Shown here piece after piece: positions 1-51,452 of a stretch of 51,452 nucleotides of DNA. How positions within the stretch are numbered: the first letter of the stretch is position 1; each line of letters begins with the position of its first letter. The translations under genes and the position numbers were made by a program. A model generated the notes under the pieces. That model searched no databases, was not told the DNA's origin, and worked only from the letters and a program-made list of their open reading frames with translations. The DNA lies in NCBI GenBank assembly GCA_030583805.1, contig CP129476.1, positions 1-51,452 of the forward strand. Reading direction: 5' to 3'. This stretch comes from Patescibacteria group bacterium (GTDB lineage Bacteria > Patescibacteriota > Patescibacteriia > SG8-24 > DYFX01).

Positions 1-46
1 GACACGGTCGGGATTTTTTGATACCCCCAAGGCCGGAGGCGGCATA

Positions 47-55
47 TGCTATACT
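47..55 (+). promoter_or_regulatory. Extended -10 element TGcTATACT, 6 nt upstream of the ftsE ATG (probable leaderless mRNA)
   Basis: tgctatact at 47-55, then gtcctc, then ATG at 62. No purine-rich SD. Confidence 0.45.
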
Positions 56-61
56 GTCCTC

Positions 62-742
62 ATGATCCGCCTGAAGAACGTCTCGAAGATGTACGGCCCC
101 GACATCGTCGGGGTGAAGAACATCAATCTGCACATCCGCGCCGGCGAGTTCGTTTCGATCGTCGGGCAAAGCGGCACGGGCAAATCCACGCTCGTGAAGC
201 TTTTGATCGCCGAGGAAAAACCGAGCGGCGGCTCGATCGAGGTGGGCGGTTGGGAGATCGGGCGCATCCAAGAACGGGACGTGCCGGGGCTGCGCCGCCA
301 GATCGGCGTCGTCTTCCAGGATTTCAAGCTGCTGCCAAAGAAAACCGTGTTTGAAAACGTGTCCTTCGCGCTCGAAGTCGCGGGCGTTTCCGGCCGCCGC
401 ATCCGCGAGGTCGTGCCGCACGTGCTGCGCATCGTGAATCTGGCCGGCAAGGAGAGCCGCTATCCGCAGCAGCTCTCGGGCGGCGAGCAGCAGCGCGTCG
501 TGATCGCCCGCTCGCTCGTGCATCGGCCGAAACTGATCGTGGCCGACGAGCCGACCGGCAACCTCGACTCGATCCACACCGGCGAGATCGTCGACATCTT
601 CCGCAAGATCAACGAGTTCGGCACGACGGTCGTGATGGTCACGCACAACCGCGAGATCGTGAACGCCATGCGCAAGCGCGTGCTCACGATCCACGCCGGC
701 GAGATCGTCGCCGACCACGAAGAAGGTAAATACCTCATTTAA
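62..742 (+). CDS. ftsE: Cell-division ABC transporter ATP-binding protein FtsE
   Basis: Walker A GQSGTGKST, ABC signature LSGGEQQR, Walker B LIVADEPT. An FtsX-like permease follows directly. Confidence 0.9.
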   Translation: MIRLKNVSKMYGPDIVGVKNINLHIRAGEFVSIVGQSGTGKSTLVKLLIAEEKPSGGSIEVGGWEIGRIQERDVPGLRRQIGVVFQDFKLLPKKTVFENVSFALEVAGVSGRRIREVVPHVLRIVNLAGKESRYPQQLSGGEQQRVVIARSLVHRPKLIVADEPTGNLDSIHTGEIVDIFRKINEFGTTVVMVTHNREIVNAMRKRVLTIHAGEIVADHEEGKYLI

Positions 743-748
743 CGCGCA

Positions 749-1660
749 ATGTTCGTTTCCAGCGCCCGCGTCGTCAAATTCGCGCTTAAGGATTTCTGGA
801 GGAATCTGGGCTTGTCGCTCATGACGATCTCGATTCTCGTTTTGACGTACCTGTCGCTCAACCTGCTCGTGATCGTCAACTTCTTCACCGACGCGGCGAT
901 CCGCGTGGTCGAGAATCGCGTGGATATTTCGGTCTACTTCGGCCCCGAGGTTTCGGACGACCGCATCCTGGCCGTCCGCGGCGACCTGACGTCGCTGCCG
1001 GAGGTCCAAGAGATCGAATTCATCTCGCGCGACCAAGCGCTCGAGCAGTTCAAGCGCAATCATGCCGACGAGCCGGCGATTCTCGAAGCGCTGCAGGAAG
1101 TGGGGGACAATCCGCTCGGCGCGGTACTGGTCGTGAAGGCGAAAGACGCCGCAAGCTACGGTCCGATCCTCGAGGCGCTTGAAAGCCCCGCGATCAAGAG
1201 CCTTGTCGCCGAAAAGACGGTTGAGGACCACCGCGCCTTGATCGAGCGCCTGATGCTGATCACCGGAAAGGTGCAGCGCGCGGCCCTATCGCTCAGCCTG
1301 CTCTTCGCGCTGATCTCGCTTTTGATCGTTTTCAACACGATTCGCGTTTCCATTTACATCCACCGCGAAGAGATCGCGATCATGCGGCTCGTCGGCGCGT
1401 CGAACAATTTCGTGCGCGTGCCTTTCCTGATCGAGACGCTCCTGTTCAACGTGTTGGCGCTCGGCCTCGTAGCCGCCGCCGTCTTCCCAGCACTGAATGC
1501 CATCGAACCGGCCGCGCGCGCCTTCTTCGACGCCGACGTGGCGATCGGCGCCTACTACCGCGAACACTGGCTTGAAATCTTCGGCTACCAGCTCGGCGCC
1601 GTTTCCTTCCTGAGCTTGATCGCCACTGCGCTTTCGATGCGGAGGTATTTGAGGAAATAA
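749..1660 (+). CDS. ftsX: FtsX-like cell-division permease
   Basis: 303 aa with an N-terminal TM, a large extracytoplasmic loop and three C-terminal TM helices. Starts 6 nt after the ftsE stop. Confidence 0.8.
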   Translation: MFVSSARVVKFALKDFWRNLGLSLMTISILVLTYLSLNLLVIVNFFTDAAIRVVENRVDISVYFGPEVSDDRILAVRGDLTSLPEVQEIEFISRDQALEQFKRNHADEPAILEALQEVGDNPLGAVLVVKAKDAASYGPILEALESPAIKSLVAEKTVEDHRALIERLMLITGKVQRAALSLSLLFALISLLIVFNTIRVSIYIHREEIAIMRLVGASNNFVRVPFLIETLLFNVLALGLVAAAVFPALNAIEPAARAFFDADVAIGAYYREHWLEIFGYQLGAVSFLSLIATALSMRRYLRK

Positions 1661-1670
1661 AAATCCGCGA

Positions 1671-2537
1671 TCAGGGCATCATGCCCATTTCGCGGAAGAC
1701 GATCAGAAGCGCGTCGGTTTTCTTTCTGTCGGGACACATTTCATCCACGAGACGTTCGAGGGTATCACGGTTCTCTTCGACGAACGCGCGTTCGTCCGGA
1801 GGAGCGCTGGCGCGCCAGAGCATGTTTGCCATCGTGACGTAGGGGTCCGGCGTGACGCGGACGAAGCGCATGTAGTCGAGTCCGTCGCGCGTCCGCGGGT
1901 GCAGGACGATCGGTACATGTCCCGTCGCTTTCAGCACGTGCTCGGCCTCGTACGCGATGTCCTCGGGTACGTACCGGCGGACCTGCGGCCCCAGGATGCT
2001 GCGGCAGCGCTCGCTCATGCCGAGCTCGGCGGCGATCGCGTCGAACGCATCGTTGTGCTTCTTGGCGTCGTCGACGCTGAAGATGTGCATGTCCGGATCC
2101 TTCTCGAACCACTTGAGGATGATCCGGTAGCTGTCGGCTTTCGGCTGATGTCCGACGAACAGCTGCCAGCGGATCGGAATGCGGTGTTCCAGCAGGAAGA
2201 ACATCACGCGCATGGCCAGGAAGCTGGACCGTGCCGTGACGACGTCTTGCGACACCTGCATGCCCTCCGTTCCGCATTCCCGCGCGAGTTCCGCCCACGG
2301 CCCCTTTTCCAGGAGCTGCGTGATAAGGCGTTCCTCGTACCGGAAATACTCCGGAACGGCGAACTTCAGATGGGAGAAAACGTCGTCGCTGCGGCCTGCC
2401 GCTAGGACGTGATCGACATCCCAGACGAAGTGCACCTTCTTTCCGGAGGCGACAAGCCGGCGGACGTCTTCTCTGACGGACTGCACGAAATCCGCGCAGG
2501 CCTGCAACTCTTCGGAAGTGCTCGGTTGAAAGGTCAT
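1671..2537 (-). CDS. Hypothetical protein, possibly HAD-like fold
   Basis: AAGGAG SD 5 nt before the ATG. Has a DxDxV-like motif WDVDHVL and a later VDDAKKH. No confident family assignment. Confidence 0.55.
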   Translation of the reverse strand: MTFQPSTSEELQACADFVQSVREDVRRLVASGKKVHFVWDVDHVLAAGRSDDVFSHLKFAVPEYFRYEERLITQLLEKGPWAELARECGTEGMQVSQDVVTARSSFLAMRVMFFLLEHRIPIRWQLFVGHQPKADSYRIILKWFEKDPDMHIFSVDDAKKHNDAFDAIAAELGMSERCRSILGPQVRRYVPEDIAYEAEHVLKATGHVPIVLHPRTRDGLDYMRFVRVTPDPYVTMANMLWRASAPPDERAFVEENRDTLERLVDEMCPDRKKTDALLIVFREMGMMP

Positions 2538-2566
2538 GCGGACTCCTTGTCCCCAGGGACGCCACG

Positions 2567-2595
2567 ACTGTAGCGATCAAAAAACCGCCAGTCAA
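2567..2595 (-). promoter_or_regulatory. Sigma70-type promoter TTGACT-N17-TACAGT for the 1671-2537 gene
   Basis: On the minus strand: ttgact (2590-2595), 17-nt spacer, tacagt (2567-2572). Confidence 0.5.
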
Positions 2596-2606
2596 TGGAC
2601 CGGCGG
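2579..2606 (-). terminator. Intrinsic terminator at the 3' end of the VOC gene
   Basis: Minus-strand hairpin ccgccggt/actggcgg (8 bp including one G-U) followed by TTTTTT. Overlaps the stop codon. Confidence 0.6.
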
Positions 2607-2978
2607 CGGGGGATCGTAGCCGACTTCGCGCACCAGGATGCGGCGGCCGTCGGGGTCTTCGAAGATGGCTGAACGGAGCTTTTGCTCCGGATCGTAGTAC
2701 TTGACCGGATCGCGCTCCAGACCGAGCTGGTTCGCGACGCGCAGGACCTCGTCGAAGCGGCGCACGTCGACGATCCAGAAATCATTCTTCGGGCGCGCGA
2801 CGTGCGAGCCGCTTTCCGCCGGATAGAACTCGAACACGCAGAGGCCGAAGTCCACCGAATAGTGGATCGGACCCTTGCCATGCTGCTCCTCGACAAGCAC
2901 GTAGCCCAGCGCCTCATAGAACTGGCGCGTGCGGTCGAGATGCTTGACCTTGATCACGCGGACGGTTTTCGGCTGCAT
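2592..2978 (-). CDS. VOC / glyoxalase-family protein
   Basis: 128 aa. N-terminal motif HLDRTRQFYEALGY and C-terminal FEDPDGRRILV are typical of the vicinal oxygen chelate fold. GGAGG SD present. Confidence 0.7.
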   Translation of the reverse strand: MQPKTVRVIKVKHLDRTRQFYEALGYVLVEEQHGKGPIHYSVDFGLCVFEFYPAESGSHVARPKNDFWIVDVRRFDEVLRVANQLGLERDPVKYYDPEQKLRSAIFEDPDGRRILVREVGYDPPPPVH

Positions 2979-3029
2979 GCGCGCCTCCGAGGTTGCATAC
3001 GTCCACCGTAAACGGAGAACGAGGGAGCG

Positions 3030-3533
3030 TCAATCCGTGAGAATTTCCGTAGACGTCAGCTTCGCACGGATGCCTTCAAGGTCCTGTTTTGAAACGTCGT
3101 TGCCGCGCAAGTCCAGCGTGCGTAGGTTCTTAAGGTTGCCAAGCTCCATCGGGAGCCCGGTGAGGCGATTGTTCGAGAGATCGAGCGTTTGCAGCGAAGA
3201 CAGCTGGCCGATTTCCGCCGGCACGCCGGTCATATCGTTGTCGCTGGCGTCGAGCATGCGCAAGCGCTGCAAAAAGCGAATTTCGCCCGGGAGGGCGCCC
3301 GTCAGGCGGTTTCCGGAGAGGTCGAGTTCCTCGAGATCGGTTTTTGAAAAGACGGACGACGGAACTTTTTCCAAGCCGCTGCCGGACAGGTCGAGTCGTT
3401 TGGAAGAAGCCGCTGCCGGCGCTGTCGCGGGGTTCGATGTTTGAGAATCGTTGGTCGGCGCTGCCGTCTCGACGCAACCGGCTCCGAGCAGGACGACGAC
3501 GGCGAGGATGATGGCTTTGGAGGTATTCTGCAT
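3030..3533 (-). CDS. Leucine-rich-repeat secreted protein, probable lipoprotein
   Basis: Signal peptide ending LLGAGC. At least five LxxLxLxxNxL repeats (LDLSGNRLTG, LDASDNDMTG, LDLSNNRLTG, LDLRGNDVS). Confidence 0.8.
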   Translation of the reverse strand: MQNTSKAIILAVVVLLGAGCVETAAPTNDSQTSNPATAPAAASSKRLDLSGSGLEKVPSSVFSKTDLEELDLSGNRLTGALPGEIRFLQRLRMLDASDNDMTGVPAEIGQLSSLQTLDLSNNRLTGLPMELGNLKNLRTLDLRGNDVSKQDLEGIRAKLTSTEILTD

Positions 3534-3584
3534 AGTGCTTTCACGCTACACCCGGAATGAAAAACCGACCAGGGCGCGGTAACG

Positions 3585-3613
3585 AAAAAACATCCGAATC
3601 ACGGATGTTTTTT
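3585..3613 (-). terminator. Intrinsic (bidirectional-looking) terminator downstream of tRNA-Gln
   Basis: Hairpin acatccg/cggatgt flanked by an A-run and a T-run, 3 nt after the tRNA CCA end. Confidence 0.75.
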
Positions 3614-3615
3614 CA

Positions 3616-3689
3616 TGGCTCGGGGACTTGGATTCGAACCAAGATTCACGGCTTCAAAGGCCGCTGTCCTACCATTGGACGATCCCCGA
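3616..3689 (-). tRNA. tRNA-Gln, anticodon UUG, CCA encoded
   Basis: Hand-folded cloverleaf: acceptor TCGGGGA/TCCCCGA, D-arm GTCC..GGAC, anticodon stem GCGGC/GCCGT with loop CTTTGAA, T-arm CTTGG-TTCGAAT-CCAAG, discriminator G, CCA. Confidence 0.92.
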
Positions 3690-3699
3690 AGGCAGCCGC

Positions 3700-3728
3700 A
3701 TCGTAGCGTAGATTGACGTGTTTGCCAA
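3700..3728 (-). promoter_or_regulatory. Promoter TTGGCA-N17-TACGAT for tRNA-Gln
   Basis: The minus-strand -10 ends 10 nt before the mature tRNA 5' end. Lies back-to-back with the 3713-3741 promoter. Confidence 0.55.
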
Positions 3729-3741
3729 GGGATTCTAAGGT
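3713..3741 (+). promoter_or_regulatory. Promoter TTGACG-N17-TAAGGT for the hydroxylase-family gene
   Basis: ttgacg 3713-3718, 17-nt spacer, taaggt 3736-3741. Confidence 0.5.
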
Positions 3742-3783
3742 AGACGCGCCCTTCCAAAACCGTCTCTCGCCAAGGAGTCCGTC

Positions 3784-4467
3784 GTGCACCCTGATCATCA
3801 TGACGACCGTCCTGCCGCCGCGTTCATTGCGGAGGAGCTCGCGAAGATTCCGGCGCGCTATTCTCCGATCGCGCACCTCTCAGCGACGGTCGGGATCTGC
3901 CTGGCCGTGCTGCTTCTCAGCGTTTCCATGATCGACGCCTTCGGCTGGCGCGAGGCCGCGGTGATTCCCGCCGCTTTCCTGCTCGCGAATCTCGTCGAAT
4001 GGATCGCGCACCGCGAACTGCTGCACAAGGAGCGCTTCGGTTTCCGGGTGCTCTATCAGCAGCACACGCCGCGTCATCACGTGATGTACCGCGAGGAGAG
4101 CATGGCCGTCGCGTCTCGGCGCGAATGGTACTTCGTCCTCATGCCGGCCAAGGGCGTCTTCGGTATCGCGCTGGCCGGCGCGCCCGTCGCGCTCGCGCTC
4201 GGATGGCTCATGGGGGCCGATGCCGCCTGGACCTTCATGGGCGTCGTCGGTTTCTACGCGGGGTCGTACGAGGTGATGCATCTGATCTACCACTTGCCGC
4301 ACGGCCATGCCGCCCGCGGGACGGAGATCATCCGCAAGCTCAGCCGCCATCACGCGCGGCATCACGATCCACGCGTCATGATGACGAAGAATCTCAACGT
4401 GACGTTCCCGATCTTCGACTGGATCTTCGGCACGATCGCGCCGAAGCATCATTCGACGGAGCCGTAA
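3784..4467 (+). CDS. Fatty acid hydroxylase / sterol desaturase superfamily membrane protein
   Basis: GTG start with AAGGAG SD. Histidine boxes HRELLH, HTPRHHVMY and HHARHH. Several TM segments. Confidence 0.75.
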   Translation: MHPDHHDDRPAAAFIAEELAKIPARYSPIAHLSATVGICLAVLLLSVSMIDAFGWREAAVIPAAFLLANLVEWIAHRELLHKERFGFRVLYQQHTPRHHVMYREESMAVASRREWYFVLMPAKGVFGIALAGAPVALALGWLMGADAAWTFMGVVGFYAGSYEVMHLIYHLPHGHAARGTEIIRKLSRHHARHHDPRVMMTKNLNVTFPIFDWIFGTIAPKHHSTEP

Positions 4468-4481
4468 GCGCTCCGTTTTTT
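4457..4481 (+). terminator. Intrinsic terminator
   Basis: Stem cggagc/gctccg, 7-nt loop, then TTTTTT. Overlaps the stop codon. Confidence 0.65.
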
Positions 4482-4545
4482 CTTTTGCGGGCGCTGCCGC
4501 CGCGCCGTTCTCGATCGGTTCGGTATCCCAAAGGTTTGCGCAAGG

Positions 4546-4554
4546 TGGTAAGAT
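4546..4554 (+). promoter_or_regulatory. Extended -10 element TGgTAAGAT, 6 nt upstream of the M23 peptidase ATG (probable leaderless mRNA)
   Basis: tggtaagat then ggacgc then ATG at 4561. Confidence 0.4.
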
Positions 4555-4560
4555 GGACGC

Positions 4561-5586
4561 ATGACTGTAAAAAACAGCTTGTTTCTGCTTAAAAAAACAT
4601 TTATCGCCGCATGCGCGGTGATGCTCGGAGCGACGGCGCTTCCTCTCAGGGCGGAAGTCATCCGACCGATCGTGTTCCCCGTGCAAGGGGAAGCGTACTT
4701 TACCGACACGTTCAACGACGGCAGGAGCGGCGGCCGTTCGCATGAAGGGATCGACATCATGGCCGACAAGATGACGCCGGTCATTGCCGTGATCGACGGG
4801 CGCATCCGCTGGATGACCGAGACCGAGGCTTCGTACGGCTGGATGGTCGTTTTGGAAGACGCCGAAGGATACGAATACTCCTACATCCACCTCAATAACG
4901 ACACGCCGGGAACGGACGACGGCATGGGCGGACGCGAATATGCGATCGCCCCCGGCATTGAACGCGGCGCTTTCGTCACGAAGGGGCAGTTGATCGGCTG
5001 GGTCGGGGATTCCGGCAACGCCGAGACCACCCCGCCGCACCTGCATTTTGAAATCGAGGAGCCGGGCGGCCTCGCGGTCAATCCGTACTGGACGCTCTTG
5101 GCCGCCGAGCGGCCCGGGAGATTCGATCCAGAAGCGGCGAAGATCGTGAGCCCCGACATCAATACCGATAAGGGCTTGCCGACGTCCGGCGGCGTGGCGT
5201 GCCTTTCGGGGTCGTTGATCAAATCTCCGACGGCCAGCGCCGTCTATTATTGCGGCGGCGACGGGAAGCGGTACGTTTTCCCGAACGACAAGACATACTT
5301 CACCTGGTACGCGGATTTCACGGGCGTAAAAACCGTGACGGCCGAAGATCTCGCGGCCGTGCCGATCGGCGGCAACGTCACGTATCGTCCCGGCGTGAAG
5401 CTGCTTAAGATTCAGTCCGACCCGAAAGTGTACGCCGTGGATCGCGGCGGCACGCTGCGCTGGGTGACGAGCGACACGATCGCCGCCGCGCTGTACGGAA
5501 CGGCGTGGGCCAAGCAGGTACACGACCTCTCGGACGCGTTCTTCGTCAACTATAAACTCGGTGAGCCGGTCACGACGGCTGACTGA
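4561..5586 (+). CDS. M23 (LytM-type) metallopeptidase with a C-terminal domain of unknown type
   Basis: Signal peptide. M23 motifs HEGIDI and PPHLHFEI. Confidence 0.85.
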   Translation: MTVKNSLFLLKKTFIAACAVMLGATALPLRAEVIRPIVFPVQGEAYFTDTFNDGRSGGRSHEGIDIMADKMTPVIAVIDGRIRWMTETEASYGWMVVLEDAEGYEYSYIHLNNDTPGTDDGMGGREYAIAPGIERGAFVTKGQLIGWVGDSGNAETTPPHLHFEIEEPGGLAVNPYWTLLAAERPGRFDPEAAKIVSPDINTDKGLPTSGGVACLSGSLIKSPTASAVYYCGGDGKRYVFPNDKTYFTWYADFTGVKTVTAEDLAAVPIGGNVTYRPGVKLLKIQSDPKVYAVDRGGTLRWVTSDTIAAALYGTAWAKQVHDLSDAFFVNYKLGEPVTTAD

Positions 5587-5595
5587 TCAAACGGC

Positions 5596-6039
5596 ATGTC
5601 TCCCTTCGCCATCGCCGCGTCCTTTGTCTTCTACAGCATCGTGGGTTGGTTTCTTGATACCGCCTGGCGCACGCTGCGCAAGCACCGCTATACGAAGGGC
5701 GGCTTCTCGAAATATCCTTTCAGTCCGATCTACGGCTTCGGAGCCTTGATCGCGATCAGTTTGGAGCCGGTGCTGCGGACCTGGGCGCTCTGGCTGCAAT
5801 GGTCGTTCCTTTCGGTCTTGCTCGGCGCGTTCGAGTACGCGAGCGGCGTCATGATCGTGAAAACGCTGCGCCGCCGCCTTTGGAACTACACGGACGAGCC
5901 GTTGGATCTCGAAGGGCACACGACGCCGTACTACGCGTTGGCGTGGGGAGCGCTGGCGCTGCTCGTGATCTACGTCATTCAACCGGGACTCGAAACGCGC
6001 TGTCTCGACATCCCGCTCTGCGCGGCTTGGCTGCGCTAA
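5596..6039 (+). CDS. Small membrane protein of the 'putative ABC-transporter type IV' (CmpB-like) family
   Basis: [11 protein letters not shown] and [18 protein letters not shown] match my memory of this family's signature. Four TM segments. Confidence 0.55.
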
Positions 6040-6046
6040 CCTTTCT

Positions 6047-6448
6047 ATGGCTGAAGATAAAATTATCCGCACGGAAGAGGAGTGGAAGCGCTTGCTGACG
6101 CCGGAGGAGTACCGCGTCTTGCGCGAAAAAGGAACGGAGCCGCCGGGCTCGGGCGAGTTGTATCACAACACGGAACGAGGAACGTACATGTGCCGCGCGT
6201 GCGGCGCCGAATTGTTCAAGTCCGACGCGAAATACGATTCCGGTTCCGGCTGGCCGAGCTTTTGGCAGGCGGTCGACCCTTCGAAAATCGCGACCGAAAC
6301 CGATACGAGCCACGGCATGCTCCGCAAGGAGATCCTGTGCGCGCGCTGCGGTTCGCATCTCGGTCACGTTTTCGACGACGGGCCGAAGGAAACGACCGGG
6401 CAGCGGTTTTGCGTCAATTCGATGTCGTTGAAATTCAAAAAAGAATGA
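6047..6448 (+). CDS. msrB: Peptide-methionine (R)-S-oxide reductase MsrB
   Basis: Two CxxC pairs ([20 protein letters not shown]), GWPSF, RFCVNS. Confidence 0.92.
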
Positions 6449-7014
6449 AGCCTATGCTGAACGTCGCCATTATTCTGGGAAGCACGCGGCCGAACCGTTT
6501 GAGCGAGCCGATCGGGCTTTGGGTAGAGGCCGCCGCGAAAAAGACGGAGGGGTGGAACGTCGAACGCGTCGATCTGCGCGACTGGCCGCTGCCCTTCTAT
6601 CAGGAAGCCGCCAGCGTCATGCAGCTGAAAGGGGAGTATTCCATCGACCTCGCGAAGGAGTGGTCGAAAAAGATCGCTTCGTTCGACGCGTATATTCTAG
6701 TGACGCCCGAGTACAACCATGGTACGTCGGCGGTGTTAAAAAACGCGCTTGATTACCTGTACGCGGAATGGAACAACAAGCCGGTGGCGTTCGTCGGGTA
6801 CGGCAGCGTCGGCGGCGCGCGGGCGGTCGAACAGCTGCGCCTGGTGGCCGGCGAGCTCCAGATGGCCGACATCCGCGAAGCGGTGCACGTCGCCAATCCG
6901 TGGATGCTCGTGAAGGACGGCGTGTTCGCTGCCGAGGAGTTTCATGGTAAAAAGTTGGCGGCCTTAATCGCCCAGCTCGACTGGTGGGCCAAAGCGCTCC
7001 AGGCCGCGCGCTAA
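6445..7014 (+). CDS. NAD(P)H-dependent FMN reductase family oxidoreductase
   Basis: ATGA overlap with the msrB stop. Motifs ILGSTRPNR and [19 protein letters not shown]. The longer ORF from 6082 is an out-of-gene extension. Confidence 0.8.
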
Positions 7015-7033
7015 AAACGCATAACGCAGTTCC

Positions 7034-7339
7034 ATGCTCAGAGACTTCATCGAATTTATTCGCGAGAAAGGCGTGGTCGGACTGGCCGTCGGCTTCCTCA
7101 TGGGAGGCGCGATATCCAAGCTCGTGACGGCGCTCGTTGAGGATATTATCAATCCGCTCGTCGGACTCATGCTCGGCAAGGCGGGGAACTTGGCCGAAGC
7201 GTCGGTGATGGTCGGTACGGCCACGCTGAAGTGGGGCGCATTTATCACGACCTTGATCGACTTCATCATCATCTGCGCCGTCATCTATCTCGGCGTGCGC
7301 GTGCTGCGGCTCGATCGCATCGATAAGAAAAAAACCTAA
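7034..7339 (+). CDS. mscL: Large-conductance mechanosensitive channel MscL
   Basis: N-terminus FIEFIREKGVVGLAVGFLMGGA, two TM helices, 101 aa. Confidence 0.8.
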   Translation: MLRDFIEFIREKGVVGLAVGFLMGGAISKLVTALVEDIINPLVGLMLGKAGNLAEASVMVGTATLKWGAFITTLIDFIIICAVIYLGVRVLRLDRIDKKKT

Positions 7340-7346
7340 CGCTTCT

Positions 7347-7742
7347 ATGAGCGCGATTCTTCATGGTATTCAGGAGACGCAGGAGAATGAAAATTTTCGG
7401 AAGGTTCTTTTTACCGGCAAGAAGTCCCAGCTTGTCGCGATGAGCATTCCTGCCGGCGGCGAGATCGGGGAAGAAACGCATGATCACGTTGAGCAAACGT
7501 TGTATTTCCACGCTGGAGAGGGCGAGGCCGTGCTCGATGGCCAAGCCAGCCCGATCCGCGCGGGCGACGTCCTGGTCGTAACGCCCGGAACGCGGCATAA
7601 TGTAAGAAACACCGGTTCCGCACCGCTCAAGATCGCCACCGTCTACGCGCCGCCGAATCATATCGACGGGCGCATCCACGCGACGAAGGCCGACGCGGAT
7701 GCCGATGCGGAAGACGAAGCGTTCGGTCATCACGTTGCTTAA
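7347..7742 (+). CDS. Cupin-domain protein
   Basis: Cupin motifs GGEIGEETHDHVEQTLYF and PGTRHNVRNTG. Confidence 0.75.
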   Translation: MSAILHGIQETQENENFRKVLFTGKKSQLVAMSIPAGGEIGEETHDHVEQTLYFHAGEGEAVLDGQASPIRAGDVLVVTPGTRHNVRNTGSAPLKIATVYAPPNHIDGRIHATKADADADAEDEAFGHHVA

Positions 7743-7758
7743 TTCTTTGCTCGTTTGT

Positions 7759-8241
7759 ATGGGCATGCTTGAACAGTCCGATAAGAGACTCTTGGCGCTC
7801 TTGCGCGTCGCCTTGGGTTGGCTCTTCTTTTACGCCGGTTTTACTAAGGTGATCAATCCGGCTTGGTCGGCGAAGGGGTATCTGCTCGGCGCCAAGTCGT
7901 TTTCCGGGTTCTACGCCTGGTTGGCCTCCGACGGCGTGCTGCCGATCGTCGATTTCATGAACCAGTGGGGTCTCACGCTCCTCGGTATCTCGCTCATCCT
8001 CGGCATTGCGGTGCGCTTGTCGTCGGTGCTCGGCGCCTTCATGATGCTGATGTACTGGTTCCCGGTTCTGGATTTCCCGCGCGTCGATCACGGTTATCTG
8101 GTCGACGACCACATCGTGTATGCGCTCGTGCTCCTGTATTTCGCCGCCGTGGGCGCTGGACGGCATTACGGCTTGGGAGAACGTTGCGCGCGTCTGCCGT
8201 TCTGCATGCGTTCGCCGAAACTGCGAGCTTGGCTCAACTAA
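7759..8241 (+). CDS. DoxX-family membrane protein
   Basis: LLRVALGWLFFYAGFTKV and four TM segments. I chose the start at the ATG after the cupin stop. Confidence 0.7.
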   Translation: MGMLEQSDKRLLALLRVALGWLFFYAGFTKVINPAWSAKGYLLGAKSFSGFYAWLASDGVLPIVDFMNQWGLTLLGISLILGIAVRLSSVLGAFMMLMYWFPVLDFPRVDHGYLVDDHIVYALVLLYFAAVGAGRHYGLGERCARLPFCMRSPKLRAWLN

Positions 8242-8253
8242 ACGATCGAAAAG

Positions 8254-8278
8254 AAAAAAGCGCCACAGGCGCTTTTTT
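8254..8278. terminator. Bidirectional intrinsic terminator between convergent genes
   Basis: aaaaaagcgcc-aca-ggcgctttttt. Confidence 0.8.
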
Positions 8279-8293
8279 CGTTTGATCCGGTCG

Positions 8294-8677
8294 TTACTTG
8301 AACCACTCTTTGCGGCTCTTCGGCCAGCCGAGGAGCAAGAGCAGCGCGAGCGGCGCGCCCCAGTTCGCCCAGCGTTCGATAAAGTCCCAGACCGGCATGC
8401 CGACGATCGGCCGGACGAGCGCGGTCCAAGCGCCCCAGAAGGCGGCCCAGAGCAGGGCGGCCTTGATCGGCTTCAGAAGCACGATGGCGGCGATCAGGAT
8501 GTCCATGACGCCGATCAGCGTGAGCAGGGTTGCTGCCGTGGCTGCGTCCGCGCCCGTGAGCTGCGAAATCCATTTCAGCCAGTCCGCCTTGCCTTGGAGG
8601 GCGAAGACGCCATGGCCGATGAATTCGCCAGCAACGGCGATGCGCAGGACGAGCTGGGCTCTTAAAGAAGCTTCCAT
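8294..8677 (-). CDS. Hypothetical four-TM membrane protein (DoxX-like topology)
   Basis: 127 aa, hydrophobic, good GC3 frame. No confident family. Confidence 0.55.
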   Translation of the reverse strand: MEASLRAQLVLRIAVAGEFIGHGVFALQGKADWLKWISQLTGADAATAATLLTLIGVMDILIAAIVLLKPIKAALLWAAFWGAWTALVRPIVGMPVWDFIERWANWGAPLALLLLLGWPKSRKEWFK

Positions 8678-8725
8678 ACGTTCTTGGTATGAATATTGAA
8701 AGAAGCCATGCTTGCTTCCATTCTA

Positions 8726-9418
8726 TCACGCGCGGATCTCGACGCGCAGTCCCGGCTTGGAAGCCCGGATGCGTTCCGCGACCGCGTTCAGATCGAGATT
8801 GGGGGCGCGGGGCAGGTGCGTTTGAAGCGTTTTCTCGTAGCGGATCTCCTGCAGGACATAGCAGTCATCGGTCCCGAGGTTTTCGGCGATCTCGACGAGG
8901 TCATCTTCCGTCTGCAGGTACGGATACACGGTCGTGCGAAACTCGCTGGCGATGCCGGAGGAGCGGATGATGCGCATCGTCTCGATGCAATTTTCGGTCG
9001 CGGCCCGCGCGGCCGTGCCGATCACGGAACCGTAGTCTCTCCAGACGTGCTTGAGGTCCATGGCGAAAAAATCGGCCAGCCCCTCCTGAATGATCCGCTC
9101 GATCATGCGCGGATGCACGCCGTTGGTATCGAGCTTCGTTTCAAGTCCCATCGATTTGAGTTCGGACAAGAACTCCGGCAGATCGTGGTGGACCGTCGGT
9201 TCTCCGCCCGTCACGACGACGCCGTCGAGAAAGAGCTTGCGCTCGCCGATGCGGTCCAGGACGTCTTCCGTTTCCAGCACGTTCTTTCCTTGCGGCGCGA
9301 TGAGTTCGGGGTTGTGGCAATACACGCAGCGAAACGGACATCCTTGCGTGAAGACGACGGCCGCGACGCGGCCTGGGAAATCAAGCAGGCTGAGCGGCTG
9401 CAGTCCGGCGATGCGCAT
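8726..9418 (-). CDS. nrdG: Anaerobic ribonucleoside-triphosphate reductase activating protein (radical SAM)
   Basis: Starts MRIAGLQPLSLLDFPG. Radical-SAM cluster motif CPFRCVYCHN. Overlaps the nrdD 3' end by 38 nt. The 431-aa ORF extension upstream is rejected. Confidence 0.9.
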   Translation of the reverse strand: MRIAGLQPLSLLDFPGRVAAVVFTQGCPFRCVYCHNPELIAPQGKNVLETEDVLDRIGERKLFLDGVVVTGGEPTVHHDLPEFLSELKSMGLETKLDTNGVHPRMIERIIQEGLADFFAMDLKHVWRDYGSVIGTAARAATENCIETMRIIRSSGIASEFRTTVYPYLQTEDDLVEIAENLGTDDCYVLQEIRYEKTLQTHLPRAPNLDLNAVAERIRASKPGLRVEIRA

Positions 9419-11213
9419 AGGAGGCGTTGTGATTCGGCATTTCGTATTCCTTGCGGTGGACGTACTCGCTTTTCTTGCCGACGTTCCATTGGTCGACGGG
9501 GCGGAAGTAGCCGACGATGCGCGACCACACCTCGCAGCGCTCGCCGCACGCCGGACATTCCGGCTTTTCGCCTTCGAGATAGCCGTGCGACGGGCAGATG
9601 CTGAAGGTCGGCGTGATCGTGAAGTAGGGCAGGTGGTGCGTTTCGGCGACTTTGCGGACGAAGCGCGCGCAAGTCTTCCAATCGCGCACGCGCTCGCCGA
9701 GGAACAGGTGCAAGACGGTGCCGCCGGTATATTTCGATTGCAGGGCGTCCTGATGTCCGAGCGCGTCGAGCGGATCGTTCGTGTGATTGACGGGCAGGTG
9801 CGAAGAGTTCGTGTAGTACGGCGCTTGCGGCGTTCCGGCTTGCAGGATGTCCGGCCAGCGCTTGCGATCTTCTTTCGCGAAGCGGTACGTCGTGCCTTCG
9901 GCCGGCGTCGCTTCCAGATTGTAGAGATGGCCCGTTTCTTCCTGATAGCCGACCAGACGCTCGCGCATGAACTCGAGCACGTCGAGCGCGAAGGCGCGGC
10001 CTTCCTCCGTGGCGATATCAACGCCGAGCAGATTCAAGCACGCCTCGTTCATGCCGTTCAGCCCGATCGTCGAAAAGTGGTTGCGCAGCGTGCCGAGGTA
10101 GCGCTTCGTGAACGGCAAGAGTCCGCGGTCGATGTTGCGCTGCACCGTGACGCGTTTCGTTTCGAGCGACTCTTTCGCCAGGTCCATCAGGCGGCCGAGG
10201 CGCGCCAGGAAGGTTTTTTTCGACTTCGCGCGATAGCCGATGCGGGCAAGATTAATGGTCACGACGCCGACCGATCCGGTCATCTCGGCCGAGCCGAACA
10301 AGCCGTTGCCGCGGGCTTTGAGGGCGCGGAGGTCGAGCTGCAGGCGGCAGCACATGCTGCGGACGTCTTTCGGATCCAGCGCCGAGTTCAAGAAGTTCTG
10401 GAAGTAGGGGATACCGTACTTGGCCGTCATTTCGAACAGGCGCCGCGCGTTCTCGGACTCCCAATCGAAATCCTTCGTGATGTTGTACGTCGGGATCGGG
10501 AAGGTGAAGACGCGCCCGCGGGCGTCGCCGGCCGTCATGACTTCGATGAAGGCGCGATTGATCATCTCCATCTCCGGCGCGCAGTCCGCGTAGGTGTACG
10601 GCTGATCGACCTGGGCAATGCGCGGGCGTTTGTCCCGCAGGTCTTCCGGCACCGTCCAGTCGAGCGTGATGTTGGTGAACGGCGTCTGCATGCCCCAGCG
10701 CGACGGCACGTTGAGATTGAAGACGAATTGCTGGACGGCTTGGCGCACGGCGTCGTAGTCTAACCCGTCGTTTTTGACGTACGGCGCCAGCAGCGTGTCG
10801 AACGAGGAAAAGGCTTGCGCCCCGGCCCACTCGTTTTGCAGCGTACCGAGAAAGTTCACCATCTGTCCGAGCGCCGTTTCAAAGTGCTTCGGCGGCGCCG
10901 ACTCGACCCGCCCGGCGACCCCGTTGAAACCCTCTTCAAGCAGTTGGCGCAGGCTCCAGCCCGCGCAGTAGCCCGCAAACAAGTCGAGATCGTGGATGTG
11001 GAAATCGCCTTCGACGTGCGCCTTCTTCACGGCCTTCGAGTAGACGCGTTCGAGCCAATAGCGCGCCGTCAGCTTTCCAGAAATGTTCAAGATCATTCCG
11101 CCAAGCGAATAGCCCTGATTGGCGTTCGCGTGCACGCGCCAGTCCGATCGATCCAAGTACTCTTCGATGGTCGCGATCGCGTTGACGTGGGAAGCAGGGG
11201 GCTTGGCCGGCAT
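9381..11213 (-). CDS. nrdD: Anaerobic (class III) ribonucleoside-triphosphate reductase, no ATP-cone
   Basis: 610 aa. C-terminal zinc site CPSHG..CPACG and glycyl-radical motif RIVGYFRP. N-terminus EEYLDRSDWRVHANAN. Confidence 0.92.
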   Translation of the reverse strand: MPAKPPASHVNAIATIEEYLDRSDWRVHANANQGYSLGGMILNISGKLTARYWLERVYSKAVKKAHVEGDFHIHDLDLFAGYCAGWSLRQLLEEGFNGVAGRVESAPPKHFETALGQMVNFLGTLQNEWAGAQAFSSFDTLLAPYVKNDGLDYDAVRQAVQQFVFNLNVPSRWGMQTPFTNITLDWTVPEDLRDKRPRIAQVDQPYTYADCAPEMEMINRAFIEVMTAGDARGRVFTFPIPTYNITKDFDWESENARRLFEMTAKYGIPYFQNFLNSALDPKDVRSMCCRLQLDLRALKARGNGLFGSAEMTGSVGVVTINLARIGYRAKSKKTFLARLGRLMDLAKESLETKRVTVQRNIDRGLLPFTKRYLGTLRNHFSTIGLNGMNEACLNLLGVDIATEEGRAFALDVLEFMRERLVGYQEETGHLYNLEATPAEGTTYRFAKEDRKRWPDILQAGTPQAPYYTNSSHLPVNHTNDPLDALGHQDALQSKYTGGTVLHLFLGERVRDWKTCARFVRKVAETHHLPYFTITPTFSICPSHGYLEGEKPECPACGERCEVWSRIVGYFRPVDQWNVGKKSEYVHRKEYEMPNHNASYAHRRTAAAQPA

Positions 11214-11233
11214 AGGAAAGAGGGGAAATGAAT

Positions 11234-11260
11234 AAAAAAAGCACGCGACGGGCGCGAGCT
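11234..11260 (-). terminator. Hairpin plus T7 tract between the Com-like ORF and nrdD (terminator or attenuator)
   Basis: Minus strand agctcgcg-cccgt-cgcgtgct (one mismatch) followed by TTTTTTT. Ends 20 nt before the nrdD ATG. Confidence 0.5.
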
Positions 11261-11286
11261 TCTGGAGCTTCTGCGGGGTACGGACG

Positions 11287-11484
11287 CTAGTTGGCGGACG
11301 GCGGCAGGATCCGGCCTGGGCAAGGGTCGATCATGCACAGGAGCCGGTCGTGGCGCGAAGCGGACACGGTCGTGACGGCGTGGCAGTGCTTGCATTTGAT
11401 CTCCACGGACCCCTCGACCAGGAGGCCCTTGAAGAGCAGCTTTTTGCACTGCGCACAGCGGTATTCCGAGAGACAGGCGGGCAT
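11287..11484 (-). CDS. Small zinc-ribbon protein resembling phage Mu Com
   Basis: 65 aa. RCAQCKKLLFKG...VEIKCKHCH compares with Mu Com RCKNCNKLLFKA...IEIRCPRCK (recalled from memory). Confidence 0.6.
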   Translation of the reverse strand: MPACLSEYRCAQCKKLLFKGLLVEGSVEIKCKHCHAVTTVSASRHDRLLCMIDPCPGRILPPSAN

Positions 11485-11509
11485 ACGGAATCGGTTATGC
11501 ACAAGCTCT

Positions 11510-11525
11510 CTACTAGATATGGTAG
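11510..11525. promoter_or_regulatory. NrdR-box-like palindrome 1 (ctactagatatggtag)
   Basis: About 10/16 match to the recalled NrdR consensus acaCwAtATaTwGtgt. Overlaps the candidate -10 TACCAT of the minus-strand promoter. Confidence 0.35.
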
Positions 11526-11541
11526 CTAGAAAATAGGCAGA

Positions 11542-11557
11542 CCACAATATGTGGTGT
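11542..11557. promoter_or_regulatory. NrdR-box-like palindrome 2 (ccacaatatgtggtgt)
   Basis: About 12/16 match to the consensus. Centre is 32 bp from box 1. Overlaps the candidate -35 TTGTGG. Confidence 0.4.
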
Positions 11558-11581
11558 GGAAAAGTTTGGCGCGCGAAAAGC

Positions 11582-11610
11582 TTGACAGTGCGACTAAGTC
11601 GCATTAATCT
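11582..11610 (+). promoter_or_regulatory. Promoter TTGACA-N17-TAATCT with a 7-1-7 palindromic operator in the spacer
   Basis: tgcgact-a-agtcgca (11589-11603) is a perfect inverted repeat. The ATG of the Fur-family gene lies 9 nt after the -10. Confidence 0.6.
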
Positions 11611-11619
11611 TGGGTCGAT

Positions 11620-12039
11620 ATGGATCAAGACCCGTTTTTCCGAACGTTGCGTGCCGGCGGCCATCGTTTGACCCAAGCGCGCATGGCCGTCATCGCAGCC
11701 CTTCGCAAAGCCTCGGCACCTCTCAGCGCGGCGGAGATTTTGGCTTCATGCCTTGCTGCTGGCGCTCGTATCGACCGCGCGACGGCCTATCGCGAGCTGG
11801 AGTTTTTGGCGTCGTCCGGTATCGCTCTCCCAGTGCGTCTTGAAGGCCGCTCGCTGCGGTACGAGATTTCCGACCGAGGGCATCATCACCATGCGGTCTG
11901 TCTCAAATGCGAAAACATCCAGGAGGTCAAGGCGGATGCGGCGCTTGAGGCCGCTGAAACACGCGTCGCCAAGCGCGTCGGCTTCACGGTGTTGCGGCAC
12001 GCTTTCGAGCTGTTCGGCCTCTGTAAAAAATGCCGTTGA
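11620..12039 (+). CDS. Fur-family metalloregulator (Fur/Zur/PerR type)
   Basis: Winged-helix N-terminus (LTQARMAVIAAL), HHHH, and structural Zn motifs CLKC and CKKC. Confidence 0.85.
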   Translation: MDQDPFFRTLRAGGHRLTQARMAVIAALRKASAPLSAAEILASCLAAGARIDRATAYRELEFLASSGIALPVRLEGRSLRYEISDRGHHHHAVCLKCENIQEVKADAALEAAETRVAKRVGFTVLRHAFELFGLCKKCR

Positions 12040-12040
12040 T

Positions 12041-12979
12041 ATGAGAATCGCATTCGTTGGAAAAGGCGGCAGCGGCAAGACGACGCTCTCGGCGCTCTTC
12101 TCCCGATACCTGGCGCTGCTCGGCAAGCCGGTGCTCGCGATCGACGCTGACATCAACCAGCATCTCGCGTTGGCGCTCGGCGCGCCGGAAGGTTTTGCTG
12201 CTCCTGCCCTGGCGGCTGATATGCGCCTGCTCAAGGAATACGTGCGCGGCGCGAATCCGCGCATCGGATCGGCTGATGAAATGGTGAAGACAACGCCTCC
12301 AGGGCACGGCTCGCGTTTGCTGCGCCTCGGCGAGCGTAACCCCGTCTTCACGGCTTTCAGTAAAACCATCGGCGGCGTGACGCATCTCGCGACGGGCGAG
12401 TTCGAAAGCGGCGATATCGGCGTGAAATGCTTTCACTCCAAGACGGGAGCGGTCGAGCTTTTGCTGAACCATCTCGTCGACGGAAAAGGGGAGTACGTGG
12501 TCGTCGACATGACAGCCGGCGCAGACGCGTTCGCCTCGGGCCTGTTCGCGAAGTTCGACCTGCTTGTCGTCGTGGCGGAGCCGACGCGCCAGGCACTCGG
12601 CGTCTGGGAGCAATACCAGGCGCACGGTGCCGGTTACGATCTGGCATTCGCTCTCATCGGCAACAAAGTCGAAGATGCGTCGGATGAAGCGTTTCTCCGC
12701 GCGCAGGTCGGCGAAGCGCTCCTTTCCGTGATGCCGCGCTCGAAAGCCATTCGCGCGATGGAGCGCGGTGAAACTACGTCGCTTGAAGCGCTCGAGCCGC
12801 GCGTACTCGGAACGCTTGAGGTTTTGCGCGCCGCTTTGGACGACCGCACGCGCGACTGGGAAGCGATGCGGCGCCAGTCGATCGCGTTTCACCTGAAGAA
12901 TGCCGCATCGTGGGCCAATGCGGCCGTCGGACGCGACCTCTCGACGCAGGTCGATCCCGACTTTCGGTATCCGGCCTGA
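12041..12979 (+). CDS. MinD/CooC-type (SIMIBI) P-loop ATPase
   Basis: Deviant Walker A GKGGSGKTT, Walker B VVVDMTAG. ATG is 2 nt after the Fur stop. The ORF extension from 11753 is rejected. Confidence 0.75.
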   Translation: MRIAFVGKGGSGKTTLSALFSRYLALLGKPVLAIDADINQHLALALGAPEGFAAPALAADMRLLKEYVRGANPRIGSADEMVKTTPPGHGSRLLRLGERNPVFTAFSKTIGGVTHLATGEFESGDIGVKCFHSKTGAVELLLNHLVDGKGEYVVVDMTAGADAFASGLFAKFDLLVVVAEPTRQALGVWEQYQAHGAGYDLAFALIGNKVEDASDEAFLRAQVGEALLSVMPRSKAIRAMERGETTSLEALEPRVLGTLEVLRAALDDRTRDWEAMRRQSIAFHLKNAASWANAAVGRDLSTQVDPDFRYPA

Positions 12980-13054
12980 TTGGCCGTCGGCCAGGCTCCC
13001 GTGCAGGGGCGCTTGGCCGGCGGCGAACGCCGGAGAAAAGAAGAGGGGCTCACC

Positions 13055-13456
13055 GTGTCGCTCACCATTCCACGACGGATGCTCGAAGCCGTGCAGAACG
13101 GGTCATCCGTGACCGACGATGCCTTCGTGCGCGTCATCCACGACTCCCTGCACGACGCCTTCCACATCGTCGAACATCTCGCCGCGCAGCTCTTCGCCTA
13201 CGCGCCGGAGGTCGACCTCGCCGTGCATGCGCCGGCGCGCATGGACGACGGTCCGCGCGGGCAGCTCCTGCGCCTCATGGCCAGCAACGCCTTGCGCGGC
13301 GCCGTCGAGCGGCGGTTCAACGTGCGCCTGGCCTTCCAGAACTGCCACAAGGTGGCCGCCTTCCGTCCAGAAGCCGTCGACGGCCCGGCCTGGAAGGCCT
13401 TCACCTCGATCGAGGCGCAGGTACTGAACCAGGCGCCCGATTCCCTCGACTGCTAG
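13055..13456 (+). CDS. Conserved hypothetical protein, possibly related to the actinobacterial SCO5389 family
   Basis: GTG start after a GAAGAGGGG SD. LAFQNCHKVA and C-terminal LNQAPDSLDC resemble my recollection of that family. Unverified. Confidence 0.55.
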   Translation: MSLTIPRRMLEAVQNGSSVTDDAFVRVIHDSLHDAFHIVEHLAAQLFAYAPEVDLAVHAPARMDDGPRGQLLRLMASNALRGAVERRFNVRLAFQNCHKVAAFRPEAVDGPAWKAFTSIEAQVLNQAPDSLDC

Positions 13457-13460
13457 CCTC

Positions 13461-13491
13461 GCCCGAAACCCGCCTTGTTTCGGGCTTTTTT
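13461..13491 (+). terminator. Intrinsic terminator
   Basis: 9-bp stem gcccgaaac/gtttcgggc followed by TTTTTT. Confidence 0.8.
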
Positions 13492-13551
13492 ATATGGCGT
13501 TACCTTCTGAAAACCCGTTCGTAGTACACTGGTGAGAGCGCTCCCAACCCC

Positions 13552-14073
13552 ATGGATACCCAGAAGTTCGCGTCGCTTTACGACGCGCACGTCCGCGACA
13601 TCTACAAATACCTCTACTACCGCACGCAGCATCGCGAAACGGCAGAGGATTTGACGTCCCAGGTATTTCTCAAGGCGCTCGACAAGTTCGAGGCCTACGA
13701 CGAAACGCGCGGCACCTTTATCGCCTGGCTCTACCGTATCGCGCGGAACACGATGATCGATCATTTCCGATCGACGCGCGCGGCGCTCGATATCGAGGAC
13801 GTTTGGGACCTGCAATCCGATTCGGACGTCGTGCGCGACGCTGAAGCGAGCGAACGTATCGCGAAACTTCAGCCGTATCTTTCGGCGCTGCCGCGAGAAC
13901 AACGCGAGCTCCTGCTCCTGCGCCTCTGGGACGGCCTTTCCTACGCCGAAATCGCCGAGATCCTCGGTAAGAGCGAGGACGCCTGCAAGATGGCGTACTC
14001 CCGCGTCGTCGCCAAGCTCCGCAAGGAGGTTCCCGCCTCGATCCTGCTTCTCCTTCTCTTCACGCATCTATGA
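13552..14073 (+). CDS. ECF (group 4) sigma-70 family sigma factor
   Basis: Region 2 (FIAWLYRIARNTMIDHFR) and region 4 (LSYAEIAEILGKSEDACKMAYSR). Confidence 0.85.
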   Translation: MDTQKFASLYDAHVRDIYKYLYYRTQHRETAEDLTSQVFLKALDKFEAYDETRGTFIAWLYRIARNTMIDHFRSTRAALDIEDVWDLQSDSDVVRDAEASERIAKLQPYLSALPREQRELLLLRLWDGLSYAEIAEILGKSEDACKMAYSRVVAKLRKEVPASILLLLLFTHL

Positions 14074-15590
14074 TCGACCCACAACGCATCACTACGCTTC
14101 TTGAAGAGCTCTACGCGATCGAGCCGGGACTCCGCGCGCAAGACGCCGCGCTCCGGACGCTCGTGCAAGAGCTGCTCGCCTCGAAGCCCGAAGCGGCGCT
14201 CGACGATCGATTCATCGAGCGTCTCCGCGCCGAACTCACGGCGCGCGCACCCTCTTCGTCTACTCCATTCAGCCTTATGCAAATTTTCTCCACCAAACAT
14301 CGTCTCTTCGTTCCTGGTCTCGCCATGCTCGTCGTGGCCGTGGTCGGTACCGCCGTCTTCCAAAGCATGAAATCGTCGGGAACCGGCACGCCGTCCCGCC
14401 TCGCGATGGCTCCCGGAGTGGAGCGCGTCAGCGAGAACGCTTTCGGCAGGCTCGGGGGCGGAAGCCCGGTCGCGGAAAGCGACGCGAGCGGCGCCGTGAC
14501 GTCGGCTCCCACGCCGGCTCCCGCCATGGGCGCCACCCGTCCGCAATCCGGCGGCGGATCCGGATTCGCCGCCGACGCGAAAATGATCGCGCCGGACTGG
14601 ATTCCCACGCTCTACCGTTATGTCTACAAGGGTGAAGCCATCGAGAACTTGGACGCGCGTATCGACGTGTACCGCCGCGTGAAGGCCGCTCCGGCCGTCG
14701 GTCCGCTCGCCGCGCTGACGCAAGCCGATCTCGGCCTCGTCGACTTGAGCCGGGCCAAGGACGGATACGTCCAGTCCTTCACGGTCGCCGAAAATCGCGA
14801 TCAGGGCTATATCTTCAACGTCGACGCGCAGGAAGGTATGGTCAACATCTTCCAAAACGGCAAATGGTTCTCGCCGCTCTCGCGCTGCATGGATCAGAAC
14901 TGCTACGAGCAGAACCGTCTCAAGGAGAGCGACCTTCTTTCCGACGAGGAGTCGATCCGGATCGCCGACGCCTTCCTCGCCGAGTACGGCATTTCGAAGG
15001 CCGACTACGGCGCTCCGATCGTGAACGACCAGTGGCGCGTGCAGTACGCCGCCATGGACGCCGCCGCGCGCTCCTCGTTCTGGTTCCCTGAAGGCATCAG
15101 CGTCGTCTACCCGGTGCTCGTCGACGGCAAGGTCGCCTACGACGAATCCGGCGCTCCGTACGGCTTGAACGTCAACGTCGACGTTCGCGCCAAGCGCGCC
15201 CAGAGCGTCTGGAACCTCTTCACGCGCACCTACCAGGTGTCTTCGTACGCCGCGGAAACCGATGCCAAGCGCCTGATCGGCATTGCCGAGAACACCGACA
15301 ACTACGGCGGCGAATGGCCGGCCAACACGAAATACGTCGATGTCGAACTCGGGACGCCGCGCATCGCCTACGTCCGTTCCTGGCAGCAGATGGGGAACAC
15401 CGGCGCCGAAATCTTGGTGCCCGCGCTCATCTTCCCCGTGCAGAACGGCCCCGCCGAGCTTTGGCGCCAGAACGTGATCGTTCCCTTGGCCAAGGATCTG
15501 CTTGATGCCATGCCGCCCACGGTCGGCATTCCGATGCCGGTCGATCTGCCGGCTCCGGCACCGGCCGTCGAACCGACCGAGATCAAATAA
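14070..15590 (+). CDS. Putative anti-sigma factor / single-pass membrane protein with a large extracytoplasmic domain
   Basis: ATGA overlap with the sigma gene. Cytoplasmic N-terminus, one TM (LAMLVVAVVGTAVF), about 400 aa outside. No recognisable domain. Confidence 0.5.
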   Translation: MIDPQRITTLLEELYAIEPGLRAQDAALRTLVQELLASKPEAALDDRFIERLRAELTARAPSSSTPFSLMQIFSTKHRLFVPGLAMLVVAVVGTAVFQSMKSSGTGTPSRLAMAPGVERVSENAFGRLGGGSPVAESDASGAVTSAPTPAPAMGATRPQSGGGSGFAADAKMIAPDWIPTLYRYVYKGEAIENLDARIDVYRRVKAAPAVGPLAALTQADLGLVDLSRAKDGYVQSFTVAENRDQGYIFNVDAQEGMVNIFQNGKWFSPLSRCMDQNCYEQNRLKESDLLSDEESIRIADAFLAEYGISKADYGAPIVNDQWRVQYAAMDAAARSSFWFPEGISVVYPVLVDGKVAYDESGAPYGLNVNVDVRAKRAQSVWNLFTRTYQVSSYAAETDAKRLIGIAENTDNYGGEWPANTKYVDVELGTPRIAYVRSWQQMGNTGAEILVPALIFPVQNGPAELWRQNVIVPLAKDLLDAMPPTVGIPMPVDLPAPAPAVEPTEIK

Positions 15591-15595
15591 TCGCT

Positions 15596-16270
15596 ATGAT
15601 CGAACGGATCGGCCGCGTCGGCCACGCGCCGGAGAGGCTCGTCTACCGCGATCTCAAGCTGGAGCGAAAGGGTTTCCTTTCGCTTTTCAGCTTTGCGCTC
15701 GAAAGTTCCTCGCATCGCTTCGACGGCATGGCGCGCGGTCCGGCCGTGGTCGTGTTGCCGGCCGACTTCGCGCGGCGCGAACTCTACATGCTGCATGAAA
15801 TCCGTCCGCTCAAGCCCTTCGCGCATATCGCCGGCCCCCGGGAGACGCTGTCCACGCTGCTTGAAGGCGCCGAGGTTGCGCGTTGCGAGACCTCATCCGA
15901 CCAGGCGCGCCTCTACGAGATGCCGGCCGGCATGATTGACGGCGACGAAACGCCGGAGGAAGCGGCCGTGCGCGAGCTGCGCGAAGAAACCGGCTTGATC
16001 ATCCCGACGCGCTGCTTGCGTCGGGTCGCCTCGGTGTTTCCGTCCATCGGCGGCTCCACGGAATTCGTCCACCTGTTCATTGCCGATTTGCCGGAGACGC
16101 ACGCCCAGGATCGCGGGGAAGCCCTGGGCGACGGGGGAGAGGAGATCGAGATTTTAAAAATGGGTTGGGATGACGCCTTTGCGCTGCTCGAAACGGAAAC
16201 GATGGGCGTCTCGTCCGGCCTCCTGTTGCGCGAGCTCAAGATACTGGACATGGGGCGCGGAGTGCGCTAG
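15596..16270 (+). CDS. NUDIX hydrolase (ADP-ribose pyrophosphatase-like)
   Basis: NUDIX box GMIDGDETPEEAAVRELREETGL. Confidence 0.8.
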   Translation: MIERIGRVGHAPERLVYRDLKLERKGFLSLFSFALESSSHRFDGMARGPAVVVLPADFARRELYMLHEIRPLKPFAHIAGPRETLSTLLEGAEVARCETSSDQARLYEMPAGMIDGDETPEEAAVRELREETGLIIPTRCLRRVASVFPSIGGSTEFVHLFIADLPETHAQDRGEALGDGGEEIEILKMGWDDAFALLETETMGVSSGLLLRELKILDMGRGVR

Positions 16271-16300
16271 TCTTTTCGCGCACCCGCAACGGAGGACTGC

Positions 16301-16708
16301 GTGGAAAGCACATTCGAGCGTTATTGCATTTGCGGATCCTCGACCGGATACAACCGCGAGGTTCTGTTGCATGGATCACCGGTCGCCCACGAAGAACCGC
16401 GCGTCTGGACGCTGCTCACCAAGAGCCAGTCGCTGGCGCTGCTGCCGTGGCTGGAGGACAAGGATCGTCGGAGCGCCGTCATGGACTTCGGAGCTCGATG
16501 GGATCGCCCGTCGCCCGGAGCCTCGATCGTACAGCTGCGCGTCGTCCTGCTCGGGGACGTCGCGTTCAAGGCGCTCGCCGCGCTGACGCACGAGGCGAAC
16601 GCGTGCCTCAAGGTCATCGAGTACCGGGAGGCGCTCAGGAAGGATTCCGGACTCGACTGGCAGACCGACGGCTTGCTGCGCTACGTGTTTCACCATCTCG
16701 ACCGCTAG
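16301..16708 (+). CDS. Hypothetical protein
   Basis: GTG start 5 nt after GGAGG. Good GC3 frame. No recognisable motif. Confidence 0.5.
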   Translation: MESTFERYCICGSSTGYNREVLLHGSPVAHEEPRVWTLLTKSQSLALLPWLEDKDRRSAVMDFGARWDRPSPGASIVQLRVVLLGDVAFKALAALTHEANACLKVIEYREALRKDSGLDWQTDGLLRYVFHHLDR

Positions 16709-16710
16709 TC

Positions 16711-16739
16711 TTGACGGCGGGCCGATAACAGGGGATACT
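16711..16739 (+). promoter_or_regulatory. Promoter TTGACG-N17-GATACT
   Basis: ttgacg 16711-16716, 17-nt spacer, gatact 16734-16739. Confidence 0.45.
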
Positions 16740-16779
16740 CCCTCCGGCTCGTTTTTTCTTTCCAGGAGTTGATGGCGAG

Positions 16780-17160
16780 ATGCATGACGAAGATAGGAGA
16801 ACAGCAGCCGCGTTCCGCAATGCCGCCGACGCCAAGGGCCTGTTGCTCAGAACGTCGGATGATCAAGAGTCGCGATTCACGTTCGAGCTCAGACGAGGGG
16901 CGATCGTCACGTCGCGGCATCCGAGCCAGCTCAGACAGCTGCTCGAGCTTGCCAAGGAACACTGGGGACAGATGCGAGGAGAGCATGCCGAGCTCCTGCT
17001 CGTCGCCGCGCCGCGCGAAGATCTTTCGGGGTCGGCGCCGCCGACGAACATCGTCTGGAAGCTCGCGGTACAGAGTCCGAAAACGATCTACTTCAAGACG
17101 TGGATCGAAGATCAGTTCATCGGCTTCGACGCTCGGAAGATGCCTGGATTCCCAGGCTAG
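16780..17160 (+). CDS. Hypothetical protein
   Basis: Frame chosen on GC3 bias. The competing +1 frame (16769) is Ser/Arg-rich junk. No recognisable motif. Confidence 0.5.
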   Translation: MHDEDRRTAAAFRNAADAKGLLLRTSDDQESRFTFELRRGAIVTSRHPSQLRQLLELAKEHWGQMRGEHAELLLVAAPREDLSGSAPPTNIVWKLAVQSPKTIYFKTWIEDQFIGFDARKMPGFPG

Positions 17161-17214
17161 CCCCGGGCGTCTTTTTTGTTTCGCCCTGCGCCATCTGCTA
17201 CGATGTGAGCGCCT

Positions 17215-17685
17215 ATGGTCAAGACGCTCACGCTTTGCGTCGTCCGCAACGATACCCATGTTCTTTTGGGCATGAAAAAACGCGGCTTCGGCGAAGGGCG
17301 CTGGAACGGCTTCGGCGGCAAGGTGCAGCTCGGCGAAACCATCGAAGAGGCGGCGCGTCGGGAGCTGCGCGAAGAGTGCGGCTTGGAAGCCGAAGCGATG
17401 GAGAAGCGCGGCGTGCTCATGTTCGAGTTCGCCACGCAGGCGGAAATGCTCGAAGTGCACGTGTTCGAGGTGACGGCGCATCGCGGCGAGCCCGTCGAAT
17501 CCGACGAGATGCGTCCCGCCTGGTTCCGCCTGACCGATATCCCGTTCGATCAGATGTGGCCGGACGACCGCCACTGGTTCCCGCACCTTCTCGACGGCAA
17601 GAACGTCAACGGGAAGTTCTATTTCCTCGACACCGAAACATTGCTCGATTTCACCCTTCACGAAGAGTTGCCACAACCCGTATGA
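17215..17685 (+). CDS. MutT/MTH1-like NUDIX hydrolase (8-oxo-dGTPase type)
   Basis: NUDIX box GGKVQLGETIEEAARRELREECGL. Confidence 0.85.
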   Translation: MVKTLTLCVVRNDTHVLLGMKKRGFGEGRWNGFGGKVQLGETIEEAARRELREECGLEAEAMEKRGVLMFEFATQAEMLEVHVFEVTAHRGEPVESDEMRPAWFRLTDIPFDQMWPDDRHWFPHLLDGKNVNGKFYFLDTETLLDFTLHEELPQPV

Positions 17686-18170
17686 AAACCCACCTGCTTG
17701 TACCCGCTCTGCTTGTCCTGCTCGGCGGCGGCTGCCTTTCGCCCGCGCCCGCCCCGCAGCCTCCCGCGAACGAACAACCGGCACCTGCGCCCGATCCGCA
17801 ACCGGCTCCGGTAGCCGAAGATCCGGTGTACGGACCGACCGCAAAAGCGAACCTGATCGTCGTTGACAGCCCCTTGATCGGGGGTCTTGTTTCCAGTCCG
17901 CTGGTCATCACCGGAAGGGCGCGCGGTCCTTGGTACTTTGAAGCGAGTTTTCCGGTTGAACTTCTCAACGCGAGCAATGTGGTTATCGCTTCCGGTATTG
18001 CCCAAGCGCAAACTGATTGGATGACCACCGAATTCGTGCCGTTCACGGCAACGCTTACGTTTGCGTCGCAGAATTTGGCAGGTACGAGCGGAACGCTTGT
18101 TTTCCATAAGGACAATCCTTCTGGTGAGCCGCAATTCGATGACCAGATGAACCTGCCGGTAAACTTCTAA
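17682..18170 (+). CDS. Lipoprotein with a Gmad2-like immunoglobulin-like domain
   Basis: ATGA overlap with the upstream gene. Signal LLGGGC, Pro/Ala linker, then ITGRARGPWYFEASFPVEL. Confidence 0.65.
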   Translation: MKTHLLVPALLVLLGGGCLSPAPAPQPPANEQPAPAPDPQPAPVAEDPVYGPTAKANLIVVDSPLIGGLVSSPLVITGRARGPWYFEASFPVELLNASNVVIASGIAQAQTDWMTTEFVPFTATLTFASQNLAGTSGTLVFHKDNPSGEPQFDDQMNLPVNF

Positions 18171-18201
18171 GCAAGGTATGCAAGCGGCGTAGCGCATCGT
18201 T

Positions 18202-20043
18202 ATGGACGGCGAAGAACGCGCGCTCTTGGTGTATGACGGCGACTGCGCGTTCTGCCGCTTGTGGGCGGATCATTGGCGCACGCTGACGGCTGATCGCGTC
18301 CAGTACGCGACGTCGCAAGAGATTGCCGCCTCCTTTCCCGACGTGCCGAGAGAAAAGTACGCGCGCGCGGTCCAACTGATCGACGACGACGGCACGCGCT
18401 ATGAAGGCGCTGCCGCCGTGTTCCGCCTGTACGCCAAACGTCCGGGTTTCGGCTGGATGAAACGCTTCTATGAAGCGCCCGCCGTCGCGCCGCTTTCGGA
18501 GTGGGGCTATCGCCTCGTCGCGCGGAACCGCTCGTTCTTCTTGCGCCTCACGCGCCTGCTTTGGGGCAAGAATATCGAAACGCCGAAGTACGGCCTGACG
18601 GCGCGCATTTTTTTGCAAGCGCTTTCCGTCGTCTACTTTTTCGCCTTCCTCTCGCTGCTGCCGCAGCTTCCCGGGCTCGTCGGCGGACAGGGGTTGCTGC
18701 CGGCAGAGTCGTATCTGTCGGCGTTGCGGGCCGAGCATGGCGCTGCGGCCGTCTGGCTTGCGCCGACGCTCGCCTGGTTCGGTGCGCACGAAGGCGCGCT
18801 GCAGTTCATGGCGCTTGCCGGCATCGGGCTTTCGTTCCTCGCCTTCGGCGGCCTATTGCTTGCGCCGTGCCTCGCACTTCTCTGGGCGCTCTACCTCTCT
18901 TTAGCGGTCATCGGCCAGGCTTTCACGGCGTCGGCTTGGGATCTGCTCTTGCTCGAGGCAGGTTTCCTGGCAATCTTCCTCGTTCCGTTCCGCCGGGCGT
19001 CGGGATATCGTTCGCGCGTCGAGGTGTCCGGAACCGTCGTCTGGCTTTTCCGTTTCCTGCTGTTCCGTTTTCTTTTCGGCTCGGGCCTCATGAAGCTGCT
19101 CTCCGGCGACATGCCGTGGCGCGACCTGACCGCGCTCGCCGCCCATTTCGAAACGCAACCGCTGCCAACGGCTCTCGCCTGGTTCGCGCATCACGCGCCG
19201 GCCGGGCTTCTCAAAGTCGCGACGCTGTTCGCGCTCGCGAGCGAGCTTGTCGTGCCGTTCCTGTTTTTCCTGCCGCGCCGCGGGCGCCAGCTTGGCGCGC
19301 TCTTCGTCTTCGCATACCAGATCCTTCTGCTGCTCACGGGAAACTTCGCGTTCTTGAACTGGCTGGCGCTCGCGCTCTGCCTGCCGCTTCTCGACGATGC
19401 GTTGCTTGAACGCGTCTTTCCGCGATTGCGTTCCGCCGCCGCTTCGCCGCCGCAGCGCGAAAGCGTTTGGCGTTCCCGCGTCGTTTCGGGGCTCGCGATC
19501 GTGCTCGTGACGCTCGGGCTCACGCGCCTGCTCGCGCCGTTCGCGCGCTTGCCCGTACCGGCGCTGCTGCTTACGGCCGTGACGTCGCCCCTGCGCATCT
19601 CCAACGACTACGGCCTCTTCGCCGTCATGGCGACGTCGCGACCGGAGATCGTGATCGAAGGTTCTGCGGACGGCATTGCGTGGAAGGAATACGCGTTTGC
19701 CGCAAAACCCGGCGACACGAAGCGCATGCCCGGCTGGGTCGCGCCGTTCCAGCCGCGTCTCGATTGGCAGATGTGGTACGCGGCCAGAAGCGAGCCCGGA
19801 GCGCAATCGTGGATCGCGCCTCTCATGATTCGGCTCTTGCAAGGCTCGGAACCGGCGCGTAGGTTGTTTGGGAGCGATCCGTTCCCGACGTCTCCGCCGA
19901 AATTCGTGCGCGCGACCATGTACGTATACCGCTTCACGACGCCGGAGGAACGCGAGCGCGACGGCGCGTGGTGGCGGCGCGAAATGAAAGCTCCTTATCT
20001 CCCAACGCTTTCTTTGGGCGCAGAGCCCGGAGGTGCACCGTGA
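18202..20043 (+). CDS. DCC1-like thiol-disulfide oxidoreductase domain fused to a lipase-maturation-factor (LMF) family membrane domain
   Basis: N-terminal YDGDCAFC motif. Long polytopic body with a C-terminal region typical of bacterial LMF-family proteins. Confidence 0.7.
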   Translation: MDGEERALLVYDGDCAFCRLWADHWRTLTADRVQYATSQEIAASFPDVPREKYARAVQLIDDDGTRYEGAAAVFRLYAKRPGFGWMKRFYEAPAVAPLSEWGYRLVARNRSFFLRLTRLLWGKNIETPKYGLTARIFLQALSVVYFFAFLSLLPQLPGLVGGQGLLPAESYLSALRAEHGAAAVWLAPTLAWFGAHEGALQFMALAGIGLSFLAFGGLLLAPCLALLWALYLSLAVIGQAFTASAWDLLLLEAGFLAIFLVPFRRASGYRSRVEVSGTVVWLFRFLLFRFLFGSGLMKLLSGDMPWRDLTALAAHFETQPLPTALAWFAHHAPAGLLKVATLFALASELVVPFLFFLPRRGRQLGALFVFAYQILLLLTGNFAFLNWLALALCLPLLDDALLERVFPRLRSAAASPPQRESVWRSRVVSGLAIVLVTLGLTRLLAPFARLPVPALLLTAVTSPLRISNDYGLFAVMATSRPEIVIEGSADGIAWKEYAFAAKPGDTKRMPGWVAPFQPRLDWQMWYAARSEPGAQSWIAPLMIRLLQGSEPARRLFGSDPFPTSPPKFVRATMYVYRFTTPEERERDGAWWRREMKAPYLPTLSLGAEPGGAP

Positions 20044-20300
20044 GCGACGACGACGATGGTGATGACGATGACAAGCCTGATCAGCTGAAGCAGCTCGCGG
20101 ACATTCTCGATCCCGAGCTGGAGCGCCTCAGGGCGCATCTGCGCCAACTCGAAGATGCCAACTCGCTGTTCCCGGCAACGAAGGCGTATCTCGCGATGCT
20201 TGGCAGGAACCACGTGCGCGACCTGACGGACGAAGAGCGCGCGAAGCTCATGGACTTTCTGCGAGCCGAGCGCGACAAGCTGCGCAAGCCCCCGAACTGA
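20040..20300 (+). CDS. Small hypothetical protein with an acidic N-terminus
   Basis: GTGA overlap with the upstream stop. DDDDGDDDD run followed by predicted helices. A terminator follows directly. Confidence 0.45.
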   Translation: MSDDDDGDDDDKPDQLKQLADILDPELERLRAHLRQLEDANSLFPATKAYLAMLGRNHVRDLTDEERAKLMDFLRAERDKLRKPPN

Positions 20301-20315
20301 CTTCGGGGGATTTTT
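20289..20315 (+). terminator. Intrinsic terminator
   Basis: 8-bp stem cccccgaa/ttcggggg followed by aTTTTT. The stop codon lies in the loop. Confidence 0.75.
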
Positions 20316-20333
20316 GTTGTAGACTGCCGCCAT

Positions 20334-21218
20334 ATGCCACACGTCGTTCTCATGGGGTCTGGAAAACTTGGAAGCGCCTTTGCGCACGTGCTTTCGAAGA
20401 AACGCGTCCGCGTCGAAGCCTGGGACGTGCTGCCGGGAAAAGTCCCGCGGCAGAAGCCGCTCGAAAAGATCGTGCCGGGCGCGGCCGCCGTCTTTTTGTG
20501 CTTGCCGTCCTGGTACCTGCGCGACGCGGCAATGAAACTCGCGCCGCTCTTGTCGAAGAAGACGGTCGTCGTTTCCGTTTCCAAGGGTTTGGAAAAAGGC
20601 ACGTTGCTCACGGCGGACGCGCTGTTGCATCAGGCGCTCCCGGACAACACGCCGTTCGTCTTTCTCGGCGGACCGCTTTTAGCCGACGAGCTCTTGGCCG
20701 GACAACCCGGGACCGGCGTCGCCGCTTCGGCTGACCCGGCCGCGCGGCGCGTCATGGAACATCTTTTTTCCGGCACGCGCCTCATGATCGAAACGACCGA
20801 CGACGTCGCCGGCACGGTCTGGTCCGCGATTTTAAAGAACGTCTACGCGATCGGTCTCGGCATCACCGAAGGCCTCGGTTGGGGCGCGAACGCCCGCGGC
20901 TGGTACGTCGCGAAATCCGTAGAGGAAGCGGGGGATATCCTGATCGATCTTGGCGGCCGCCGCGAAACGTTCCATGGTGTCGCGGGCGTGGGCGATCTCG
21001 TCGCGACCGGCTTCAGTCCGCATTCCAAAAACCGCACGCTGGGCGAGCACTGGGCGAAGACGGGCAAGGCGCCGCATGAAAGCGAGGGCTTCATTTCGCT
21101 GCCGCCGCTTTTGAAGATTCTGGGCGCGCGGGCGCGCAAGCGGAAACTGCTCATGGCGCTCAAGGCGACGCTGCTCGAAGGAAAAAAAGCGAAAGCGGCC
21201 TTCGAGGCGCTTCTTTGA
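20334..21218 (+). CDS. gpsA: NAD(P)H-dependent glycerol-3-phosphate dehydrogenase-like protein
   Basis: N-terminal GSGKLG dinucleotide fold, SKGLE, LKNVYAIGLGI, GVGDLVATGFSPHSKNR. A -10 TAGACT lies 8 nt before the ATG. Confidence 0.75.
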   Translation: MPHVVLMGSGKLGSAFAHVLSKKRVRVEAWDVLPGKVPRQKPLEKIVPGAAAVFLCLPSWYLRDAAMKLAPLLSKKTVVVSVSKGLEKGTLLTADALLHQALPDNTPFVFLGGPLLADELLAGQPGTGVAASADPAARRVMEHLFSGTRLMIETTDDVAGTVWSAILKNVYAIGLGITEGLGWGANARGWYVAKSVEEAGDILIDLGGRRETFHGVAGVGDLVATGFSPHSKNRTLGEHWAKTGKAPHESEGFISLPPLLKILGARARKRKLLMALKATLLEGKKAKAAFEALL

Positions 21219-21226
21219 AGCGCTCC

Positions 21227-21257
21227 TTGCCCTGTTCGCCATCCGCCCAGGTATGGT
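21227..21257 (+). promoter_or_regulatory. Promoter-like element TTGCCC-t-GTTCGCCATCC-N7-TATGGT (19-nt spacer)
   Basis: The -10 ends 6 nt before the ATG at 21264. Same register as the elements at 26411 and 38860. Confidence 0.45.
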
Positions 21258-21263
21258 GGGAAT

Positions 21264-21569
21264 ATGCCCACCGTCCAATTTTTCCAACCGGATGAAGGCC
21301 GCCATTTTGAGGGGCCTCTCGATTTGAACACGCATCTCATCCGTCATCCGGCGGCGACCTTCTTTTTGCGCGTCGGGCCGGACGTGCGCGCCGAGACGGG
21401 CGTGCGGCCCGACGACCTGCTCGTGATCGATCGCTCGATCTCGCCGTCCTCAAACGCCGTCGCCGTGGTCGTGCGCGGGGGAGAACTGCGCGTCGAGCGA
21501 TTGCGCCGTTTTGACGACGAGGAGGTCGAGCTGTGGGGCGTCGCCACGCACCTGATCCGGCGGCTCTGA
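21264..21569 (+). CDS. UmuD'-like S24-fold protein lacking the catalytic Ser/Lys dyad
   Basis: LDLNTHLIRHPAATFFLRV aligns with UmuD IDLNQLLIQHPSATYFVKA. GDSM is replaced by PDVR and VKK by VER. No N-terminal cleavage arm. Confidence 0.65.
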   Translation: MPTVQFFQPDEGRHFEGPLDLNTHLIRHPAATFFLRVGPDVRAETGVRPDDLLVIDRSISPSSNAVAVVVRGGELRVERLRRFDDEEVELWGVATHLIRRL

Positions 21570-21583
21570 GCGCCTTCGCTCCC

Positions 21584-21612
21584 TGGACAAAACCGTGATA
21601 AAGTGCTACCGT
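21584..21612 (+). promoter_or_regulatory. Promoter TGGACA-N17-TACCGT
   Basis: The hexamers and spacing place the GTG at 21611 inside the -10, which favours the ATG at 21638 as the CDS start. Confidence 0.4.
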
Positions 21613-21637
21613 GAGCCGTTTACTACAGGCGCATCCC

Positions 21638-22786
21638 ATGGGCATTCTCGCGAAAACATCGGCACTGTACCGGGGCGTGGCAGACAGCGCGCATGCGCAC
21701 CTCGTTCCCAGTCCGCGTAACGGCCACGTTCCGCATGTCTTGAAGCACCACGTTCTCGCGGGGTACAGCGTGATTTTGATTCTGGTGAAAGCGCTCGTTA
21801 TCTCCGGCTACGTCCTCCTGCCGGCCGCCAGCGTCTACTCGAGCGCGGTGACCGCCGACAATATCGTGCGCCTGACCAACGCCGCGCGCTCGGCGCTCGG
21901 CATGGAAGACCTCGTCGTCGACAGCCGCCTTTCGCGCGCCGCCGCCGGCAAGGCCGAGGACATGGTCATCAACTCGTATTTCGCGCACACCAGCCCGACC
22001 GGCGTCACGCCGTGGTCGTGGATCCGCGGCCAAGGGTATCAATACCTCCATGCCGGCGAGAATCTGGCCGTCCACCTGTTCAGCGCGGAAGGCGTGCATG
22101 AAGGTTGGATGGCGAGCCCCTCGCACCGCGACAACATCGTGAACGGAAAATTCGCCGATATCGGCGTCGGCGTCGCCCGCGGAACCTATGAGGGTTTCGA
22201 CACGGTTTTTGTCGTCCAAATGTTCGGCACGCCGAAACAGCCGGCGCCGCAGCTCGCCGCCGCGCCGCAGCCGGAACCGACACCCGAACCTCCCGCCGCG
22301 ACAACCGCGACGGTTCTTCCGACGGCTGAAGGGTACAAGGTTACGTTGGCGGAAGGCCGCGTCGAAGCGGCAACCGCGATGATCGCGAACCAAGCCGTGA
22401 CGATGAAAAAAAACGCGGACGGCAATTTGGAAGCGACCGTGCCGGTCGACAAAAAAACGATCGAGCCGGAGGGCCAGCACGTCTACGTCGCGACCACTGA
22501 CGCGAACGGCGCGCAGGAAGTCTCGAGCGTCGCCATCGTTTCGCCGAACGCGGACGCCCAGCAAGTATTCGTGCCCGTCGGCGACATCCGCCCCCTCAAG
22601 TTGTTCGGCGTCTTTGAAATCCGCGATCTCGAAGATTCGACGAAGCGTTTTTACGTCGTGATGAGCGTGCTCCTCGGCGCCATCCTCCTGGCCAGCGTGG
22701 TCATCAGGTTCGAAGTGCAGAAGCACGCCGTTTCGCTGCACGCGCTGTTCGTGATCGGCCTCTCGCTGACGCTCGCCTTCATTTGA
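21638..22786 (+). CDS. CAP/SCP (YkwD-like) domain protein with N- and C-terminal TM segments
   Basis: NAARSALG, YFAHTSPTG, GENLA and HRDNIVNGKFADIGVG are CAP-domain hallmarks. The start could alternatively be GTG 21611. Confidence 0.75.
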   Translation: MGILAKTSALYRGVADSAHAHLVPSPRNGHVPHVLKHHVLAGYSVILILVKALVISGYVLLPAASVYSSAVTADNIVRLTNAARSALGMEDLVVDSRLSRAAAGKAEDMVINSYFAHTSPTGVTPWSWIRGQGYQYLHAGENLAVHLFSAEGVHEGWMASPSHRDNIVNGKFADIGVGVARGTYEGFDTVFVVQMFGTPKQPAPQLAAAPQPEPTPEPPAATTATVLPTAEGYKVTLAEGRVEAATAMIANQAVTMKKNADGNLEATVPVDKKTIEPEGQHVYVATTDANGAQEVSSVAIVSPNADAQQVFVPVGDIRPLKLFGVFEIRDLEDSTKRFYVVMSVLLGAILLASVVIRFEVQKHAVSLHALFVIGLSLTLAFI

Positions 22787-23498
22787 CGAGAATTTCCGCG
22801 GCGTACTCGGCCGTAACGACGAACCGCCTGAGCGCGGTTCCGACGGGATAGGATGTCTGCAAGGTCAGCATCCTTTTTTCGTTTCCGGGATCGGCAAGCA
22901 CGGAGAGGTCGTCGGCTCGGACGATCCGCGTGCCGCCGACGGTAAACGCGTAGGCGTTGCCGTCCCGGTTGCTGGCGTAGATCTTGGCGCCGCGCTTGAT
23001 TTCGGGAAGAAGGGCGAAGACGTTCTTAAAATCCCCAGCCGCCCACGGCAGGTCGCTCGAATGGCCGAACAGATACGCGTTGCCGATGTCGCCGGGCTCC
23101 GCCGTTTCGGGCAGGTGCACGACGCCTTGCTGCAGGGCGGTCTTGTAAGCGGCTTGCGTGCGCGCGGCCGCCTCGACGATCGGCGCGTCGATCCCGAGCG
23201 ACGGGATGCGCAGGCGGTTCGGCGTGCCCGCGAGGGCGAGCAGGTAGGGATCCGTCGCGCCCGGTTCCGGTTCGCTGACGACCGGGGGATTGAAGCGGTG
23301 CGCAAGCTGCTTCAAGAAAAAACCCGAGTTCGCCAACAGAAACAACACGGCGAGACCGAGAAGGATCCCGCCTGCGTACAACCATTGTCGCCGGGGAATG
23401 CGAGGCGATGCGGGAGAAGGCGTTGCCGCCGCAGTCGGCGGCACGATCGCATGCTCTTTTGGGTTCGACGGTTTCGTGCGTGAACGCTTTTTCTTCAT
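22779..23498 (-). CDS. Sortase-family transpeptidase homologue with Ser in place of the catalytic Cys
   Basis: N-terminal TM. IPSLGIDAPIVE, GNAYLFGHS (His), LTLQTSYP (canonical TLxTC) and RRFVV (Arg). Confidence 0.8.
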   Translation of the reverse strand: MKKKRSRTKPSNPKEHAIVPPTAAATPSPASPRIPRRQWLYAGGILLGLAVLFLLANSGFFLKQLAHRFNPPVVSEPEPGATDPYLLALAGTPNRLRIPSLGIDAPIVEAAARTQAAYKTALQQGVVHLPETAEPGDIGNAYLFGHSSDLPWAAGDFKNVFALLPEIKRGAKIYASNRDGNAYAFTVGGTRIVRADDLSVLADPGNEKRMLTLQTSYPVGTALRRFVVTAEYAAEILVK

Positions 23499-23504
23499 GG
23501 CTCC

Positions 23505-23510
23505 AGTATA
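23505..23510 (-). promoter_or_regulatory. -10 TATACT, 6 nt upstream of the sortase ATG (probable leaderless mRNA)
   Basis: Minus strand: tatact ggagcc ATG. Confidence 0.4.
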
Positions 23511-23514
23511 TCGC

Positions 23515-23544
23515 AAAAACACCAGGCATGTGCCTGGTGTTTTT
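23515..23544. terminator. Bidirectional-looking intrinsic terminator after the LPXTG gene
   Basis: aaaaacaccaggc-atgt-gcctggtgttttt. Confidence 0.75.
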
Positions 23545-23555
23545 GAGGGATGCGT

Positions 23556-26306
23556 TTACGAGCGTGAGCGGCGCAGGAACGGCACCGCGATCAGGAGAAC
23601 GCTCCAAAGCGTCCACGCCGGCATGCCGGTGACCGGCAGATCGCTGTCGGACGCGCCCAAGACTTGGGGTACCGGGCCGACCGGAGCGGTCGGTTCGGGC
23701 GCGGGCGGCGGCGTCGGGTCTCCGCCGGAGGGCGGGGCCGGAGGCGGCGTCGGGTCTCCACCGGAAGGCGGATTCGGGCTGCCGCCACTGGGCGGGAAAT
23801 CGTCGTGGGTCACGACGCAGATGGCGCTTTGATTCACGGCAAGCGTGCCGGTGCAGCCGGGGCTGAAGCTCCTGGCGTAGGCAGGATTGACGGAGCTGTC
23901 GACGACATAGGCGCCCGGGGCGTAGGCAAACGTGAAGCCGGGGGTATCCATACCGGCGAACGTCGAAACGATGGAAATGCCGTCGCCGACCATCATCAGG
24001 AAGGAGGCCGGCAGCGCAATGCCGCCGTCGTCATTGATGACGCGCGTCACGACGGTCAGCTGGGCGGACGAGTTGCCTCCGCCGCCCGGCGGCGTCGGGG
24101 CGATGTCGTCGTTCGTGATGGTGCACGTCTTGTAGTCTCCGGAAGAGATCGTGACGAGACCAGAAGCGTCGCAGTCGCCGGAGAACGAAGCGGCATAGTT
24201 CGGCGATCCCGTTTCGCTGACGACGTACGAGCCCTCAGACAAGACGTTCGCGGAGCCGGAAACGACCGACGTCTGATTGATGAAGAGCGGGAAGTCGGAA
24301 ACCTGGGCCGAGCCGCCGTCGTTGTTGATGACGACTTTGACGACGGTCAGGACGCCGGTCGAAGGTTCTTCATCCTCAGGCGGGGCGACGTAGGTGTTGG
24401 TGATGGTGCAGGTCAGGTTTTCGTCGGCGGCAAGGGTCACATTGCCCTGCGCGTCGCAATCGCCAGTGATGACGCCCGTGTAGTTCGCTTGATTCGTCTC
24501 GCTGACGACGTAGGAGCCGACCGGCAACGTTTCAGCCTGGCTGGACGTCACCGACGTCTGACCGATGAACAGCGGGAAGTCGGACACCTGCGCGGTGCCG
24601 CCACTCACGACTTTTACGACGGTGATCGTGCCGGTTTGCGCCGGAGGAGCGTCGTAGGTGTTGGTGATCGTGCACGTCTTGTTATCGCCGTTTTCGAGCG
24701 TGATGCCTCCTTGAGGATCGCAATCGCCGGAAATAACGCTGGTGTAGTTCGTCTGGTTCGGATCGTTCGTTTCGCTGACGACGTAGCTGCCGGCATTCAC
24801 CGTGTTCTGCGCGCCGCTCGTAACCTGGGTGTTGCCGATGAACAACGGGAAATCGCTGGCGGTCATGGAGCCGCCGACAACCACCTTCTCGACCGTCAGG
24901 ACGGCCGGGGCGTCGTCGTTCGTCAGCGTGCAGGTCAACTCTTCGCCAGCAGCCAACGTCACAAACGGGCTGCCGTCGCAGGCGCCGGAGAAGGTCGTGG
25001 TGTAGTAGCCGTTCGAACCCTGTTCAGAGATCCAGTAGGTGCCTGGCGCGAAGGTGTTGGCATCGCCGGAGTGAACGCTCGTGCTGGTGCTTGTATCGAC
25101 GACTTGGCCAGGAGCTTCGTAAACGAAGAACTGGAAATCGCCAAGCGTGGCGTCGCCGCCGTTGTCGTTCACGATGACTTTTTCGACCGTGATCGTTCCG
25201 GTGGTCGGAGCGATGGCGTCATCGTTGTTGGTCACGACGCAGGTCTTTGTTTCGCCTGAAGCAATCGTGCCGGTGCAATCAGTCGAGTAAGAAGCGGTAT
25301 AGCCTGAAGCAGCCGTTTCGACGACGGAGTAGGAGCCGGCATCCATGGTGATGCTCGTGCCGGTGTCGGAACCGGGGAAGGACGACGTCGAAACATTCGT
25401 ACCGGTGACGTTCATCGTGAAGTCAGAGGCAACGGAAGTACCAGCATCGTCGTTGACAACGTCTTTGATGACGATCAGGGTGCCGGGCTGTGTCGCAGCC
25501 GAAACAGCGTCTGCCGAAAGGGAGCGGTCTTGGTTGCCGAGGTTGGCGCCCGTCAGGCTGACAAGACGCATGTGATACGGCGAGCCGCTGATGCCGCCCG
25601 CGGAGTTACCCGTGCCCCAGTCTGAAGACGAGCCGATATGGCCTCCCCAGGCAAAGACAACCGTCGATTCGCTCGCGGTGAATTGGATCTGAACCTGCGT
25701 CGAGGCCGACGAAGCGGTCAGGTCGCCTTCGGAAACGTAGGTAATGCCGGTTCCGGAAATCGAGGCGTTATACATCGACAACGCGCGCTCGGATGCAGGG
25801 AGCGCGTTGAACGAGGTTGTCGGTTGGCCGGAAGTGGGCGAGTTCGTCGAGCTCGGTGCCGGGAATGCGGCAGTGCCGGAAAGAGAGCAGGGGGACACGT
25901 TGTCGCACGGACTGGCCGTCGACTCGGTACGATCAAACGATGTTAGATAGTCGATCGCGTGCTTGCCGCTGTGCTTGATGTCGTACTCGATTACCAAGGT
26001 GATCGTCCCGGTCGTCGGGATGTTTTCCAAGATAACGCGATACGGCGCTGACTGGCCTTCAGCGTAATGCGAGTTATTGCTGTTCAGGTTGCCGTTTTGC
26101 CATGCGCTGCCCGTGCAGTCGTTCGGCGTTGAAACCGGGCCGTTGCTGCATTGATCGAGGTCGGCAGACGGGTTCGCTTGGTGGTTACCGGCCTGGACGG
26201 CAGCGCCAACGACGATCTGGGCGATCAAGGCAAACGCCAACAGGGCGACCGTGGACGTTTTGATCCCGGATGCCACGGAGCGATGAATAAAGGTAGACGT
26301 ACGCAT
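23556..26306 (-). CDS. Large LPXTG-anchored surface protein (916 aa) with six tandem Ig-like repeats
   Basis: AAAGGGAG SD and signal peptide. C-terminus is LPVTG (nt 23625-23639) plus a hydrophobic segment plus RRSRS. A Pro-rich stalk precedes it. Confidence 0.85.
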   Translation of the reverse strand: MRTSTFIHRSVASGIKTSTVALLAFALIAQIVVGAAVQAGNHQANPSADLDQCSNGPVSTPNDCTGSAWQNGNLNSNNSHYAEGQSAPYRVILENIPTTGTITLVIEYDIKHSGKHAIDYLTSFDRTESTASPCDNVSPCSLSGTAAFPAPSSTNSPTSGQPTTSFNALPASERALSMYNASISGTGITYVSEGDLTASSASTQVQIQFTASESTVVFAWGGHIGSSSDWGTGNSAGGISGSPYHMRLVSLTGANLGNQDRSLSADAVSAATQPGTLIVIKDVVNDDAGTSVASDFTMNVTGTNVSTSSFPGSDTGTSITMDAGSYSVVETAASGYTASYSTDCTGTIASGETKTCVVTNNDDAIAPTTGTITVEKVIVNDNGGDATLGDFQFFVYEAPGQVVDTSTSTSVHSGDANTFAPGTYWISEQGSNGYYTTTFSGACDGSPFVTLAAGEELTCTLTNDDAPAVLTVEKVVVGGSMTASDFPLFIGNTQVTSGAQNTVNAGSYVVSETNDPNQTNYTSVISGDCDPQGGITLENGDNKTCTITNTYDAPPAQTGTITVVKVVSGGTAQVSDFPLFIGQTSVTSSQAETLPVGSYVVSETNQANYTGVITGDCDAQGNVTLAADENLTCTITNTYVAPPEDEEPSTGVLTVVKVVINNDGGSAQVSDFPLFINQTSVVSGSANVLSEGSYVVSETGSPNYAASFSGDCDASGLVTISSGDYKTCTITNDDIAPTPPGGGGNSSAQLTVVTRVINDDGGIALPASFLMMVGDGISIVSTFAGMDTPGFTFAYAPGAYVVDSSVNPAYARSFSPGCTGTLAVNQSAICVVTHDDFPPSGGSPNPPSGGDPTPPPAPPSGGDPTPPPAPEPTAPVGPVPQVLGASDSDLPVTGMPAWTLWSVLLIAVPFLRRSRS
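23707..23778 (-). repeat. Two tandem 36-nt repeats encoding the PPSGGDPTPPPA stalk
   Basis: ggcggcgtcgggtctccRccggaRggcgg occurs at 23707 and 23743. Confidence 0.7.
23801..25484 (-). repeat. Six tandem domain repeats of about 90 aa within the LPXTG protein
   Basis: Recurrent pattern G(T/V)(I/L)TV.KVV...SDFPLFI...GSYVVSET...Y...(S/T)GDCD...C(T/V)(I/V)TN. Confidence 0.75.
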
Positions 26307-26410
26307 GGGAGTGCTCCCTTTAGAGTGAATAATGAACGCGCCAAGAAGGACGCGTTCCAGTGCACGAACCTCACCGTATTTAGCCTGGCGTGTCAAGGGG
26401 AAACACCCCC

Positions 26411-26441
26411 TTGCTCTGTTCGCCGCCGGCCGCCCTATCCT
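26411..26441 (+). promoter_or_regulatory. Promoter-like element TTGCTC-t-GTTCGCCGCCG-N7-TATCCT (19-nt spacer)
   Basis: The -10 ends 7 nt before the umuC ATG at 26449. Same register as the elements at 21227 and 38860. Confidence 0.45.
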
Positions 26442-26448
26442 GGGGGGT

Positions 26449-27723
26449 ATGCCGCAGCGATCCAAGACTCTTTTTGGCCTGGTGGATTGTAACAACTTCT
26501 TCGTTTCTTGCGAGAGGGTTTTTACCCCCAGCTTGGAGAAAAAACCGGTCGTCGTGCTCTCTTCGAACGACGGCTGTATTGTCGCGCGTTCGAATGAGGC
26601 GAAAGCGCTCGGGATCCCGATGGGCGCGCCGATGTTCGAGTGGCGGGACGTCTGCCGCCGGGGCGGCGTGGTCGCGCTCTCCGGCAACCACGCTCTTTAT
26701 GCCGACATGTCCGACCGCGTCATGCGTACGGTCGCCGAGTTCGTCGACGACTACGAGGTGTATTCCATCGACGAAGCCTTTTTGCGCTTCGGTCCGCGCG
26801 AGGATGCGGAGGGAACCTGCCGTGCCCTGCGCGCGGCGGTGCATCGACGCGTCGGCATTCCGGTCTCGATCGGCCTCGACGCCACGCGCACGCTCGCCAA
26901 GGCGGCGGCGAAGTTCGCGAAACGCCACCCCGAGTTGCACGGCGTCTTTTCGCTCCAGGGTCATCCGCGCAAGGACGAGCTGCTTGAATCATTCGAGGTC
27001 GGTGATCTTTGGGGAATCGGGCGCCAGTATTCCAAAAAATTGATCGGCGCCGGCATTCGGACGGCGCGGATGCTCCGCGACCTGCCTGATACCTGGATAC
27101 TCCGACATCTCGGCTCGTCCGGGCTTCGCGTCGCGATGGAGCTGCGCGGCATGCCGTGCGGCGAGTACGCCGCGGCGCGCGAACATCGCAAGAGCATCAT
27201 CTGTTCGCGTTCCTGCGGGCGGCCGATCGTTTCCTTGCCGGAACTGAAAGAGGCCGTGGCGACGCATATCGCTTCGGCGGCCGAGACGTTGCGCGAAGAC
27301 GGCTTGCGCGCGCGGTTCCTGACGGTTTTCGTCGGATTCCGCAAGCAGGGGTACGGCATGCCGTATCCCTCGGGGCGTTCCGTGCAGCTCGAAACGCCGA
27401 CCAACGACACGCCCGAACTCATTCGCGCCGCGCATACGCTCGTCGACGCGATGCATCACGACGGCTTGGCGTACAAGAAGGTCGGCGTGCGCCTGACGGA
27501 TTTTTCCGGCGAAGAGGCGCATCAGCTCGATGTGTTTGGAAGAGGCGAACCGGACCCCAAACGCCGCGCGGCTTGGGCGGCGCTCGACAAGATCAACGCG
27601 GAGTGGGGGACGGGCACCGTGAAATTCGCCGCCGAAGGCGTCGCGCGCGGCTGGAAGCCGAAAGCGGAACGCCGCTCTCCGCGCTACACCACGCGTTGGG
27701 ACGAACTCAAAGTCGTGCGTTGA
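26449..27723 (+). CDS. umuC: Y-family translesion DNA polymerase (UmuC/Pol V-like)
   Basis: LVDCNNFFVSCERVF, SSNDGCIVARSNEAKALGI, YSIDEAFL. Confidence 0.85.
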   Translation: MPQRSKTLFGLVDCNNFFVSCERVFTPSLEKKPVVVLSSNDGCIVARSNEAKALGIPMGAPMFEWRDVCRRGGVVALSGNHALYADMSDRVMRTVAEFVDDYEVYSIDEAFLRFGPREDAEGTCRALRAAVHRRVGIPVSIGLDATRTLAKAAAKFAKRHPELHGVFSLQGHPRKDELLESFEVGDLWGIGRQYSKKLIGAGIRTARMLRDLPDTWILRHLGSSGLRVAMELRGMPCGEYAAAREHRKSIICSRSCGRPIVSLPELKEAVATHIASAAETLREDGLRARFLTVFVGFRKQGYGMPYPSGRSVQLETPTNDTPELIRAAHTLVDAMHHDGLAYKKVGVRLTDFSGEEAHQLDVFGRGEPDPKRRAAWAALDKINAEWGTGTVKFAAEGVARGWKPKAERRSPRYTTRWDELKVVR

Positions 27724-27754
27724 AAAAGAAAAGACGAACCGCGCGCGGTTCGTC
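27723..27754 (-). terminator. Intrinsic terminator for the 27753-28094 gene; the hairpin is shared with the umuC 3' end
   Basis: Perfect palindrome gacgaaccgcg/cgcggttcgtc followed on the minus strand by TTTTCTTTTT. Confidence 0.7.
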
Positions 27755-28094
27755 ACCAGAAGCTGAGTCGTACCTCGTCCGGTCGGCGCGAAGCGCCGAG
27801 ATGTTCGCGAAGCTTCATGCGTTCGGCGGACGTCATCGTCACGACCTTGACCTTGTCGTCCTTGCCGCGGATCGGTTCGGGCTCGCTCGCGTGGAGCCAG
27901 CCGAAGATCATGTCGAACGCGTAACCGCCGTGCGTGACGCGGCAGAAGACGTAGGCCCTGGCTCCGAAGTCCCGCGTTTCCACGCGGTCGTGCTCGAATC
28001 TCGTCACGGGATTCTTGTAGGGCTTGAGCCCTTCGACGACGCGCACCCTCGGTCCATCTTCGTACACGAGCTTGATTCTTATGCCTTTGGGCAT
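27753..28094 (-). CDS. Hypothetical protein (113 aa)
   Basis: GGAGG SD 6 nt before the ATG. Has its own promoter and terminator. No recognisable motif. Confidence 0.6.
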   Translation of the reverse strand: MPKGIRIKLVYEDGPRVRVVEGLKPYKNPVTRFEHDRVETRDFGARAYVFCRVTHGGYAFDMIFGWLHASEPEPIRGKDDKVKVVTMTSAERMKLREHLGASRRPDEVRLSFW

Positions 28095-28111
28095 CGTGCT
28101 CCTCCGCGGCG

Positions 28112-28140
28112 AACCTAGCGCACATACGCCCTCTCGTCAA
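28112..28140 (-). promoter_or_regulatory. Promoter TTGACG-N17-TAGGTT
   Basis: Minus strand: ttgacg (28135-28140), 17-nt spacer, taggtt (28112-28117). Confidence 0.55.
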
Positions 28141-28187
28141 GCGTCGGTCGAGTGGAAAAACACCGTTCATTCTGGCACTATGAAGCC

Positions 28188-28556
28188 ATGGATACCCTGA
28201 AAAAACTGACGGAAGCCGCCAACGCCTTCCGCGACGACCGCGACTGGCGGCAGTTTCATACGCCGAAGGATCTGGCCGTCGGTTTGTCCCTCGAGGCTTC
28301 CGAAGTGCTGGAGCATTTTCTTTGGAAGAACGACGCGCAAGTCGCGGCGTACGTGAACGCCGGAGGAAAAGCGGAACTGAAAAAAGAAATGGCCGACGTC
28401 ATGATCTACCTCCTCTTCATGGCGCACGATCTCGGCATCGATCTTGAGCACGCCGTCCTCGACAAGCTGGAAGAGAACGCGCGCAAGTATCCGGTCGCGC
28501 AGGCCAAGGGACGCAGCGACAAGTACACGGCGTATCAACAAGCCGAACGCGCATGA
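28188..28556 (+). CDS. MazG-like nucleotide pyrophosphohydrolase
   Basis: FRDDRDWRQFHTPKDLA, EASEVLEHF and EMADVMIYL are typical of the all-alpha NTP-PPase fold. Confidence 0.8.
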   Translation: MDTLKKLTEAANAFRDDRDWRQFHTPKDLAVGLSLEASEVLEHFLWKNDAQVAAYVNAGGKAELKKEMADVMIYLLFMAHDLGIDLEHAVLDKLEENARKYPVAQAKGRSDKYTAYQQAERA

Positions 28557-28858
28557 AACGCGCCATCTACATCGTTCTCTTCGTCGTATTCGGAACGCTG
28601 CTCCAGTTCTTGGCGCACGCGCTGCTTGAAATGGGCATGATCTCGCTCCTGCTCGCCGACTTCGAGCGGTACGGCCTCGGTCTTTCCTGGAGCCAGTGGT
28701 ACGCGGTGCACCGGATGCTGAGCCTCGCGTTGCTTGTCGCCGGCGTCACGCTCGGCTATCGCGGCGGCGTCTATTGGTGGCAGGCGATCTACGTTGAACA
28801 ACGGTACAAGCAATGGAAGTGGTGGCCTAAAAAAACGTCTCTTCGACCGCGCGTATGA
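28553..28858 (+). CDS. Hypothetical membrane protein (3 TM)
   Basis: ATGA overlap with the upstream gene. Hydrophobic. Confidence 0.5.
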   Translation: MKRAIYIVLFVVFGTLLQFLAHALLEMGMISLLLADFERYGLGLSWSQWYAVHRMLSLALLVAGVTLGYRGGVYWWQAIYVEQRYKQWKWWPKKTSLRPRV

Positions 28859-29349
28859 ACAAAGTTTTTTTGATGTGCAGCCTGCTCTTTTTGGGATTCG
28901 GATGCGGACGCACCGTCGCCATCACGACGTTTGAAGAGTGCGTCGAAGCTGGAAACGCCGTCATGGAGTCGTATCCGCGCCAATGCCGCGCGGGCGGCAC
29001 GACGTTCGTGGAGCAGCTCCCGGAACCTCCGGCTCCAGAGACGGAATCTTCGGTCGACATCACGCTCGGCGAGGCGTTCACCTTGCAGCCGGGGCAAACG
29101 GGCGAAATCGACGGAGGCGTCCGTTTGACGCTGCTCGGGATCAACGACTCTCGCTGTCCGGCGGACGTGCAATGCATTTGGGCGGGGGAGCTCACCGCGC
29201 ACCTGAGGCTCGACGTTTCGGAAGAGACGCCGTCCCTTCAGGAGTTTTTCCTCGGCACGGCGCGTGGCAGCACGACTCGCGTATCCGGATACGCCTTCAC
29301 GCTCAAGGACGCTTCGGAAGAGCGCGTTACGCTCGTCGTGACGCGTTGA
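28855..29349 (+). CDS. Hypothetical lipoprotein
   Basis: ATGA overlap with the upstream gene. Lipobox LGFGC. Confidence 0.6.
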   Translation: MNKVFLMCSLLFLGFGCGRTVAITTFEECVEAGNAVMESYPRQCRAGGTTFVEQLPEPPAPETESSVDITLGEAFTLQPGQTGEIDGGVRLTLLGINDSRCPADVQCIWAGELTAHLRLDVSEETPSLQEFFLGTARGSTTRVSGYAFTLKDASEERVTLVVTR

Positions 29350-29351
29350 GT

Positions 29352-29510
29352 ATGTCGCTCGACGATTTCTTTTTCTATCTTCCCGCCTACGGCTCGATCG
29401 CGCTCGCGTTAGCCGGCGCGGCGGCGTCGTGGCTCGCTTGGCGTTTGTTGGCCGCATGGCATCGCAAGCGCCGCGCCGCCAAATCTGTGGAAAACTCGCC
29501 AAAAACGTGA
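29352..29510 (+). CDS. Possible small single-TM protein (52 aa)
   Basis: ATG 2 nt after the upstream stop. One TM followed by a basic tail. Weak evidence. Confidence 0.3.
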   Translation: MSLDDFFFYLPAYGSIALALAGAAASWLAWRLLAAWHRKRRAAKSVENSPKT

Positions 29511-29526
29511 TATACTTGATCGCGTC

Positions 29527-29550
29527 AAAGCGTCTTTTAACGCTTTTTAT
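29527..29550 (+). terminator. Weak AT-rich hairpin (possible terminator or leader structure)
   Basis: aaagcgt/acgcttt stem followed by tta. Confidence 0.3.
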
Positions 29551-29562
29551 CTCTTGCTCGAT

Positions 29563-29856
29563 ATGATGAATGGCAAAGGCATGTGCTCCTTGCACAAAGC
29601 GGCCTGGGTCCTCGTGCTCGTGGGCGCGTTGAACTGGGGTTTGGTCGGCGCGATGAACTACAATCTCGTCGAAGCGCTGCTCGGCAGCTGGCCGACGGTC
29701 GTGCGCGTGGTCTACATCCTGGTCGGCGTGTCGGCGCTCATGATGCTCGCGGCCGGCAAGTGCTGCATGAAGGGCGGCTGCAAGTGCAGCGACGGCGGCT
29801 GCGGCCACTGCGGTTCGGAACAGAAGAAGCCCATGATGGGCGGTCAGCCGATGTAA
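29563..29856 (+). CDS. DUF378-family membrane protein with a Cys-rich C-terminal tail
   Basis: Core LVGALNWGLVGAMNYNLVE. Tail GKCCMKGGCKCSDGGCGHCG. Confidence 0.7.
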   Translation: MMNGKGMCSLHKAAWVLVLVGALNWGLVGAMNYNLVEALLGSWPTVVRVVYILVGVSALMMLAAGKCCMKGGCKCSDGGCGHCGSEQKKPMMGGQPM

Positions 29857-29865
29857 AACGATAAG

Positions 29866-29894
29866 CCGATCCTGGACGCCAGGGTCGGTTTTTT
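29866..29894 (+). terminator. Intrinsic terminator
   Basis: ccgatcctgg/ccagggtcgg stem followed by TTTTTT. Confidence 0.75.
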
Positions 29895-29928
29895 GATAGG
29901 AAGAGTGCGGACGCACAACGGAGGCACC

Positions 29929-30990
29929 ATGATCGAGCCCATCAGGTTCGCAGGTTCTGTGTATGACGGCGGCGTCGACGTCGGACGCAAGACGGCGGCG
30001 ATCGTGCGTTCCACGCTGGAACGCGTCGAGCGGCGGCTTCTCGGAGCCTTCGGCGGCGATCACGTACGCATGCGTCACGTCGCACACGAGATCGCGCGGA
30101 AGGGGGAGGAGGCGTTCCCTGCGTCGGACGAGTTCCTTCAGGGGCTCGCCCGCGGAACGGGGATCGACTACCTGCGCCTGATCGTCCTTTCCTTCTCCGA
30201 GGAAGTTCTCGAACTCGGATTGGAAGCTCCTCGGGAGCGCGATCGGTGTTCAACGCTGGCGGTCCGCGCGGCCTTTCGCTGGCTCGTGGGGCACCAGGAA
30301 GACTACAAGGGAGAGTATCTCGGAAGCATGATCGTCACCGATCTGGCGTTCACGGGATATCCCCGCATGGTCGGCGTCGGCTTCCCAGGCCAGCTTCCGG
30401 GCAATGCCGGAATGCTGAACGAAGCCGGCGTGTTTCTGTCCAACGACGCCTTGTGGTGCGCCGCGCAGGACGGGTTTCCCAAACAGTCCGTTCAGTTCGA
30501 AGCGTGCCTGCAAGTCGAGGCGCTCACGGCCGCCCTGTGTCTCATGAAGCGTCGTCCGGCGCTGACCGATCATTTCCTGATCGTCGGCACGGACACGGCT
30601 CTCTCCCTCGAAATCGCTCCTCCCGGACACGTGCACGGCTCGGAAGCGAGCTTGCTCGTCCTCGGCGAGGACGCGAAGGCCCTGACGCATGCCAATAGCG
30701 TGAAGCGTTTGCTGCTCAAGGAACCGGATCCGGCTCCGCCGGGTTCGCGCGTGCGGCAAGCGCTGCTCGACGCCATCGCCGAGCTTGATCCGCCGCAGAC
30801 GTTCGAAGCCATGCAAGAGCGCATGATGGCGGAGGACGGCATCTTGAACCGCACCGCGCAGCGCAACTGGACCATGCAACAGGACAGCGTGACGCTCGCC
30901 AGCGTGATCGCCGACCTGGGCGAGAAGCGCATCGCCATCGTCCGTTACCGCGCGGACGGTTCGTCCCATGTTGACGAATTCCGCCTCTGA
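29929..30990 (+). CDS. Peptidase C45 / acyl-CoA:6-APA acyltransferase-like Ntn hydrolase
   Basis: GGAGG SD 5 nt before the ATG. Candidate nucleophile Cys in RDRCSTLAV. Family call comes from overall pattern only. Confidence 0.55.
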   Translation: MIEPIRFAGSVYDGGVDVGRKTAAIVRSTLERVERRLLGAFGGDHVRMRHVAHEIARKGEEAFPASDEFLQGLARGTGIDYLRLIVLSFSEEVLELGLEAPRERDRCSTLAVRAAFRWLVGHQEDYKGEYLGSMIVTDLAFTGYPRMVGVGFPGQLPGNAGMLNEAGVFLSNDALWCAAQDGFPKQSVQFEACLQVEALTAALCLMKRRPALTDHFLIVGTDTALSLEIAPPGHVHGSEASLLVLGEDAKALTHANSVKRLLLKEPDPAPPGSRVRQALLDAIAELDPPQTFEAMQERMMAEDGILNRTAQRNWTMQQDSVTLASVIADLGEKRIAIVRYRADGSSHVDEFRL

Positions 30991-31014
30991 CCCGCTCGAC
31001 TGAGCGGGTTTTTT
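30990..31014 (+). terminator. Intrinsic terminator
   Basis: acccgctc/gagcgggt stem followed by TTTTT. Confidence 0.8.
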
Positions 31015-31020
31015 ATTTGA

Positions 31021-31029
31021 TGCTATACT
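31021..31029 (+). promoter_or_regulatory. Extended -10 element TGcTATACT, 8 nt upstream of the VIT1 ATG
   Basis: tgctatact ttccttgt ATG (31038). Confidence 0.45.
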
Positions 31030-31037
31030 TTCCTTGT

Positions 31038-31751
31038 ATGCCGAATCACTCCACCAGAGGCGCGTACGGAAAGCTTTTGAATGCCATTCGCGAGCTCGTC
31101 TTCGGCTTGGAGGACGGCCTCGTTTCGACGATGGGCGCCGTCGCGGGCATCGCGGCCGGTACGGAAAACGGCGGAATCGTCGTGCTCTCCGGCCTCGTGA
31201 TCATCGCGGTCGAAGCGTTATCGATGGCGGCCGGCTCGTATCTCTCCAACAAGTCGCATCGCGAGATGCTCGAGAAAAAAATCGCCGACGAGCGCGAGGA
31301 GATCGAAACGAAGCCGGAAGAAGAAACGGAAGAGCTGCGAGTCATGTACCGCCAGCGCGGCTTCTCGCCCGATGAAGTGGAAATCCTGGTGCGCCGCATC
31401 ACGGCGAACAAGGAACTCTGGCTTGAGGAGATGGTGGCGAAAGAGCTTCGCATAGGCATGCATGATCTTGAAGAACCGAACTCCCGCGCCGTTATCATGG
31501 GGTTCTCGTACGTCGCCGGCGGCGCGGTGCCGCTCTTGCCGTATCTCGTGCTGCCGGTCGGATTCGCGCTGCCGGTTTCGGTTGTTGCGACCATTATCGC
31601 GTTGTATGTCATCGGCTACATGAAGGGGCGCGCGACGGGGCTCAGCCGCTTCAAGAGCGGCGGAGAAATGGTGCTCGTGGCCTCGGCGGCCGCCCTGATT
31701 GCGTATGCGATCGGCAAGGCGGTCGGGCATATTTTCGGCCTGACCGTCTAG
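31038..31751 (+). CDS. VIT1/CCC1-family iron/manganese transporter
   Basis: ELVFGLEDGLVSTMGAVAGIA, an acidic cytoplasmic helix region, and C-terminal TM helices. Confidence 0.85.
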   Translation: MPNHSTRGAYGKLLNAIRELVFGLEDGLVSTMGAVAGIAAGTENGGIVVLSGLVIIAVEALSMAAGSYLSNKSHREMLEKKIADEREEIETKPEEETEELRVMYRQRGFSPDEVEILVRRITANKELWLEEMVAKELRIGMHDLEEPNSRAVIMGFSYVAGGAVPLLPYLVLPVGFALPVSVVATIIALYVIGYMKGRATGLSRFKSGGEMVLVASAAALIAYAIGKAVGHIFGLTV

Positions 31752-31752
31752 T

Positions 31753-32313
31753 ATGAACGAACGCGCCGTGCATTTCATAAAAGACGCCAGCGTTCTCGGC
31801 GTCAGCGTGGCGGTGGCCGTATTGATTGCGACGACGGATACGGTTTCGCGCTTTCTCGTTTCGACGCAGGAGCTGCAAGTGATCGGAAGTTTTTTGGCGG
31901 GCATGTGCTTCACGTCGGTGCTCACCACGGCTCCCGCCATCGTCACCCTCGGCGAAATCGTGGCGCTCGGCGGGAGCCCCTGGATGACGGCTGCGATCGG
32001 CGCTCTCGGCGCCGTGCTCGGCGATCTGCTCTTGTTCGCCGTCGTTCGAGACCGGTTGTCGGAACATTTGGCCGAACATCTCAAAAACACGCGCGGTTGG
32101 AGCCGTTTTTCGCTCCTGATGCGCTCGAAGTCCATGCGGTGGTTTTCGTTTTTTGTGGGGGCCTTGGTCATCGCCTCGCCGTTCCCCGACGAGCTCGGCG
32201 TGAGTCTTCTCGGCATCGCCAAAATGCGCACGATCTGGTTCGTGCTCATATCGTACACGTTTAATTTTATCGGGATCTTGGCGCTCGGCGGCGTCGTTCG
32301 TCTTCTGGTGTAA
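31753..32313 (+). CDS. Hypothetical polytopic membrane protein
   Basis: 186 aa, about 5 TM. Starts 1 nt after the VIT1 stop. Confidence 0.55.
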   Translation: MNERAVHFIKDASVLGVSVAVAVLIATTDTVSRFLVSTQELQVIGSFLAGMCFTSVLTTAPAIVTLGEIVALGGSPWMTAAIGALGAVLGDLLLFAVVRDRLSEHLAEHLKNTRGWSRFSLLMRSKSMRWFSFFVGALVIASPFPDELGVSLLGIAKMRTIWFVLISYTFNFIGILALGGVVRLLV

Positions 32314-32317
32314 CGCC

Positions 32318-32752
32318 TCAGCGCGAAAATTTCGAAAGAAGGTGGTTGGAAATCTTCCGAATCATCGCTTCGTTCGGGCCGGTGACGATGACGACGCGTT
32401 TGGTCTCGGGAATGTAGGAGCGCAGCTGCAGGCGCGCGCCGAAACGCATGAACTGCAACTGCGGCGTCGCGACCCAGCTCGGAACGGCGGCTACGTCAGC
32501 GACGTGCACCGCGACGAGATCGGCGCAATCGGAACAATCTTTTTTCGCGTCAGAAGCCGAAAGCTTTTCTTTCGTGCGGAAATAGCGCACGGGCGGCAGG
32601 TAACGGTTCGCTTCTGTCGGGACGGCCACCGCCTCGGCGACACCGGCGGCGGCGAGGTCCTCGACGGTAACTTCAAGAGGATCCGCAGCCCGCGTTCCGA
32701 GGGCGGCGGCAGCGACGAGCAGGAGTGGGACGATCCAAAGCCGTTTTTTCAT
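32318..32752 (-). CDS. Hypothetical secreted protein
   Basis: Signal peptide MKKRLWIVPLLLVAAAALG. No recognisable domain. Confidence 0.5.
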   Translation of the reverse strand: MKKRLWIVPLLLVAAAALGTRAADPLEVTVEDLAAAGVAEAVAVPTEANRYLPPVRYFRTKEKLSASDAKKDCSDCADLVAVHVADVAAVPSWVATPQLQFMRFGARLQLRSYIPETKRVVIVTGPNEAMIRKISNHLLSKFSR

Positions 32753-32802
32753 ATTGTAGGCTGCGTATCTACAGTATACACTGATCATGCATTCATGCCG
32801 TT

Positions 32803-34146
32803 ATGTCGACCCATAAAACCAACCCACTCTCCAGGACCCTCAAGACGTTTTTTGGGCGCGACACGTCGATCTTGCGCGAGGCGCTCAAGGCGATCCAACC
32901 CGCCGAGCTTGGCGTGATCGTGAGCGGCTTGTCCGAACGCGAGCAATTGCAAGTCTTGAACTTGCTTGAAGCGCAAAAACTCTCGCGGGTTCTTTGGGAA
33001 GTCAGTCCGCACATGCGACGCCGCCTGCTTGGGCGCATGCCGTTCGACAACCTGACCAAGCTCGTGGCGGTCATGGAATCCGACGAGGCCGTCGACATCA
33101 TCCAGCTGCTCGATCGCCGGCGCAGAGAGCGGATGCTTGAAGCGCTCAAGCGCCACGATCCGAAGAAAATCCTGCCCCTCCTCGGATTCGAAGAGAAGAC
33201 CGCCGGCGGTTTGATGAAATCCGAGTATCTTCGAGCTGAATCGGGGAAGTCGGTTGAAGAAGTCCGAAAGGCGATCGCCGCCGCGAACAGCGGCACGCAG
33301 AAGTCGTCGACCGTGTACGTGGTCGATCCCCAAAACGTCCTGGTCGGCGCGATCTCGCTCATGCGTCTCGCGACGGCGGCGGCCGACAGCCGTATCGACG
33401 ACTTGGCGCACGGGCCGGCGGCCAAGCTGCCGGTCGGCATGTCGCAGGATGAAGTAACGCAGCGTTTCAGCGATCTCGACGCAGTCGAACTCCCGGTCGT
33501 CGACGGGCGCGGAAAATTGCTCGGCGTCGTCACAGCCGACGACATGCTCGACGTGCTCAGAGAGTCGCTCTCGGAAGATCTCTCGCGTTTCAGCGGTACC
33601 TCGGAAGACGAACACGTCAGCGACCCCGCGTGGCTTTCGATCCGCCGGCGTTTGCCGTGGCTCCTCGTGAACCTCGCCACCGCCGTGCTGGCGGCCTCGG
33701 TCGTCGCGCAGTTCCGCGACACGATCAGCCAGATCGTCATCTTGGCCGCGCTCATGCCGATCGTGGCCGGCATGGGCGGCAATGCCGTGACGCAGACGCT
33801 CGGCGTTTCCATCCGCGCCCTGGCGCTTCACCAACTGCATACGTGGGACATGTGGAAAATCGCGATTCGCCAGATGCTAGTGGGCGCGGCGAACGGTTTC
33901 CTGACGGGCACCGTCATGGCGGGTCTCGTCTATCTCTGGACGCGCGATCTCCAGCTTTCGATCGTCATGGTGGTCGCCATGACCATGACGCTGTTTATCG
34001 CGGGTCTCGGAGGTATTCTCATTCCCGTGACGATGAAGAAGTTGAAGATCGACCCCGCGCTTGCTTCAACTGTTTTCACGACGACGCTGACGGACGTGGT
34101 CGGCTTCTTCACGTTCCTTGGTTTGGCCAAAATTCTTTTGACATGA
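32803..34146 (+). CDS. mgtE: Magnesium transporter MgtE
   Basis: N-domain, tandem CBS region, and a C-terminal TM domain with PIVAGMGGNAVTQT. Confidence 0.9.
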   Translation: MSTHKTNPLSRTLKTFFGRDTSILREALKAIQPAELGVIVSGLSEREQLQVLNLLEAQKLSRVLWEVSPHMRRRLLGRMPFDNLTKLVAVMESDEAVDIIQLLDRRRRERMLEALKRHDPKKILPLLGFEEKTAGGLMKSEYLRAESGKSVEEVRKAIAAANSGTQKSSTVYVVDPQNVLVGAISLMRLATAAADSRIDDLAHGPAAKLPVGMSQDEVTQRFSDLDAVELPVVDGRGKLLGVVTADDMLDVLRESLSEDLSRFSGTSEDEHVSDPAWLSIRRRLPWLLVNLATAVLAASVVAQFRDTISQIVILAALMPIVAGMGGNAVTQTLGVSIRALALHQLHTWDMWKIAIRQMLVGAANGFLTGTVMAGLVYLWTRDLQLSIVMVVAMTMTLFIAGLGGILIPVTMKKLKIDPALASTVFTTTLTDVVGFFTFLGLAKILLT

Positions 34147-35501
34147 AACTTCATTTTTTCGGCGCAGCGCAGGAAGTGACCGGCACGTGCTACCTCCTCG
34201 AATCGGGGAGCCATAAAGTGCTGGTCGATTGCGGCATCTTTCAAGGCGGAGAAGGGGACAGCAAGCGCAACCAGCTGCCGTTCCCGTTCGATCCCGATTC
34301 GATCGACGCGGTGTTTTTGACGCACCCGCACATGGATCACGTCGGGCGCGTGCCGTTGCTCGTGAAACGCGGGTATCGCGGACCGATCTTCTCGACGTTT
34401 CCGACCGCCGAACTCAGCAAGTTGTTGTGGAAGGACATGCTGTCGATCATGCAGGACGCTGAAAAGCGCGATCGCGTGCCGGCGCTCTACGACGAAGACG
34501 ACGTCGCGAAAGCTGAGGAACGCCTCGTGCCCGTCGAGTACGAGACACTGGCCGAGATCTGCGCCGGCGCGATCAAGGCGACCTTTCACGATGCCGGACA
34601 CGTGCTCGGGTCGGCCTTCATCGAGTTCAATCTCGAGCACCGGACGATCGTGTTCTCCGGCGACCTCGGCAACGATGACGTGCCGATTTTGCGGCCGACG
34701 TCGCCGCTGCCGCAGTGCGACGTGCTCGTGGTCGAATCGACGTATGGCGACCGCCTGCATGAAGACTTGCAAACGCGCCGCACGATCCTTCGCGATTTGG
34801 TGAAAGAGACGGTCGAGAAGAAGGGCGTGCTCATGATCCCGACGTTCGCGATCGAACGCACGCAGGAAATCATGCTGACGCTGCATCGCCTGGCGGAGAA
34901 CGGGGAGATTCCCCGCGTACCGATTTTTCTCGACAGCCCGCTGGCCATCAACGCCACGCACGTGTACGAGGAGTACGGCCGCTATTTCAACGAGAACGCC
35001 AAAAACGAAATGCTTTCAGGGCACGAGCTCTTCGAGCTGCCGGGTTTTGTCGCGACCAAGACCTCGGACATGTCGAAAAAAATAAACGAGGTCGTACCGC
35101 CGAAAGTCATCCTGGCCGGCGCGGGCATGATGACCGGCGGGCGCATCCTGCATCACCTCGTGCGGTATCTGCCCGACCCCAACTCGACGCTCATGATCGT
35201 CGGCTACCAGGCCCACGGCACGATCGGGCGGAGGCTCTACGAAGGTGCCAAGACCGTCCGTATCCACGGCCACGACGTGCACGTGAACGCGACTGTTACG
35301 TCCGTCGGCGCCTGGAGCGCGCACGCCGACCAAGCCAAACTCCTGCGCTGGATCCAAAGCGCGCCCAAGAAGCCGGAGGTCGTTCTCGTGACGCATGGGG
35401 AACAGAACGCCTCCGAAACCCTCGAACGAAAGCTGCGGCGCGACCTGCATATCGACGCCTACGTGCCGGCTCCAGGGCAGACATTCAACCTGCATACCTA
35501 A
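34143..35501 (+). CDS. MBL-fold beta-CASP family ribonuclease (CPSF73/RNase J-like)
   Basis: ATGA overlap with mgtE. HPHMDH motif, beta-CASP region, C-terminal SAHAD. Confidence 0.85.
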   Translation: MKLHFFGAAQEVTGTCYLLESGSHKVLVDCGIFQGGEGDSKRNQLPFPFDPDSIDAVFLTHPHMDHVGRVPLLVKRGYRGPIFSTFPTAELSKLLWKDMLSIMQDAEKRDRVPALYDEDDVAKAEERLVPVEYETLAEICAGAIKATFHDAGHVLGSAFIEFNLEHRTIVFSGDLGNDDVPILRPTSPLPQCDVLVVESTYGDRLHEDLQTRRTILRDLVKETVEKKGVLMIPTFAIERTQEIMLTLHRLAENGEIPRVPIFLDSPLAINATHVYEEYGRYFNENAKNEMLSGHELFELPGFVATKTSDMSKKINEVVPPKVILAGAGMMTGGRILHHLVRYLPDPNSTLMIVGYQAHGTIGRRLYEGAKTVRIHGHDVHVNATVTSVGAWSAHADQAKLLRWIQSAPKKPEVVLVTHGEQNASETLERKLRRDLHIDAYVPAPGQTFNLHT

Positions 35502-35512
35502 TAAGGATATAC

Positions 35513-35539
35513 AAAATTAGCCTAATATAGGCTAATTTT
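35513..35539. repeat. Perfect 10-bp inverted repeat aaaattagcc-N7-ggctaatttt in the AT-rich junction
   Basis: Read directly. Could be a bidirectional terminator for the RNase gene or an operator. Confidence 0.6.
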
Positions 35540-35572
35540 GCTAATATAAGCAATTTATATTGTCAGTTAGTA

Positions 35573-35601
35573 TTGACAAAACCGCTTAAATATGCTAGAC
35601 T
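35573..35601 (+). promoter_or_regulatory. Promoter TTGACA-N17-TAGACT for the island operon A-D
   Basis: ttgaca 35573-35578, 17-nt spacer, tagact 35596-35601. Confidence 0.6.
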
Positions 35602-35651
35602 GCCTTCATCGTAGCACTGGCAGTTCAACCCGTATTTCCGGAGGATTTCTC

Positions 35652-35963
35652 ATGAAGACCCTGCTCATTTCGCTCGTCATCGCCCTCGGCCTCTTCACCG
35701 CCACCCAGACCGCCTCGGCCGAGCGCAGGCTCGAGAATCCGGTGCACAACGTCGTGAAGCTCGAGATCAAGAAGGCGAAGTTCGTCTTCAGCAAGCCGAC
35801 CACGATCCAGATCAAGCCCTGTGTCGACGACGCCCGCTACGAGTGCGTCTACAAGCTGGTCGGCAAGCGCCGCAACAAGGAGATCAAGATCTACGAGTAC
35901 CGGGCGCACGACTACGTCCTCCCGATCTACACGACCGAGGAGAAGGTCGCCGCCAAGAACTGA
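35652..35963 (+). CDS. Island gene A: small secreted protein (103 aa)
   Basis: GGAGGA SD 6 nt before the ATG. Signal peptide ending TASA-ER. Two Cys. Near-total G/C at third codon positions. Confidence 0.65.
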   Translation: MKTLLISLVIALGLFTATQTASAERRLENPVHNVVKLEIKKAKFVFSKPTTIQIKPCVDDARYECVYKLVGKRRNKEIKIYEYRAHDYVLPIYTTEEKVAAKN

Positions 35964-35995
35964 TCTCACGATCCCACCACCAACCACGCCTCAGC

Positions 35996-36079
35996 GCCTC
36001 AGTCGCGTCGAGCACTCCTGCTCGACGTCCCGCCAAAGGTTCCGAAACGATTCGGAAACTTCGGCGGGAAATTCTTCCC
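35996..36079 (+). repeat. Intergenic two-hairpin element, copy 1
   Basis: Hairpin 1 gcgtcgagca-ctcc-tgctcgacg (36005-36028). Hairpin 2 cccgcc..ttccgaa-acga-ttcggaa..ggcggg (36029-36068). Confidence 0.75.
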
Positions 36080-36132
36080 AACTGTTCCCTATACGCGCAC
36101 CGGCGCACACAACCCAGACCAAGGAGCTTTCC

Positions 36133-36495
36133 GTGAATCACTCCCTATTGCGTCGTGAAGCCGTCATCCCTCCGCCCCCGCTGTCGAAGCGCGTTATTCA
36201 CCTGCTGTCGCTCATGAAGCTTCAGTTTCTCGTCATCGGCCTCTCGGCTGCGGTTGCCACGATGTGGTGCGGCCCTATCGGGTTCGATGCCGCTCTTGCA
36301 CAAAAGATCGGCAAGGTTGATCAGCCCGCCTTGCAGCATCCTACGCAAGAGTCGCCATCGTGCATCCTGAGCTTCGGCGACCAACTCGCCGTGCTTCGAG
36401 TGCTGAACGTCGATCCTTCGACCGTTGATGCAGTGCGCTGCGCCGTCGACGGTAAGACGGTCGAGATGACCTATACAGTGCGTTCTCAGCACTGA
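36133..36495 (+). CDS. Island gene B: small protein with one hydrophobic segment (120 aa)
   Basis: AAGGAG SD 6 nt before the GTG. Hydrophobic segment MKLQFLVIGLSAAVATMWCG. Alternative start at ATG 36214. Confidence 0.55.
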   Translation: MNHSLLRREAVIPPPPLSKRVIHLLSLMKLQFLVIGLSAAVATMWCGPIGFDAALAQKIGKVDQPALQHPTQESPSCILSFGDQLAVLRVLNVDPSTVDAVRCAVDGKTVEMTYTVRSQH

Positions 36496-36520
36496 GCTCA
36501 GTACCGAACTTATTCTGCTT

Positions 36521-36595
36521 CGCGTCGAGCACTCCTGCTCGACGTCCCGCCAAAGGTTCCGATACACTCGGAATCTCCGGCGGGAAATCCTTCCC
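36521..36595 (+). repeat. Intergenic two-hairpin element, copy 2
   Basis: Same 45-nt core as copy 1. Hairpin 2 differs in loop and inner stem but stays paired (ttccga-tacac-tcggaa). Confidence 0.75.
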
Positions 36596-36643
36596 TCCGA
36601 TCACCAAACACTCGAGGCTTTCGTCTCGAAAGGAGCTCGTTCC

Positions 36644-37030
36644 ATGTTCGGCAAAGCCTTGTTCATCCTCGTGGTTGCGATCATCGCCATCGCTGTCTTT
36701 CTCGTCTGGTTGGACGGATGGCGCGCCAAGCGTCGCAAGCGCCAGCAGCAGAAGATCTTCCTCGACGTGAAGATCGAGGGCGTTCCGTACTGGGCCTACA
36801 AGCACGCAATCGGTCCGTTCGACACGATCGCGCAGCTGCAGGACTGGGAGCGGCGTTTCAAGGAAGGCCTCAAGAACCTCTCCTTGCCCAGTGAACCCTC
36901 GTTCACGCACCGCTACTCCGACAGCTACCGATGGACTCCGGAAGACGCCTTGAGCGACCTTCGGAAGTCGTTGCGCACGTTCGCGTCCCTGCCGGTCGCA
37001 GACCTGCCCACGGATCGGTACGTGAACTGA
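36644..37030 (+). CDS. Island gene C: N-terminally anchored membrane protein (128 aa)
   Basis: AGGAG SD. TM segment ALFILVVAIIAIAVFLVWL followed by KRRKRQQQK. Confidence 0.6.
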   Translation: MFGKALFILVVAIIAIAVFLVWLDGWRAKRRKRQQQKIFLDVKIEGVPYWAYKHAIGPFDTIAQLQDWERRFKEGLKNLSLPSEPSFTHRYSDSYRWTPEDALSDLRKSLRTFASLPVADLPTDRYVN

Positions 37031-37047
37031 CCGTCTCGTTCGTTTTC

Positions 37048-37077
37048 GCCTCAGCCGCGTCGAGCACTCCTGCTCGA
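37048..37077 (+). repeat. Intergenic element, copy 3 (hairpin 1 only, followed by a different hairpin)
   Basis: gcctcagccgcgtcgagcactcctgctcga matches copy 1 over about 29 nt. Confidence 0.65.
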
Positions 37078-37184
37078 AAAAGAAAGATGGGTCCGTATCC
37101 GAGAGGCCCATCGTTCCGCAACACGCAGGCGATCGATCGCTCGGACAAGGAAGTTTCCCCACAACATCGCACCCCGAGGTTGTC

Positions 37185-37439
37185 ATGGATGAGAAAATCC
37201 TGATCGTCATCACGACCTTTCGCAGCGACAACGATCGCGACCTGAGGCGGGAATGCCTCGGGCCGTACGATCGGCAAACGGCGCCGGCCAAGCTCGAAGG
37301 CCTCTTCGCGCTTTGCCGCAAGGAAGGCATGAAAAGCCTGAAGGGCTTCAAGGCCATCCGCCGCGGCGTCTGCCTGCACAAGCCGGGGACGCGCTTGTGC
37401 GTCGAGATCAGGGTGGACAGCTTTGTCCCCAGCCACTGA
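37185..37439 (+). CDS. Island gene D: small cytoplasmic protein (84 aa)
   Basis: GAGG SD 5 nt before the ATG. Four Cys. No recognisable motif. Confidence 0.5.
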   Translation: MDEKILIVITTFRSDNDRDLRRECLGPYDRQTAPAKLEGLFALCRKEGMKSLKGFKAIRRGVCLHKPGTRLCVEIRVDSFVPSH

Positions 37440-37478
37440 TCCGTGCAGCGCGTCGTTGACCGGCGCCACTCAGTCCTC

Positions 37479-37503
37479 AAGACCCTCCCAAGGGTCTTTT
37501 GTT
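37479..37503 (+). terminator. Intrinsic terminator ending the A-D operon
   Basis: aagaccct-ccca-agggtctt followed by a T-run. Confidence 0.75.
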
Positions 37504-37519
37504 CGTATTGAGCTTATTA

Positions 37520-37548
37520 TTGACATGATTGCTTCTACCTGATAGCCT
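37520..37548 (+). promoter_or_regulatory. Promoter TTGACA-N17-TAGCCT for island gene E
   Basis: ttgaca 37520-37525, 17-nt spacer, tagcct 37543-37548. Confidence 0.55.
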
Positions 37549-37592
37549 CAGTCTCGTCTTTGGACAGCCCGATTGCCGGGTAGGAGGTTTCG

Positions 37593-38795
37593 ATGCGTTC
37601 TACGTCCATCTTGCTGCTCTCCTTGGTTTTCCTGGTCTGTGCCGGCGCCTGTGCCGGACGCCAGCGGCCCCAGCAGGGGCTGCATTCCGAGACGCGCCAG
37701 ACGGCGCCGAACGCTCCCGACCCCGACGTCCGGATCGTTCCCAATGACACCGTCGACACGAAGATCAGCCTGCCCGAAGCGCCGACGACGTCGGACGAGG
37801 TCGCGGCTTCTGTCGTGACGAAGAAGCCGGTTCCGCCCCGCGCCAAGCGCGTTCGCTCCGTCCAGGAGCGACCCAGCGCCGAAGCCCGGCGCGTGACCGA
37901 CACGGACGCCGCCCGGCCGCAGGCCGAGCGCGCGCGAACGCGCGGGACGCACGTCCCGGCCGCACTGCCTGACAACGACGCAACCGTCATTGCCATGCGT
38001 GCCGAGCCCGGCGCGCCGCCCCATCGTTCCGACGCTCCCGTCGCGCAAGCGACCGTCGAGCCCGATCCGTTCCATGCTCCTCCGAGCTCTTCCTCGACGC
38101 AGGTCGCTTTCCGCGACACGCGCACACGACCATTGACACCTCTGTCCCCGCGAGAGCGGGAACGCGCCAACGCCGCCGCCCTCGCCGCCCTGGAATCACC
38201 GATTTCCGCGGCGACGAACGCCGCGCAGCCCGCACCGACGGCTCCTTCCGAGCCGGCATCCGTCATCTCCGCCACCGACACGACTTCGCGGCGCCTCGAT
38301 GCCGCGATCGCCGACTCCGAACCTTCGTCGGCCACGCAGGCCGGCGTTTCCACGAACCTGTACGTTCCGAGCGCTCCAGAGAGCGCTTCGAGTTCCCGCC
38401 TGTACCAGTACGTTCCCGCGATCATCGTCGCGCTGCTCCTCGGCATCCTCATCGGCTACGTGCTTTCGCGCCTTCCGGCGCGCGGATCTTCATTCGATGA
38501 CGACATCTATCCGGATGTCGATCACGCGTCAGCCGGCGCGCATGCGCCCGAGTCCGTCCCGGTATCCGAACCTGCTCCCGTACAGGAGCCCGTTCCCGTG
38601 CTCGTCGTTCCAAGTCCCGCCAGTTCGAGCGTGGAGGCCATGCCTCCCACGCAGTTCCCCGAAGGCTCCGGCAGCATCGTCACATCCGCAGGACCCGACG
38701 CCTGCTCTTCCGTCTCGGGCGAGATCGAGCTCCTCGATTCTCCCGCGCCTCAAGAGGCGCCGACACCACCAACAACCGAAACGCGGTTGAACTGA
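37593..38795 (+). CDS. Island gene E: low-complexity Pro/Ala/Ser-rich envelope protein with a signal peptide and a late TM (400 aa)
   Basis: AGGAGG SD. Signal ILLLSLVFLVCAGAC. TM IIVALLLGILIGYVL near residue 285. Confidence 0.65.
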   Translation: MRSTSILLLSLVFLVCAGACAGRQRPQQGLHSETRQTAPNAPDPDVRIVPNDTVDTKISLPEAPTTSDEVAASVVTKKPVPPRAKRVRSVQERPSAEARRVTDTDAARPQAERARTRGTHVPAALPDNDATVIAMRAEPGAPPHRSDAPVAQATVEPDPFHAPPSSSSTQVAFRDTRTRPLTPLSPRERERANAAALAALESPISAATNAAQPAPTAPSEPASVISATDTTSRRLDAAIADSEPSSATQAGVSTNLYVPSAPESASSSRLYQYVPAIIVALLLGILIGYVLSRLPARGSSFDDDIYPDVDHASAGAHAPESVPVSEPAPVQEPVPVLVVPSPASSSVEAMPPTQFPEGSGSIVTSAGPDACSSVSGEIELLDSPAPQEAPTPPTTETRLN

Positions 38796-38821
38796 CCGCA
38801 CCACGACCCCACCGTTTCTGA

Positions 38822-38851
38822 CGGCCCCTCCTCGAGGCGGCCGGTTTTTTT
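38822..38851 (+). terminator. Intrinsic terminator closing the island
   Basis: GC-rich imperfect hairpin cggcccctc/gaggcggccg followed by TTTTTTT. Confidence 0.7.
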
Positions 38852-38859
38852 ATTCCGCT

Positions 38860-38890
38860 TTGACACGTTCGCCATCCCGTTCTCTAAGCT
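38860..38890 (+). promoter_or_regulatory. uvrB P1: TTGACA-c-GTTCGCCATCC-N7-TAAGCT (19-nt spacer)
   Basis: Same register and GTTCGCC core as the elements at 21227 and 26411. Confidence 0.45.
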
Positions 38891-38897
38891 GCTATTG

Positions 38898-38926
38898 TTG
38901 ACAAGACTGTTTACGAACGGTATTTT
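38898..38926 (+). promoter_or_regulatory. uvrB P2: TTGACA-N17-TATTTT
   Basis: Canonical spacing. Ends 16 nt before the ATG at 38943. Confidence 0.5.
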
Positions 38927-38942
38927 GCGTTCTCACCCGCAT

Positions 38943-40988
38943 ATGGACTTCAAGCTCCACGCACCATACGCACCGGCGGGGGATCAGCCGCAAGCGATTG
39001 ATAAGCTTGCGGCTGGCTTGTCGTCTGGAAAAAAGCTCCAAACCCTGCTCGGCGTGACCGGTTCGGGCAAAACCTACACGGTCGCCAACGTCATTCAGAA
39101 GATCCAGAAGCCGACGCTCGTGATCGCGCACAACAAGACCTTGGCCGCGCAGCTCTGCAACGAGTTCCGCGAATTTTTCCCGGAAAACGCCGTCGAGTAT
39201 TTTGTTTCCTACTACGACTACTACCAGCCGGAAGCCTACGTCCCTTCGAGCGACACCTACATCGAGAAGGAAGCGATGATCAACGAAGAGATCGACCGTC
39301 TCCGCCACGCGTCGACGCAGGCGCTGCTGACGCGCAAGGACGTGATTATCGTCGCTTCGGTGTCCTGCATCTACGGCTTGGGCGCGCCGGAGGAATACGA
39401 AAAGACCGTCCTGCATTTCAAGACGGGGGAGCGCCTGACGCGCGAAGACGTGCTGAAGCGTTTCATCGCCATGCAATTCGAGCGCACGACCGCCGACCTC
39501 ACGCGCGGCCACTTCCGCGTGCGCGGCGAGACGGTCGAGGTCATGCCGGTCAACGAGGAAATGATCTACCGCATCGAAACGGGGCTCGGACAGATCAACG
39601 GCATCTATAAGATCGATCCGGTCACGCGCAAGCGCGCCGAGCGCGTCGAGGACGTTTGGATTTTCCCGGCCAAGCACTTCATCACGAACGCCGAAGACCG
39701 CACGCGCGCCTTGGCGGCGATTGAGAAAGAATTGAAGGAGCAGCTCGAGAAGTTCCGCAAAGAAGGCAAGCTCCTCGAAGCCGAGCGGCTTGAGCGCCGC
39801 ACGCGCTTCGACATGGCGATGATGCGAGAGGTCGGCTACTGCCACGGCATCGAGAACTATTCGCAGATTCTCTCCGGCCGTCCGCCGGGCGCGCCGCCGG
39901 ACACGCTCTTGTCGTACTTCCCGAAAGACTACCTGATGGTCATCGACGAATCGCACGTGACGATTCCGCAAATCGGCGGCATGTCGGCCGGCGACGCCGC
40001 GCGCAAGAAAACGCTGATCGAATACGGTTTCCGCCTGCCGAGCGCCGCCGACAACCGCCCGCTCGCCTGGAAGGAATTCGAGAGCCGCATGCCGCAAGCG
40101 CTGCTCGTTTCGGCGACGCCGGGCAAATACGAATACGAACACAGCGACCAGATCGTCGAGCAGATCATCCGCCCGACCGGCCTTGTCGACCCGGAAGTCA
40201 TCGTGAAGCCGGTCACGGAAAGCCTGGATTCCGGCTACAAGGGCCAAGTCGAAGACTTGATCGAACGCATCAAGGGGCGCATCGAGAAAGACGAGCGCGT
40301 CATGGCGACGACGCTCACGAAGAAGATGGCGGAAGACCTCACCTCGTATCTGGAGTCGCTCAAGATCAAGGTGAAATACATTCACTCCGACGTCGAAACG
40401 CTCGACCGCATCCAGATCCTCCACGAGTTCCGTCGCGGCGTGTTCGACGTGCTGATCGGCGTGAACCTGCTGCGCGAGGGCCTCGACCTGCCGGAAGTTT
40501 CGCTGGTCGCGATCCTGGATGCTGACAAGGAAGGCTTCCTGCGCTCGGAGACGTCGCTGATCCAGACGATCGGCCGTGCCGCCCGTAACGTCGGCGGCCA
40601 AGTCGTGCTGTATGCCGACGGCGACACTGGCTCGCTCTCGCGCGCCATCAAGGAAACGAACCGCCGCCGCGAACGCCAGCTCGCCTACAACAAGGAACAC
40701 GGCATCACGCCGAAGACGATCAAGAAGTCGATCACCTCGATGTTCACCGAGATCGAGAAGTCGCGCGAGAAGGCCGCCAAGCGCAACCTGGAACTCGAAG
40801 CCAAGGCCGAGAAGCGGCCGATCGACGAAGTGCTGAAAGAAAAGGAAACGCAGATGCGCGAAGCCGCGAAATCGCTGGAATTCGAACTCGCCGCTCTTCT
40901 GCGCGACGAGATCCGTGAACTCAAGAAGAAACAGGCGGAAGCCGACAAGGCGCCGAAGAAACCCGCAAAGCCGCGCCGCGGACGCTAA
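38943..40988 (+). CDS. uvrB: Excinuclease ABC subunit B
   Basis: Starts MDFKLHAPYAPAGDQPQAI. Walker A GVTGSGKT, DESH box, C-terminal UVR motif ELAALLRDEI. Confidence 0.93.
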   Translation: MDFKLHAPYAPAGDQPQAIDKLAAGLSSGKKLQTLLGVTGSGKTYTVANVIQKIQKPTLVIAHNKTLAAQLCNEFREFFPENAVEYFVSYYDYYQPEAYVPSSDTYIEKEAMINEEIDRLRHASTQALLTRKDVIIVASVSCIYGLGAPEEYEKTVLHFKTGERLTREDVLKRFIAMQFERTTADLTRGHFRVRGETVEVMPVNEEMIYRIETGLGQINGIYKIDPVTRKRAERVEDVWIFPAKHFITNAEDRTRALAAIEKELKEQLEKFRKEGKLLEAERLERRTRFDMAMMREVGYCHGIENYSQILSGRPPGAPPDTLLSYFPKDYLMVIDESHVTIPQIGGMSAGDAARKKTLIEYGFRLPSAADNRPLAWKEFESRMPQALLVSATPGKYEYEHSDQIVEQIIRPTGLVDPEVIVKPVTESLDSGYKGQVEDLIERIKGRIEKDERVMATTLTKKMAEDLTSYLESLKIKVKYIHSDVETLDRIQILHEFRRGVFDVLIGVNLLREGLDLPEVSLVAILDADKEGFLRSETSLIQTIGRAARNVGGQVVLYADGDTGSLSRAIKETNRRRERQLAYNKEHGITPKTIKKSITSMFTEIEKSREKAAKRNLELEAKAEKRPIDEVLKEKETQMREAAKSLEFELAALLRDEIRELKKKQAEADKAPKKPAKPRRGR

Positions 40989-41000
40989 TCACCACAGACT

Positions 41001-43589
<2,589 letters not shown>

Positions 43590-43606
43590 AAAAACCGCGA
43601 CCGAAG

Positions 43607-44149
43607 TCACGGATGCGCAGCGAGATGCGGAGGCGTCACGAGCAGCGCCTGCTCGACCCGCGGGTCGGCATGGAGGCTCACGATCGTGGCGAGCCGGGTC
43701 GGCGCGAGGTTGAGCTCCTCGGCCGTTTGCAGGAACTCAGCCGTGAATGACCCGTTGCGGATCGTCTCGACGGAGAAGCGGGGATGCCGATGGGCCGCAA
43801 TCCGCCCGCCGCGTTCGACCTCATACGAGATCTCGACAAGCGTGTACGGCCACGTTCCGAAATACCCGTTCGCGGTCGGGATCTCGCGGAGCAGGACCTC
43901 TTTGGCCCTCGGACCGCGGCGCTCGCCATCGGAATAGTGGAGACGCGTGAAGAGCGCGTTGTCGCGGCGGCAGAGATCGTTGATCCAGATGCTGCGCAAG
44001 ATGACTGGTCCGAGACTGATGTACTGCTGGCAGTCCGGCGTGAGGCACGGCGCCCATCCGTGATAGGGCGGATGATACCGCTCGTCATCGCGCATGTGGA
44101 AGCGGTCGCCGATACTGGTCTGAATCGCGCGCGAAGGAAGTTTTGGCAA
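43607..44149 (-). CDS. Hypothetical protein Y (about 180 aa)
   Basis: TTG start 6 nt after AAGAGG. The ORF-track ATG at 44188 lies upstream of the predicted -10. ATG 44095 is an alternative start. No recognisable motif. Confidence 0.5.
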   Translation of the reverse strand: MPKLPSRAIQTSIGDRFHMRDDERYHPPYHGWAPCLTPDCQQYISLGPVILRSIWINDLCRRDNALFTRLHYSDGERRGPRAKEVLLREIPTANGYFGTWPYTLVEISYEVERGGRIAAHRHPRFSVETIRNGSFTAEFLQTAEELNLAPTRLATIVSLHADPRVEQALLVTPPHLAAHP

Positions 44150-44178
44150 GGAGCACCTCTTGATCGTTCGATGGTCGA

Positions 44179-44207
44179 GTTCTAGCATTCGACGACCGAC
44201 GCGTCAA
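44179..44207 (-). promoter_or_regulatory. Promoter TTGACG-N17-TAGAAC for gene Y
   Basis: Minus strand: ttgacg (44202-44207), 17-nt spacer, tagaac (44179-44184). Confidence 0.5.
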
Positions 44208-44210
44208 TAG

Positions 44211-44235
44211 AAAAAGCGCCGAACGAGGTCGGCGC
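44211..44235 (-). terminator. Intrinsic terminator after gene X
   Basis: Minus strand: gcgccga-cctcgt-tcggcgc followed by TTTTT. Confidence 0.7.
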
Positions 44236-44600
44236 TAGTTGGGCAGATGCATGTGCTTGACGATGCAGGCGACGATGAGCGCCTGCGACACGCGCAGGCG
44301 CTTCGCCAAGTGCTTGAGGCTCTCGGGGCGCCGGCCGTCGATCAGCTCCTGGACGTCGAAGGTGTGGTGCGTCCAGTGGACGAACTTGTTGGGCTTGTAG
44401 ACGCCCACCTCCACGTAGAGATGCTTGTCGCCGCCGTAGCCGTAGTCGAGGGTCACCACGCGACCCTTGGGCCGTCGGCACTCGGCGGTGATGTCGGCGG
44501 ACTTGATGATGAGCGGGTTCTGCTTCGGGCCCGGGAGCCGCGTGTCCCGGGTCTGGAAGTGCCTGTCCTCAGCGTTTCCGGTTGCCTGTTCGATGTGCAC
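44235..44600 (-). CDS. Hypothetical protein X (about 121 aa)
   Basis: GTG start 6 nt after GGAGG. The ORF-track start at 44642 lies upstream of the predicted -10 hexamer. Very high GC3, and every Lys codon I read is AAG. Confidence 0.55.
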   Translation of the reverse strand: MHIEQATGNAEDRHFQTRDTRLPGPKQNPLIIKSADITAECRRPKGRVVTLDYGYGGDKHLYVEVGVYKPNKFVHWTHHTFDVQELIDGRRPESLKHLAKRLRVSQALIVACIVKHMHLPN

Positions 44601-44632
44601 CTTGATCCTCCGTCTGAGTGAAGAGCGAGCAT

Positions 44633-44661
44633 TTTCTACCACGCAAAAGCCGTTTCGTCAA
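44633..44661 (-). promoter_or_regulatory. Promoter TTGACG-N17-TAGAAA for gene X
   Basis: Minus strand: ttgacg (44656-44661), 17-nt spacer, tagaaa (44633-44638). Confidence 0.5.
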
Positions 44662-44666
44662 GACCG

Positions 44667-44675
44667 TGCTATTAT
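44667..44675 (+). promoter_or_regulatory. Extended -10 element TGcTATTAT, 6 nt upstream of the uvrC ATG (probable leaderless mRNA)
   Basis: tgctattat tttccc ATG (44682). Confidence 0.45.
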
Positions 44676-44681
44676 TTTCCC

Positions 44682-45956
44682 ATGCGTTTGCCAGAAACTC
44701 TCAAGCTTAAAGAGGCCGAAATTCCGGAAAGCCCCGGCGTCTATTACATGAAGGATGCCGCCGGGAAAATTTTGTATGTCGGGAAAGCGGTCTCGCTCGC
44801 GCGCCGCATTCCGCAGTATTGGCAGCGGCCGCACGGCGAGCATATCGAAAAGATGGTGCCCTTGATCGCGGCAATCGATTGGCAGCTCGTGCCGACGGCG
44901 ATCGAGGCCTTGATCCTCGAAGCCAACGAGATCCGCAAGCTCAAGCCGCCGTACAACGTGATCGGCAAGGATGATTCGAGCTTCCTGCATCTTGCGATTA
45001 CCAACGAGCCGTTCCCGAAACCCGTCTTGATTCGCGGCTACGAGTTGGAAGCGACGCCGAAAAAGACGTTCAAGCACGTCTTCGGCCCGTACACCTCGTC
45101 AACCTCAATCCGCGCCGCGCTTGAACTCACGCGCAAGCTTTTTCATTGGTCCGATTGCCAGCCAAACCAGAAGCGCCCGTGCTTCTATTACCACATCAAG
45201 CTGTGCCCCGGCGTGTGCGTCGGCAAGATTTCGAAGCGCGACTATGCGAAAATCATCCGCCGCCTCGTGCTGTTTTTCGAAGGCAAAAAGACGCAAATTT
45301 TGAAAGAGACCGAGAAGCAGATGAAAGCGGCGGCCAAAGCGGAAAACTTCGAGGAAGCCGCCAAGCTTCGCAACCTTTCCTTCGCATTGACGCATATTCA
45401 GGATATTTCGGTGCTGAAGCGCGAAGACGATCCGCGTGAAGCGCGCGACCTCGGCATCAATGTCTTCGGACGCGTCGAAGCGTATGACATTTCGAATATC
45501 ATGGGGCAGCAGGCCGTCGCTTCCGGCGTCGTGTTCGTCGACGGCCTGCCGCGCAAGAGCCTCTACAAGAAATTCAAGATCAAGACCGTCGAAGGCGCGA
45601 ACGATATCGCGATGATGAAGGAAGTCCTGAGTCGGCGTTTTGCGCACGCCAAGCCAGGAGAAAAAAATGAAGAGTGGCGACTGCCCGACCTCCTCGTGAT
45701 CGACGGCGGCAGGGGACAAGTGAACGCCGCGATGGACGTGTTGCGGAGCTTGCATCTCAAGATCCCGACGATCGGTCTCGCGAAGGGGCCGGACCGCAAG
45801 CAGGACGTCATCGTCTACGGCGAGCGGACGCCGGAACTCGTCCGCGTCGTCACGCGCTACAAGAAAATCTTGCAGCACGCCCGCGACGAAGCGCATCGGT
45901 TCGCGGTCAGCTATCACCGGTTCAGACGCGACAAGAAGTTTCTCGGCAAATCGTAG
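44682..45956 (+). CDS. uvrC: Excinuclease ABC subunit C, short form (424 aa)
   Basis: GIY-YIG (GVYYMKD..ILYVGKA), UVR motif (ENFEEAAKLRN), RNase-H-like endonuclease domain (YDISN, DGGRGQ, EAHRFA). No C-terminal (HhH)2. Confidence 0.88.
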   Translation: MRLPETLKLKEAEIPESPGVYYMKDAAGKILYVGKAVSLARRIPQYWQRPHGEHIEKMVPLIAAIDWQLVPTAIEALILEANEIRKLKPPYNVIGKDDSSFLHLAITNEPFPKPVLIRGYELEATPKKTFKHVFGPYTSSTSIRAALELTRKLFHWSDCQPNQKRPCFYYHIKLCPGVCVGKISKRDYAKIIRRLVLFFEGKKTQILKETEKQMKAAAKAENFEEAAKLRNLSFALTHIQDISVLKREDDPREARDLGINVFGRVEAYDISNIMGQQAVASGVVFVDGLPRKSLYKKFKIKTVEGANDIAMMKEVLSRRFAHAKPGEKNEEWRLPDLLVIDGGRGQVNAAMDVLRSLHLKIPTIGLAKGPDRKQDVIVYGERTPELVRVVTRYKKILQHARDEAHRFAVSYHRFRRDKKFLGKS

Positions 45957-45957
45957 A

Positions 45958-45979
45958 CCGCTCCGCGAGGGGCGGTTTT
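45958..45979 (+). terminator. Intrinsic terminator after uvrC
   Basis: ccgctcc-gcga-ggggcgg followed by TTTT. Confidence 0.65.
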
Positions 45980-46008
45980 CTTATCCCCATTTCCGGTGGG
46001 GAACAGGG

Positions 46009-46037
46009 TTGCTAGGTGGTAGAAAGTGGGGTATAAT
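46009..46037 (+). promoter_or_regulatory. mraZ promoter TTGCTA-N17-TATAAT
   Basis: ttgcta 46009-46014, 17-nt spacer, tataat 46032-46037. Confidence 0.6.
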
Positions 46038-46062
46038 GGTTGCATCGTGGTAAGAAGTGGGG
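46015..46062 (+). promoter_or_regulatory. Two 17-nt direct repeats (GTGGTAnnAAGTGGGG) flanking the mraZ -10; candidate MraZ operator
   Basis: ggtggtagaaagtgggg at 46015-46031 and cgtggtaagaagtgggg at 46046-46062. An extra GTGGGG occurs at 45996. Confidence 0.5.
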
Positions 46063-46080
46063 AAAACACAAAAAACGACC

Positions 46081-46512
46081 ATGTTTATTGGCGAGTATCG
46101 GCATGCGATCGATGACAAAGGACGCCTCGCGATTCCGGTGAAGTTTCGCGGGGATCTTGAGTCTGGCGCCATCGTGACGCGCGGCCTCGACGGCTGCCTG
46201 TATGTCTACACGCCGGCCGAATGGCAGAAGCTGGCCAACAAGCTGGCGGCCATGCCGATGAGCCAGTCCAATTCCCGCGCCTTCGCCCGCCTCATGCTGG
46301 CCGGCGCCATGGACTGCGCGATCGACAAGCAGGGGAGGATCGTCCTGCCCGACTACCTGCGCGCCTACGCCGGTCTCAAAAAGAACGCGGTCGTGGCGGG
46401 CTTGTACAACCACCTCGAGCTCTGGGATGAGAAGGCTTGGAACGCCTACAAGCAGAAAACCGAGAAGGACTCCGGCGACATCGCCGAGCAGCTCGGTTCC
46501 CTCGGCGTGTAA
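46081..46512 (+). CDS. mraZ: Transcriptional regulator MraZ
   Basis: MFIGEYRHAIDDKGRLAIP and a second DKQGRIVLP SpoVT/AbrB-like repeat. Confidence 0.92.
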   Translation: MFIGEYRHAIDDKGRLAIPVKFRGDLESGAIVTRGLDGCLYVYTPAEWQKLANKLAAMPMSQSNSRAFARLMLAGAMDCAIDKQGRIVLPDYLRAYAGLKKNAVVAGLYNHLELWDEKAWNAYKQKTEKDSGDIAEQLGSLGV

Positions 46513-46514
46513 GT

Positions 46515-47399
46515 ATGCCCGGCCACATCCCGGTTCTCCTCGAAGAAGTCCTTTCGTACCTCGACCCGAAACCGAACGACAGCGTCATCGACGCGACCTT
46601 GGGCGGAGGCGGACACGCCTCGGCACTCCTGGAGGCCATCGCACCGAACGGTCGCCTCCTGGGGATCGAATGGGATGCGCGCACGTTGGAGGAGACTCGC
46701 AAGCGGCTCGAACGATTCGGCTCACGCGCCATGCTTATCCGCGGGAGCTATCGTGATCTTGAGCAGTTTGCGGGGGCGTGCGCCTTCCCGGAAGTCTCCG
46801 GCATCTTGTTCGACCTCGGCTACTCTTCGTTCCAGATCGACGACCCGGATCGCGGCTTCTCCTTCCGTTTCGACGCGCCGCTCGACATGCGGTACGACGT
46901 CTCGGGCGACCTGACCGCGGCCGACATCGTCAATACCTGGCCGAAAGAAGAGCTGATCCGCATCTTTCGCGACTACGGGGAAGAACGCGCCTCCGGCCGC
47001 ATGGTCGCCGCGATTCTCCAGGCCCGCGAGCACGTCTCGATCACCACGACCGCGCAGTTTGCCGCCATCATCGCTTCGGCCGTGCCGGAGCGGACGCGCT
47101 GGGGCAAGCCGAAGATCCATCCCGCGACGCAAGCCTTTCAAGCGCTGCGCATCGCCACGAATGACGAGCTCGGAAACGTGGAAGCTGTGCTGCCCCAGGC
47201 CGTCCGCCTGCTCAAGCCCGGAGGCCGGCTGGCCGTCATCAGCTTCCACTCGCTCGAAGACCGCATCGTCAAAAATTTCTTTGAAGCATCCGGGGAGCTC
47301 GAGGTACTGACGCCGAAGCCTGTCATGGCGGGGCGGAAGGAACTCGATGCCAACCCTCGCGCCCGTACCGCGAAGCTGCGGGTCGCGATGAAACGTTAA
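46515..47399 (+). CDS. rsmH: 16S rRNA (cytosine1402-N4)-methyltransferase RsmH
   Basis: HIPVLLEEV, DATLGGGGH, FDLGYSSFQID, SFHSLEDR. Confidence 0.92.
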   Translation: MPGHIPVLLEEVLSYLDPKPNDSVIDATLGGGGHASALLEAIAPNGRLLGIEWDARTLEETRKRLERFGSRAMLIRGSYRDLEQFAGACAFPEVSGILFDLGYSSFQIDDPDRGFSFRFDAPLDMRYDVSGDLTAADIVNTWPKEELIRIFRDYGEERASGRMVAAILQAREHVSITTTAQFAAIIASAVPERTRWGKPKIHPATQAFQALRIATNDELGNVEAVLPQAVRLLKPGGRLAVISFHSLEDRIVKNFFEASGELEVLTPKPVMAGRKELDANPRARTAKLRVAMKR

Positions 47400-47403
47400 A
47401 CCT

Positions 47404-47745
47404 ATGGCGCGCAAATTCCATCAACGGCACGTTCCGCACCCCGCGCGCAAAGCGCGAAGCGGTTCGCGTTCGAAGCCGCTTGCGCTGGTATTGGGGATTT
47501 TAGTCGTGCTGTTCGGCGCGGGCTATCTCGTGCAAATCAACATCGCTTCGTCGAAGGGGTACCAAATCCGCTCGTTGGAAAACCAGATTTCTGAATTGAA
47601 AGAGCAGCGCGCTCGGCTTGAACTGAAGGTGGCGCAAGAGCAGTCCGTTCAGGCCGTCGAGACGAAGGTCCAGGCGATGGGCATGGTGCCGACGCCGAAG
47701 GTCGACTACGTCGCCGTTACTGCGCCGACCGTCGCCCAGCGCTGA
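47404..47745 (+). CDS. FtsL-like cell-division protein
   Basis: Position after rsmH. Basic N-terminus, one TM, then a coiled coil (LENQISELKEQRARLELKV). Confidence 0.6.
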   Translation: MARKFHQRHVPHPARKARSGSRSKPLALVLGILVVLFGAGYLVQINIASSKGYQIRSLENQISELKEQRARLELKVAQEQSVQAVETKVQAMGMVPTPKVDYVAVTAPTVAQR

Positions 47746-47749
47746 TTTG

Positions 47750-47790
47750 AAAAAAAAGAAAAGGCCGGAACCTCACGGGTTCCGGTCTTT
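47750..47790. terminator. Bidirectional intrinsic terminator between ftsL-like and the convergent transferase gene
   Basis: A-run, ccggaacc-tcacg-ggttccgg hairpin, then a T-run. Confidence 0.75.
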
Positions 47791-48468
47791 GCGTTCGTGC
47801 CAGAGGAGTCTGGCGCGATAGCTTTGCGTGCCGAGTGAAATCAAGCCTAGCGCGGTTGCAATGACGAACAGGGCGTACGCCGCTTCCTCCAGCGGCGCGC
47901 CGGCGGTCAAGAAGACGAGCAGCGCGATCGTGAGAATCTCGCCGTAGACCTTGAACTTGCCCCAGAGGTTCGCTCCCAGTTGGATGTTCCAGCGCCACTC
48001 CGTGAGCGCTCGCAGCGCGGTGAGGGCGAGCGCAATGCCCGCGGCTATCCAGATGAGGGCGTGCGGGAGCAGTCCGCGTCCCAGGGGGACAATCGCGGCG
48101 AAATAGCGGATCTTATCGATGAACGGATCGAGCATCTTGCCGCGTTCCGTCGGTCCGAGCCTGAACCATTCGCTTCGATGGCTGCGGAGATCAAGCCGCC
48201 CGGCTGCATGCAGACGCAGCTGATACCGCGCCAGAGCGCCGTCGAGCCAGTCGATAACCGAGCTGACCGCGAACAGGACGGCGCCCCAGAAGATGAACCC
48301 GGAGCCGAACGCGAGGAACATCGGGCAACTCAGGAGCGCGCCGAACAACGTCACGGCGTTCGGCGGGATGCGGGCGAGCCATCCGGCTTGCCGCAGCACG
48401 CCGTCCGAAAATTGCGCCGCTCCGTCGAACTCGCTTTTCTCGTACCAAGGCGTGTTGGGTTCGCTCAA
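47773..48468 (-). CDS. CDP-alcohol phosphatidyltransferase family protein
   Basis: TTG start 6 nt after AAGGAG. Motif DWLDGALAR ... GKMLDPFIDK, with an unusually long gap between AR and G. Confidence 0.7.
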   Translation of the reverse strand: MSEPNTPWYEKSEFDGAAQFSDGVLRQAGWLARIPPNAVTLFGALLSCPMFLAFGSGFIFWGAVLFAVSSVIDWLDGALARYQLRLHAAGRLDLRSHRSEWFRLGPTERGKMLDPFIDKIRYFAAIVPLGRGLLPHALIWIAAGIALALTALRALTEWRWNIQLGANLWGKFKVYGEILTIALLVFLTAGAPLEEAAYALFVIATALGLISLGTQSYRARLLWHERKDRNP

Positions 48469-48601
48469 AGGAAGCTCCTTTGCCGCACAGCGGCTTCTCT
48501 GTATACCTCGCCCCTGGCATTTTGACAAGATGATAACGATGTGTCGTAGTGGAGGCACGAAGTCGAGCGGCCCGGCGACGGCGCCGCTCCAGGAGGATCC
48601 C

Positions 48602-48889
48602 GTGAAACCCGATCGATTCCATGAGCTGCAGAGTCTCTACCCGGACGGTCGACGCGTCAGGATCCTCCCGAAATCCGAGGGGGTCCGCGCGAAGATTCCG
48701 GAGGGCGTGACCGAAGGCCTTGTCCGCGGCGTCGTGCCTATGCCCGCCATTTCCGAAGCGCCCGACCAGGACGCGCCGCCGATCGAACGCTACGGCGTTG
48801 TCGTCGAGTTCGAACTCCCGTCCGGCAAGACCGATCAGATCATTCTCGACTTCGACGACGTTGAAGTCCTGCCTCACGGCTCTCCGTGA
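48602..48889 (+). CDS. Small hypothetical protein (95 aa)
   Basis: GTG start 5 nt after AGGAGGA. A terminator overlaps the stop. TTGACA lies at 48522, but the -10 is weak. Confidence 0.5.
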   Translation: MKPDRFHELQSLYPDGRRVRILPKSEGVRAKIPEGVTEGLVRGVVPMPAISEAPDQDAPPIERYGVVVEFELPSGKTDQIILDFDDVEVLPHGSP

Positions 48890-48897
48890 GGTTTTTT
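48872..48897 (+). terminator. Intrinsic terminator
   Basis: cctcacgg-ctct-ccgtgagg followed by TTTTTT. Confidence 0.8.
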
Positions 48898-48903
48898 AAA
48901 AAT

Positions 48904-48930
48904 AAAAAAGCCATCGTCAGAGGCGATGGC
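48904..48930 (-). terminator. Intrinsic terminator for the 48917-49687 gene
   Basis: Minus strand: gccatcg-loop-cgatggc followed by TTTTTT. Confidence 0.7.
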
Positions 48931-49687
48931 GCCGAAAGAAAGCTTGTCGCTGCTTCGTGAGCACGCTCATGCTGGTCGCGCAGCTCGGGCAATAGAGGAA
49001 GGGGAGATGCTGATCCTCGTCATCCACGAAGTTTGCGTACGGTCTCGGGCGATGCGGATCGGAAAAGCGCACGCGTCCGGCGACGAGCGTCGCGTGCGCC
49101 ATCCAGGCGCAGCACAGCGGCGGTTCGTCTTCGGACCCCGCCCAAGCAATGACGGGAATCGATGGATCCATCTTGTACCCGTCGAACGGGCAGACGCGGA
49201 TCGCCAGACGCATCAGTCCGCGCACTTGCTGTTCGGCCGTCAGTTTCCGGACGATCGGTTCGCGCTCCGACATTCCCGGACGGAGCATGAGGAATCGCCC
49301 GTCGTCGCTGCCGGTGAAGACCTTGCCGATGGCTTCGTCGAAGCCGCTGCACCAGCACACGTCGGGCTGCGGCTGCTTGAGAAGCCGGATGATCTCTTCA
49401 GAGAGAAAGAACGCGTCCCGCTCCGTCGGGATCGTCGCGTTTTGCGGCAGTTCGATCGTGACGGCGCGCGAGGACGCGCCTTCGCCTTCTGACACGGTGA
49501 TCTCCGGGAAGAGATCGCTGTCGTCGTCATCGTGCGGCACGGGCGGAGGCGTCGGTATGGTGTCGCGCTTGGGTCGCGGCCGATGGAACGCGTATCCTCC
49601 CGGCGAATCCGTCGGGGTCGGTACGAGCTGCGCGGCCTTTTCGATCTCAAGCGGCCCCAGCGGCGCCATGGTCGTGCGTCGAGACAT
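48917..49687 (-). CDS. Hypothetical Cys-rich protein (256 aa)
   Basis: AGGAG SD 6 nt before the ATG. Cys motifs CWC, CPFDG, LCC and CPSC. Acidic, disordered N-terminus. Confidence 0.6.
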   Translation of the reverse strand: MSRRTTMAPLGPLEIEKAAQLVPTPTDSPGGYAFHRPRPKRDTIPTPPPVPHDDDDSDLFPEITVSEGEGASSRAVTIELPQNATIPTERDAFFLSEEIIRLLKQPQPDVCWCSGFDEAIGKVFTGSDDGRFLMLRPGMSEREPIVRKLTAEQQVRGLMRLAIRVCPFDGYKMDPSIPVIAWAGSEDEPPLCCAWMAHATLVAGRVRFSDPHRPRPYANFVDDEDQHLPFLYCPSCATSMSVLTKQRQAFFRRHRL

Positions 49688-49746
49688 GAAGGTCTCCTGG
49701 CGTATGGGTGGTATCGGCTCCCCGAGCTTGCGATGGCCGACCGCGC

Positions 49747-49775
49747 AAGATACCCTGGAGGCACCAGACTGTCAA
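49747..49775 (-). promoter_or_regulatory. Promoter TTGACA-N17-TATCTT
   Basis: Minus strand: ttgaca (49770-49775), 17-nt spacer, tatctt (49747-49752). Confidence 0.55.
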
Positions 49776-49779
49776 TCTC

Positions 49780-50859
49780 ATGAGCTTGCGCGCTTTTCTC
49801 TACGGTCTACTGTTCGCGGCGGCCTTCACGCCCGTCGCGCGTTTTTTCGCGCAACGATTCGGTATCGTCGATTTGCCGGATCAACGCCGGAAAACCCACG
49901 CGCGCCCGACGGCGCTTCTGGGCGGAGCTGCCGTCTTCGGCGCCTTCGCCCTCACCGTGCTTCTCCTGCGCTCCGAGCTTCTCGGCGGTTTTCTCCTCCA
50001 AAAGCATCTTCTCGGCCTTCTGGCGGGTTCGGCCGTCCTGATTCTGGGCGGCATCTTGGATGACCGTTACCGCCTGCGGCCCGCGTACCAGCTCGCGTTT
50101 CCGATGCTCGCATCATGCATCGTGATCGCTTCCGGTATCGGCGCGGACTACGTGACGAATCCGCTCGGAGGCCTGATCCGTTTGGATCTTTGGAATATCA
50201 CGTTGTTTCAAAACAACGGCGTGCCGTATCAGCTGACCCTGCCGGCCGACCTTTTCACGTTTGCATGGCTCATGGGCATGACTTACACCACCAAGCTCTT
50301 GGACGGGCTCGACGGCCTCGTGACGGGACTCGGCGTCATCGGATTCGCCGTGATCGCGCTGCTCAGCCTGACGCCTGAAGTCGGACAGCCGGAGCTCGCG
50401 CTGCTTTCGATGGCCGCGGCCGGAGCGCTCGGAGGCTTTCTCGTGTTCAACGCGCGGCCGGCCTCGATTTTTCTCGGCGAAGGCGGCTCGACGCTCGTCG
50501 GTTTCTTGCTCGGATCGATGGCCCTGCTCTCCGGCGCCAAAATCGGCGTGACGCTGCTCGTCTTGGCGGTGCCGATCATGGACGTCGCCTGGACGATCGG
50601 CCGCCGCCTTGTCGCGGGAAAATCGATCGCGGAAGGCGACGCCGAGCATCTCCACTTCCGCTTGGTGCGTGGCGGCCTGACCTCAGGGCAGACCGTCGCT
50701 CTTTTCTGGATGTTCGCGGCGGCTTTCGGCGGTGCCGGGCTGTTCATCCGCGGGCGTGAAAAATTGCTCGCGCTCGCGATTCTTGCGATACTCTTCTTAT
50801 TGATCACGTTTATTCTTCGTAAGCGCGCGCATGAACGCCAAGCCGACCAACGCCAGTAG
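49780..50859 (+). CDS. Glycosyltransferase family 4 polyprenyl-phosphate sugar-1-phosphate transferase (WecA/TagO/MraY superfamily)
   Basis: About 10 TM. DDRYRL, LLDGLDGL and DAEHLHFRL motifs look more WecA-like than MraY-like. Confidence 0.75.
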   Translation: MSLRAFLYGLLFAAAFTPVARFFAQRFGIVDLPDQRRKTHARPTALLGGAAVFGAFALTVLLLRSELLGGFLLQKHLLGLLAGSAVLILGGILDDRYRLRPAYQLAFPMLASCIVIASGIGADYVTNPLGGLIRLDLWNITLFQNNGVPYQLTLPADLFTFAWLMGMTYTTKLLDGLDGLVTGLGVIGFAVIALLSLTPEVGQPELALLSMAAAGALGGFLVFNARPASIFLGEGGSTLVGFLLGSMALLSGAKIGVTLLVLAVPIMDVAWTIGRRLVAGKSIAEGDAEHLHFRLVRGGLTSGQTVALFWMFAAAFGGAGLFIRGREKLLALAILAILFLLITFILRKRAHERQADQRQ

Positions 50860-51316
50860 GTTCCCGCTCGTTGCAATCCTCGCCGGTCTGATTGTCGTTG
50901 TCGCGCTCGGCTTGCGCGCCAGGGATGCTTGGGTCGCGCGCACGCCGGTTTTGGCCGAGCTCACGCTGCGCGACAAAACGTTCATCGTCGAAATCGCGGA
51001 CACGGACGCCAAAAAAGAAAGGGGACTCGGCAAGCGCGACGCGCTCGCGTCCGACCGGGGCATGTACTTTCCCTTCCCGTCCGCCAATTTTTGGATTTTC
51101 TGGATGAAAGACATGCGATTTCCGATCGACATCGTGTGGATCAGGGACGGCGTGGTTGTCGATATCGACGCCTCCGTACCGGTCCCGACAGGGGAAGAGC
51201 TTGAAACGTACAGTCCGATCGAGCCCGCCGACGCCGTACTTGAGCTGAACGCGGGCGTCGCGGCGGAACTCGGCGTCGTATCCGGCGACAGCATCACGTT
51301 GAAAGCGCTTCCGTGA
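50831..51316 (+). CDS. DUF192-domain protein with an N-terminal membrane anchor
   Basis: GLGKRDALASDRGMYFPF and FWMKDMRFPIDIVWI are typical of DUF192. 29-nt overlap with the upstream gene. Confidence 0.7.
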   Translation: MNAKPTNASRFPLVAILAGLIVVVALGLRARDAWVARTPVLAELTLRDKTFIVEIADTDAKKERGLGKRDALASDRGMYFPFPSANFWIFWMKDMRFPIDIVWIRDGVVVDIDASVPVPTGEELETYSPIEPADAVLELNAGVAAELGVVSGDSITLKALP

Positions 51317-51352
51317 AAAGGTCGTACGCGTTTCGTTTCTTGATCCTTTGCC

Positions 51353-51452
51353 ATGTATAAGGGAATCCTCTCCGCCATCGCCGGTTTTTTCTTCTTCTCA
51401 TCCGGCGACGTGATCGCCAAGCTGTTGTCGAAAGACGGTTACGATCCGTTCC
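51353..51452 (+). CDS. Partial CDS (5' end only), possibly an EamA/DMT-type transporter
   Basis: MYKGILSAIAGFFFFSSGDVIAKLL, truncated by the window edge. Confidence 0.4.
   Translation, partial: MYKGILSAIAGFFFFSSGDVIAKLLSKDGYDPF

Follow-up and report, generated by a model that had tools for sequence, protein, structure and literature searches.

A 32-bp promoter module, TTG-N4-GTTCGCC-N11-TANNNTG, lies upstream of a umuD'-like gene, umuC and uvrBA in a Patescibacteria genome, and it is best read as a composite promoter that depends on a factor and serves a very small regulon of the DNA-damage type, independent of LexA. The factor is probably of the activator type, and from sequence comparison we give this reading a probability of roughly 50%. 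Three copies of the module are found in the window, which is the whole stretch of 51,452 nucleotides that was analysed. The relevant features are as follows.

21227..21258, forward strand: promoter module of the umuD'-like gene, TTGCCC-t-GTTCGCC...TATGGT (-35-like hexamer 21227-21232; core GTTCGCC 21234-21240; -10 hexamer 21252-21257; G 21258)
21264..21569, forward strand: umuD'-like gene, 101 aa, S24 peptidase fold (Pfam PF00717)
21611..26306: cassette between umuD' and umuC, with a CAP-domain protein on the forward strand and a sortase and a SpaA-type pilin on the reverse strand (Pfam; synteny)
26411..26442, forward strand: stand-alone promoter module of umuC, TTGCTC-t-GTTCGCC...TATCCT (core 26418-26424; -10 hexamer 26436-26441; G 26442)
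26449..27723, forward strand: umuC, Y-family polymerase of the Pol V type (Pfam IMS, IMS_C, DUF4113)
38860..38891, forward strand: uvrB P1, TTGACA-c-GTTCGCC...TAAGCT (core 38867-38873; -10 hexamer 38885-38890; G 38891)
38898..38926, forward strand: uvrB P2, canonical TTGACA-N17-TATTTT, GTTCGCC core absent
38943-40988, forward strand: uvrB (Pfam)
41001-43589, forward strand: uvrA (Pfam; NCBIfam UvrA equivalog, 1310 bits, cut-off 1147)

All three modules have a 19-nt spacer with GTTCGCC in the same register, and the strings given in the original prediction are exact at these coordinates. Its further details are also correct: the -10 hexamer ends 6 nt upstream of the ATG of the umuD'-like gene (21264) and 7 nt upstream of that of umuC (26449), gaps that are kept in relatives, and uvrB has a second, canonical promoter with a 17-nt spacer between P1 and its ATG at 38943. 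In the numbering used here TTG occupies -37 to -35, the core -30 to -24, TANNNT -12 to -7 and an invariant G -6, which places the predicted transcription start of uvrB P1 near 38897. The core is usually followed in the spacer by N-T.

The composite pattern occurs three times in the window, once with one mismatch, against an expectation of 0.01, and a count of three was reached in 0 of 100 window shuffles. GTTCGCC alone is not enriched in the window (17 observed, 19.8 expected), so the signal resides in the composite and its register. The 19-bp spacer exceeds by 2 bp the 17 bp of ordinary TTGAC-type promoters in the window. Nine TTGACN...TANNNT sites have a 17-nt spacer, one has 16 nt, none has 18 nt, and the single 19-nt case is uvrB P1; for sites of this form, the earlier statement that the other promoters use 17 nt therefore holds. 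A generic promoter scanner detected P2 and none of the three module sites.

The module was followed in a site set drawn from the window, the genomes of 10 GTDB species and several metagenome contigs. This set contains 27 unique sites (15 at umuD'-like genes, 2 at umuC and 10 at uvrB), and one register is kept throughout. TTG, GTTCGCC, TA...T and the G at -6 are invariant across three non-homologous promoter classes, while spacer positions 17-25 drift freely without any indel. The hexamers are of the sigma-70 type at 27 of 27 sites, with TTGAC[AG] at uvrB, whereas the spacer is 19 bp in every one of them, outside the 17 +/- 1 bp of housekeeping sigma-70-type promoters. Orthologous sites of the umuD'-like module with unchanged register occur in 14 other assemblies, and the module is kept while UmuD' diverges down to 60% identity. 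At uvrB, the P1 module is kept in 9 relatives and P2 is likewise kept, such that a near-consensus -35 is retained directly upstream of a strong conserved P2. The module was present at every umuD', umuC and uvrB ortholog promoter that was fetched.

The clade that carries the module is small and consists of uncultivated Patescibacteria from sludge and groundwater; it is a sub-clade of Uhrbacteria-like Patescibacteria. Across 293 kb from the clade, no alternative spacings of TTG, core and -10 and no partial modules were found. A weight matrix matched nothing beyond the known module sites in 141 kb from the clade, and nothing at all in 1.14 Mb of DNA from distant relatives. The uvrB promoters of more distant Uhrbacteria lack the module (0/72). 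When 596 Gbp of genome sequence were scanned, 79 matches resulted, of which 14 belong to clade genomes and precede umuD' or uvrB there; the remaining 65 are scattered at about chance level, viral sequences gave chance-level matches only, and no excess upstream of unrelated genes was seen in the scans. In a relative, a 646-kb contig carries two strict-form modules, which are confined to umuD'C and uvrB. Because the strict genome scan demanded GTTCGCCAT, the regulon size is a lower bound. This comparative evidence upholds one part of the idea that the motif serves a damage-inducible regulon, namely that it is a real, selectively maintained cis-element, restricted in this clade to translesion-polymerase and nucleotide-excision-repair operons; DNA damage would be the presumed signal. 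The three promoter classes may descend from one duplicated module, and the shared register may partly reflect this ancestry.

In most relatives, umuD' and umuC overlap and form one operon (synteny, including L081-L086, L249 and L255). The cassette that separates them here is also found in CAYFZV010000002, and the only other split-operon genome, L087, likewise has a umuC module (TTGCGC-c-GTTCGCC-N11-TACCCT-G). Judging from these arrangements, umuC acquired its own copy of the module when the cassette split umuD' from umuC, as the module reappears wherever the operon is split.

The umuD'-like protein scores 26.5 bits against Pfam PF00717 (cut-off 23.3). Among NCBIfam families it fits the Pol V autoproteolytic subunit best, at 65 bits and thus below the cut-off of 110, and a phmmer comparison with UmuD' (1I4V) gave E = 6e-10. 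In an alignment to the UmuD/UmuD' structures 1I4V, 1UMU and 8GMT, the protein starts at about residue 20 of E. coli UmuD, some 4 residues before the equivalent of the cleavage site, and the catalytic dyad is replaced (Ser60 by Val41, Lys97 by Glu78). All 7 clade sequences compared share V41 and E78. Because the protein is pre-truncated and lacks the Ser/Lys dyad, RecA-dependent cleavage cannot gate it, and control of the mutagenic polymerase is plausibly exerted at the promoter module. The umuC product scores 345 bits with the NCBIfam UmuC family versus at most 157 with Pol IV families. The gap between uvrB and uvrA is 12 nt, so the two genes presumably form one operon (38943..43589).

The short distance of 6-7 nt from the -10 to the ATG predicts leaderless mRNAs for umuD' and umuC. 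This geometry is kept in relatives and is also seen at other genes of the same genome. Sparse RNA contigs leave both motifs uncovered, and one of them begins at 38908, which is between the starts predicted for P1 and P2; these data are single low-depth contigs to which DNA carry-over may contribute, and constitute very weak evidence.

In the mechanism that we propose, the housekeeping sigma factor would read the -35-like TTGMNN (-37 to -32) and the -10 TANNNT with G at -6, elements that are held 19 bp apart instead of the ordinary 17 bp. A sequence-specific protein would bind GTTCGCC beside sigma region 4 and make the over-long promoter usable. It might distort the spacer in the style of MerR-type regulators, or it might shift or bridge sigma region 4 in the manner of PafBC sigma adaptation or T4 MotA/AsiA. 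The module would then drive leaderless mRNAs of umuD'(C) and umuC, and at uvrBA it would act as an additional inducible P1 upstream of a constitutive P2. Activation is supported by uvrB, where a P1 with a 19-bp spacer would, unless activated, contribute little in front of a strong P2. The lack of a clear second half-site argues against a symmetric dimeric repressor such as LexA: an inverted-repeat partner of the core is faint at most (2.41 of 7 matches, 1.68 expected), and a direct-repeat partner matches no better than background. A bolder version, in which an unknown monomeric or asymmetric factor reads GTTCGCC and re-fits the housekeeping holoenzyme to the 19-bp spacer, is tentatively put forward as one possibility. 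It would be a third solution beside MerR twisting and PafBC sigma adaptation, and would serve a RecA-LexA-independent regulon of a catalytically dead, pre-activated UmuD', UmuC and UvrBA.

A repressor could occupy the same core. GTTCGCC would then be an operator within the 19-bp spacer of a promoter that is weak by design, and damage or another signal would remove the repressor and permit low-level expression, which is desirable for a mutagenic polymerase. The core lies between the -35 and -10, where steric repressors classically sit, and includes the half-site GTTCG known from LexA boxes of the Gram-positive type; among SOS genes, umuDC and uvrB are classic targets of repression. LexA/SOS boxes (CGAAC-N4-GTTCG; alphaproteobacterial GTTC-N7-GTTC) are similar to the module in lying at umuDC and uvrB(A) promoters and in sharing this half-site. 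However, the motif matches no known LexA box, as had been claimed, and GAAC-N4-GTTC and GTTC-N7-GTTC are absent at the three promoters. Dimeric repressors such as LexA require a second half-site, inverted or direct, whereas the module has one only; LexA-type boxes also float relative to the promoter hexamers, whereas the module keeps a register strictly fixed against both. At uvrB a derepressed 19-bp P1 would again contribute little given P2, and the search of the window revealed no repressor gene. We therefore regard repression as doubtful. The setting also differs from that of LexA/SOS boxes in its UmuD' analogue, which is unable to self-cleave, so that the RecA co-protease logic is at least partly gone.

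The invariant spacing and sequence at all sites are also what a sigma-specific promoter would show, and an alternative sigma-70-family factor with its own 19-bp spacing rule and an extended upstream element would need no separate transcription factor. The window codes for one ECF sigma factor, accompanied by a putative membrane anti-sigma (13552-15590). Promoters read by ECF sigma factors typically combine a -35 containing AAC with a CGT-type -10 at a spacing of about 16-17 bp, and the sigma gene is autoregulated. Neither AAC nor CGT is present at these positions in the module on the coding-direction strand, and no matrix match for the module precedes the gene of the ECF sigma factor (13552), although autoregulation would be expected. 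In addition, the -35 (TTGACA at uvrB) and the -10 (TANNNT plus G) resemble housekeeping elements, and the conserved upstream block from -37 to -22 exceeds what a single region-4 helix-turn-helix could cover, which makes this explanation unlikely. Finally, a weak intrinsic promoter could have been copied among genes, with the core kept for DNA shape or basal strength and no dedicated trans-factor. Shared ancestry of the three promoter classes would fit, as would the outcome of the regulator search, which also counts against our main reading: no LexA, WYL or MerR gene was found in the window, no other HTH gene lies near the module-bearing operons there, and neither MerR nor HTH families occur among the window genes or the neighbour genes in relatives. 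Yet seven contiguous invariant bases beside freely drifting neighbours are the footprint of base-specific recognition, and the module is confined to functionally linked genes; we consider this account very improbable.

A factor-dependent promoter of this kind would be of broader interest. Patescibacteria cannot be grown alone, and there is next to no experimental knowledge of how they control transcription. The module is a testable, cleanly defined cis-element (32 bp, one register, 2-3 operons per genome) that ties translesion synthesis to excision repair with no recognisable LexA box. If an activator binds it, LexA-independent damage responses (PafBC, DriD, DdaA) would extend to the candidate phyla radiation and a new promoter-remodelling geometry would be added. 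The module is also a specific marker for the clade, and can be used as bait to find the regulator by DNA pull-down or phylogenetic profiling.

Among known systems, the hybrid promoters of the WYL protein PafBC in Actinobacteria combine a -26 element at -23 to -28 with a canonical housekeeping -10 (PMC8635444). The core of the module, at -30 to -24, occupies the same region, a point in favour of our main reading. They are similar to the module in their LexA-independent setting at damage genes, the short asymmetric element in the spacer region and the canonical -10, a match in geometry only. PafBC promoters lack a -35, whereas the TTG of the module is invariant; a GTC triplet is critical in the PafBC core, and the core of the module differs in sequence. 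The PafBC regulon has about 150 genes, the module was detected at only 2-3 operons, and no gene for a WYL activator was seen in the window. The WYL activators DriD (Caulobacter) and DdaA (Moraxellaceae) also mediate LexA-independent damage responses at non-optimal promoters (PMC12340889, PMC12392091). Unlike the module, their sites are palindromic (CGAC-N7-GTCG and CGWCA-N5-TGWCG). Sigma appropriation by T4 MotA/AsiA is mentioned in PMC8635444 as well.

With this phage system the module shares the arrangement of an asymmetric box and a sigma-70 -10, but T4 middle promoters have no -35 and are unrelated in sequence. In these promoters the MotA box lies near -30, and the sigma-70 -10, used together with AsiA, is about 11-13 bp downstream. 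MerR-family promoters (Pmer, PcopA, PsoxS, PzntA) have good hexamers, a 19-20 bp spacer and a dyad-symmetric regulator site within it. The module resembles them in its good hexamers and its over-long spacer with an internal element. They respond to metals or oxidative stress, whereas the module targets are DNA-repair genes, and their regulator is often encoded nearby and divergently, whereas no MerR gene adjoins the module operons. Their operator is a dyad, while the module conserves the left 7-mer only and shows no palindrome in 26 of 27 sites. The exception is the L084 site, TTGCGC-t-GTTCGCC-AT-GGCGAAC-gg-TAAGGT, a perfect centred dyad.

The module TTG-N4-GTTCGCC-N11-TANNNTG, with a spacer of 19 nt and GTTCGCC as its core, is a real, conserved and clade-specific element that is confined to translesion-synthesis and excision-repair operons. 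The original prediction had placed copies before a umuD'-like gene, umuC and uvrBA; all three strings were found with exact coordinates, and the gene identities agree with domain and family assignments.

21264-21569: umuD'-like gene, S24 fold, 101 aa
21611-26306: cassette between umuD' and umuC, encoding a CAP-domain protein, a sortase and a 916-aa SpaA-type pilin
26449-27723: umuC, Pol V-type, with IMS, IMS_C and DUF4113 domains
38860-38891: P1, the uvrB promoter with the module
38898-38926: P2, canonical uvrB promoter (TTGACA-N17-TATTTT)
38943-40988: uvrB; uvrA starts 12 nt after
44682: uvrC, with its own TATTAT-N6-ATG promoter geometry and without GTTCGCC

Three copies of the composite TTGNCNNGTTCGCC-N11-TANNNT, one of them with a single mismatch, lie in the window, where 0.01 would be expected; none of the shuffled sequences reached three. 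GTTCGCC by itself is not enriched (17 copies versus 19.8 expected), and the oddity therefore lies in the composite and its register. The hexamers resemble those of the housekeeping sigma factor, and a spacing of 19 bp departs from the norm of this genome. The spacer measures 17 nt at nine of the window's TTGACN...TANNNT sites, 16 nt at one and 18 nt at none; uvrB P1 alone has 19 nt, which bears out the earlier statement that other promoters use 17 nt. A generic promoter scanner for 16-18 nt spacers detected P2 and none of the three module sites.

The window has a G+C content of 61% and comes from a CPR genome near Uhrbacteria and Magasanikbacteria; near-identical DNA is contained in sludge metagenomes. 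Close relatives, including the 646-kb contig JBAZZB010000001.1, were fetched by searching with UmuC and with an internal piece of UvrB. The motif-negative outcome of a full-length UvrB query was a sampling artefact, as universal peptides saturated the search and only distant relatives were returned. Orthologous promoters, whose comparison had been proposed as a check, keep the module at umuD', umuC and uvrB of close relatives. Five relatives have overlapping umuD' and umuC genes (ATGA) in a single operon, with the module upstream of umuD', again with a 19-nt spacer and a -10 ending 6 nt from the ATG. P1 with the module and the canonical P2 are both present in six of six close relatives (82-94% identity in the UvrB fragment), and the module is found at uvrB in 0/72 more distant Uhrbacteria loci (<=68% identity). 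Homologues from metagenomes, with as little as 60% identity to the UmuD'-like protein, retain it in an unchanged register, and a canonical UmuD (45% identity, with the N-terminal arm and GDSM/VKRL intact) is without it.

Pooling of unique sites gave 27 (15 at umuD', 2 at umuC and 10 at uvrB). TTG at -37 to -35, GTTCGCC at -30 to -24 and TA...T at -12 to -7 are invariant; these belonged to the search pattern, yet they were present at every orthologous promoter examined. Outside the search pattern, G at -6 occurs at 27/27 sites versus 4/9 ordinary promoters. T at -22 is found in 25/27 and C at -15 in 21/27, while spacer positions 17-25 drift freely, with no indels in the 27 sites. The umuD' sites show no conservation upstream of 'CTTGC'.

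When a weight matrix was derived from the first 15 sites, which themselves score 25-43, it gave a single additional hit (score 14.5) in 141 kb of DNA from the clade of motif-positive Uhrbacteria-like Patescibacteria, and nothing at or above 14 in 1.14 Mb of distant relatives. When both gaps were relaxed (TTG-N(2-7)-GTTCGCC-N(7-15)-TANNNTG), N4/N11 was the sole combination in 293 kb of clade DNA, where the core plus -10 without TTG was absent. GTDB species genomes, 596 Gbp in all, were scanned with TTGMNNYGTTCGCCAT-N9-TANNNTG, which returned 79 hits versus ~70 expected by chance. Fourteen stand directly upstream of umuD' (6) or uvrB (8), across ten clade genomes, and 65 are spread among unrelated phyla; JBAZZB010000001.1 carries just two, one at umuD'C and one at uvrB. 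A genome search for hits at unrelated genes had also been suggested in the original prediction: clade hits fall at umuD' and uvrB, and the remainder is scattered at about chance level. As the pattern demanded GTTCGCCAT, the regulon size is a lower bound. A hit in L198, followed by 'ATGCCCACTGTC', was dismissed as chance because the ORF ends after 16 codons, and the 15 hits of a viral-contig scan are chance-like.

The usual gene order in relatives is gpsA, umuD', umuC. Insertion of the pilin cassette is common to the window and CAYFZV010000002 only, and at both of these split loci umuC bears its own copy of the module, which in CAYFZV010000002 reads TTGCGC-c-GTTCGCC-N11-TACCCT-G, with a -10 that ends 7 nt before the ATG. 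Re-acquisition of this architecture at umuC is good evidence that proper control of these genes depends on it. The pilin-umuC intergenic region also holds a conserved inverted repeat, GAACGCG-N10-CGCGTTC (26334-26357). Directly after umuC, two intact umuD'C loci (L081, 4605-5096; L249, 4666-5061) have an ORF of ~130 aa that starts MPKILI(I/V)EDD and is receiver-like but far under the Pfam threshold (18.6 vs 30.2 bits); in the window, the corresponding place is taken by a MazG-like gene. An exact-protein look-up with the window UmuC returned no record.

Alignment to UmuD/UmuD' structures puts the start of the UmuD'-like protein at about E. coli residue 20, four before the equivalent of the Cys24/Gly25 cleavage site. 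Ser60 is replaced by Val41 and Lys97 by Glu78, both invariant in the close clade; more distant members retain Ser, have Glu for Lys, and still have a truncated N-terminus. The protein scores 65 bits against the NCBI Pol V-subunit model (cut-off 110). Judged from its sequence, it is 'born cleaved' and cannot be gated by RecA-stimulated self-cleavage. With a truncated, dyad-less UmuD' of this kind, we infer a shift of control to the level of transcription.

At about 8 of 56 genes, a -10 ends only 5-8 nt from the start codon and a Shine-Dalgarno sequence is lacking, which makes it plausible that this genome uses leaderless initiation. For umuD' and umuC, with their conserved gap of 6-7 nt between -10 and ATG, leaderless initiation is the simplest interpretation. 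TANGGTG was rejected as a Shine-Dalgarno sequence in place of a -10: GGTG is umuD'-specific, and TA...TG is shared by the three classes. A hairpin or terminator over the umuD' start was likewise rejected, being strong in the window and unconserved. This RNA hairpin (21253-21274; GGTGGG/CCCACC, with the ATG in its loop and a T-run after) reaches -16.3 kcal/mol (z -3.25) for the window sequence, whereas relatives have a weak version of it or none; it is possible only in gpsA read-through transcripts, not in leaderless mRNA. At uvrB, the predicted P1 start falls within the P2 -35, and both promoters are footprinted across relatives.

Two metatranscriptomes (X8 and X15) contain the organism at a depth of 2-5, too shallow to map transcript starts. 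At this depth, RNA contigs leave both motifs uncrossed (gaps at 38828-38907 and 26372-26463), and umuC RNA starts at 26464, with no RNA upstream of the ATG. One 151-nt piece, a single one, begins at 38908, between the predicted starts of P1 (~38897) and P2 (~38933). The sparse RNA is compatible with the model but far too thin to serve as proof.

The mechanism is probably of the activator type. The favoured reading, to which we give a probability of about 0.5, is that a putative factor binds GTTCGCC beside sigma region 4, by which the over-long promoter would become usable. The T4 MotA box lies close to the -30 to -24 region. The PafBC -26 element spans -23 to -28 (PMC8635444), and the module core (-30 to -24) is almost at its place. 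Unlike both systems, the module retains a -35-like TTG, 2 bp further upstream than normal. This far-upstream -35 recalls MerR-type promoters, whose operators are dyads; a MerR-type dyad was rejected, as just 1/27 sites (in L084) is truly palindromic. The core is asymmetric, its reverse-complement half being matched at 2.41/7 positions versus 1.68 expected. As a cis-element the module is new, and its general type is a familiar one.

A repressor acting in a deliberately weak promoter is rather unlikely: only one register occurs, a second half-site is lacking, and the arrangement of P1 and P2 also speaks against it. Reading of the module by a dedicated sigma factor is less probable still: the ECF sigma of the window (13552) is a misfit, and its gene has no motif upstream. 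As an ECF promoter, the module has no AAC/CGT signature, and a -10 at ECF spacing would place the start within the ORF. Reverse-strand GGCGAAC as an ECF -35, or a sigma-54-like TGGC...GC, was also rejected, since the module consistently points to the repair gene, the opposite side has no conserved gene, and sigma-54 spacing does not match. Spread of the module by duplication, without any dedicated factor, appears very improbable. For the GTTCGCC-binding factor, no regulator gene turned up in either the window or the relatives' neighbourhoods, where the receiver-like ORF after umuC and small unannotated proteins yielded no significant match.

The element had been described as unlike the LexA boxes CTGT-N8-ACAG, GAAC-N4-GTTC and GTTC-N7-GTTC; in a comparison set without the 2017 Patescibacteria LexA motif, known boxes are absent from the three promoters and also from uvrB in 72 distant Uhrbacteria. 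That motif reportedly comes from a comparative study of the Patescibacteria SOS network by Sanchez-Osuna, Barbe and Erill. A repeat over the P2 -10, GAACG-N8-CGTTC (38915-38932), was rejected as a LexA box, as it is conserved only in part among relatives (right arm GCGTTCT largely, left arm partly). The repeat may represent a second operator unrelated to the module, or just the initial transcribed sequence.

Other features of the window were observed in passing. Upstream of a fatty-acid-hydroxylase-family gene (3784-4467), the promoter TTGACG-t-GTTTGCC-a-...-TAAGGT (3713-3741; 17-nt spacer) has one mismatch to GTTCGCC in the same register after the -35 and A, not G, after the -10, a resemblance with an estimated chance probability of ~1-3%. 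UvrA (41001-43589) has only 862 aa, with ~80 residues of the usual 940 absent from the N-terminal half (NCBIfam alignment); it nevertheless scores above the NCBIfam equivalog cut-off. At 13552-15590, the gene of the ECF sigma (173 aa; nearest NCBIfam BldN/SigM, below cut-off) precedes one for a 506-aa protein of no known family with one predicted membrane segment, probably its anti-sigma factor. The ORF at 12980-13456 has a third-position G+C of 0.87 and matches the Pfam 'NucS shadow ORF' (PF20704); either strand may be the coding one here. The promoter TTGACA-N17-TAATCT (11582-11610), with the nrdD region on one side and a gene for a ParA/MinD-like ATPase on the other, has in its spacer a perfect inverted repeat, TGCGACT-A-AGTCGCA, which looks like a candidate operator.

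Follow-up and report, generated by a model that had tools for sequence, protein, structure and literature searches.

A hypervariable locus of small, mostly envelope-targeted proteins between a beta-CASP RNase gene and uvrB in Patescibacteria, with a folded RNA motif among its cassettes

Organization of the locus and its products

Examination of 51,452 nucleotides from a Patescibacteria group bacterium (assembly GCA_030583805.1, contig CP129476.1; this whole stretch is hereafter called the window) revealed five genes on the same strand, A to E, lying between a beta-CASP RNase gene and uvrB. An earlier note, made from the sequence alone, had listed five open reading frames, each with an SD site, together with two promoters and two terminators, all of which are present, and had missed a structured direct repeat of about 93 nt between the cassettes. 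The features are as follows.

35518-35539, + strand: AT-rich hairpin TAGCCTA-ATA-TAGGCTA and then a T-run, probably terminating the beta-CASP RNase gene
35573-35601, + strand: predicted promoter P_A, TTGACA-N17-TAGACT, TG-extended -10, 10/12 matches
35652-35963, + strand: gene A, 103 aa, secreted, signal peptide ending ASA|E, two conserved Cys
35999-36091, + strand: RNA motif copy 1, after A; covariance model R1 86.5 bits, intergenic fold z = -5.8; helix P1 at 36006-36027, rod of P2/P3 spanning about 36029-36073 and interrupted by an AA/CC internal loop, P4 (GGGAA/TTCCC) optional
36133 (GTG start)-36495, + strand: cassette gene B, 120 aa, one TM segment, start after AAGGAG
36516-36607, + strand: RNA motif copy 2, after B; R1 92.1 bits, intergenic fold z = -6.0
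36644-37030, + strand: cassette gene C, 128 aa, N-terminal TM
37050-37078, + strand: motif remnant after C, 5' flank and P1 hairpin only, running straight into D's conserved 5' UTR
37185-37439, + strand: gene D, 84 aa, basic, cytoplasmic, four Cys, no hydrophobic segment
37479-37498 plus T-run, to 37503, + strand: predicted intrinsic terminator of the A-B-C-D unit
37520-37548, + strand: promoter P_E, TTGACA-N17-TAGCCT, TG-extended -10, as read from the sequence
37593-38795, + strand: gene E, 400 aa, lipobox-like signal, Pro/Ala/Ser-rich ectodomain, TM, cytoplasmic tail
38822-38843 plus T7, to 38850, + strand: predicted intrinsic terminator of E

The SD sites of A to E (in order GGAGGA, AAGGAG, AGGAG, GAGG and AGGAGG) are located 5-9 nt upstream of the starts. 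Two transcription units, A-B-C-D and E, are borne out by the predicted promoters and terminators, and no internal promoter was found. The P_A stretch TTGACAAAA...TGCTAGACT is identical across all eight aligned genomes and the RNase terminator hairpin is kept in seven of eight related genomes aligned; the P_E arrangement recurs in the related loci L045 and L004, and homology between the window and locus L002 picks up again at P_E.

A search of the five products against Pfam, NCBIfam, PADLOC and PHROGs gave no family match at a meaningful score and no similarity among the five was detected at BLAST level, so that the absence of recognisable motifs and of paralogy reported earlier both hold. Their description as orphan and mostly envelope-targeted is likewise supported: the products are lineage-restricted, and a signal peptide or TM segment is predicted in 48 of 59 proteins encoded at the locus. 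B carries an N-terminal LxREVxxP motif common to other cassette proteins, and no homologue of B as such was found. Homologues of C, at 30-35% identity, occur in L045 and L057 only, at other array positions. D is found in four relatives at 80-88% identity, always directly before E, and its AF2 model (pLDDT 74) gave no fold match. E shows a conserved lipobox-like xGAC|AGRQ signal and a TM segment at about residues 270-296.

Conservation of the site and turnover of the cassettes

The interval between the RNase gene and uvrB is filled in all 11 related genomes having both flanks, where its size ranges from 1.7 to 4.8 kb. Flank proteins are 85-98% identical among relatives, while identity to relatives falls to 29-74% for A and 26-72% for E. 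Among 15 related loci, A has homologues in 11 and E in 13, and D in its own subclade; A is the fixed head of the array and E the fixed tail of the locus.

The earlier note had read the locus as a horizontally acquired accessory island, on the grounds that it has an AT-rich boundary, brings its own promoters and terminators and encodes orphan products, to which the low codon adaptation of B and E (CAI 0.52) could be added. The AT-rich stretch of about 100 nt after the RNase stop is real (35502-35600) but consists of the conserved RNase terminator hairpin and the invariant promoter. The return to very high GC beyond it was overstated, the GC of the interval (0.613) being that of the rest of the window and of the genome. 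The RNase gene and uvrB are directly adjacent in none of the 11 relatives with both flanks, homologues of A, E and D occupy the same place in relatives, and neither a tRNA, an integrase nor flanking direct repeats were found. Recent acquisition is therefore highly improbable, and the occupied sites and the native composition refute it for the entire locus. What remains of the accessory character concerns B and C, which are exchangeable between relatives.

Codon counts confirm that A uses almost exclusively G/C at third positions (GC3 0.96; AAG 13, AAA 0; GAG 8, GAA 0), every Lys codon being AAG, whereas ftsE is mixed (AAG/AAA 9/5; GAG/GAA 12/6). This bias is not a mark of foreignness, as it follows the genome's own preferred codons: the CAI of A (0.83) is the top value in the window, its orthologues are likewise GC-rich at third positions (GC3 0.95-0.98), and neither GC3 nor CAI is unusual in C and D. 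Because extreme GC3 and CAI point toward the preferred codons of the genome, and orthologues are alike, A bears the marks of a native gene that is probably highly expressed. A and E evolve very fast, with dN/dS of 1.07-1.45 and 0.62-0.70, compared to 0.03-0.08 for the flanks; values above 1 for A are exaggerated because its dS is very low (0.15-0.18), a consequence of codon-bias constraint. D is under purifying selection (0.17-0.25).

Between these fixed ends, the middle genes (here B, C and D) are swapped between close relatives, D being more stable. B and C are missing from nearly all relatives, and cassette families reappear at differing array positions in different genomes. The number of cassettes varies from zero in L004, which is reduced to A, motif, terminator and E, to six or seven in L045 and L060. 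Cassettes thus turn over at a conserved locus. Arrays also vary in L007, L008 and L011, which carry no motif; the motif is therefore not required for variability.

Such rapid turnover of many small and diverse proteins, separated by repetitive intergenic sequences and including a cytoplasmic minority (D and the F1 family) beside membrane proteins, is reminiscent of the rAID-1 clusters (10.1101/471110) and could suggest that the array consists of orphan genes for immunity or defence, directed against toxins of neighbours or against phages. This reading is nevertheless quite improbable: the products are mostly extracytoplasmic and none has a PADLOC, Pfam or NCBIfam match, GC is not skewed, and recombinase, toxin and secretion-system genes are all absent nearby. 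The phage-exclusion type of function proposed earlier finds no more favour, no defence-system model matching any product.

A structured intercistronic repeat

Across 15 loci the motif was found 28 times, in every case within the array and on the + (sense) strand; the rest of the 51-kb window and the flanks contain no copy, the search having covered about 20-50 kb per genome. Covariation is strong: in the motif alignment, 93.7% of cells are paired and both sides have changed in 15 of 23 pairs; none of 500 shuffles reaches the observed pairing and covariation, slid controls are 31-47% paired, and RNAalifold gives the same helices independently. Many of the covarying cells are not independent events, since copies are homogenised within a genome (W_1 and W_2 are 92% identical). 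G.U cells outnumber A.C cells (25 vs 7), which favours the sense strand as the folded strand. No Rfam family matches the motif, a previously undescribed folded RNA element that, within the 20-50 kb searched per genome, is specific to this locus.

Palindromic, GC-rich, intergenic and present in several copies per locus, the repeat has the outward features of a selfish or neutral element of REP, BIME or MITE type, multiplied locally and devoid of operon function. That it should be so is scarcely credible given that the 28 copies share orientation and context, that terminal inverted repeats and target duplications were not seen, that the structure survives wholesale replacement of the P1 sequence as well as compensatory changes in P2/P3, and that the element persists across genomes with flank dS up to 1.3-1.6.

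The two parts of the motif have distinct affinities: P1 follows the upstream gene family (identity 0.85 vs 0.73 background) and P2-P4 follow the downstream one (0.80 vs 0.71), with junctions falling exactly at the P1|P2 boundary in three independent comparisons. The motif is thus modular at this boundary. A recurrent junction of this kind, together with same-strand promoterless cassettes behind a single promoter, array lengths from zero to six or seven and a P2/P3 rod whose central unpaired spacer recalls attC architecture, evokes an integron-like system, in which the motif would act as a folded single-stranded DNA site, an unlinked tyrosine recombinase would insert and excise cassettes at the fixed P1|P2 point, and L004 would be an empty array. 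We consider this rather improbable. The RYYYAAC...GTTRRRY boxes are present in none of the 28 copies, and the identification of the motif as attC was rejected on these tests; two hairpins are found instead of one; and the DNA on either side (about 10 kb upstream, 13 kb downstream) contains no recombinase gene. Moreover, attC recombines as the bottom strand, whereas the wobble asymmetry indicates the sense strand and the tolerance of G.U pairs suits RNA better than DNA.

An RNA function could take the form of a riboswitch-like or leader-type regulator that responds to a ligand or protein and switches each downstream cassette, as opposed to an element acting in processing or stability. The internal loop keeps the same nucleotides throughout (CAAAG facing CUCC). 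P4 shows covariation and competition with the 3' arm of P2 in about 22 of the 28 copies, but it is much less stable (-5 to -15 kcal/mol) than the P2/P3 rod (-17 to -29 kcal/mol). The 5' flank, rich in pyrimidines, can also sequester the SD in predicted folds: in 18 of 26 minimum-free-energy structures it pairs with the SD downstream, a predicted pairing that can show no covariation, the SD being invariant. With a small motif devoid of a multi-stem junction pocket and of any Rfam match, such a regulator is possible but unlikely. In L004, furthermore, the motif is placed in the 3' UTR with no cistron downstream to regulate, and a pure 5'-leader role cannot be general for this reason.

Proposed role of the locus

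Taken together, we give a probability of roughly 0.6 to a hypervariable locus for envelope proteins, maintained by vertical descent in a Patescibacteria/Minisyncoccota clade and equipped with an intercistronic RNA motif that doubles as an exchange junction. Placed between two core genes, coding for the beta-CASP RNase and UvrB, the locus comprises a first unit in which a strong conserved promoter precedes A and then interchangeable small-protein cassettes (B, C and the stabler D), and a second unit encoding E, a fast-evolving lipoprotein-like membrane protein. The bipartite motif of about 93 nt bounds each front cassette and would be transcribed within the polycistronic mRNA, the P1 hairpin forming the 3' end of the upstream cistron and the P2/P3 rod, with P4, the 5' leader of the downstream one. 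It may serve as intercistronic punctuation at the RNA level, by providing each cistron with protective 3' and 5' hairpins and/or by gating the SD, while its copies may offer portable homology for the gain, loss and swap of cassettes by recombination among relatives. The biological role would then be the variation of cell-surface or host- or phage-facing proteins.

Comparison with known systems

Flexible genomic islands of the replacement and additive types have been described for exposed cell structures (Lopez-Perez, Martin-Cuadrado and Rodriguez-Valera 2014, PMC4033161). As in these islands, for which homologous recombination is the proposed exchange mechanism, one site is filled in all relatives, flanks are conserved core genes and contents are divergent and envelope-exposed. 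The present locus differs by its tiny size, by orphan mini-proteins in place of glycosyltransferase or O-antigen genes, by the array of cassettes inside it and their dedicated structured repeat, and by its host, a reduced-genome Patescibacterium.

Integron arrays and CALINs (attC clusters lacking integrase) also consist of promoterless same-strand small ORFs behind one promoter, each bounded by a structured imperfect-palindrome repeat, with variable length and content and an "empty" version. The locus departs from them by the lack of attC R boxes and of a nearby integrase, by a bipartite two-hairpin repeat under sense-strand structural constraint with frequent G.U pairs, and by the genes A and E, conserved and specific to the locus, that anchor the array on either side.

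Hairpins between cistrons are well known from the RNase III sites of phage T7 early mRNA and from REP/BIME stabilisers, where a stem/internal-loop/stem lies between cistrons and leaves terminal hairpins. By analogy, the conserved hairpins between consecutive cistrons of one predicted transcript could act in a comparable way; the rod is however only about 15 bp, bears no sequence relationship, and belongs to a single-locus motif that also marks DNA exchange junctions.

The rAID-1 arrays of Bacteroidales are recombinase-associated orphan-immunity arrays with repeats "reminiscent of integrons" (10.1101/471110). They share long runs of small diverse genes split by repetitive intergenic sequences, but their GC is skewed and they carry a conserved XerD-family recombinase as well as recognisable immunity homologues, three features absent here. 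Finally, a hypervariable gene module found in Thermococcales and built around an Ig-domain protein, viewed by its authors as a self/non-self or conflict system (PMC8416519), is archaeal, involves unrelated proteins and is presented in an abstract that mentions no structured intergenic repeat; as summarised there, it nonetheless shares with the present locus a conserved anchor gene that has small genes downstream of it in unique combinations.

Gene organization of the locus

The interval between the beta-CASP RNase gene and uvrB is a conserved, two-unit, hypervariable envelope-protein locus that carries a cassette array. Genes A and E form its fixed ends, the cassette genes B, C and D lie between them, and a structured direct repeat (hereafter the motif) separates the cassettes.

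Features of the locus (position, strand, feature, source)
35573-35601, +, first promoter, TTGACA-N17-TAGACT (sequence)
35652-35963, +, gene A (ORF call)
35999-36091, +, motif copy 1, 3' of A (repeat search, covariance model R1)
36133 (GTG)-36495, +, gene B (ORF call)
36516-36607, +, motif copy 2, 3' of B (repeat search, covariance model R1)
36644-37030, +, gene C (ORF call)
37050-37078, +, motif remnant 3' of C, first hairpin alone (repeat search)
37185-37439, +, gene D (ORF call)
37479-37498, +, intrinsic terminator 3' of D (terminator scan)
37520-37548, +, second promoter (E promoter), TTGACA-N17-TAGCCT (sequence)
37593-38795, +, gene E (ORF call)
38822-38843 plus T7, +, intrinsic terminator 3' of E (sequence and fold)

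The five ORFs have the coordinates, sizes and strand that the earlier note gave them, the SD sequences of all five can be read in the sequence, and the two promoters and two terminators are of the type described. The codon counts of A are likewise as reported (AAG 13 and AAA 0, GAG 8 and GAA 0, GC3 0.96, against mixed codons in ftsE), the AT-rich stretch of about 100 nt directly after the RNase stop is real (GC 0.53 in that 500-nt window vs about 0.61 elsewhere), and profile searches with A to E gave no meaningful match in Pfam, NCBIfam, PADLOC or PHROGs. Since all of these points check out, the observation is confirmed, but it left out the conspicuous direct repeat.

One long ORF on the minus strand (36341-37480) was discarded as a shadow ORF (GC3 0.63, GC2 0.54). 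The long uvrB ORF starting from TTG 38895 overlaps the uvrB promoter itself (TTGACA-N17-TATTTT, 38898-38926), and the true start is therefore probably ATG 38943. Even in distant relatives, and despite the quick divergence of E, its 5' UTR (GATAGCCTCAG...GTCTTTGGACA) is kept (window 37543-37592, L045 3560-3602, L004 7290-7339); it may be a regulatory leader. All five window genes end in (A/C)AC-TGA. A C-terminal Asn, often as ...LN, was observed across all loci in 20 of 70 array proteins vs 1 of 33 reference genes of the window (here at 35961-35963, 37028-37030 and 38793-38795); it is found in 8 of the 9 called E family members and in most A proteins.

Conservation, composition and origin

A scan of the RNase protein against one genome per species yielded 11 close relatives (76-93% identity), to which loci from exact-protein look-ups and from one metagenome contig were added. 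Relatives that bear a credible label are MAGs of Patescibacteria or Minisyncoccota. Of the 11 related MAGs, seven (L004-L008, L010 and L012) were deposited as 'uncultured Gammaproteobacteria bacterium', which are probably taxonomic mislabels in view of this RNase identity and of the synteny with the MAGs labelled Patescibacteria or Minisyncoccota.

The earlier note had read the five genes as a horizontally acquired island. The gap between the RNase gene and uvrB measures 1.7-4.8 kb in all 11 relatives with both flanks, and no empty site was found among them. Protein identity to the window is 85-98% for the flanks, 29-74% for A, 26-72% for E and 80-88% for D, which is present in four relatives; C has homologues of only 30-35% identity, at other array positions of L045 and L057, and B has none in the related loci and databases searched. 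The GC content of the interval is 0.613, vs about 0.61 for the window. Compared with 25 reference genes (GC3 0.80 +/- 0.03, CAI 0.68 +/- 0.06), C (GC3 0.84, CAI 0.66) and D (0.85, 0.70) are ordinary and within the reference range, the values are rather low for B (0.69, 0.52) and E (0.76, 0.52), and A, with a CAI of 0.83, is the most codon-adapted gene of the window. The codon bias of A is thus as extreme as had been claimed, but it does not serve as a foreign mark: it runs towards the preferred codons of the genome and recurs in the orthologues of L002, L003 and L006 (GC3 0.95-0.98). This common codon adaptation indicates that A is a native, probably highly expressed gene and not foreign DNA.

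The AT-rich stretch, proposed as the island boundary, is alignable in eight genomes and consists of a hairpin with a T-run, which we read as the terminator of the RNase gene, followed by an invariant TTGACAAAA...TGCTAGACT promoter. Neither an integrase nor border repeats were found around the segment, and the only tRNA of the window lies at 3616-3689. Native composition, a conserved promoter and terminator in the AT-rich stretch and the lack of border marks or of an empty site leave horizontal acquisition of the whole locus unsupported. Orphan genes and an AT-rich boundary in a small genome need not, therefore, mean horizontal acquisition. Extra genes between the RNase gene and the array in two relatives (L010 11411-13409, L005 4839-6014) indicate that the site also accepts larger insertions; both sets include a multi-TM protein of about 390 aa, and that of L010 only, a 204-aa protein with a HEAGH metalloprotease-like motif.

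A structured motif between the cassettes

The motif is a new, sense-strand structured element that is specific to the array in the DNA searched. A search by nhmmer and then by R1, the covariance model of the motif, recovered 28 full copies in 15 loci, all of them on the sense strand between an A-type and an E-type gene. No copy outside the array was found in a filters-off search of the whole 51-kb window or in 14 other loci, so that no REP-like dispersal was seen in the DNA searched, and a scan of viral contigs gave zero matches. A metagenome scan with the motif pattern returned 15 stretches, approximately the chance number, of which only L045 is a true array; two others, L043 and L052, look like chance matches forced by the pattern. 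In a short-read Logan assembly made from the same sample, contig breaks fall within motif copies 1 and 2 (L001 ends at 10381, L059 starts at 1), so the repeat fragments assemblies, and MAGs may under-represent or mis-join motif arrays.

The motif is composed of a hairpin of 8-9 bp (P1) and a rod (P2/P3, 6 + 8 bp) split by an AA/CC internal loop that is invariant (CAAAG facing CUCC). In a 23-copy alignment, which was fitted to the structure model and so leans towards it, 93.7% of cells are paired and 15 of 23 pairs have changes on both sides; none of 500 shuffles reached the observed values, and sliding the partners gave 31-47% pairing. A MAFFT alignment led to the same pairing result, and RNAalifold alone predicts the same helices. 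P1 has been swapped wholesale in five copies for other sequences that still form a hairpin, and folding of the two intergenic regions in the window gave z-scores of -5.8 and -6.0. The excess of G.U over A.C cells (25 vs 7) points to constraint on the transcribed sense strand and favours an RNA; a minus-strand reading was rejected (model scores of 17-35 bits vs 55-92 bits on the sense strand).

Two more features are suggestive but less strong. P4 (GGGAA/UUCCC, with covarying variants) is a short hairpin that shares nucleotides with the 3' arm of P2 in some 22 of the 28 copies, and in 18 of 26 minimum-energy folds the SD downstream is paired to the pyrimidine-rich 5' flank CCUCAGC. A riboswitch-like regulator, one of the two chief alternatives to the model proposed below, could be envisaged from such an SD pairing on a sense-strand RNA; the best Rfam 15 matches had E values of at least 3, far under gathering scores, with none overlapping the motif, and we regard this reading as unlikely. 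The motif was also rejected as an intrinsic terminator: P1 is followed by UCCC and P2/P3 by AAAUYC without U-runs, whereas the true terminators of the same locus (37479, 38822) have a U-tract, and the terminator scan lists none at the motifs. Downstream of the motif, cassettes of the F2 and K families carry a conserved leader made of a GGGCGAnCGnGCCC hairpin and then AACAACCCCGGCCAAGGAGGCCAACATG, with the SD in the loop of a GGCC/GGCC stem (L002 12399-12435, L055 4994-5035, L058 1749-1790, L060 5048-5089).

Cassette exchange and rates of evolution

The cassettes are promoterless and on the same strand, their number and identity vary between close relatives, and the same gene families occupy differing positions across arrays. 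A C-family gene stands at the second position in the window, at the first in L057 and at the third in the contig-covered part of L045, and the family of protein L058_1169 opens the array of L058 and comes second in that of L060. Array size ranges from zero cassettes (L004, in which A is followed by the motif, the terminator, the E promoter and E) to six or seven genes (L045, L060).

Each half of the motif segregates with the gene next to it. The DNA of the window and that of L002 are homologous up to the 3' end of motif copy 1 and again from the E promoter on. Where the same cassette has different neighbours (L058/L060 and L002/L058), identity rises to 30/30 exactly at P2 and P1 differs; at D of the window, a conserved 5' UTR starts directly after the P1 remnant. 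Among all between-genome pairs, those with the same upstream family have a higher identity in P1 (0.85) than in P2-P4 (0.73), and those with the same downstream family a higher identity in P2-P4 (0.80) than in P1 (0.71), against a background of 0.73 and 0.75 for P1 and P2-P4, in a sample of few independent junctions whose same-upstream class is mostly gene A. Since P1 follows the upstream family and P2-P4 the downstream one, the exchangeable unit appears from these comparisons to be P2-P4, UTR, ORF and P1, in that order.

Nei-Gojobori estimates for the window vs three relatives gave dN/dS values of 0.03-0.08 for the flanks (mgtE, RNase and uvrB, dS 0.5-1.6), 0.17-0.25 for D, 0.62-0.70 for E and 1.07-1.45 for A. 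The ratio of A is inflated by constrained synonymous sites (dS only 0.15-0.18), but its dN (0.16-0.26) exceeds the flank values five- to seven-fold. At near-equal flank divergence (RNase 92-93%), the identity of A spans 32% to 74%, which suggests that old allelic classes of A have been exchanged among lineages. The variable positions of A are N-terminal and its conserved part is a C-terminal core. A diversity-generating retroelement target was discarded, as no part of A or E is repeated in the window and the variable positions of A are at the N-terminus.

Predicted proteins of the array

A signal peptide or TM segment was predicted in 48 of 59 array-encoded proteins, which by prediction bears out the view of envelope-targeted orphan products. 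A has an ASA/E signal-peptidase site and a conserved two-Cys core. In E, a conserved xGAC/AGRQ lipobox-like signal is combined with a low-complexity ectodomain, a single TM segment and a tail; lipobox-like sequences are also found in several cassettes. D, a basic cytoplasmic protein, is conserved and has four invariant Cys. The N-terminal 'LxREVxxP' motif of B, followed by a TM segment, is common to 12 otherwise unrelated cassette proteins, which supports the GTG start of B and the view that B is a real cassette gene. These 13 proteins, picked by eye without computed significance, have a cytoplasmic N-terminus of the form ~M-x(2-6)-L-x-R-E-V-x-x-P before the TM helix (window 36133-36200, L002, L006, L009, L010, L012, L045, L055, L058, L060, L062); they span about eight families, and their C-terminal regions are without detectable similarity.

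Searches of databases with billions of proteins found A, D and E solely in a few close relatives within this small lineage, and C matched only itself; no names or domains were recovered for A, C, D or E. AlphaFold2 gave an unusable model of A (pLDDT 40) and, for D, a pLDDT of 74 in one of five models. A Foldseek search of the D model against the PDB found no fold match (best E = 0.4, TM at most 0.37), and a profile of D-like cassettes matched nothing in PDB sequences. A 'GP[FY]' domain common to C, D and other cassettes was not accepted (hhalign probability 13%). The phage-exclusion type of function that had been among the candidates drew no backing from known defence models, as zero PADLOC-DB families matched A to E at E up to 1.

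Elsewhere in the window, about 11 kb upstream, 24021-24875 contains three tandem copies of a unit of about 285 nt (60-75% identical) inside a large gene for a repetitive envelope protein, whose product in the matching contig has SpaA-type surface-protein domains. Two architectures unexpected in a reduced-genome Patescibacterium lie at 18202-20043 and 21611-22786: in one, a DCC1-like thiol-disulfide oxidoreductase domain is fused to domains of LMF1 (lipase maturation factor), and the other is a protein with a CAP (cysteine-rich secretory protein) domain.

A model for the array

We propose a model that joins RNA punctuation, repeat-mediated cassette exchange and surface variation, to which, taken jointly, we give a probability of about 60%. 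The motif would punctuate a polycistronic message, with P1 acting as a protective 3' hairpin for the upstream cistron and P2-P4 as the 5' leader of the downstream cistron, possibly gating its SD. The homology for gain, loss and swapping of cassettes among relatives would come from the motif copies and from the conserved ends A and E. The pay-off would be varied surface molecules towards hosts or phages, as in the flexible-island proposal (PMC4033161).

A bolder version, which we put forward tentatively and consider possible rather than probable, is that the bipartite motif defines a new gene-cassette system in Patescibacteria, independent of a recombinase or using an unknown one. Each cassette would be self-contained (5' leader rod P2-P4, ORF, 3' hairpin P1), and the P1/P2 junction would be the point of both mRNA processing and DNA exchange. 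If so, reduced-genome symbionts would shuffle surface mini-proteins in a plug-and-play manner, with expression signals carried along. Patescibacteria (CPR) live on host cells to which they attach, and hardly any determinants of their surface and host interaction have been described; the locus is a compact candidate, with a secreted protein in which amino-acid change outpaces synonymous change, a fast-evolving lipoprotein and shuffled membrane mini-proteins at one conserved chromosomal address. The covariance model of the motif is a handle to find such arrays, and the motif can be used for transcript-processing maps in metatranscriptomes. It also raises the question of how cassette arrays are built without an integron integrase.

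Comparison with known systems

Integron attC sites function as a folded bottom strand, and CALINs also occur without an integrase, so that a missing integrase alone is not decisive. As in integrons and CALINs, the arrays described here are promoterless, same-strand and variable between close relatives, a likeness that would also fit an attC-like site served by an unlinked recombinase. The motif, however, has two separate helices (P1 and P2/P3) instead of the single imperfect hairpin of attC, and its constraint is on the sense strand (25 G.U vs 7 A.C). The attC core pair R'' (RYYYAAC) / R' (GTTRRRY) was present in 0 of 28 copies on either strand, and Pfam lists contained no recombinase in about 10 kb upstream, in the window at 18-23 kb and 43-51 kb, or in the neighbourhoods of L055 and L060. 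Identity with an integron attC is rejected on these grounds (no R''/R' boxes, no integrase in about 10 kb to either side, two hairpins, sense-strand constraint), and the attC-like site for an unlinked recombinase is very doubtful.

The immunity arrays rAID-1 have a conserved XerD-family recombinase and recognisable immunity-gene homologues (10.1101/471110); they were rejected here, where neither recombinase, immunity homologues nor GC skew was seen. The locus is closer to replacement and additive flexible genomic islands, for the former of which surface-molecule variation facing hosts or phages has been proposed (PMC4033161): it occupies the same place in all relatives, its flanks are conserved, its content is divergent or non-homologous, and its products are envelope-exposed too, by prediction. 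For diversity driven by phage or host recognition, the dN/dS of A (1.07-1.45) and of E (about 0.65) would be indirect evidence. Hypervariable surface islands and repeat-bounded cassette arrays are already known kinds; this one is set apart by the organism, the orphan mini-proteins, an array without an integrase and a bipartite RNA-level motif absent from Rfam.

Follow-up and report, generated by a model that had tools for sequence, protein, structure and literature searches.

A repeated two-hairpin RNA module between the genes of a variable small-protein array in Patescibacteria

The array and its three element copies

The window, by which we mean the whole stretch of 51,452 nucleotides analysed here, contains an array of small genes on the plus strand. 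The array starts at a sigma-70-type promoter (35573–35601, plus strand; TTGACA-17-TAGACT with a TG extension), and the identical promoter sequence also lies upstream of the array in relatives. The genes, all on the plus strand, are gene A (35652–35963; 103 aa, with a signal peptide), gene B (36133–36495; 120 aa, with a GTG start and a predicted membrane anchor), gene C (36644–37030; 128 aa, with an N-terminal membrane helix) and gene D (37185–37439; 84 aa), the final gene, which has no element after it. The array is closed by a canonical intrinsic terminator (37479–37498, plus strand), composed of an 8-bp stem followed by TTTTGTT. The array proteins are all small predicted envelope proteins without an RNA-binding domain. 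No protein family above threshold was found for the array genes, which gave only a faint SPOR-like match (E = 0.021), and several array proteins resemble distant paralogues with a common GPF/GPY motif. Gene A belongs to no Pfam or NCBIfam family, and a search of 5.8 billion proteins returned only 5 homologues of it. The array mRNA is C-rich, with a GC skew of −0.11 to −0.21.

The array occupies a conserved chromosomal position in all relatives, between a beta-CASP nuclease gene (34122–35501 in the window) and uvrB. Gene content and order nevertheless vary between genomes whose flanking beta-CASP proteins are 92–93% identical, with at least 20 gene families in mosaic order across the arrays; homologues of gene C, for example, occupy other positions in the L066 and L074 arrays. 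The locus is therefore a variable gene array at a conserved position, not the horizontal-transfer "island" as which an earlier note on this DNA had described it. A functional coupling of the array to the upstream beta-CASP gene was considered and rejected. The beta-CASP protein has more than 2500 homologues and is conserved across Patescibacteria, and in six loci (L003, L004 and L104–L107) one or more other genes lie between it and the array. Because of this wide conservation and these intervening genes, the adjacency reflects conserved gene order of an ordinary kind and does not indicate joint function.

The 22-mer CGCGTCGAGCACTCCTGCTCGA occurs on the plus strand at 36004, 36521 and 37056 with 0 mismatches, once in each of the A–B, B–C and C–D gaps. 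No further match at up to 3 mismatches was found on either strand of the 51 kb, in agreement with the 0 predicted by shuffles and with the earlier note, which had reported the motif once per gap and nowhere else. The distance of roughly 30–45 nt past the upstream stop codon given in that note holds for copy 1 (40 nt), but not for copies 2 and 3 (25 nt each).

The full module, of about 90 bases and two to three hairpins, opens with a C-rich 5′ flank and hairpin 1; the long hairpin 2, interrupted by an AA/CC internal loop, abuts hairpin 1, and a small hairpin 3 comes last. Copy 1 (35985–36099, plus strand) scores 103.3 bits under our covariance model R1 and is composed of the flank gcctcagtcgc, hairpin 1 (36006–36027), hairpin 2 (36028–36069) and hairpin 3 (36066–36079). 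Copy 2 (36502–36615, plus strand) scores 101.9 bits, with hairpin 1 at 36523–36544, hairpin 2 at 36545–36585 and hairpin 3 at 36582–36595. In both copies, hairpin 1 has 10 bp and a CUCC loop and is directly followed by hairpin 2; the folding z-scores are −5.6 and −5.5, respectively. The 2 copies share 98% identity over 46 nt and terminate in gggaaatYcttccc, so that their near-identity, their second long hairpin and their common end are as previously noted. In hairpin 2, a 2×2 loop separates a lower stem of 7 bp from an upper stem of 9–10 bp.

Copy 3 (37047–37077, plus strand) is partial and includes only the flank gcctcagcc and hairpin 1 (stem 37059–37066/37071–37077, loop CTCC), which is shortened to 7 bp because the closing C is replaced by A. 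Under R1 it reaches only 15.4 bits over 37037–37180. The different hairpin that follows it, also seen in the earlier note, is located at 37085–37111 (plus strand), outside the element. This hairpin belongs to the leader of gene D and is homologous to the gene D leader of L064 (5760–5895), which has no hairpin 1 ahead of the hairpin; gene D itself is 80% identical to L064 5892–6146. Copy 3 is a recombinant junction at which the flank and hairpin 1 were joined to the gene D leader.

Distribution and exchange among related genomes

To reach relatives, we used the neighbouring beta-CASP protein as well as a degenerate pattern of hairpin 2. Across 15 related loci of uncultured Patescibacteria, 28 full copies were identified, all on the sense strand, in gaps of 110–188 nt, and all inside one type of small-gene array extending from the beta-CASP nuclease gene to uvrB. 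Each genome carries 1–5 copies, with five in L074. Hairpin 1 begins 10–70 nt past the stop codon and hairpin 2 ends 35–66 nt ahead of the next start codon. The gene after each copy has its own Shine-Dalgarno (SD) sequence, and no promoter-like site was found in the element-bearing gaps. In every array that was read to its end, including that of the window, the last gene is followed by a canonical U-tract terminator and by no element. The L005 and L102 operons are the same operon without the module, which is thus dispensable for the array as such.

Exact 21-mer and 22-mer scans of genome and metagenome collections gave no match. When the hairpin 2 pattern was scanned against 185,579 species genomes, the 646-kb contig JBAZZB010000001.1 of the closest relative matched only at its two array copies, and the remaining true matches likewise lay within arrays. 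Chance accounted for the other pattern matches, namely 52 of the 58 genome stretches, 31 of the 33 metagenome stretches and both viral ones; many of these, judged by the surrounding sequence, were simple hairpins or terminators of unrelated taxa. No look-alike outside arrays occurred among the hairpin 2 pattern matches in the genome and metagenome collections. Model R1 found no extra copy in the 51-kb window, the part of the 1.17-Mb source genome that was covered, or in the fetched loci of relatives (about 0.31 Mb in total, window included), the phage and plasmid collections held no similarity to the element, and the viral collections held no copy. We therefore rejected a dispersed repeat of the REP/BIME or MITE type, since in the sequences searched copies are confined to arrays and none are scattered; the suggestion of a REP/MITE-like element in the earlier note finds no support in the two-match result for the 646-kb contig. 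The aligned element ends (CCUCAGCC ... UUCCCRCC) carry no terminal inverted repeats that could be seen on reading by eye.

Hairpins 1 and 2 have a mean nucleotide identity of 80% between genomes, compared with 72% (56% at the protein level) for gene A, and they hold 70–86% identity where gene A drops to 60–65%. Most other array genes have no detectable homologue from genome to genome. The element is thus conserved at least as well as the best-conserved gene of its array, while the genes between its copies are unrelated. This conservation, and the survival of pairing through many double substitutions in the 28 copies and 15 loci (described below), argue against a functionless remnant of a local tandem duplication. 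Such a neutral origin would fit the narrow distribution, the absence from some relatives (L005, L102) and the array proteins that look like distant paralogues, but we regard it as highly improbable. Further copies and covariation, whose absence was part of what the earlier note would have counted against a functional element, were both found.

The sequence of hairpin 1 is freely replaced, and hairpin 1 variants and hairpin 2 loops are swapped independently; in L064, hairpin 2 is identical in both copies and hairpin 1 is different. Variant second hairpins occur in L103, L104, L106 and L107. Strong concerted evolution was rejected because the mean identity within genomes (0.77) is scarcely above that between genomes (0.73). 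Single homogenised cases occur, namely the three identical hairpin 1 copies of the window and cases in L002, L030 and L064.

Independent exchange of parts, mosaic gene content despite nearly identical flanking proteins, and the joining of hairpin 1 to the gene D leader in copy 3 would all be expected of a DNA-level cassette junction, at which site-specific or homologous recombination between repeats shuffles, deletes or inserts leader-plus-gene cassettes in a variable surface-protein array. Against this account, (i) the element is not an integron attC site, because a regular-expression search of both strands of all four window gaps found 0 R″ (RYYYAAC) or R′ (GTTRRRY) core sites; (ii) no integrase-, recombinase- or transposase-type Pfam domain was seen within about 8 kb in the called genes of 9 annotated relatives; (iii) the final cassette lacks the element; (iv) homogenisation within genomes is slight; and (v) the G–U wobbles point to an RNA structure on the transcribed strand. 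Any repeated sequence would also be expected to recombine as a by-product. A dedicated junction is improbable, and the cassette-junction role proposed in the earlier note stands only weakly, as such a by-product: the mosaic genes and the copy 3 junction speak for it, and the missing attC cores, integrase-type domains and terminal element speak against it.

RNA folding, covariation and known element classes

The region of hairpins 1 and 2 folds with −31 to −46 kcal/mol (mean −38). A MAFFT alignment analysed with RNAalifold revealed double changes at 9 of 21 pairs. In a test of 20 copies, 94% of cells were paired and double changes occurred at 12 of 25 pairs, which none of 500 shuffles reached; slid controls were 32–47% paired. 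The 8 divergent copies left out of model building had 88% of cells paired and double changes at 18 of 25 pairs (0 of 500 shuffles). Covariation thus supports hairpins 1 and 2, whose pairing is kept by compensatory changes. G–U cells outnumber A–C cells by 25 to 7, an excess that favours the mRNA strand as the structured strand. R1 scores are 66–110 bits on the plus strand and at most 36 bits, over hairpin 2 only, on the reverse strand.

The A–U and G–C pairs adjoining the internal loop of hairpin 2 are the same in every one of the 28 copies, and most copies retain the AA/CC loop. The invariant core hints at a specific binding partner, because simple exonuclease barriers need no conserved primary sequence. 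Such a partner could be a trans-acting protein or RNA polymerase, with the element acting as an antitermination RNA or as a translational or stability operator and being reloaded at each gap of an operon with long untranslated spacers. The put RNA of phage HK022, which consists of two adjacent stem-loops that act in cis on RNA polymerase to give processive antitermination, provides a model. Consistent with a binding site, primary sequence is kept beyond the needs of pairing, the two stem-loops abut with a linker of 0–3 nt, and C/U-rich CUC motifs are shared by the flank, the loop of hairpin 1 and the 3′ strand of hairpin 2; moreover, untranslated gaps in a C-rich mRNA could otherwise attract Rho. 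However, the array encodes no candidate partner, the L106 copy has a paired GC/GC in place of the AA/CC loop, which leaves this loop fully paired, and the hairpin 1 sequence is freely replaced. We consider a binding site, a role that the earlier note had also offered for an RNA-binding protein, unlikely.

In 27 of 28 copies, sequence further downstream is complementary to the 3′ strand of the hairpin 2 lower stem, and the two can form hairpin 3, which reaches 7–8 bp in copies L001-2, L004, L064-2 and L106 and is already favoured by the minimum-free-energy fold in 5 copies. The lower stem and hairpin 3 exclude each other. We did not retain hairpin 3 as a selected structure, since shuffled C-rich sequence offers the G-rich arm nearly as good a partner: the shuffled downstream 22 nt pair equally well in a median of 23% of trials. 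Hairpin 3 is also absent or rearranged in several copies. It is weakly supported, as is any trans-acting factor.

The element matches no known RNA family. In a search of window positions 35400–37700 against Rfam 15, the best match had E = 5.9 and none overlapped the element; four relatives gave 0 matches at the gathering score, and L074, with its five copies, gave 0 at E ≤ 1. The earlier note had likewise recognised no known RNA family. ARAGORN detected no tRNA or tmRNA, and no known ribozyme matched. Despite the GC-rich hairpins, the element is no canonical intrinsic terminator: in each of the 28 copies the 8 nt that follow hairpin 2 contain at most 4 T, a terminator scan of the window flagged none of the three copies, and every copy precedes another gene instead of ending a transcription unit. 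The lack of a U-tract on which the earlier note had denied them the status of canonical terminators is thereby borne out.

A leaky internal terminator or attenuator would be a related possibility, in which hairpin 2 acts as the antiterminator, hairpin 3 or hairpins 1 and 2 act as a weak terminator lacking a U-tract, and expression steps down along the operon. The mutual exclusion of hairpin 3 and the lower stem would suit such a switch, as would the GC-rich 7–8-bp hairpin 3 of some copies, with a short stretch containing U (CGUUUC or UGUUUCUGUU) after it. Tuning of operon stoichiometry by internal terminators is known (PMC9045158, PMC10450193). The terminator arm would rarely form, however, because hairpin 2 forms first and is far more stable. 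The scarcity of T after hairpin 2, the unflagged window copies, the weakly supported hairpin 3 and the textbook U-tract terminators that the same organisms place at array ends further argue against attenuation, which we judge rather unlikely.

Alternatively, the C-rich flank (CCUCAGCC), which is anti-Shine-Dalgarno-like, could control translation by masking the SD of the next gene across the hairpin base until the RNA is remodelled. The predicted SD–flank pairing probability is 0.76–0.79 in both full window copies and 0.20–0.24 with the flank shuffled, and 12 of 28 copies have the SD paired to the flank in their minimum-free-energy fold. Across the family, however, the copies did not differ from controls with a shuffled flank (Wilcoxon p 0.40 and 0.48); GGAGG finds chance partners because the gaps are C/U-rich. 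SD sequestration by the flank, although predicted in two window copies, was thus rejected as not significant across the family, and translational control of this kind is quite improbable.

Candidate function and comparison with known systems

The array mRNA contains, between its cistrons and on the sense strand, a C-rich flank and then two very stable hairpins that abut each other. Our preferred interpretation, held at somewhat less than an even chance, is that the element is a cis-acting structured RNA module that processes and stabilises the polycistronic mRNA between cistrons. Among the four roles offered in the earlier note, mRNA processing or stabilisation appears the best supported, given sense-strand intercistronic copies, a stable fold, no U-tract and covariation.

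According to the proposed mechanism, hairpins 1 and 2 would block 3′-to-5′ exonucleases, so that the upstream cistron persists as a stable unit. Hairpin 2, a 16–17-bp helix with a 2×2 loop, resembles a processing signal for a double-strand-specific (RNase III-type) nuclease. A cut on its 3′ side would free the G-rich strand GGCGGGAA, which could then pair with the downstream UUCCC(G/A)CC to form hairpin 3 and cap the 5′ end of the mRNA of the next cistron. The transcript would thus be divided into messages that are stabilised one by one, and the expression of the array genes relative to each other would be set in this way. Processing, its cut site and the nuclease are putative parts of this model. 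Counting against it are the weakly supported hairpin 3, the invariant core, whose hinted binding partner has no place in the model, and the relatives that do without the module (L005, L102). A precedent is the cip-cel operon of Clostridium, in which 3′ stem-loops without U-tracts and adjacent processing sites set transcript ratios (PMC4423207).

A more elaborate version would be a dedicated Patescibacteria punctuation system, in which a trans-acting nuclease or binding protein reads the hairpin 2 core and cuts the mRNA of the hypervariable array into singly stabilised messages, and the repeats double as junctions for cassette exchange at the DNA level. A candidate reader is the CPSF-like beta-CASP ribonuclease encoded immediately upstream in most relatives. 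This version is distinctly unlikely; if true, it would amount to an integron-like cassette array without an integrase.

Post-transcriptional control in Patescibacteria (the candidate phyla radiation), which have tiny genomes and few recognisable regulators, is to our knowledge almost wholly unexplored. The module is a covariation-supported structured RNA motif outside Rfam, tied to the spacers of a fast-diversifying array whose small secreted and membrane proteins are of a kind that would be expected to act in contact with a host cell. If punctuation and stabilisation are correct, the module shows how these bacteria set expression ratios within an operon and how an expressed array can accept new genes together with a spacer that is already made, and it offers a compact portable part (about 70 nt) for tests in synthetic operons. 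If it is simply a stabilising hairpin, the mechanism is ordinary and the lineage unusual.

Several known systems resemble the module in part. REP/BIME, ERIC and Correia (CREE) elements are also transcribed, imperfectly palindromic intergenic repeats, which can protect the mRNA upstream of them or serve as RNase III substrates; CREE are bound and cleaved by this enzyme (PMC2649163). By contrast, a genome contains tens to hundreds of these repeats at dispersed sites, and some of them are mobile, whereas the present module is confined to a single array with 1–5 copies. Integron attC sites and CALIN arrays likewise have repeated hairpin-forming sites between short, promoterless, co-oriented and highly variable genes with one promoter upstream. 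The attC sites conserve structure only, whereas the module has a highly conserved primary sequence and wobble pairs that favour the top (mRNA) strand; it also differs in having no RYYYAAC/GTTRRRY sites, no integrase seen and no site after the last gene.

In the early mRNA of phage T7, RNase III signals of the R1.1 type are cut in the 3′ strand of the loop, so that the upstream message keeps a protective hairpin at its 3′ end. These signals are related hairpins of about two turns with an internal loop, repeated between the cistrons of one long transcript, a layout that the module resembles, and the size of hairpin 2 is compatible with an R1.1-type signal, although in the L106 copy the loop is fully paired. 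The signals and the module share no sequence similarity, and the module has an additional abutting hairpin 1, resides in a chromosomal Patescibacteria array instead of a phage, and would be cleaved only according to our model.

A parallel to the preferred reading lies in the cip-cel stem-loops of Clostridium cellulolyticum. Each of those is specific to its gene in sequence, whereas here one composite module with invariant nucleotides recurs in consecutive gaps; processing sites have been mapped in cip-cel, and the Patescibacteria module is known from its sequence and predicted fold. The module is predicted to fold with −31 to −46 kcal/mol, compared with −6.6 to −31.8 kcal/mol in cip-cel. Judged by the structural description in PMC4423207, it resembles the intercistronic stabilisers of selective RNA processing and stabilisation (SRPS) operons, being a stable stem-loop without a U-run located 3′ of a cistron inside an operon. 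As in cip-cel (PMC4423207, PMC10311766), stable hairpins occupy the gaps after cistrons within a polycistronic operon, most lack a U-run, the genes downstream are still transcribed, for the module presumably so, and the stem-loops are orthologous across related species.

The module within its transcription unit

In the window, four small genes (A, 35652–35963; B, 36133–36495; C, 36644–37030; D, 37185–37439), a strong sigma-70-type promoter at the start of the array (35573–35601) and a canonical terminator (37479–37498) form a single transcription unit. Each of the A-B, B-C and C-D gaps contains one motif copy, 40, 25 and 25 nt from the preceding stop codon, respectively; the 22-mer CGCGTCGAGCACTCCTGCTCGA starts at 36004, 36521 and 37056 on the + strand and has no further match in the window even at 3 mismatches, the chance expectation being none. 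The earlier note had described this repeat correctly apart from the distance between stop codon and motif, which it gave as 30–45 nt and which measures 25–40 nt. Copies 1 and 2 (98% identity over 46 nt) each fold into two hairpins: hairpin 1, with a 10-bp stem and a CUCC loop, and immediately after it the long hairpin 2. Their z-scores against shuffles are −5.6 and −5.5. Copy 3 comprises only the 5′ flank and hairpin 1, followed by the gene D leader; because this leader occurs without hairpin 1 in L064, a locus of a related member of the Patescibacteria, copy 3 is a recombinant junction.

Across the family, the module consists of (i) a single-stranded C-rich flank, (CUUCA)ACCCUCAGCC, which directly follows the stop codon in several genomes; (ii) a GC-rich hairpin 1 of 7–11 bp, with a usually C/U-rich loop containing CUC; (iii) hairpin 2, which follows after a linker of 0–3 nt and has a 7-bp lower stem (UCCCGCC/GGCGGGA), a 2×2 internal loop (AA/CC), A-U and G-C pairs that never vary, an upper stem of 9–10 bp and a terminal loop of 3–6 nt; and (iv) a small hairpin 3 (GGGAA-N4-UUCCC, up to GGCGGGAA/UUCCCGCC), present in most copies. 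The 5′ arm of hairpin 3 is the 3′ strand of the hairpin 2 lower stem, so the two hairpins are mutually exclusive. The folding energy of the hairpin 1 and 2 region is −31 to −46 kcal/mol. Many elements (loci L003, L004, L074, L104, L106 and L107) share a motif, (C)UUCAACCC(UC), in their 5′ flank, often immediately 3′ of the stop codon (UGA-ACCUUCAACCCUC); it also occurs in the gene A 5′ leader downstream of the promoter (35625–35640).

As had been noted from the sequence, the module carries no U-tract. It also lies mid-operon, and textbook terminators are used at the array ends, which rules out a canonical terminator; in every array read to its end, the last gene is followed by a normal U-tract terminator in place of the element. 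That the module acts as a leaky attenuator is rather unlikely. Masking of the Shine–Dalgarno (SD) sequence by the flank, although predicted for both full window copies, is not significant across the family, and this reading is decidedly improbable.

Covariation and coding strand

RNAalifold on an ordinary MAFFT alignment predicted hairpins 1 and 2, with compensatory double changes in 9 of 21 pairs. When 20 copies were aligned with the model, 94.2% of cells were paired and 12 of 25 pairs had double changes; none of 500 shuffles reached any of the five measures, and pairing fell to 32–47% when partners were slid by 1–3 columns. Eight divergent copies kept out of model building provide the stronger test: 88% of cells were paired, double changes occurred in 18 of 25 pairs, and the covariation score was 0.62 versus 0.07–0.17 when slid. 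Their hairpin 1 stem sequences are entirely different, and in divergent copies the hairpin 2 lower stem changes from CCCGCC/GGCGGG to GUCGUC/GACGAC, and CCGA/UCGG to CCAA/UUGG or CAUGAGC/GCUCGUG. Because these alignments were fitted to the model, they are biased towards the structure; evidence against an artefact comes from the slid controls and from the MAFFT result. Hairpin 3 is much less secure than hairpins 1 and 2: in 27 of 28 copies its G-rich arm finds a pairing partner in the sequence downstream, and shuffles of that C-rich sequence pair equally well in a median of 23% of trials.

Paired columns contain 25 G-U cells versus 7 A-C cells, a count in which variable positions carry the strand argument, as the invariant AA/CC loop, read on the antisense strand, would become a tandem G-U. 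Full-length matches to the model occur on the + strand only (66–110 bits), the reverse strand scoring no higher than 36 bits, and this for hairpin 2 only, and no promoter-like site was found inside the transcription unit. Because of the G-U excess, the strand-limited matches and the position within the transcription unit, we read the element as an RNA structure in mRNA. The module is a sense-strand, intercistronic, very stable, covarying two-hairpin unit, and very probably a functional cis-acting RNA structure.

Distribution, conservation and surroundings

Exact-motif scans of genome and metagenome collections gave no match. The neighbouring beta-CASP protein placed the organism in a Patescibacteria/Minisyncoccota lineage and led to syntenic loci; further loci were reached via a degenerate hairpin 2 pattern and look-ups of gene A homologues (only 5 among 5.8 billion proteins) and beta-CASP homologues. 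Further copies, which the earlier note had proposed to seek, thus emerged: the total is 28 full copies, spread over 15 distinct loci; individual arrays contain 1 to 5, and L074 has five in consecutive gaps. Every copy lies on the coding strand and within a gap of 110–188 nt, with 10–70 nt (median 24.5) from stop codon to hairpin 1 and 35–66 nt (median 47.5) from hairpin 2 to the next start codon. A covariance-model search of the window and of the fetched loci of relatives (~0.31 Mb in all) revealed nothing further, and the phage, plasmid and viral collections searched contained no copy. A dispersed repeat, the REP/MITE-like option of the earlier note, finds no support on the 646-kb contig of the closest relative, on which the hairpin 2 pattern matches two array copies only. 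The module matched no known RNA family, in agreement with that note, and neither a tRNA-like structure nor a catalogued ribozyme. In two relatives, L005 and L102, the promoter and the small-gene array are present and the module is absent.

Some gaps of distant relatives keep the 5′ flank and a hairpin 1 with a different long second hairpin (CCAUCC..GAUCSCGAGY..loop..; L103, 9851–9999 and 10378–10521; L104, 11822–11941; L106, 11982–12113; L107, 12553–12626), undetected by the covariance model; the two-hairpin intercistronic design thus seems to extend beyond the sequence family. In L065 (4280–4391), a Logan contig of a relative stops within the hairpin 2 loop of the first element, probably an assembly break rather than an RNA end because an identical hairpin 2 occurs twice in that genome.

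Between genomes, hairpins 1 and 2 share a mean identity of 80%, versus 72% nucleotide and 56% protein identity for gene A, the best-conserved array gene; in the most distant pairs, the element retains 70–86% versus 60–65% for gene A. A neutral remnant is highly improbable. At least 20 families, arranged as a mosaic, make up the genes between copies, and most of these genes lack a detectable homologue in the next genome; that the element, an apparent mRNA structure, joins such genes as a DNA-level cassette junction is improbable. Integron attC sites are ruled out by the lack of R″/R′ core sites and of a site after the last gene, and conserved primary sequence and wobbles favouring the top strand also speak against them; no integrase-type domain was seen near arrays in the relatives' gene lists.

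The array encodes small proteins that carry a signal peptide or a single membrane helix and have no family match at threshold. Several otherwise unrelated ones have a GPF/GPY-then-helix motif, e.g., HAIGPFDTIAQLQDWERRF and CLGPYDRQTAPAKLEGLF (window 36644–37030 and 37185–37439; L001, 7973–8308; L002, 7967–8311; L074, 1688–2086 and 2208–2549). One of them has a sub-threshold SPOR-domain match (PF05036, E = 0.021), and these proteins may be distantly related paralogues that share a peptidoglycan-binding-like fold. The gene immediately preceding the array (34122–35501) codes for a beta-CASP ribonuclease that is CPSF/aCPSF1-like rather than an RNase J (NCBIfam matches below cut-off), with >2500 close homologues across Patescibacteria; it adjoins the array in most relatives, and one or more genes intervene in L003, L004 and L104–L107. 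Downstream (37520–38795), gene E is driven by a further conserved promoter (TTGACA ... TGATAGCCT) and leader. It follows the array in all relatives, and its 400-aa, Pro/Ala/Ser-rich product has a lipoprotein-like signal peptide, a C-terminal membrane helix and no known-family match. The coding strand of the array and gene E (35000–39000) is markedly C-rich (GC skew −0.07 to −0.21 versus approximately 0 to +0.1 in most of the remaining window); GC content there is only slightly below the window mean, and there is thus no compositional sign of recent horizontal transfer.

Putative function and known counterparts

An intercistronic mRNA stem-loop is an already known kind of element. New here is a composite, sequence-conserved module repeated in consecutive gaps and absent from Rfam, private to one hypervariable array in a narrow clade of Patescibacteria. 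The motif is well supported as a structured RNA, and new; the array context is intriguing, the distribution narrow and the function putative.

The stem-loops of selective-RNA-processing-and-stabilisation operons mostly lack U-runs and lie beside processing sites; they shield the cistron upstream and determine transcript ratios (PMC4423207). The module, likewise intercistronic and without a U-tract, probably acts like these 3′ stem-loops, although we hold the full processing and stabilisation model only tentatively. A cut in the 3′ strand of hairpin 2 would free GGCGGGAA and allow hairpin 3 to form, which would then cap the next message at its 5′ end. The weakness of hairpin 3 counts against this model, as does the invariant core, which suggests a specific partner. 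A regulatory RNA bound by a protein or by RNA polymerase is unlikely. For processing and stabilisation, a further parallel is T7 early mRNA, with its repeated intercistronic RNase III processing signals, of which hairpin 2 is reminiscent in size and internal loop.
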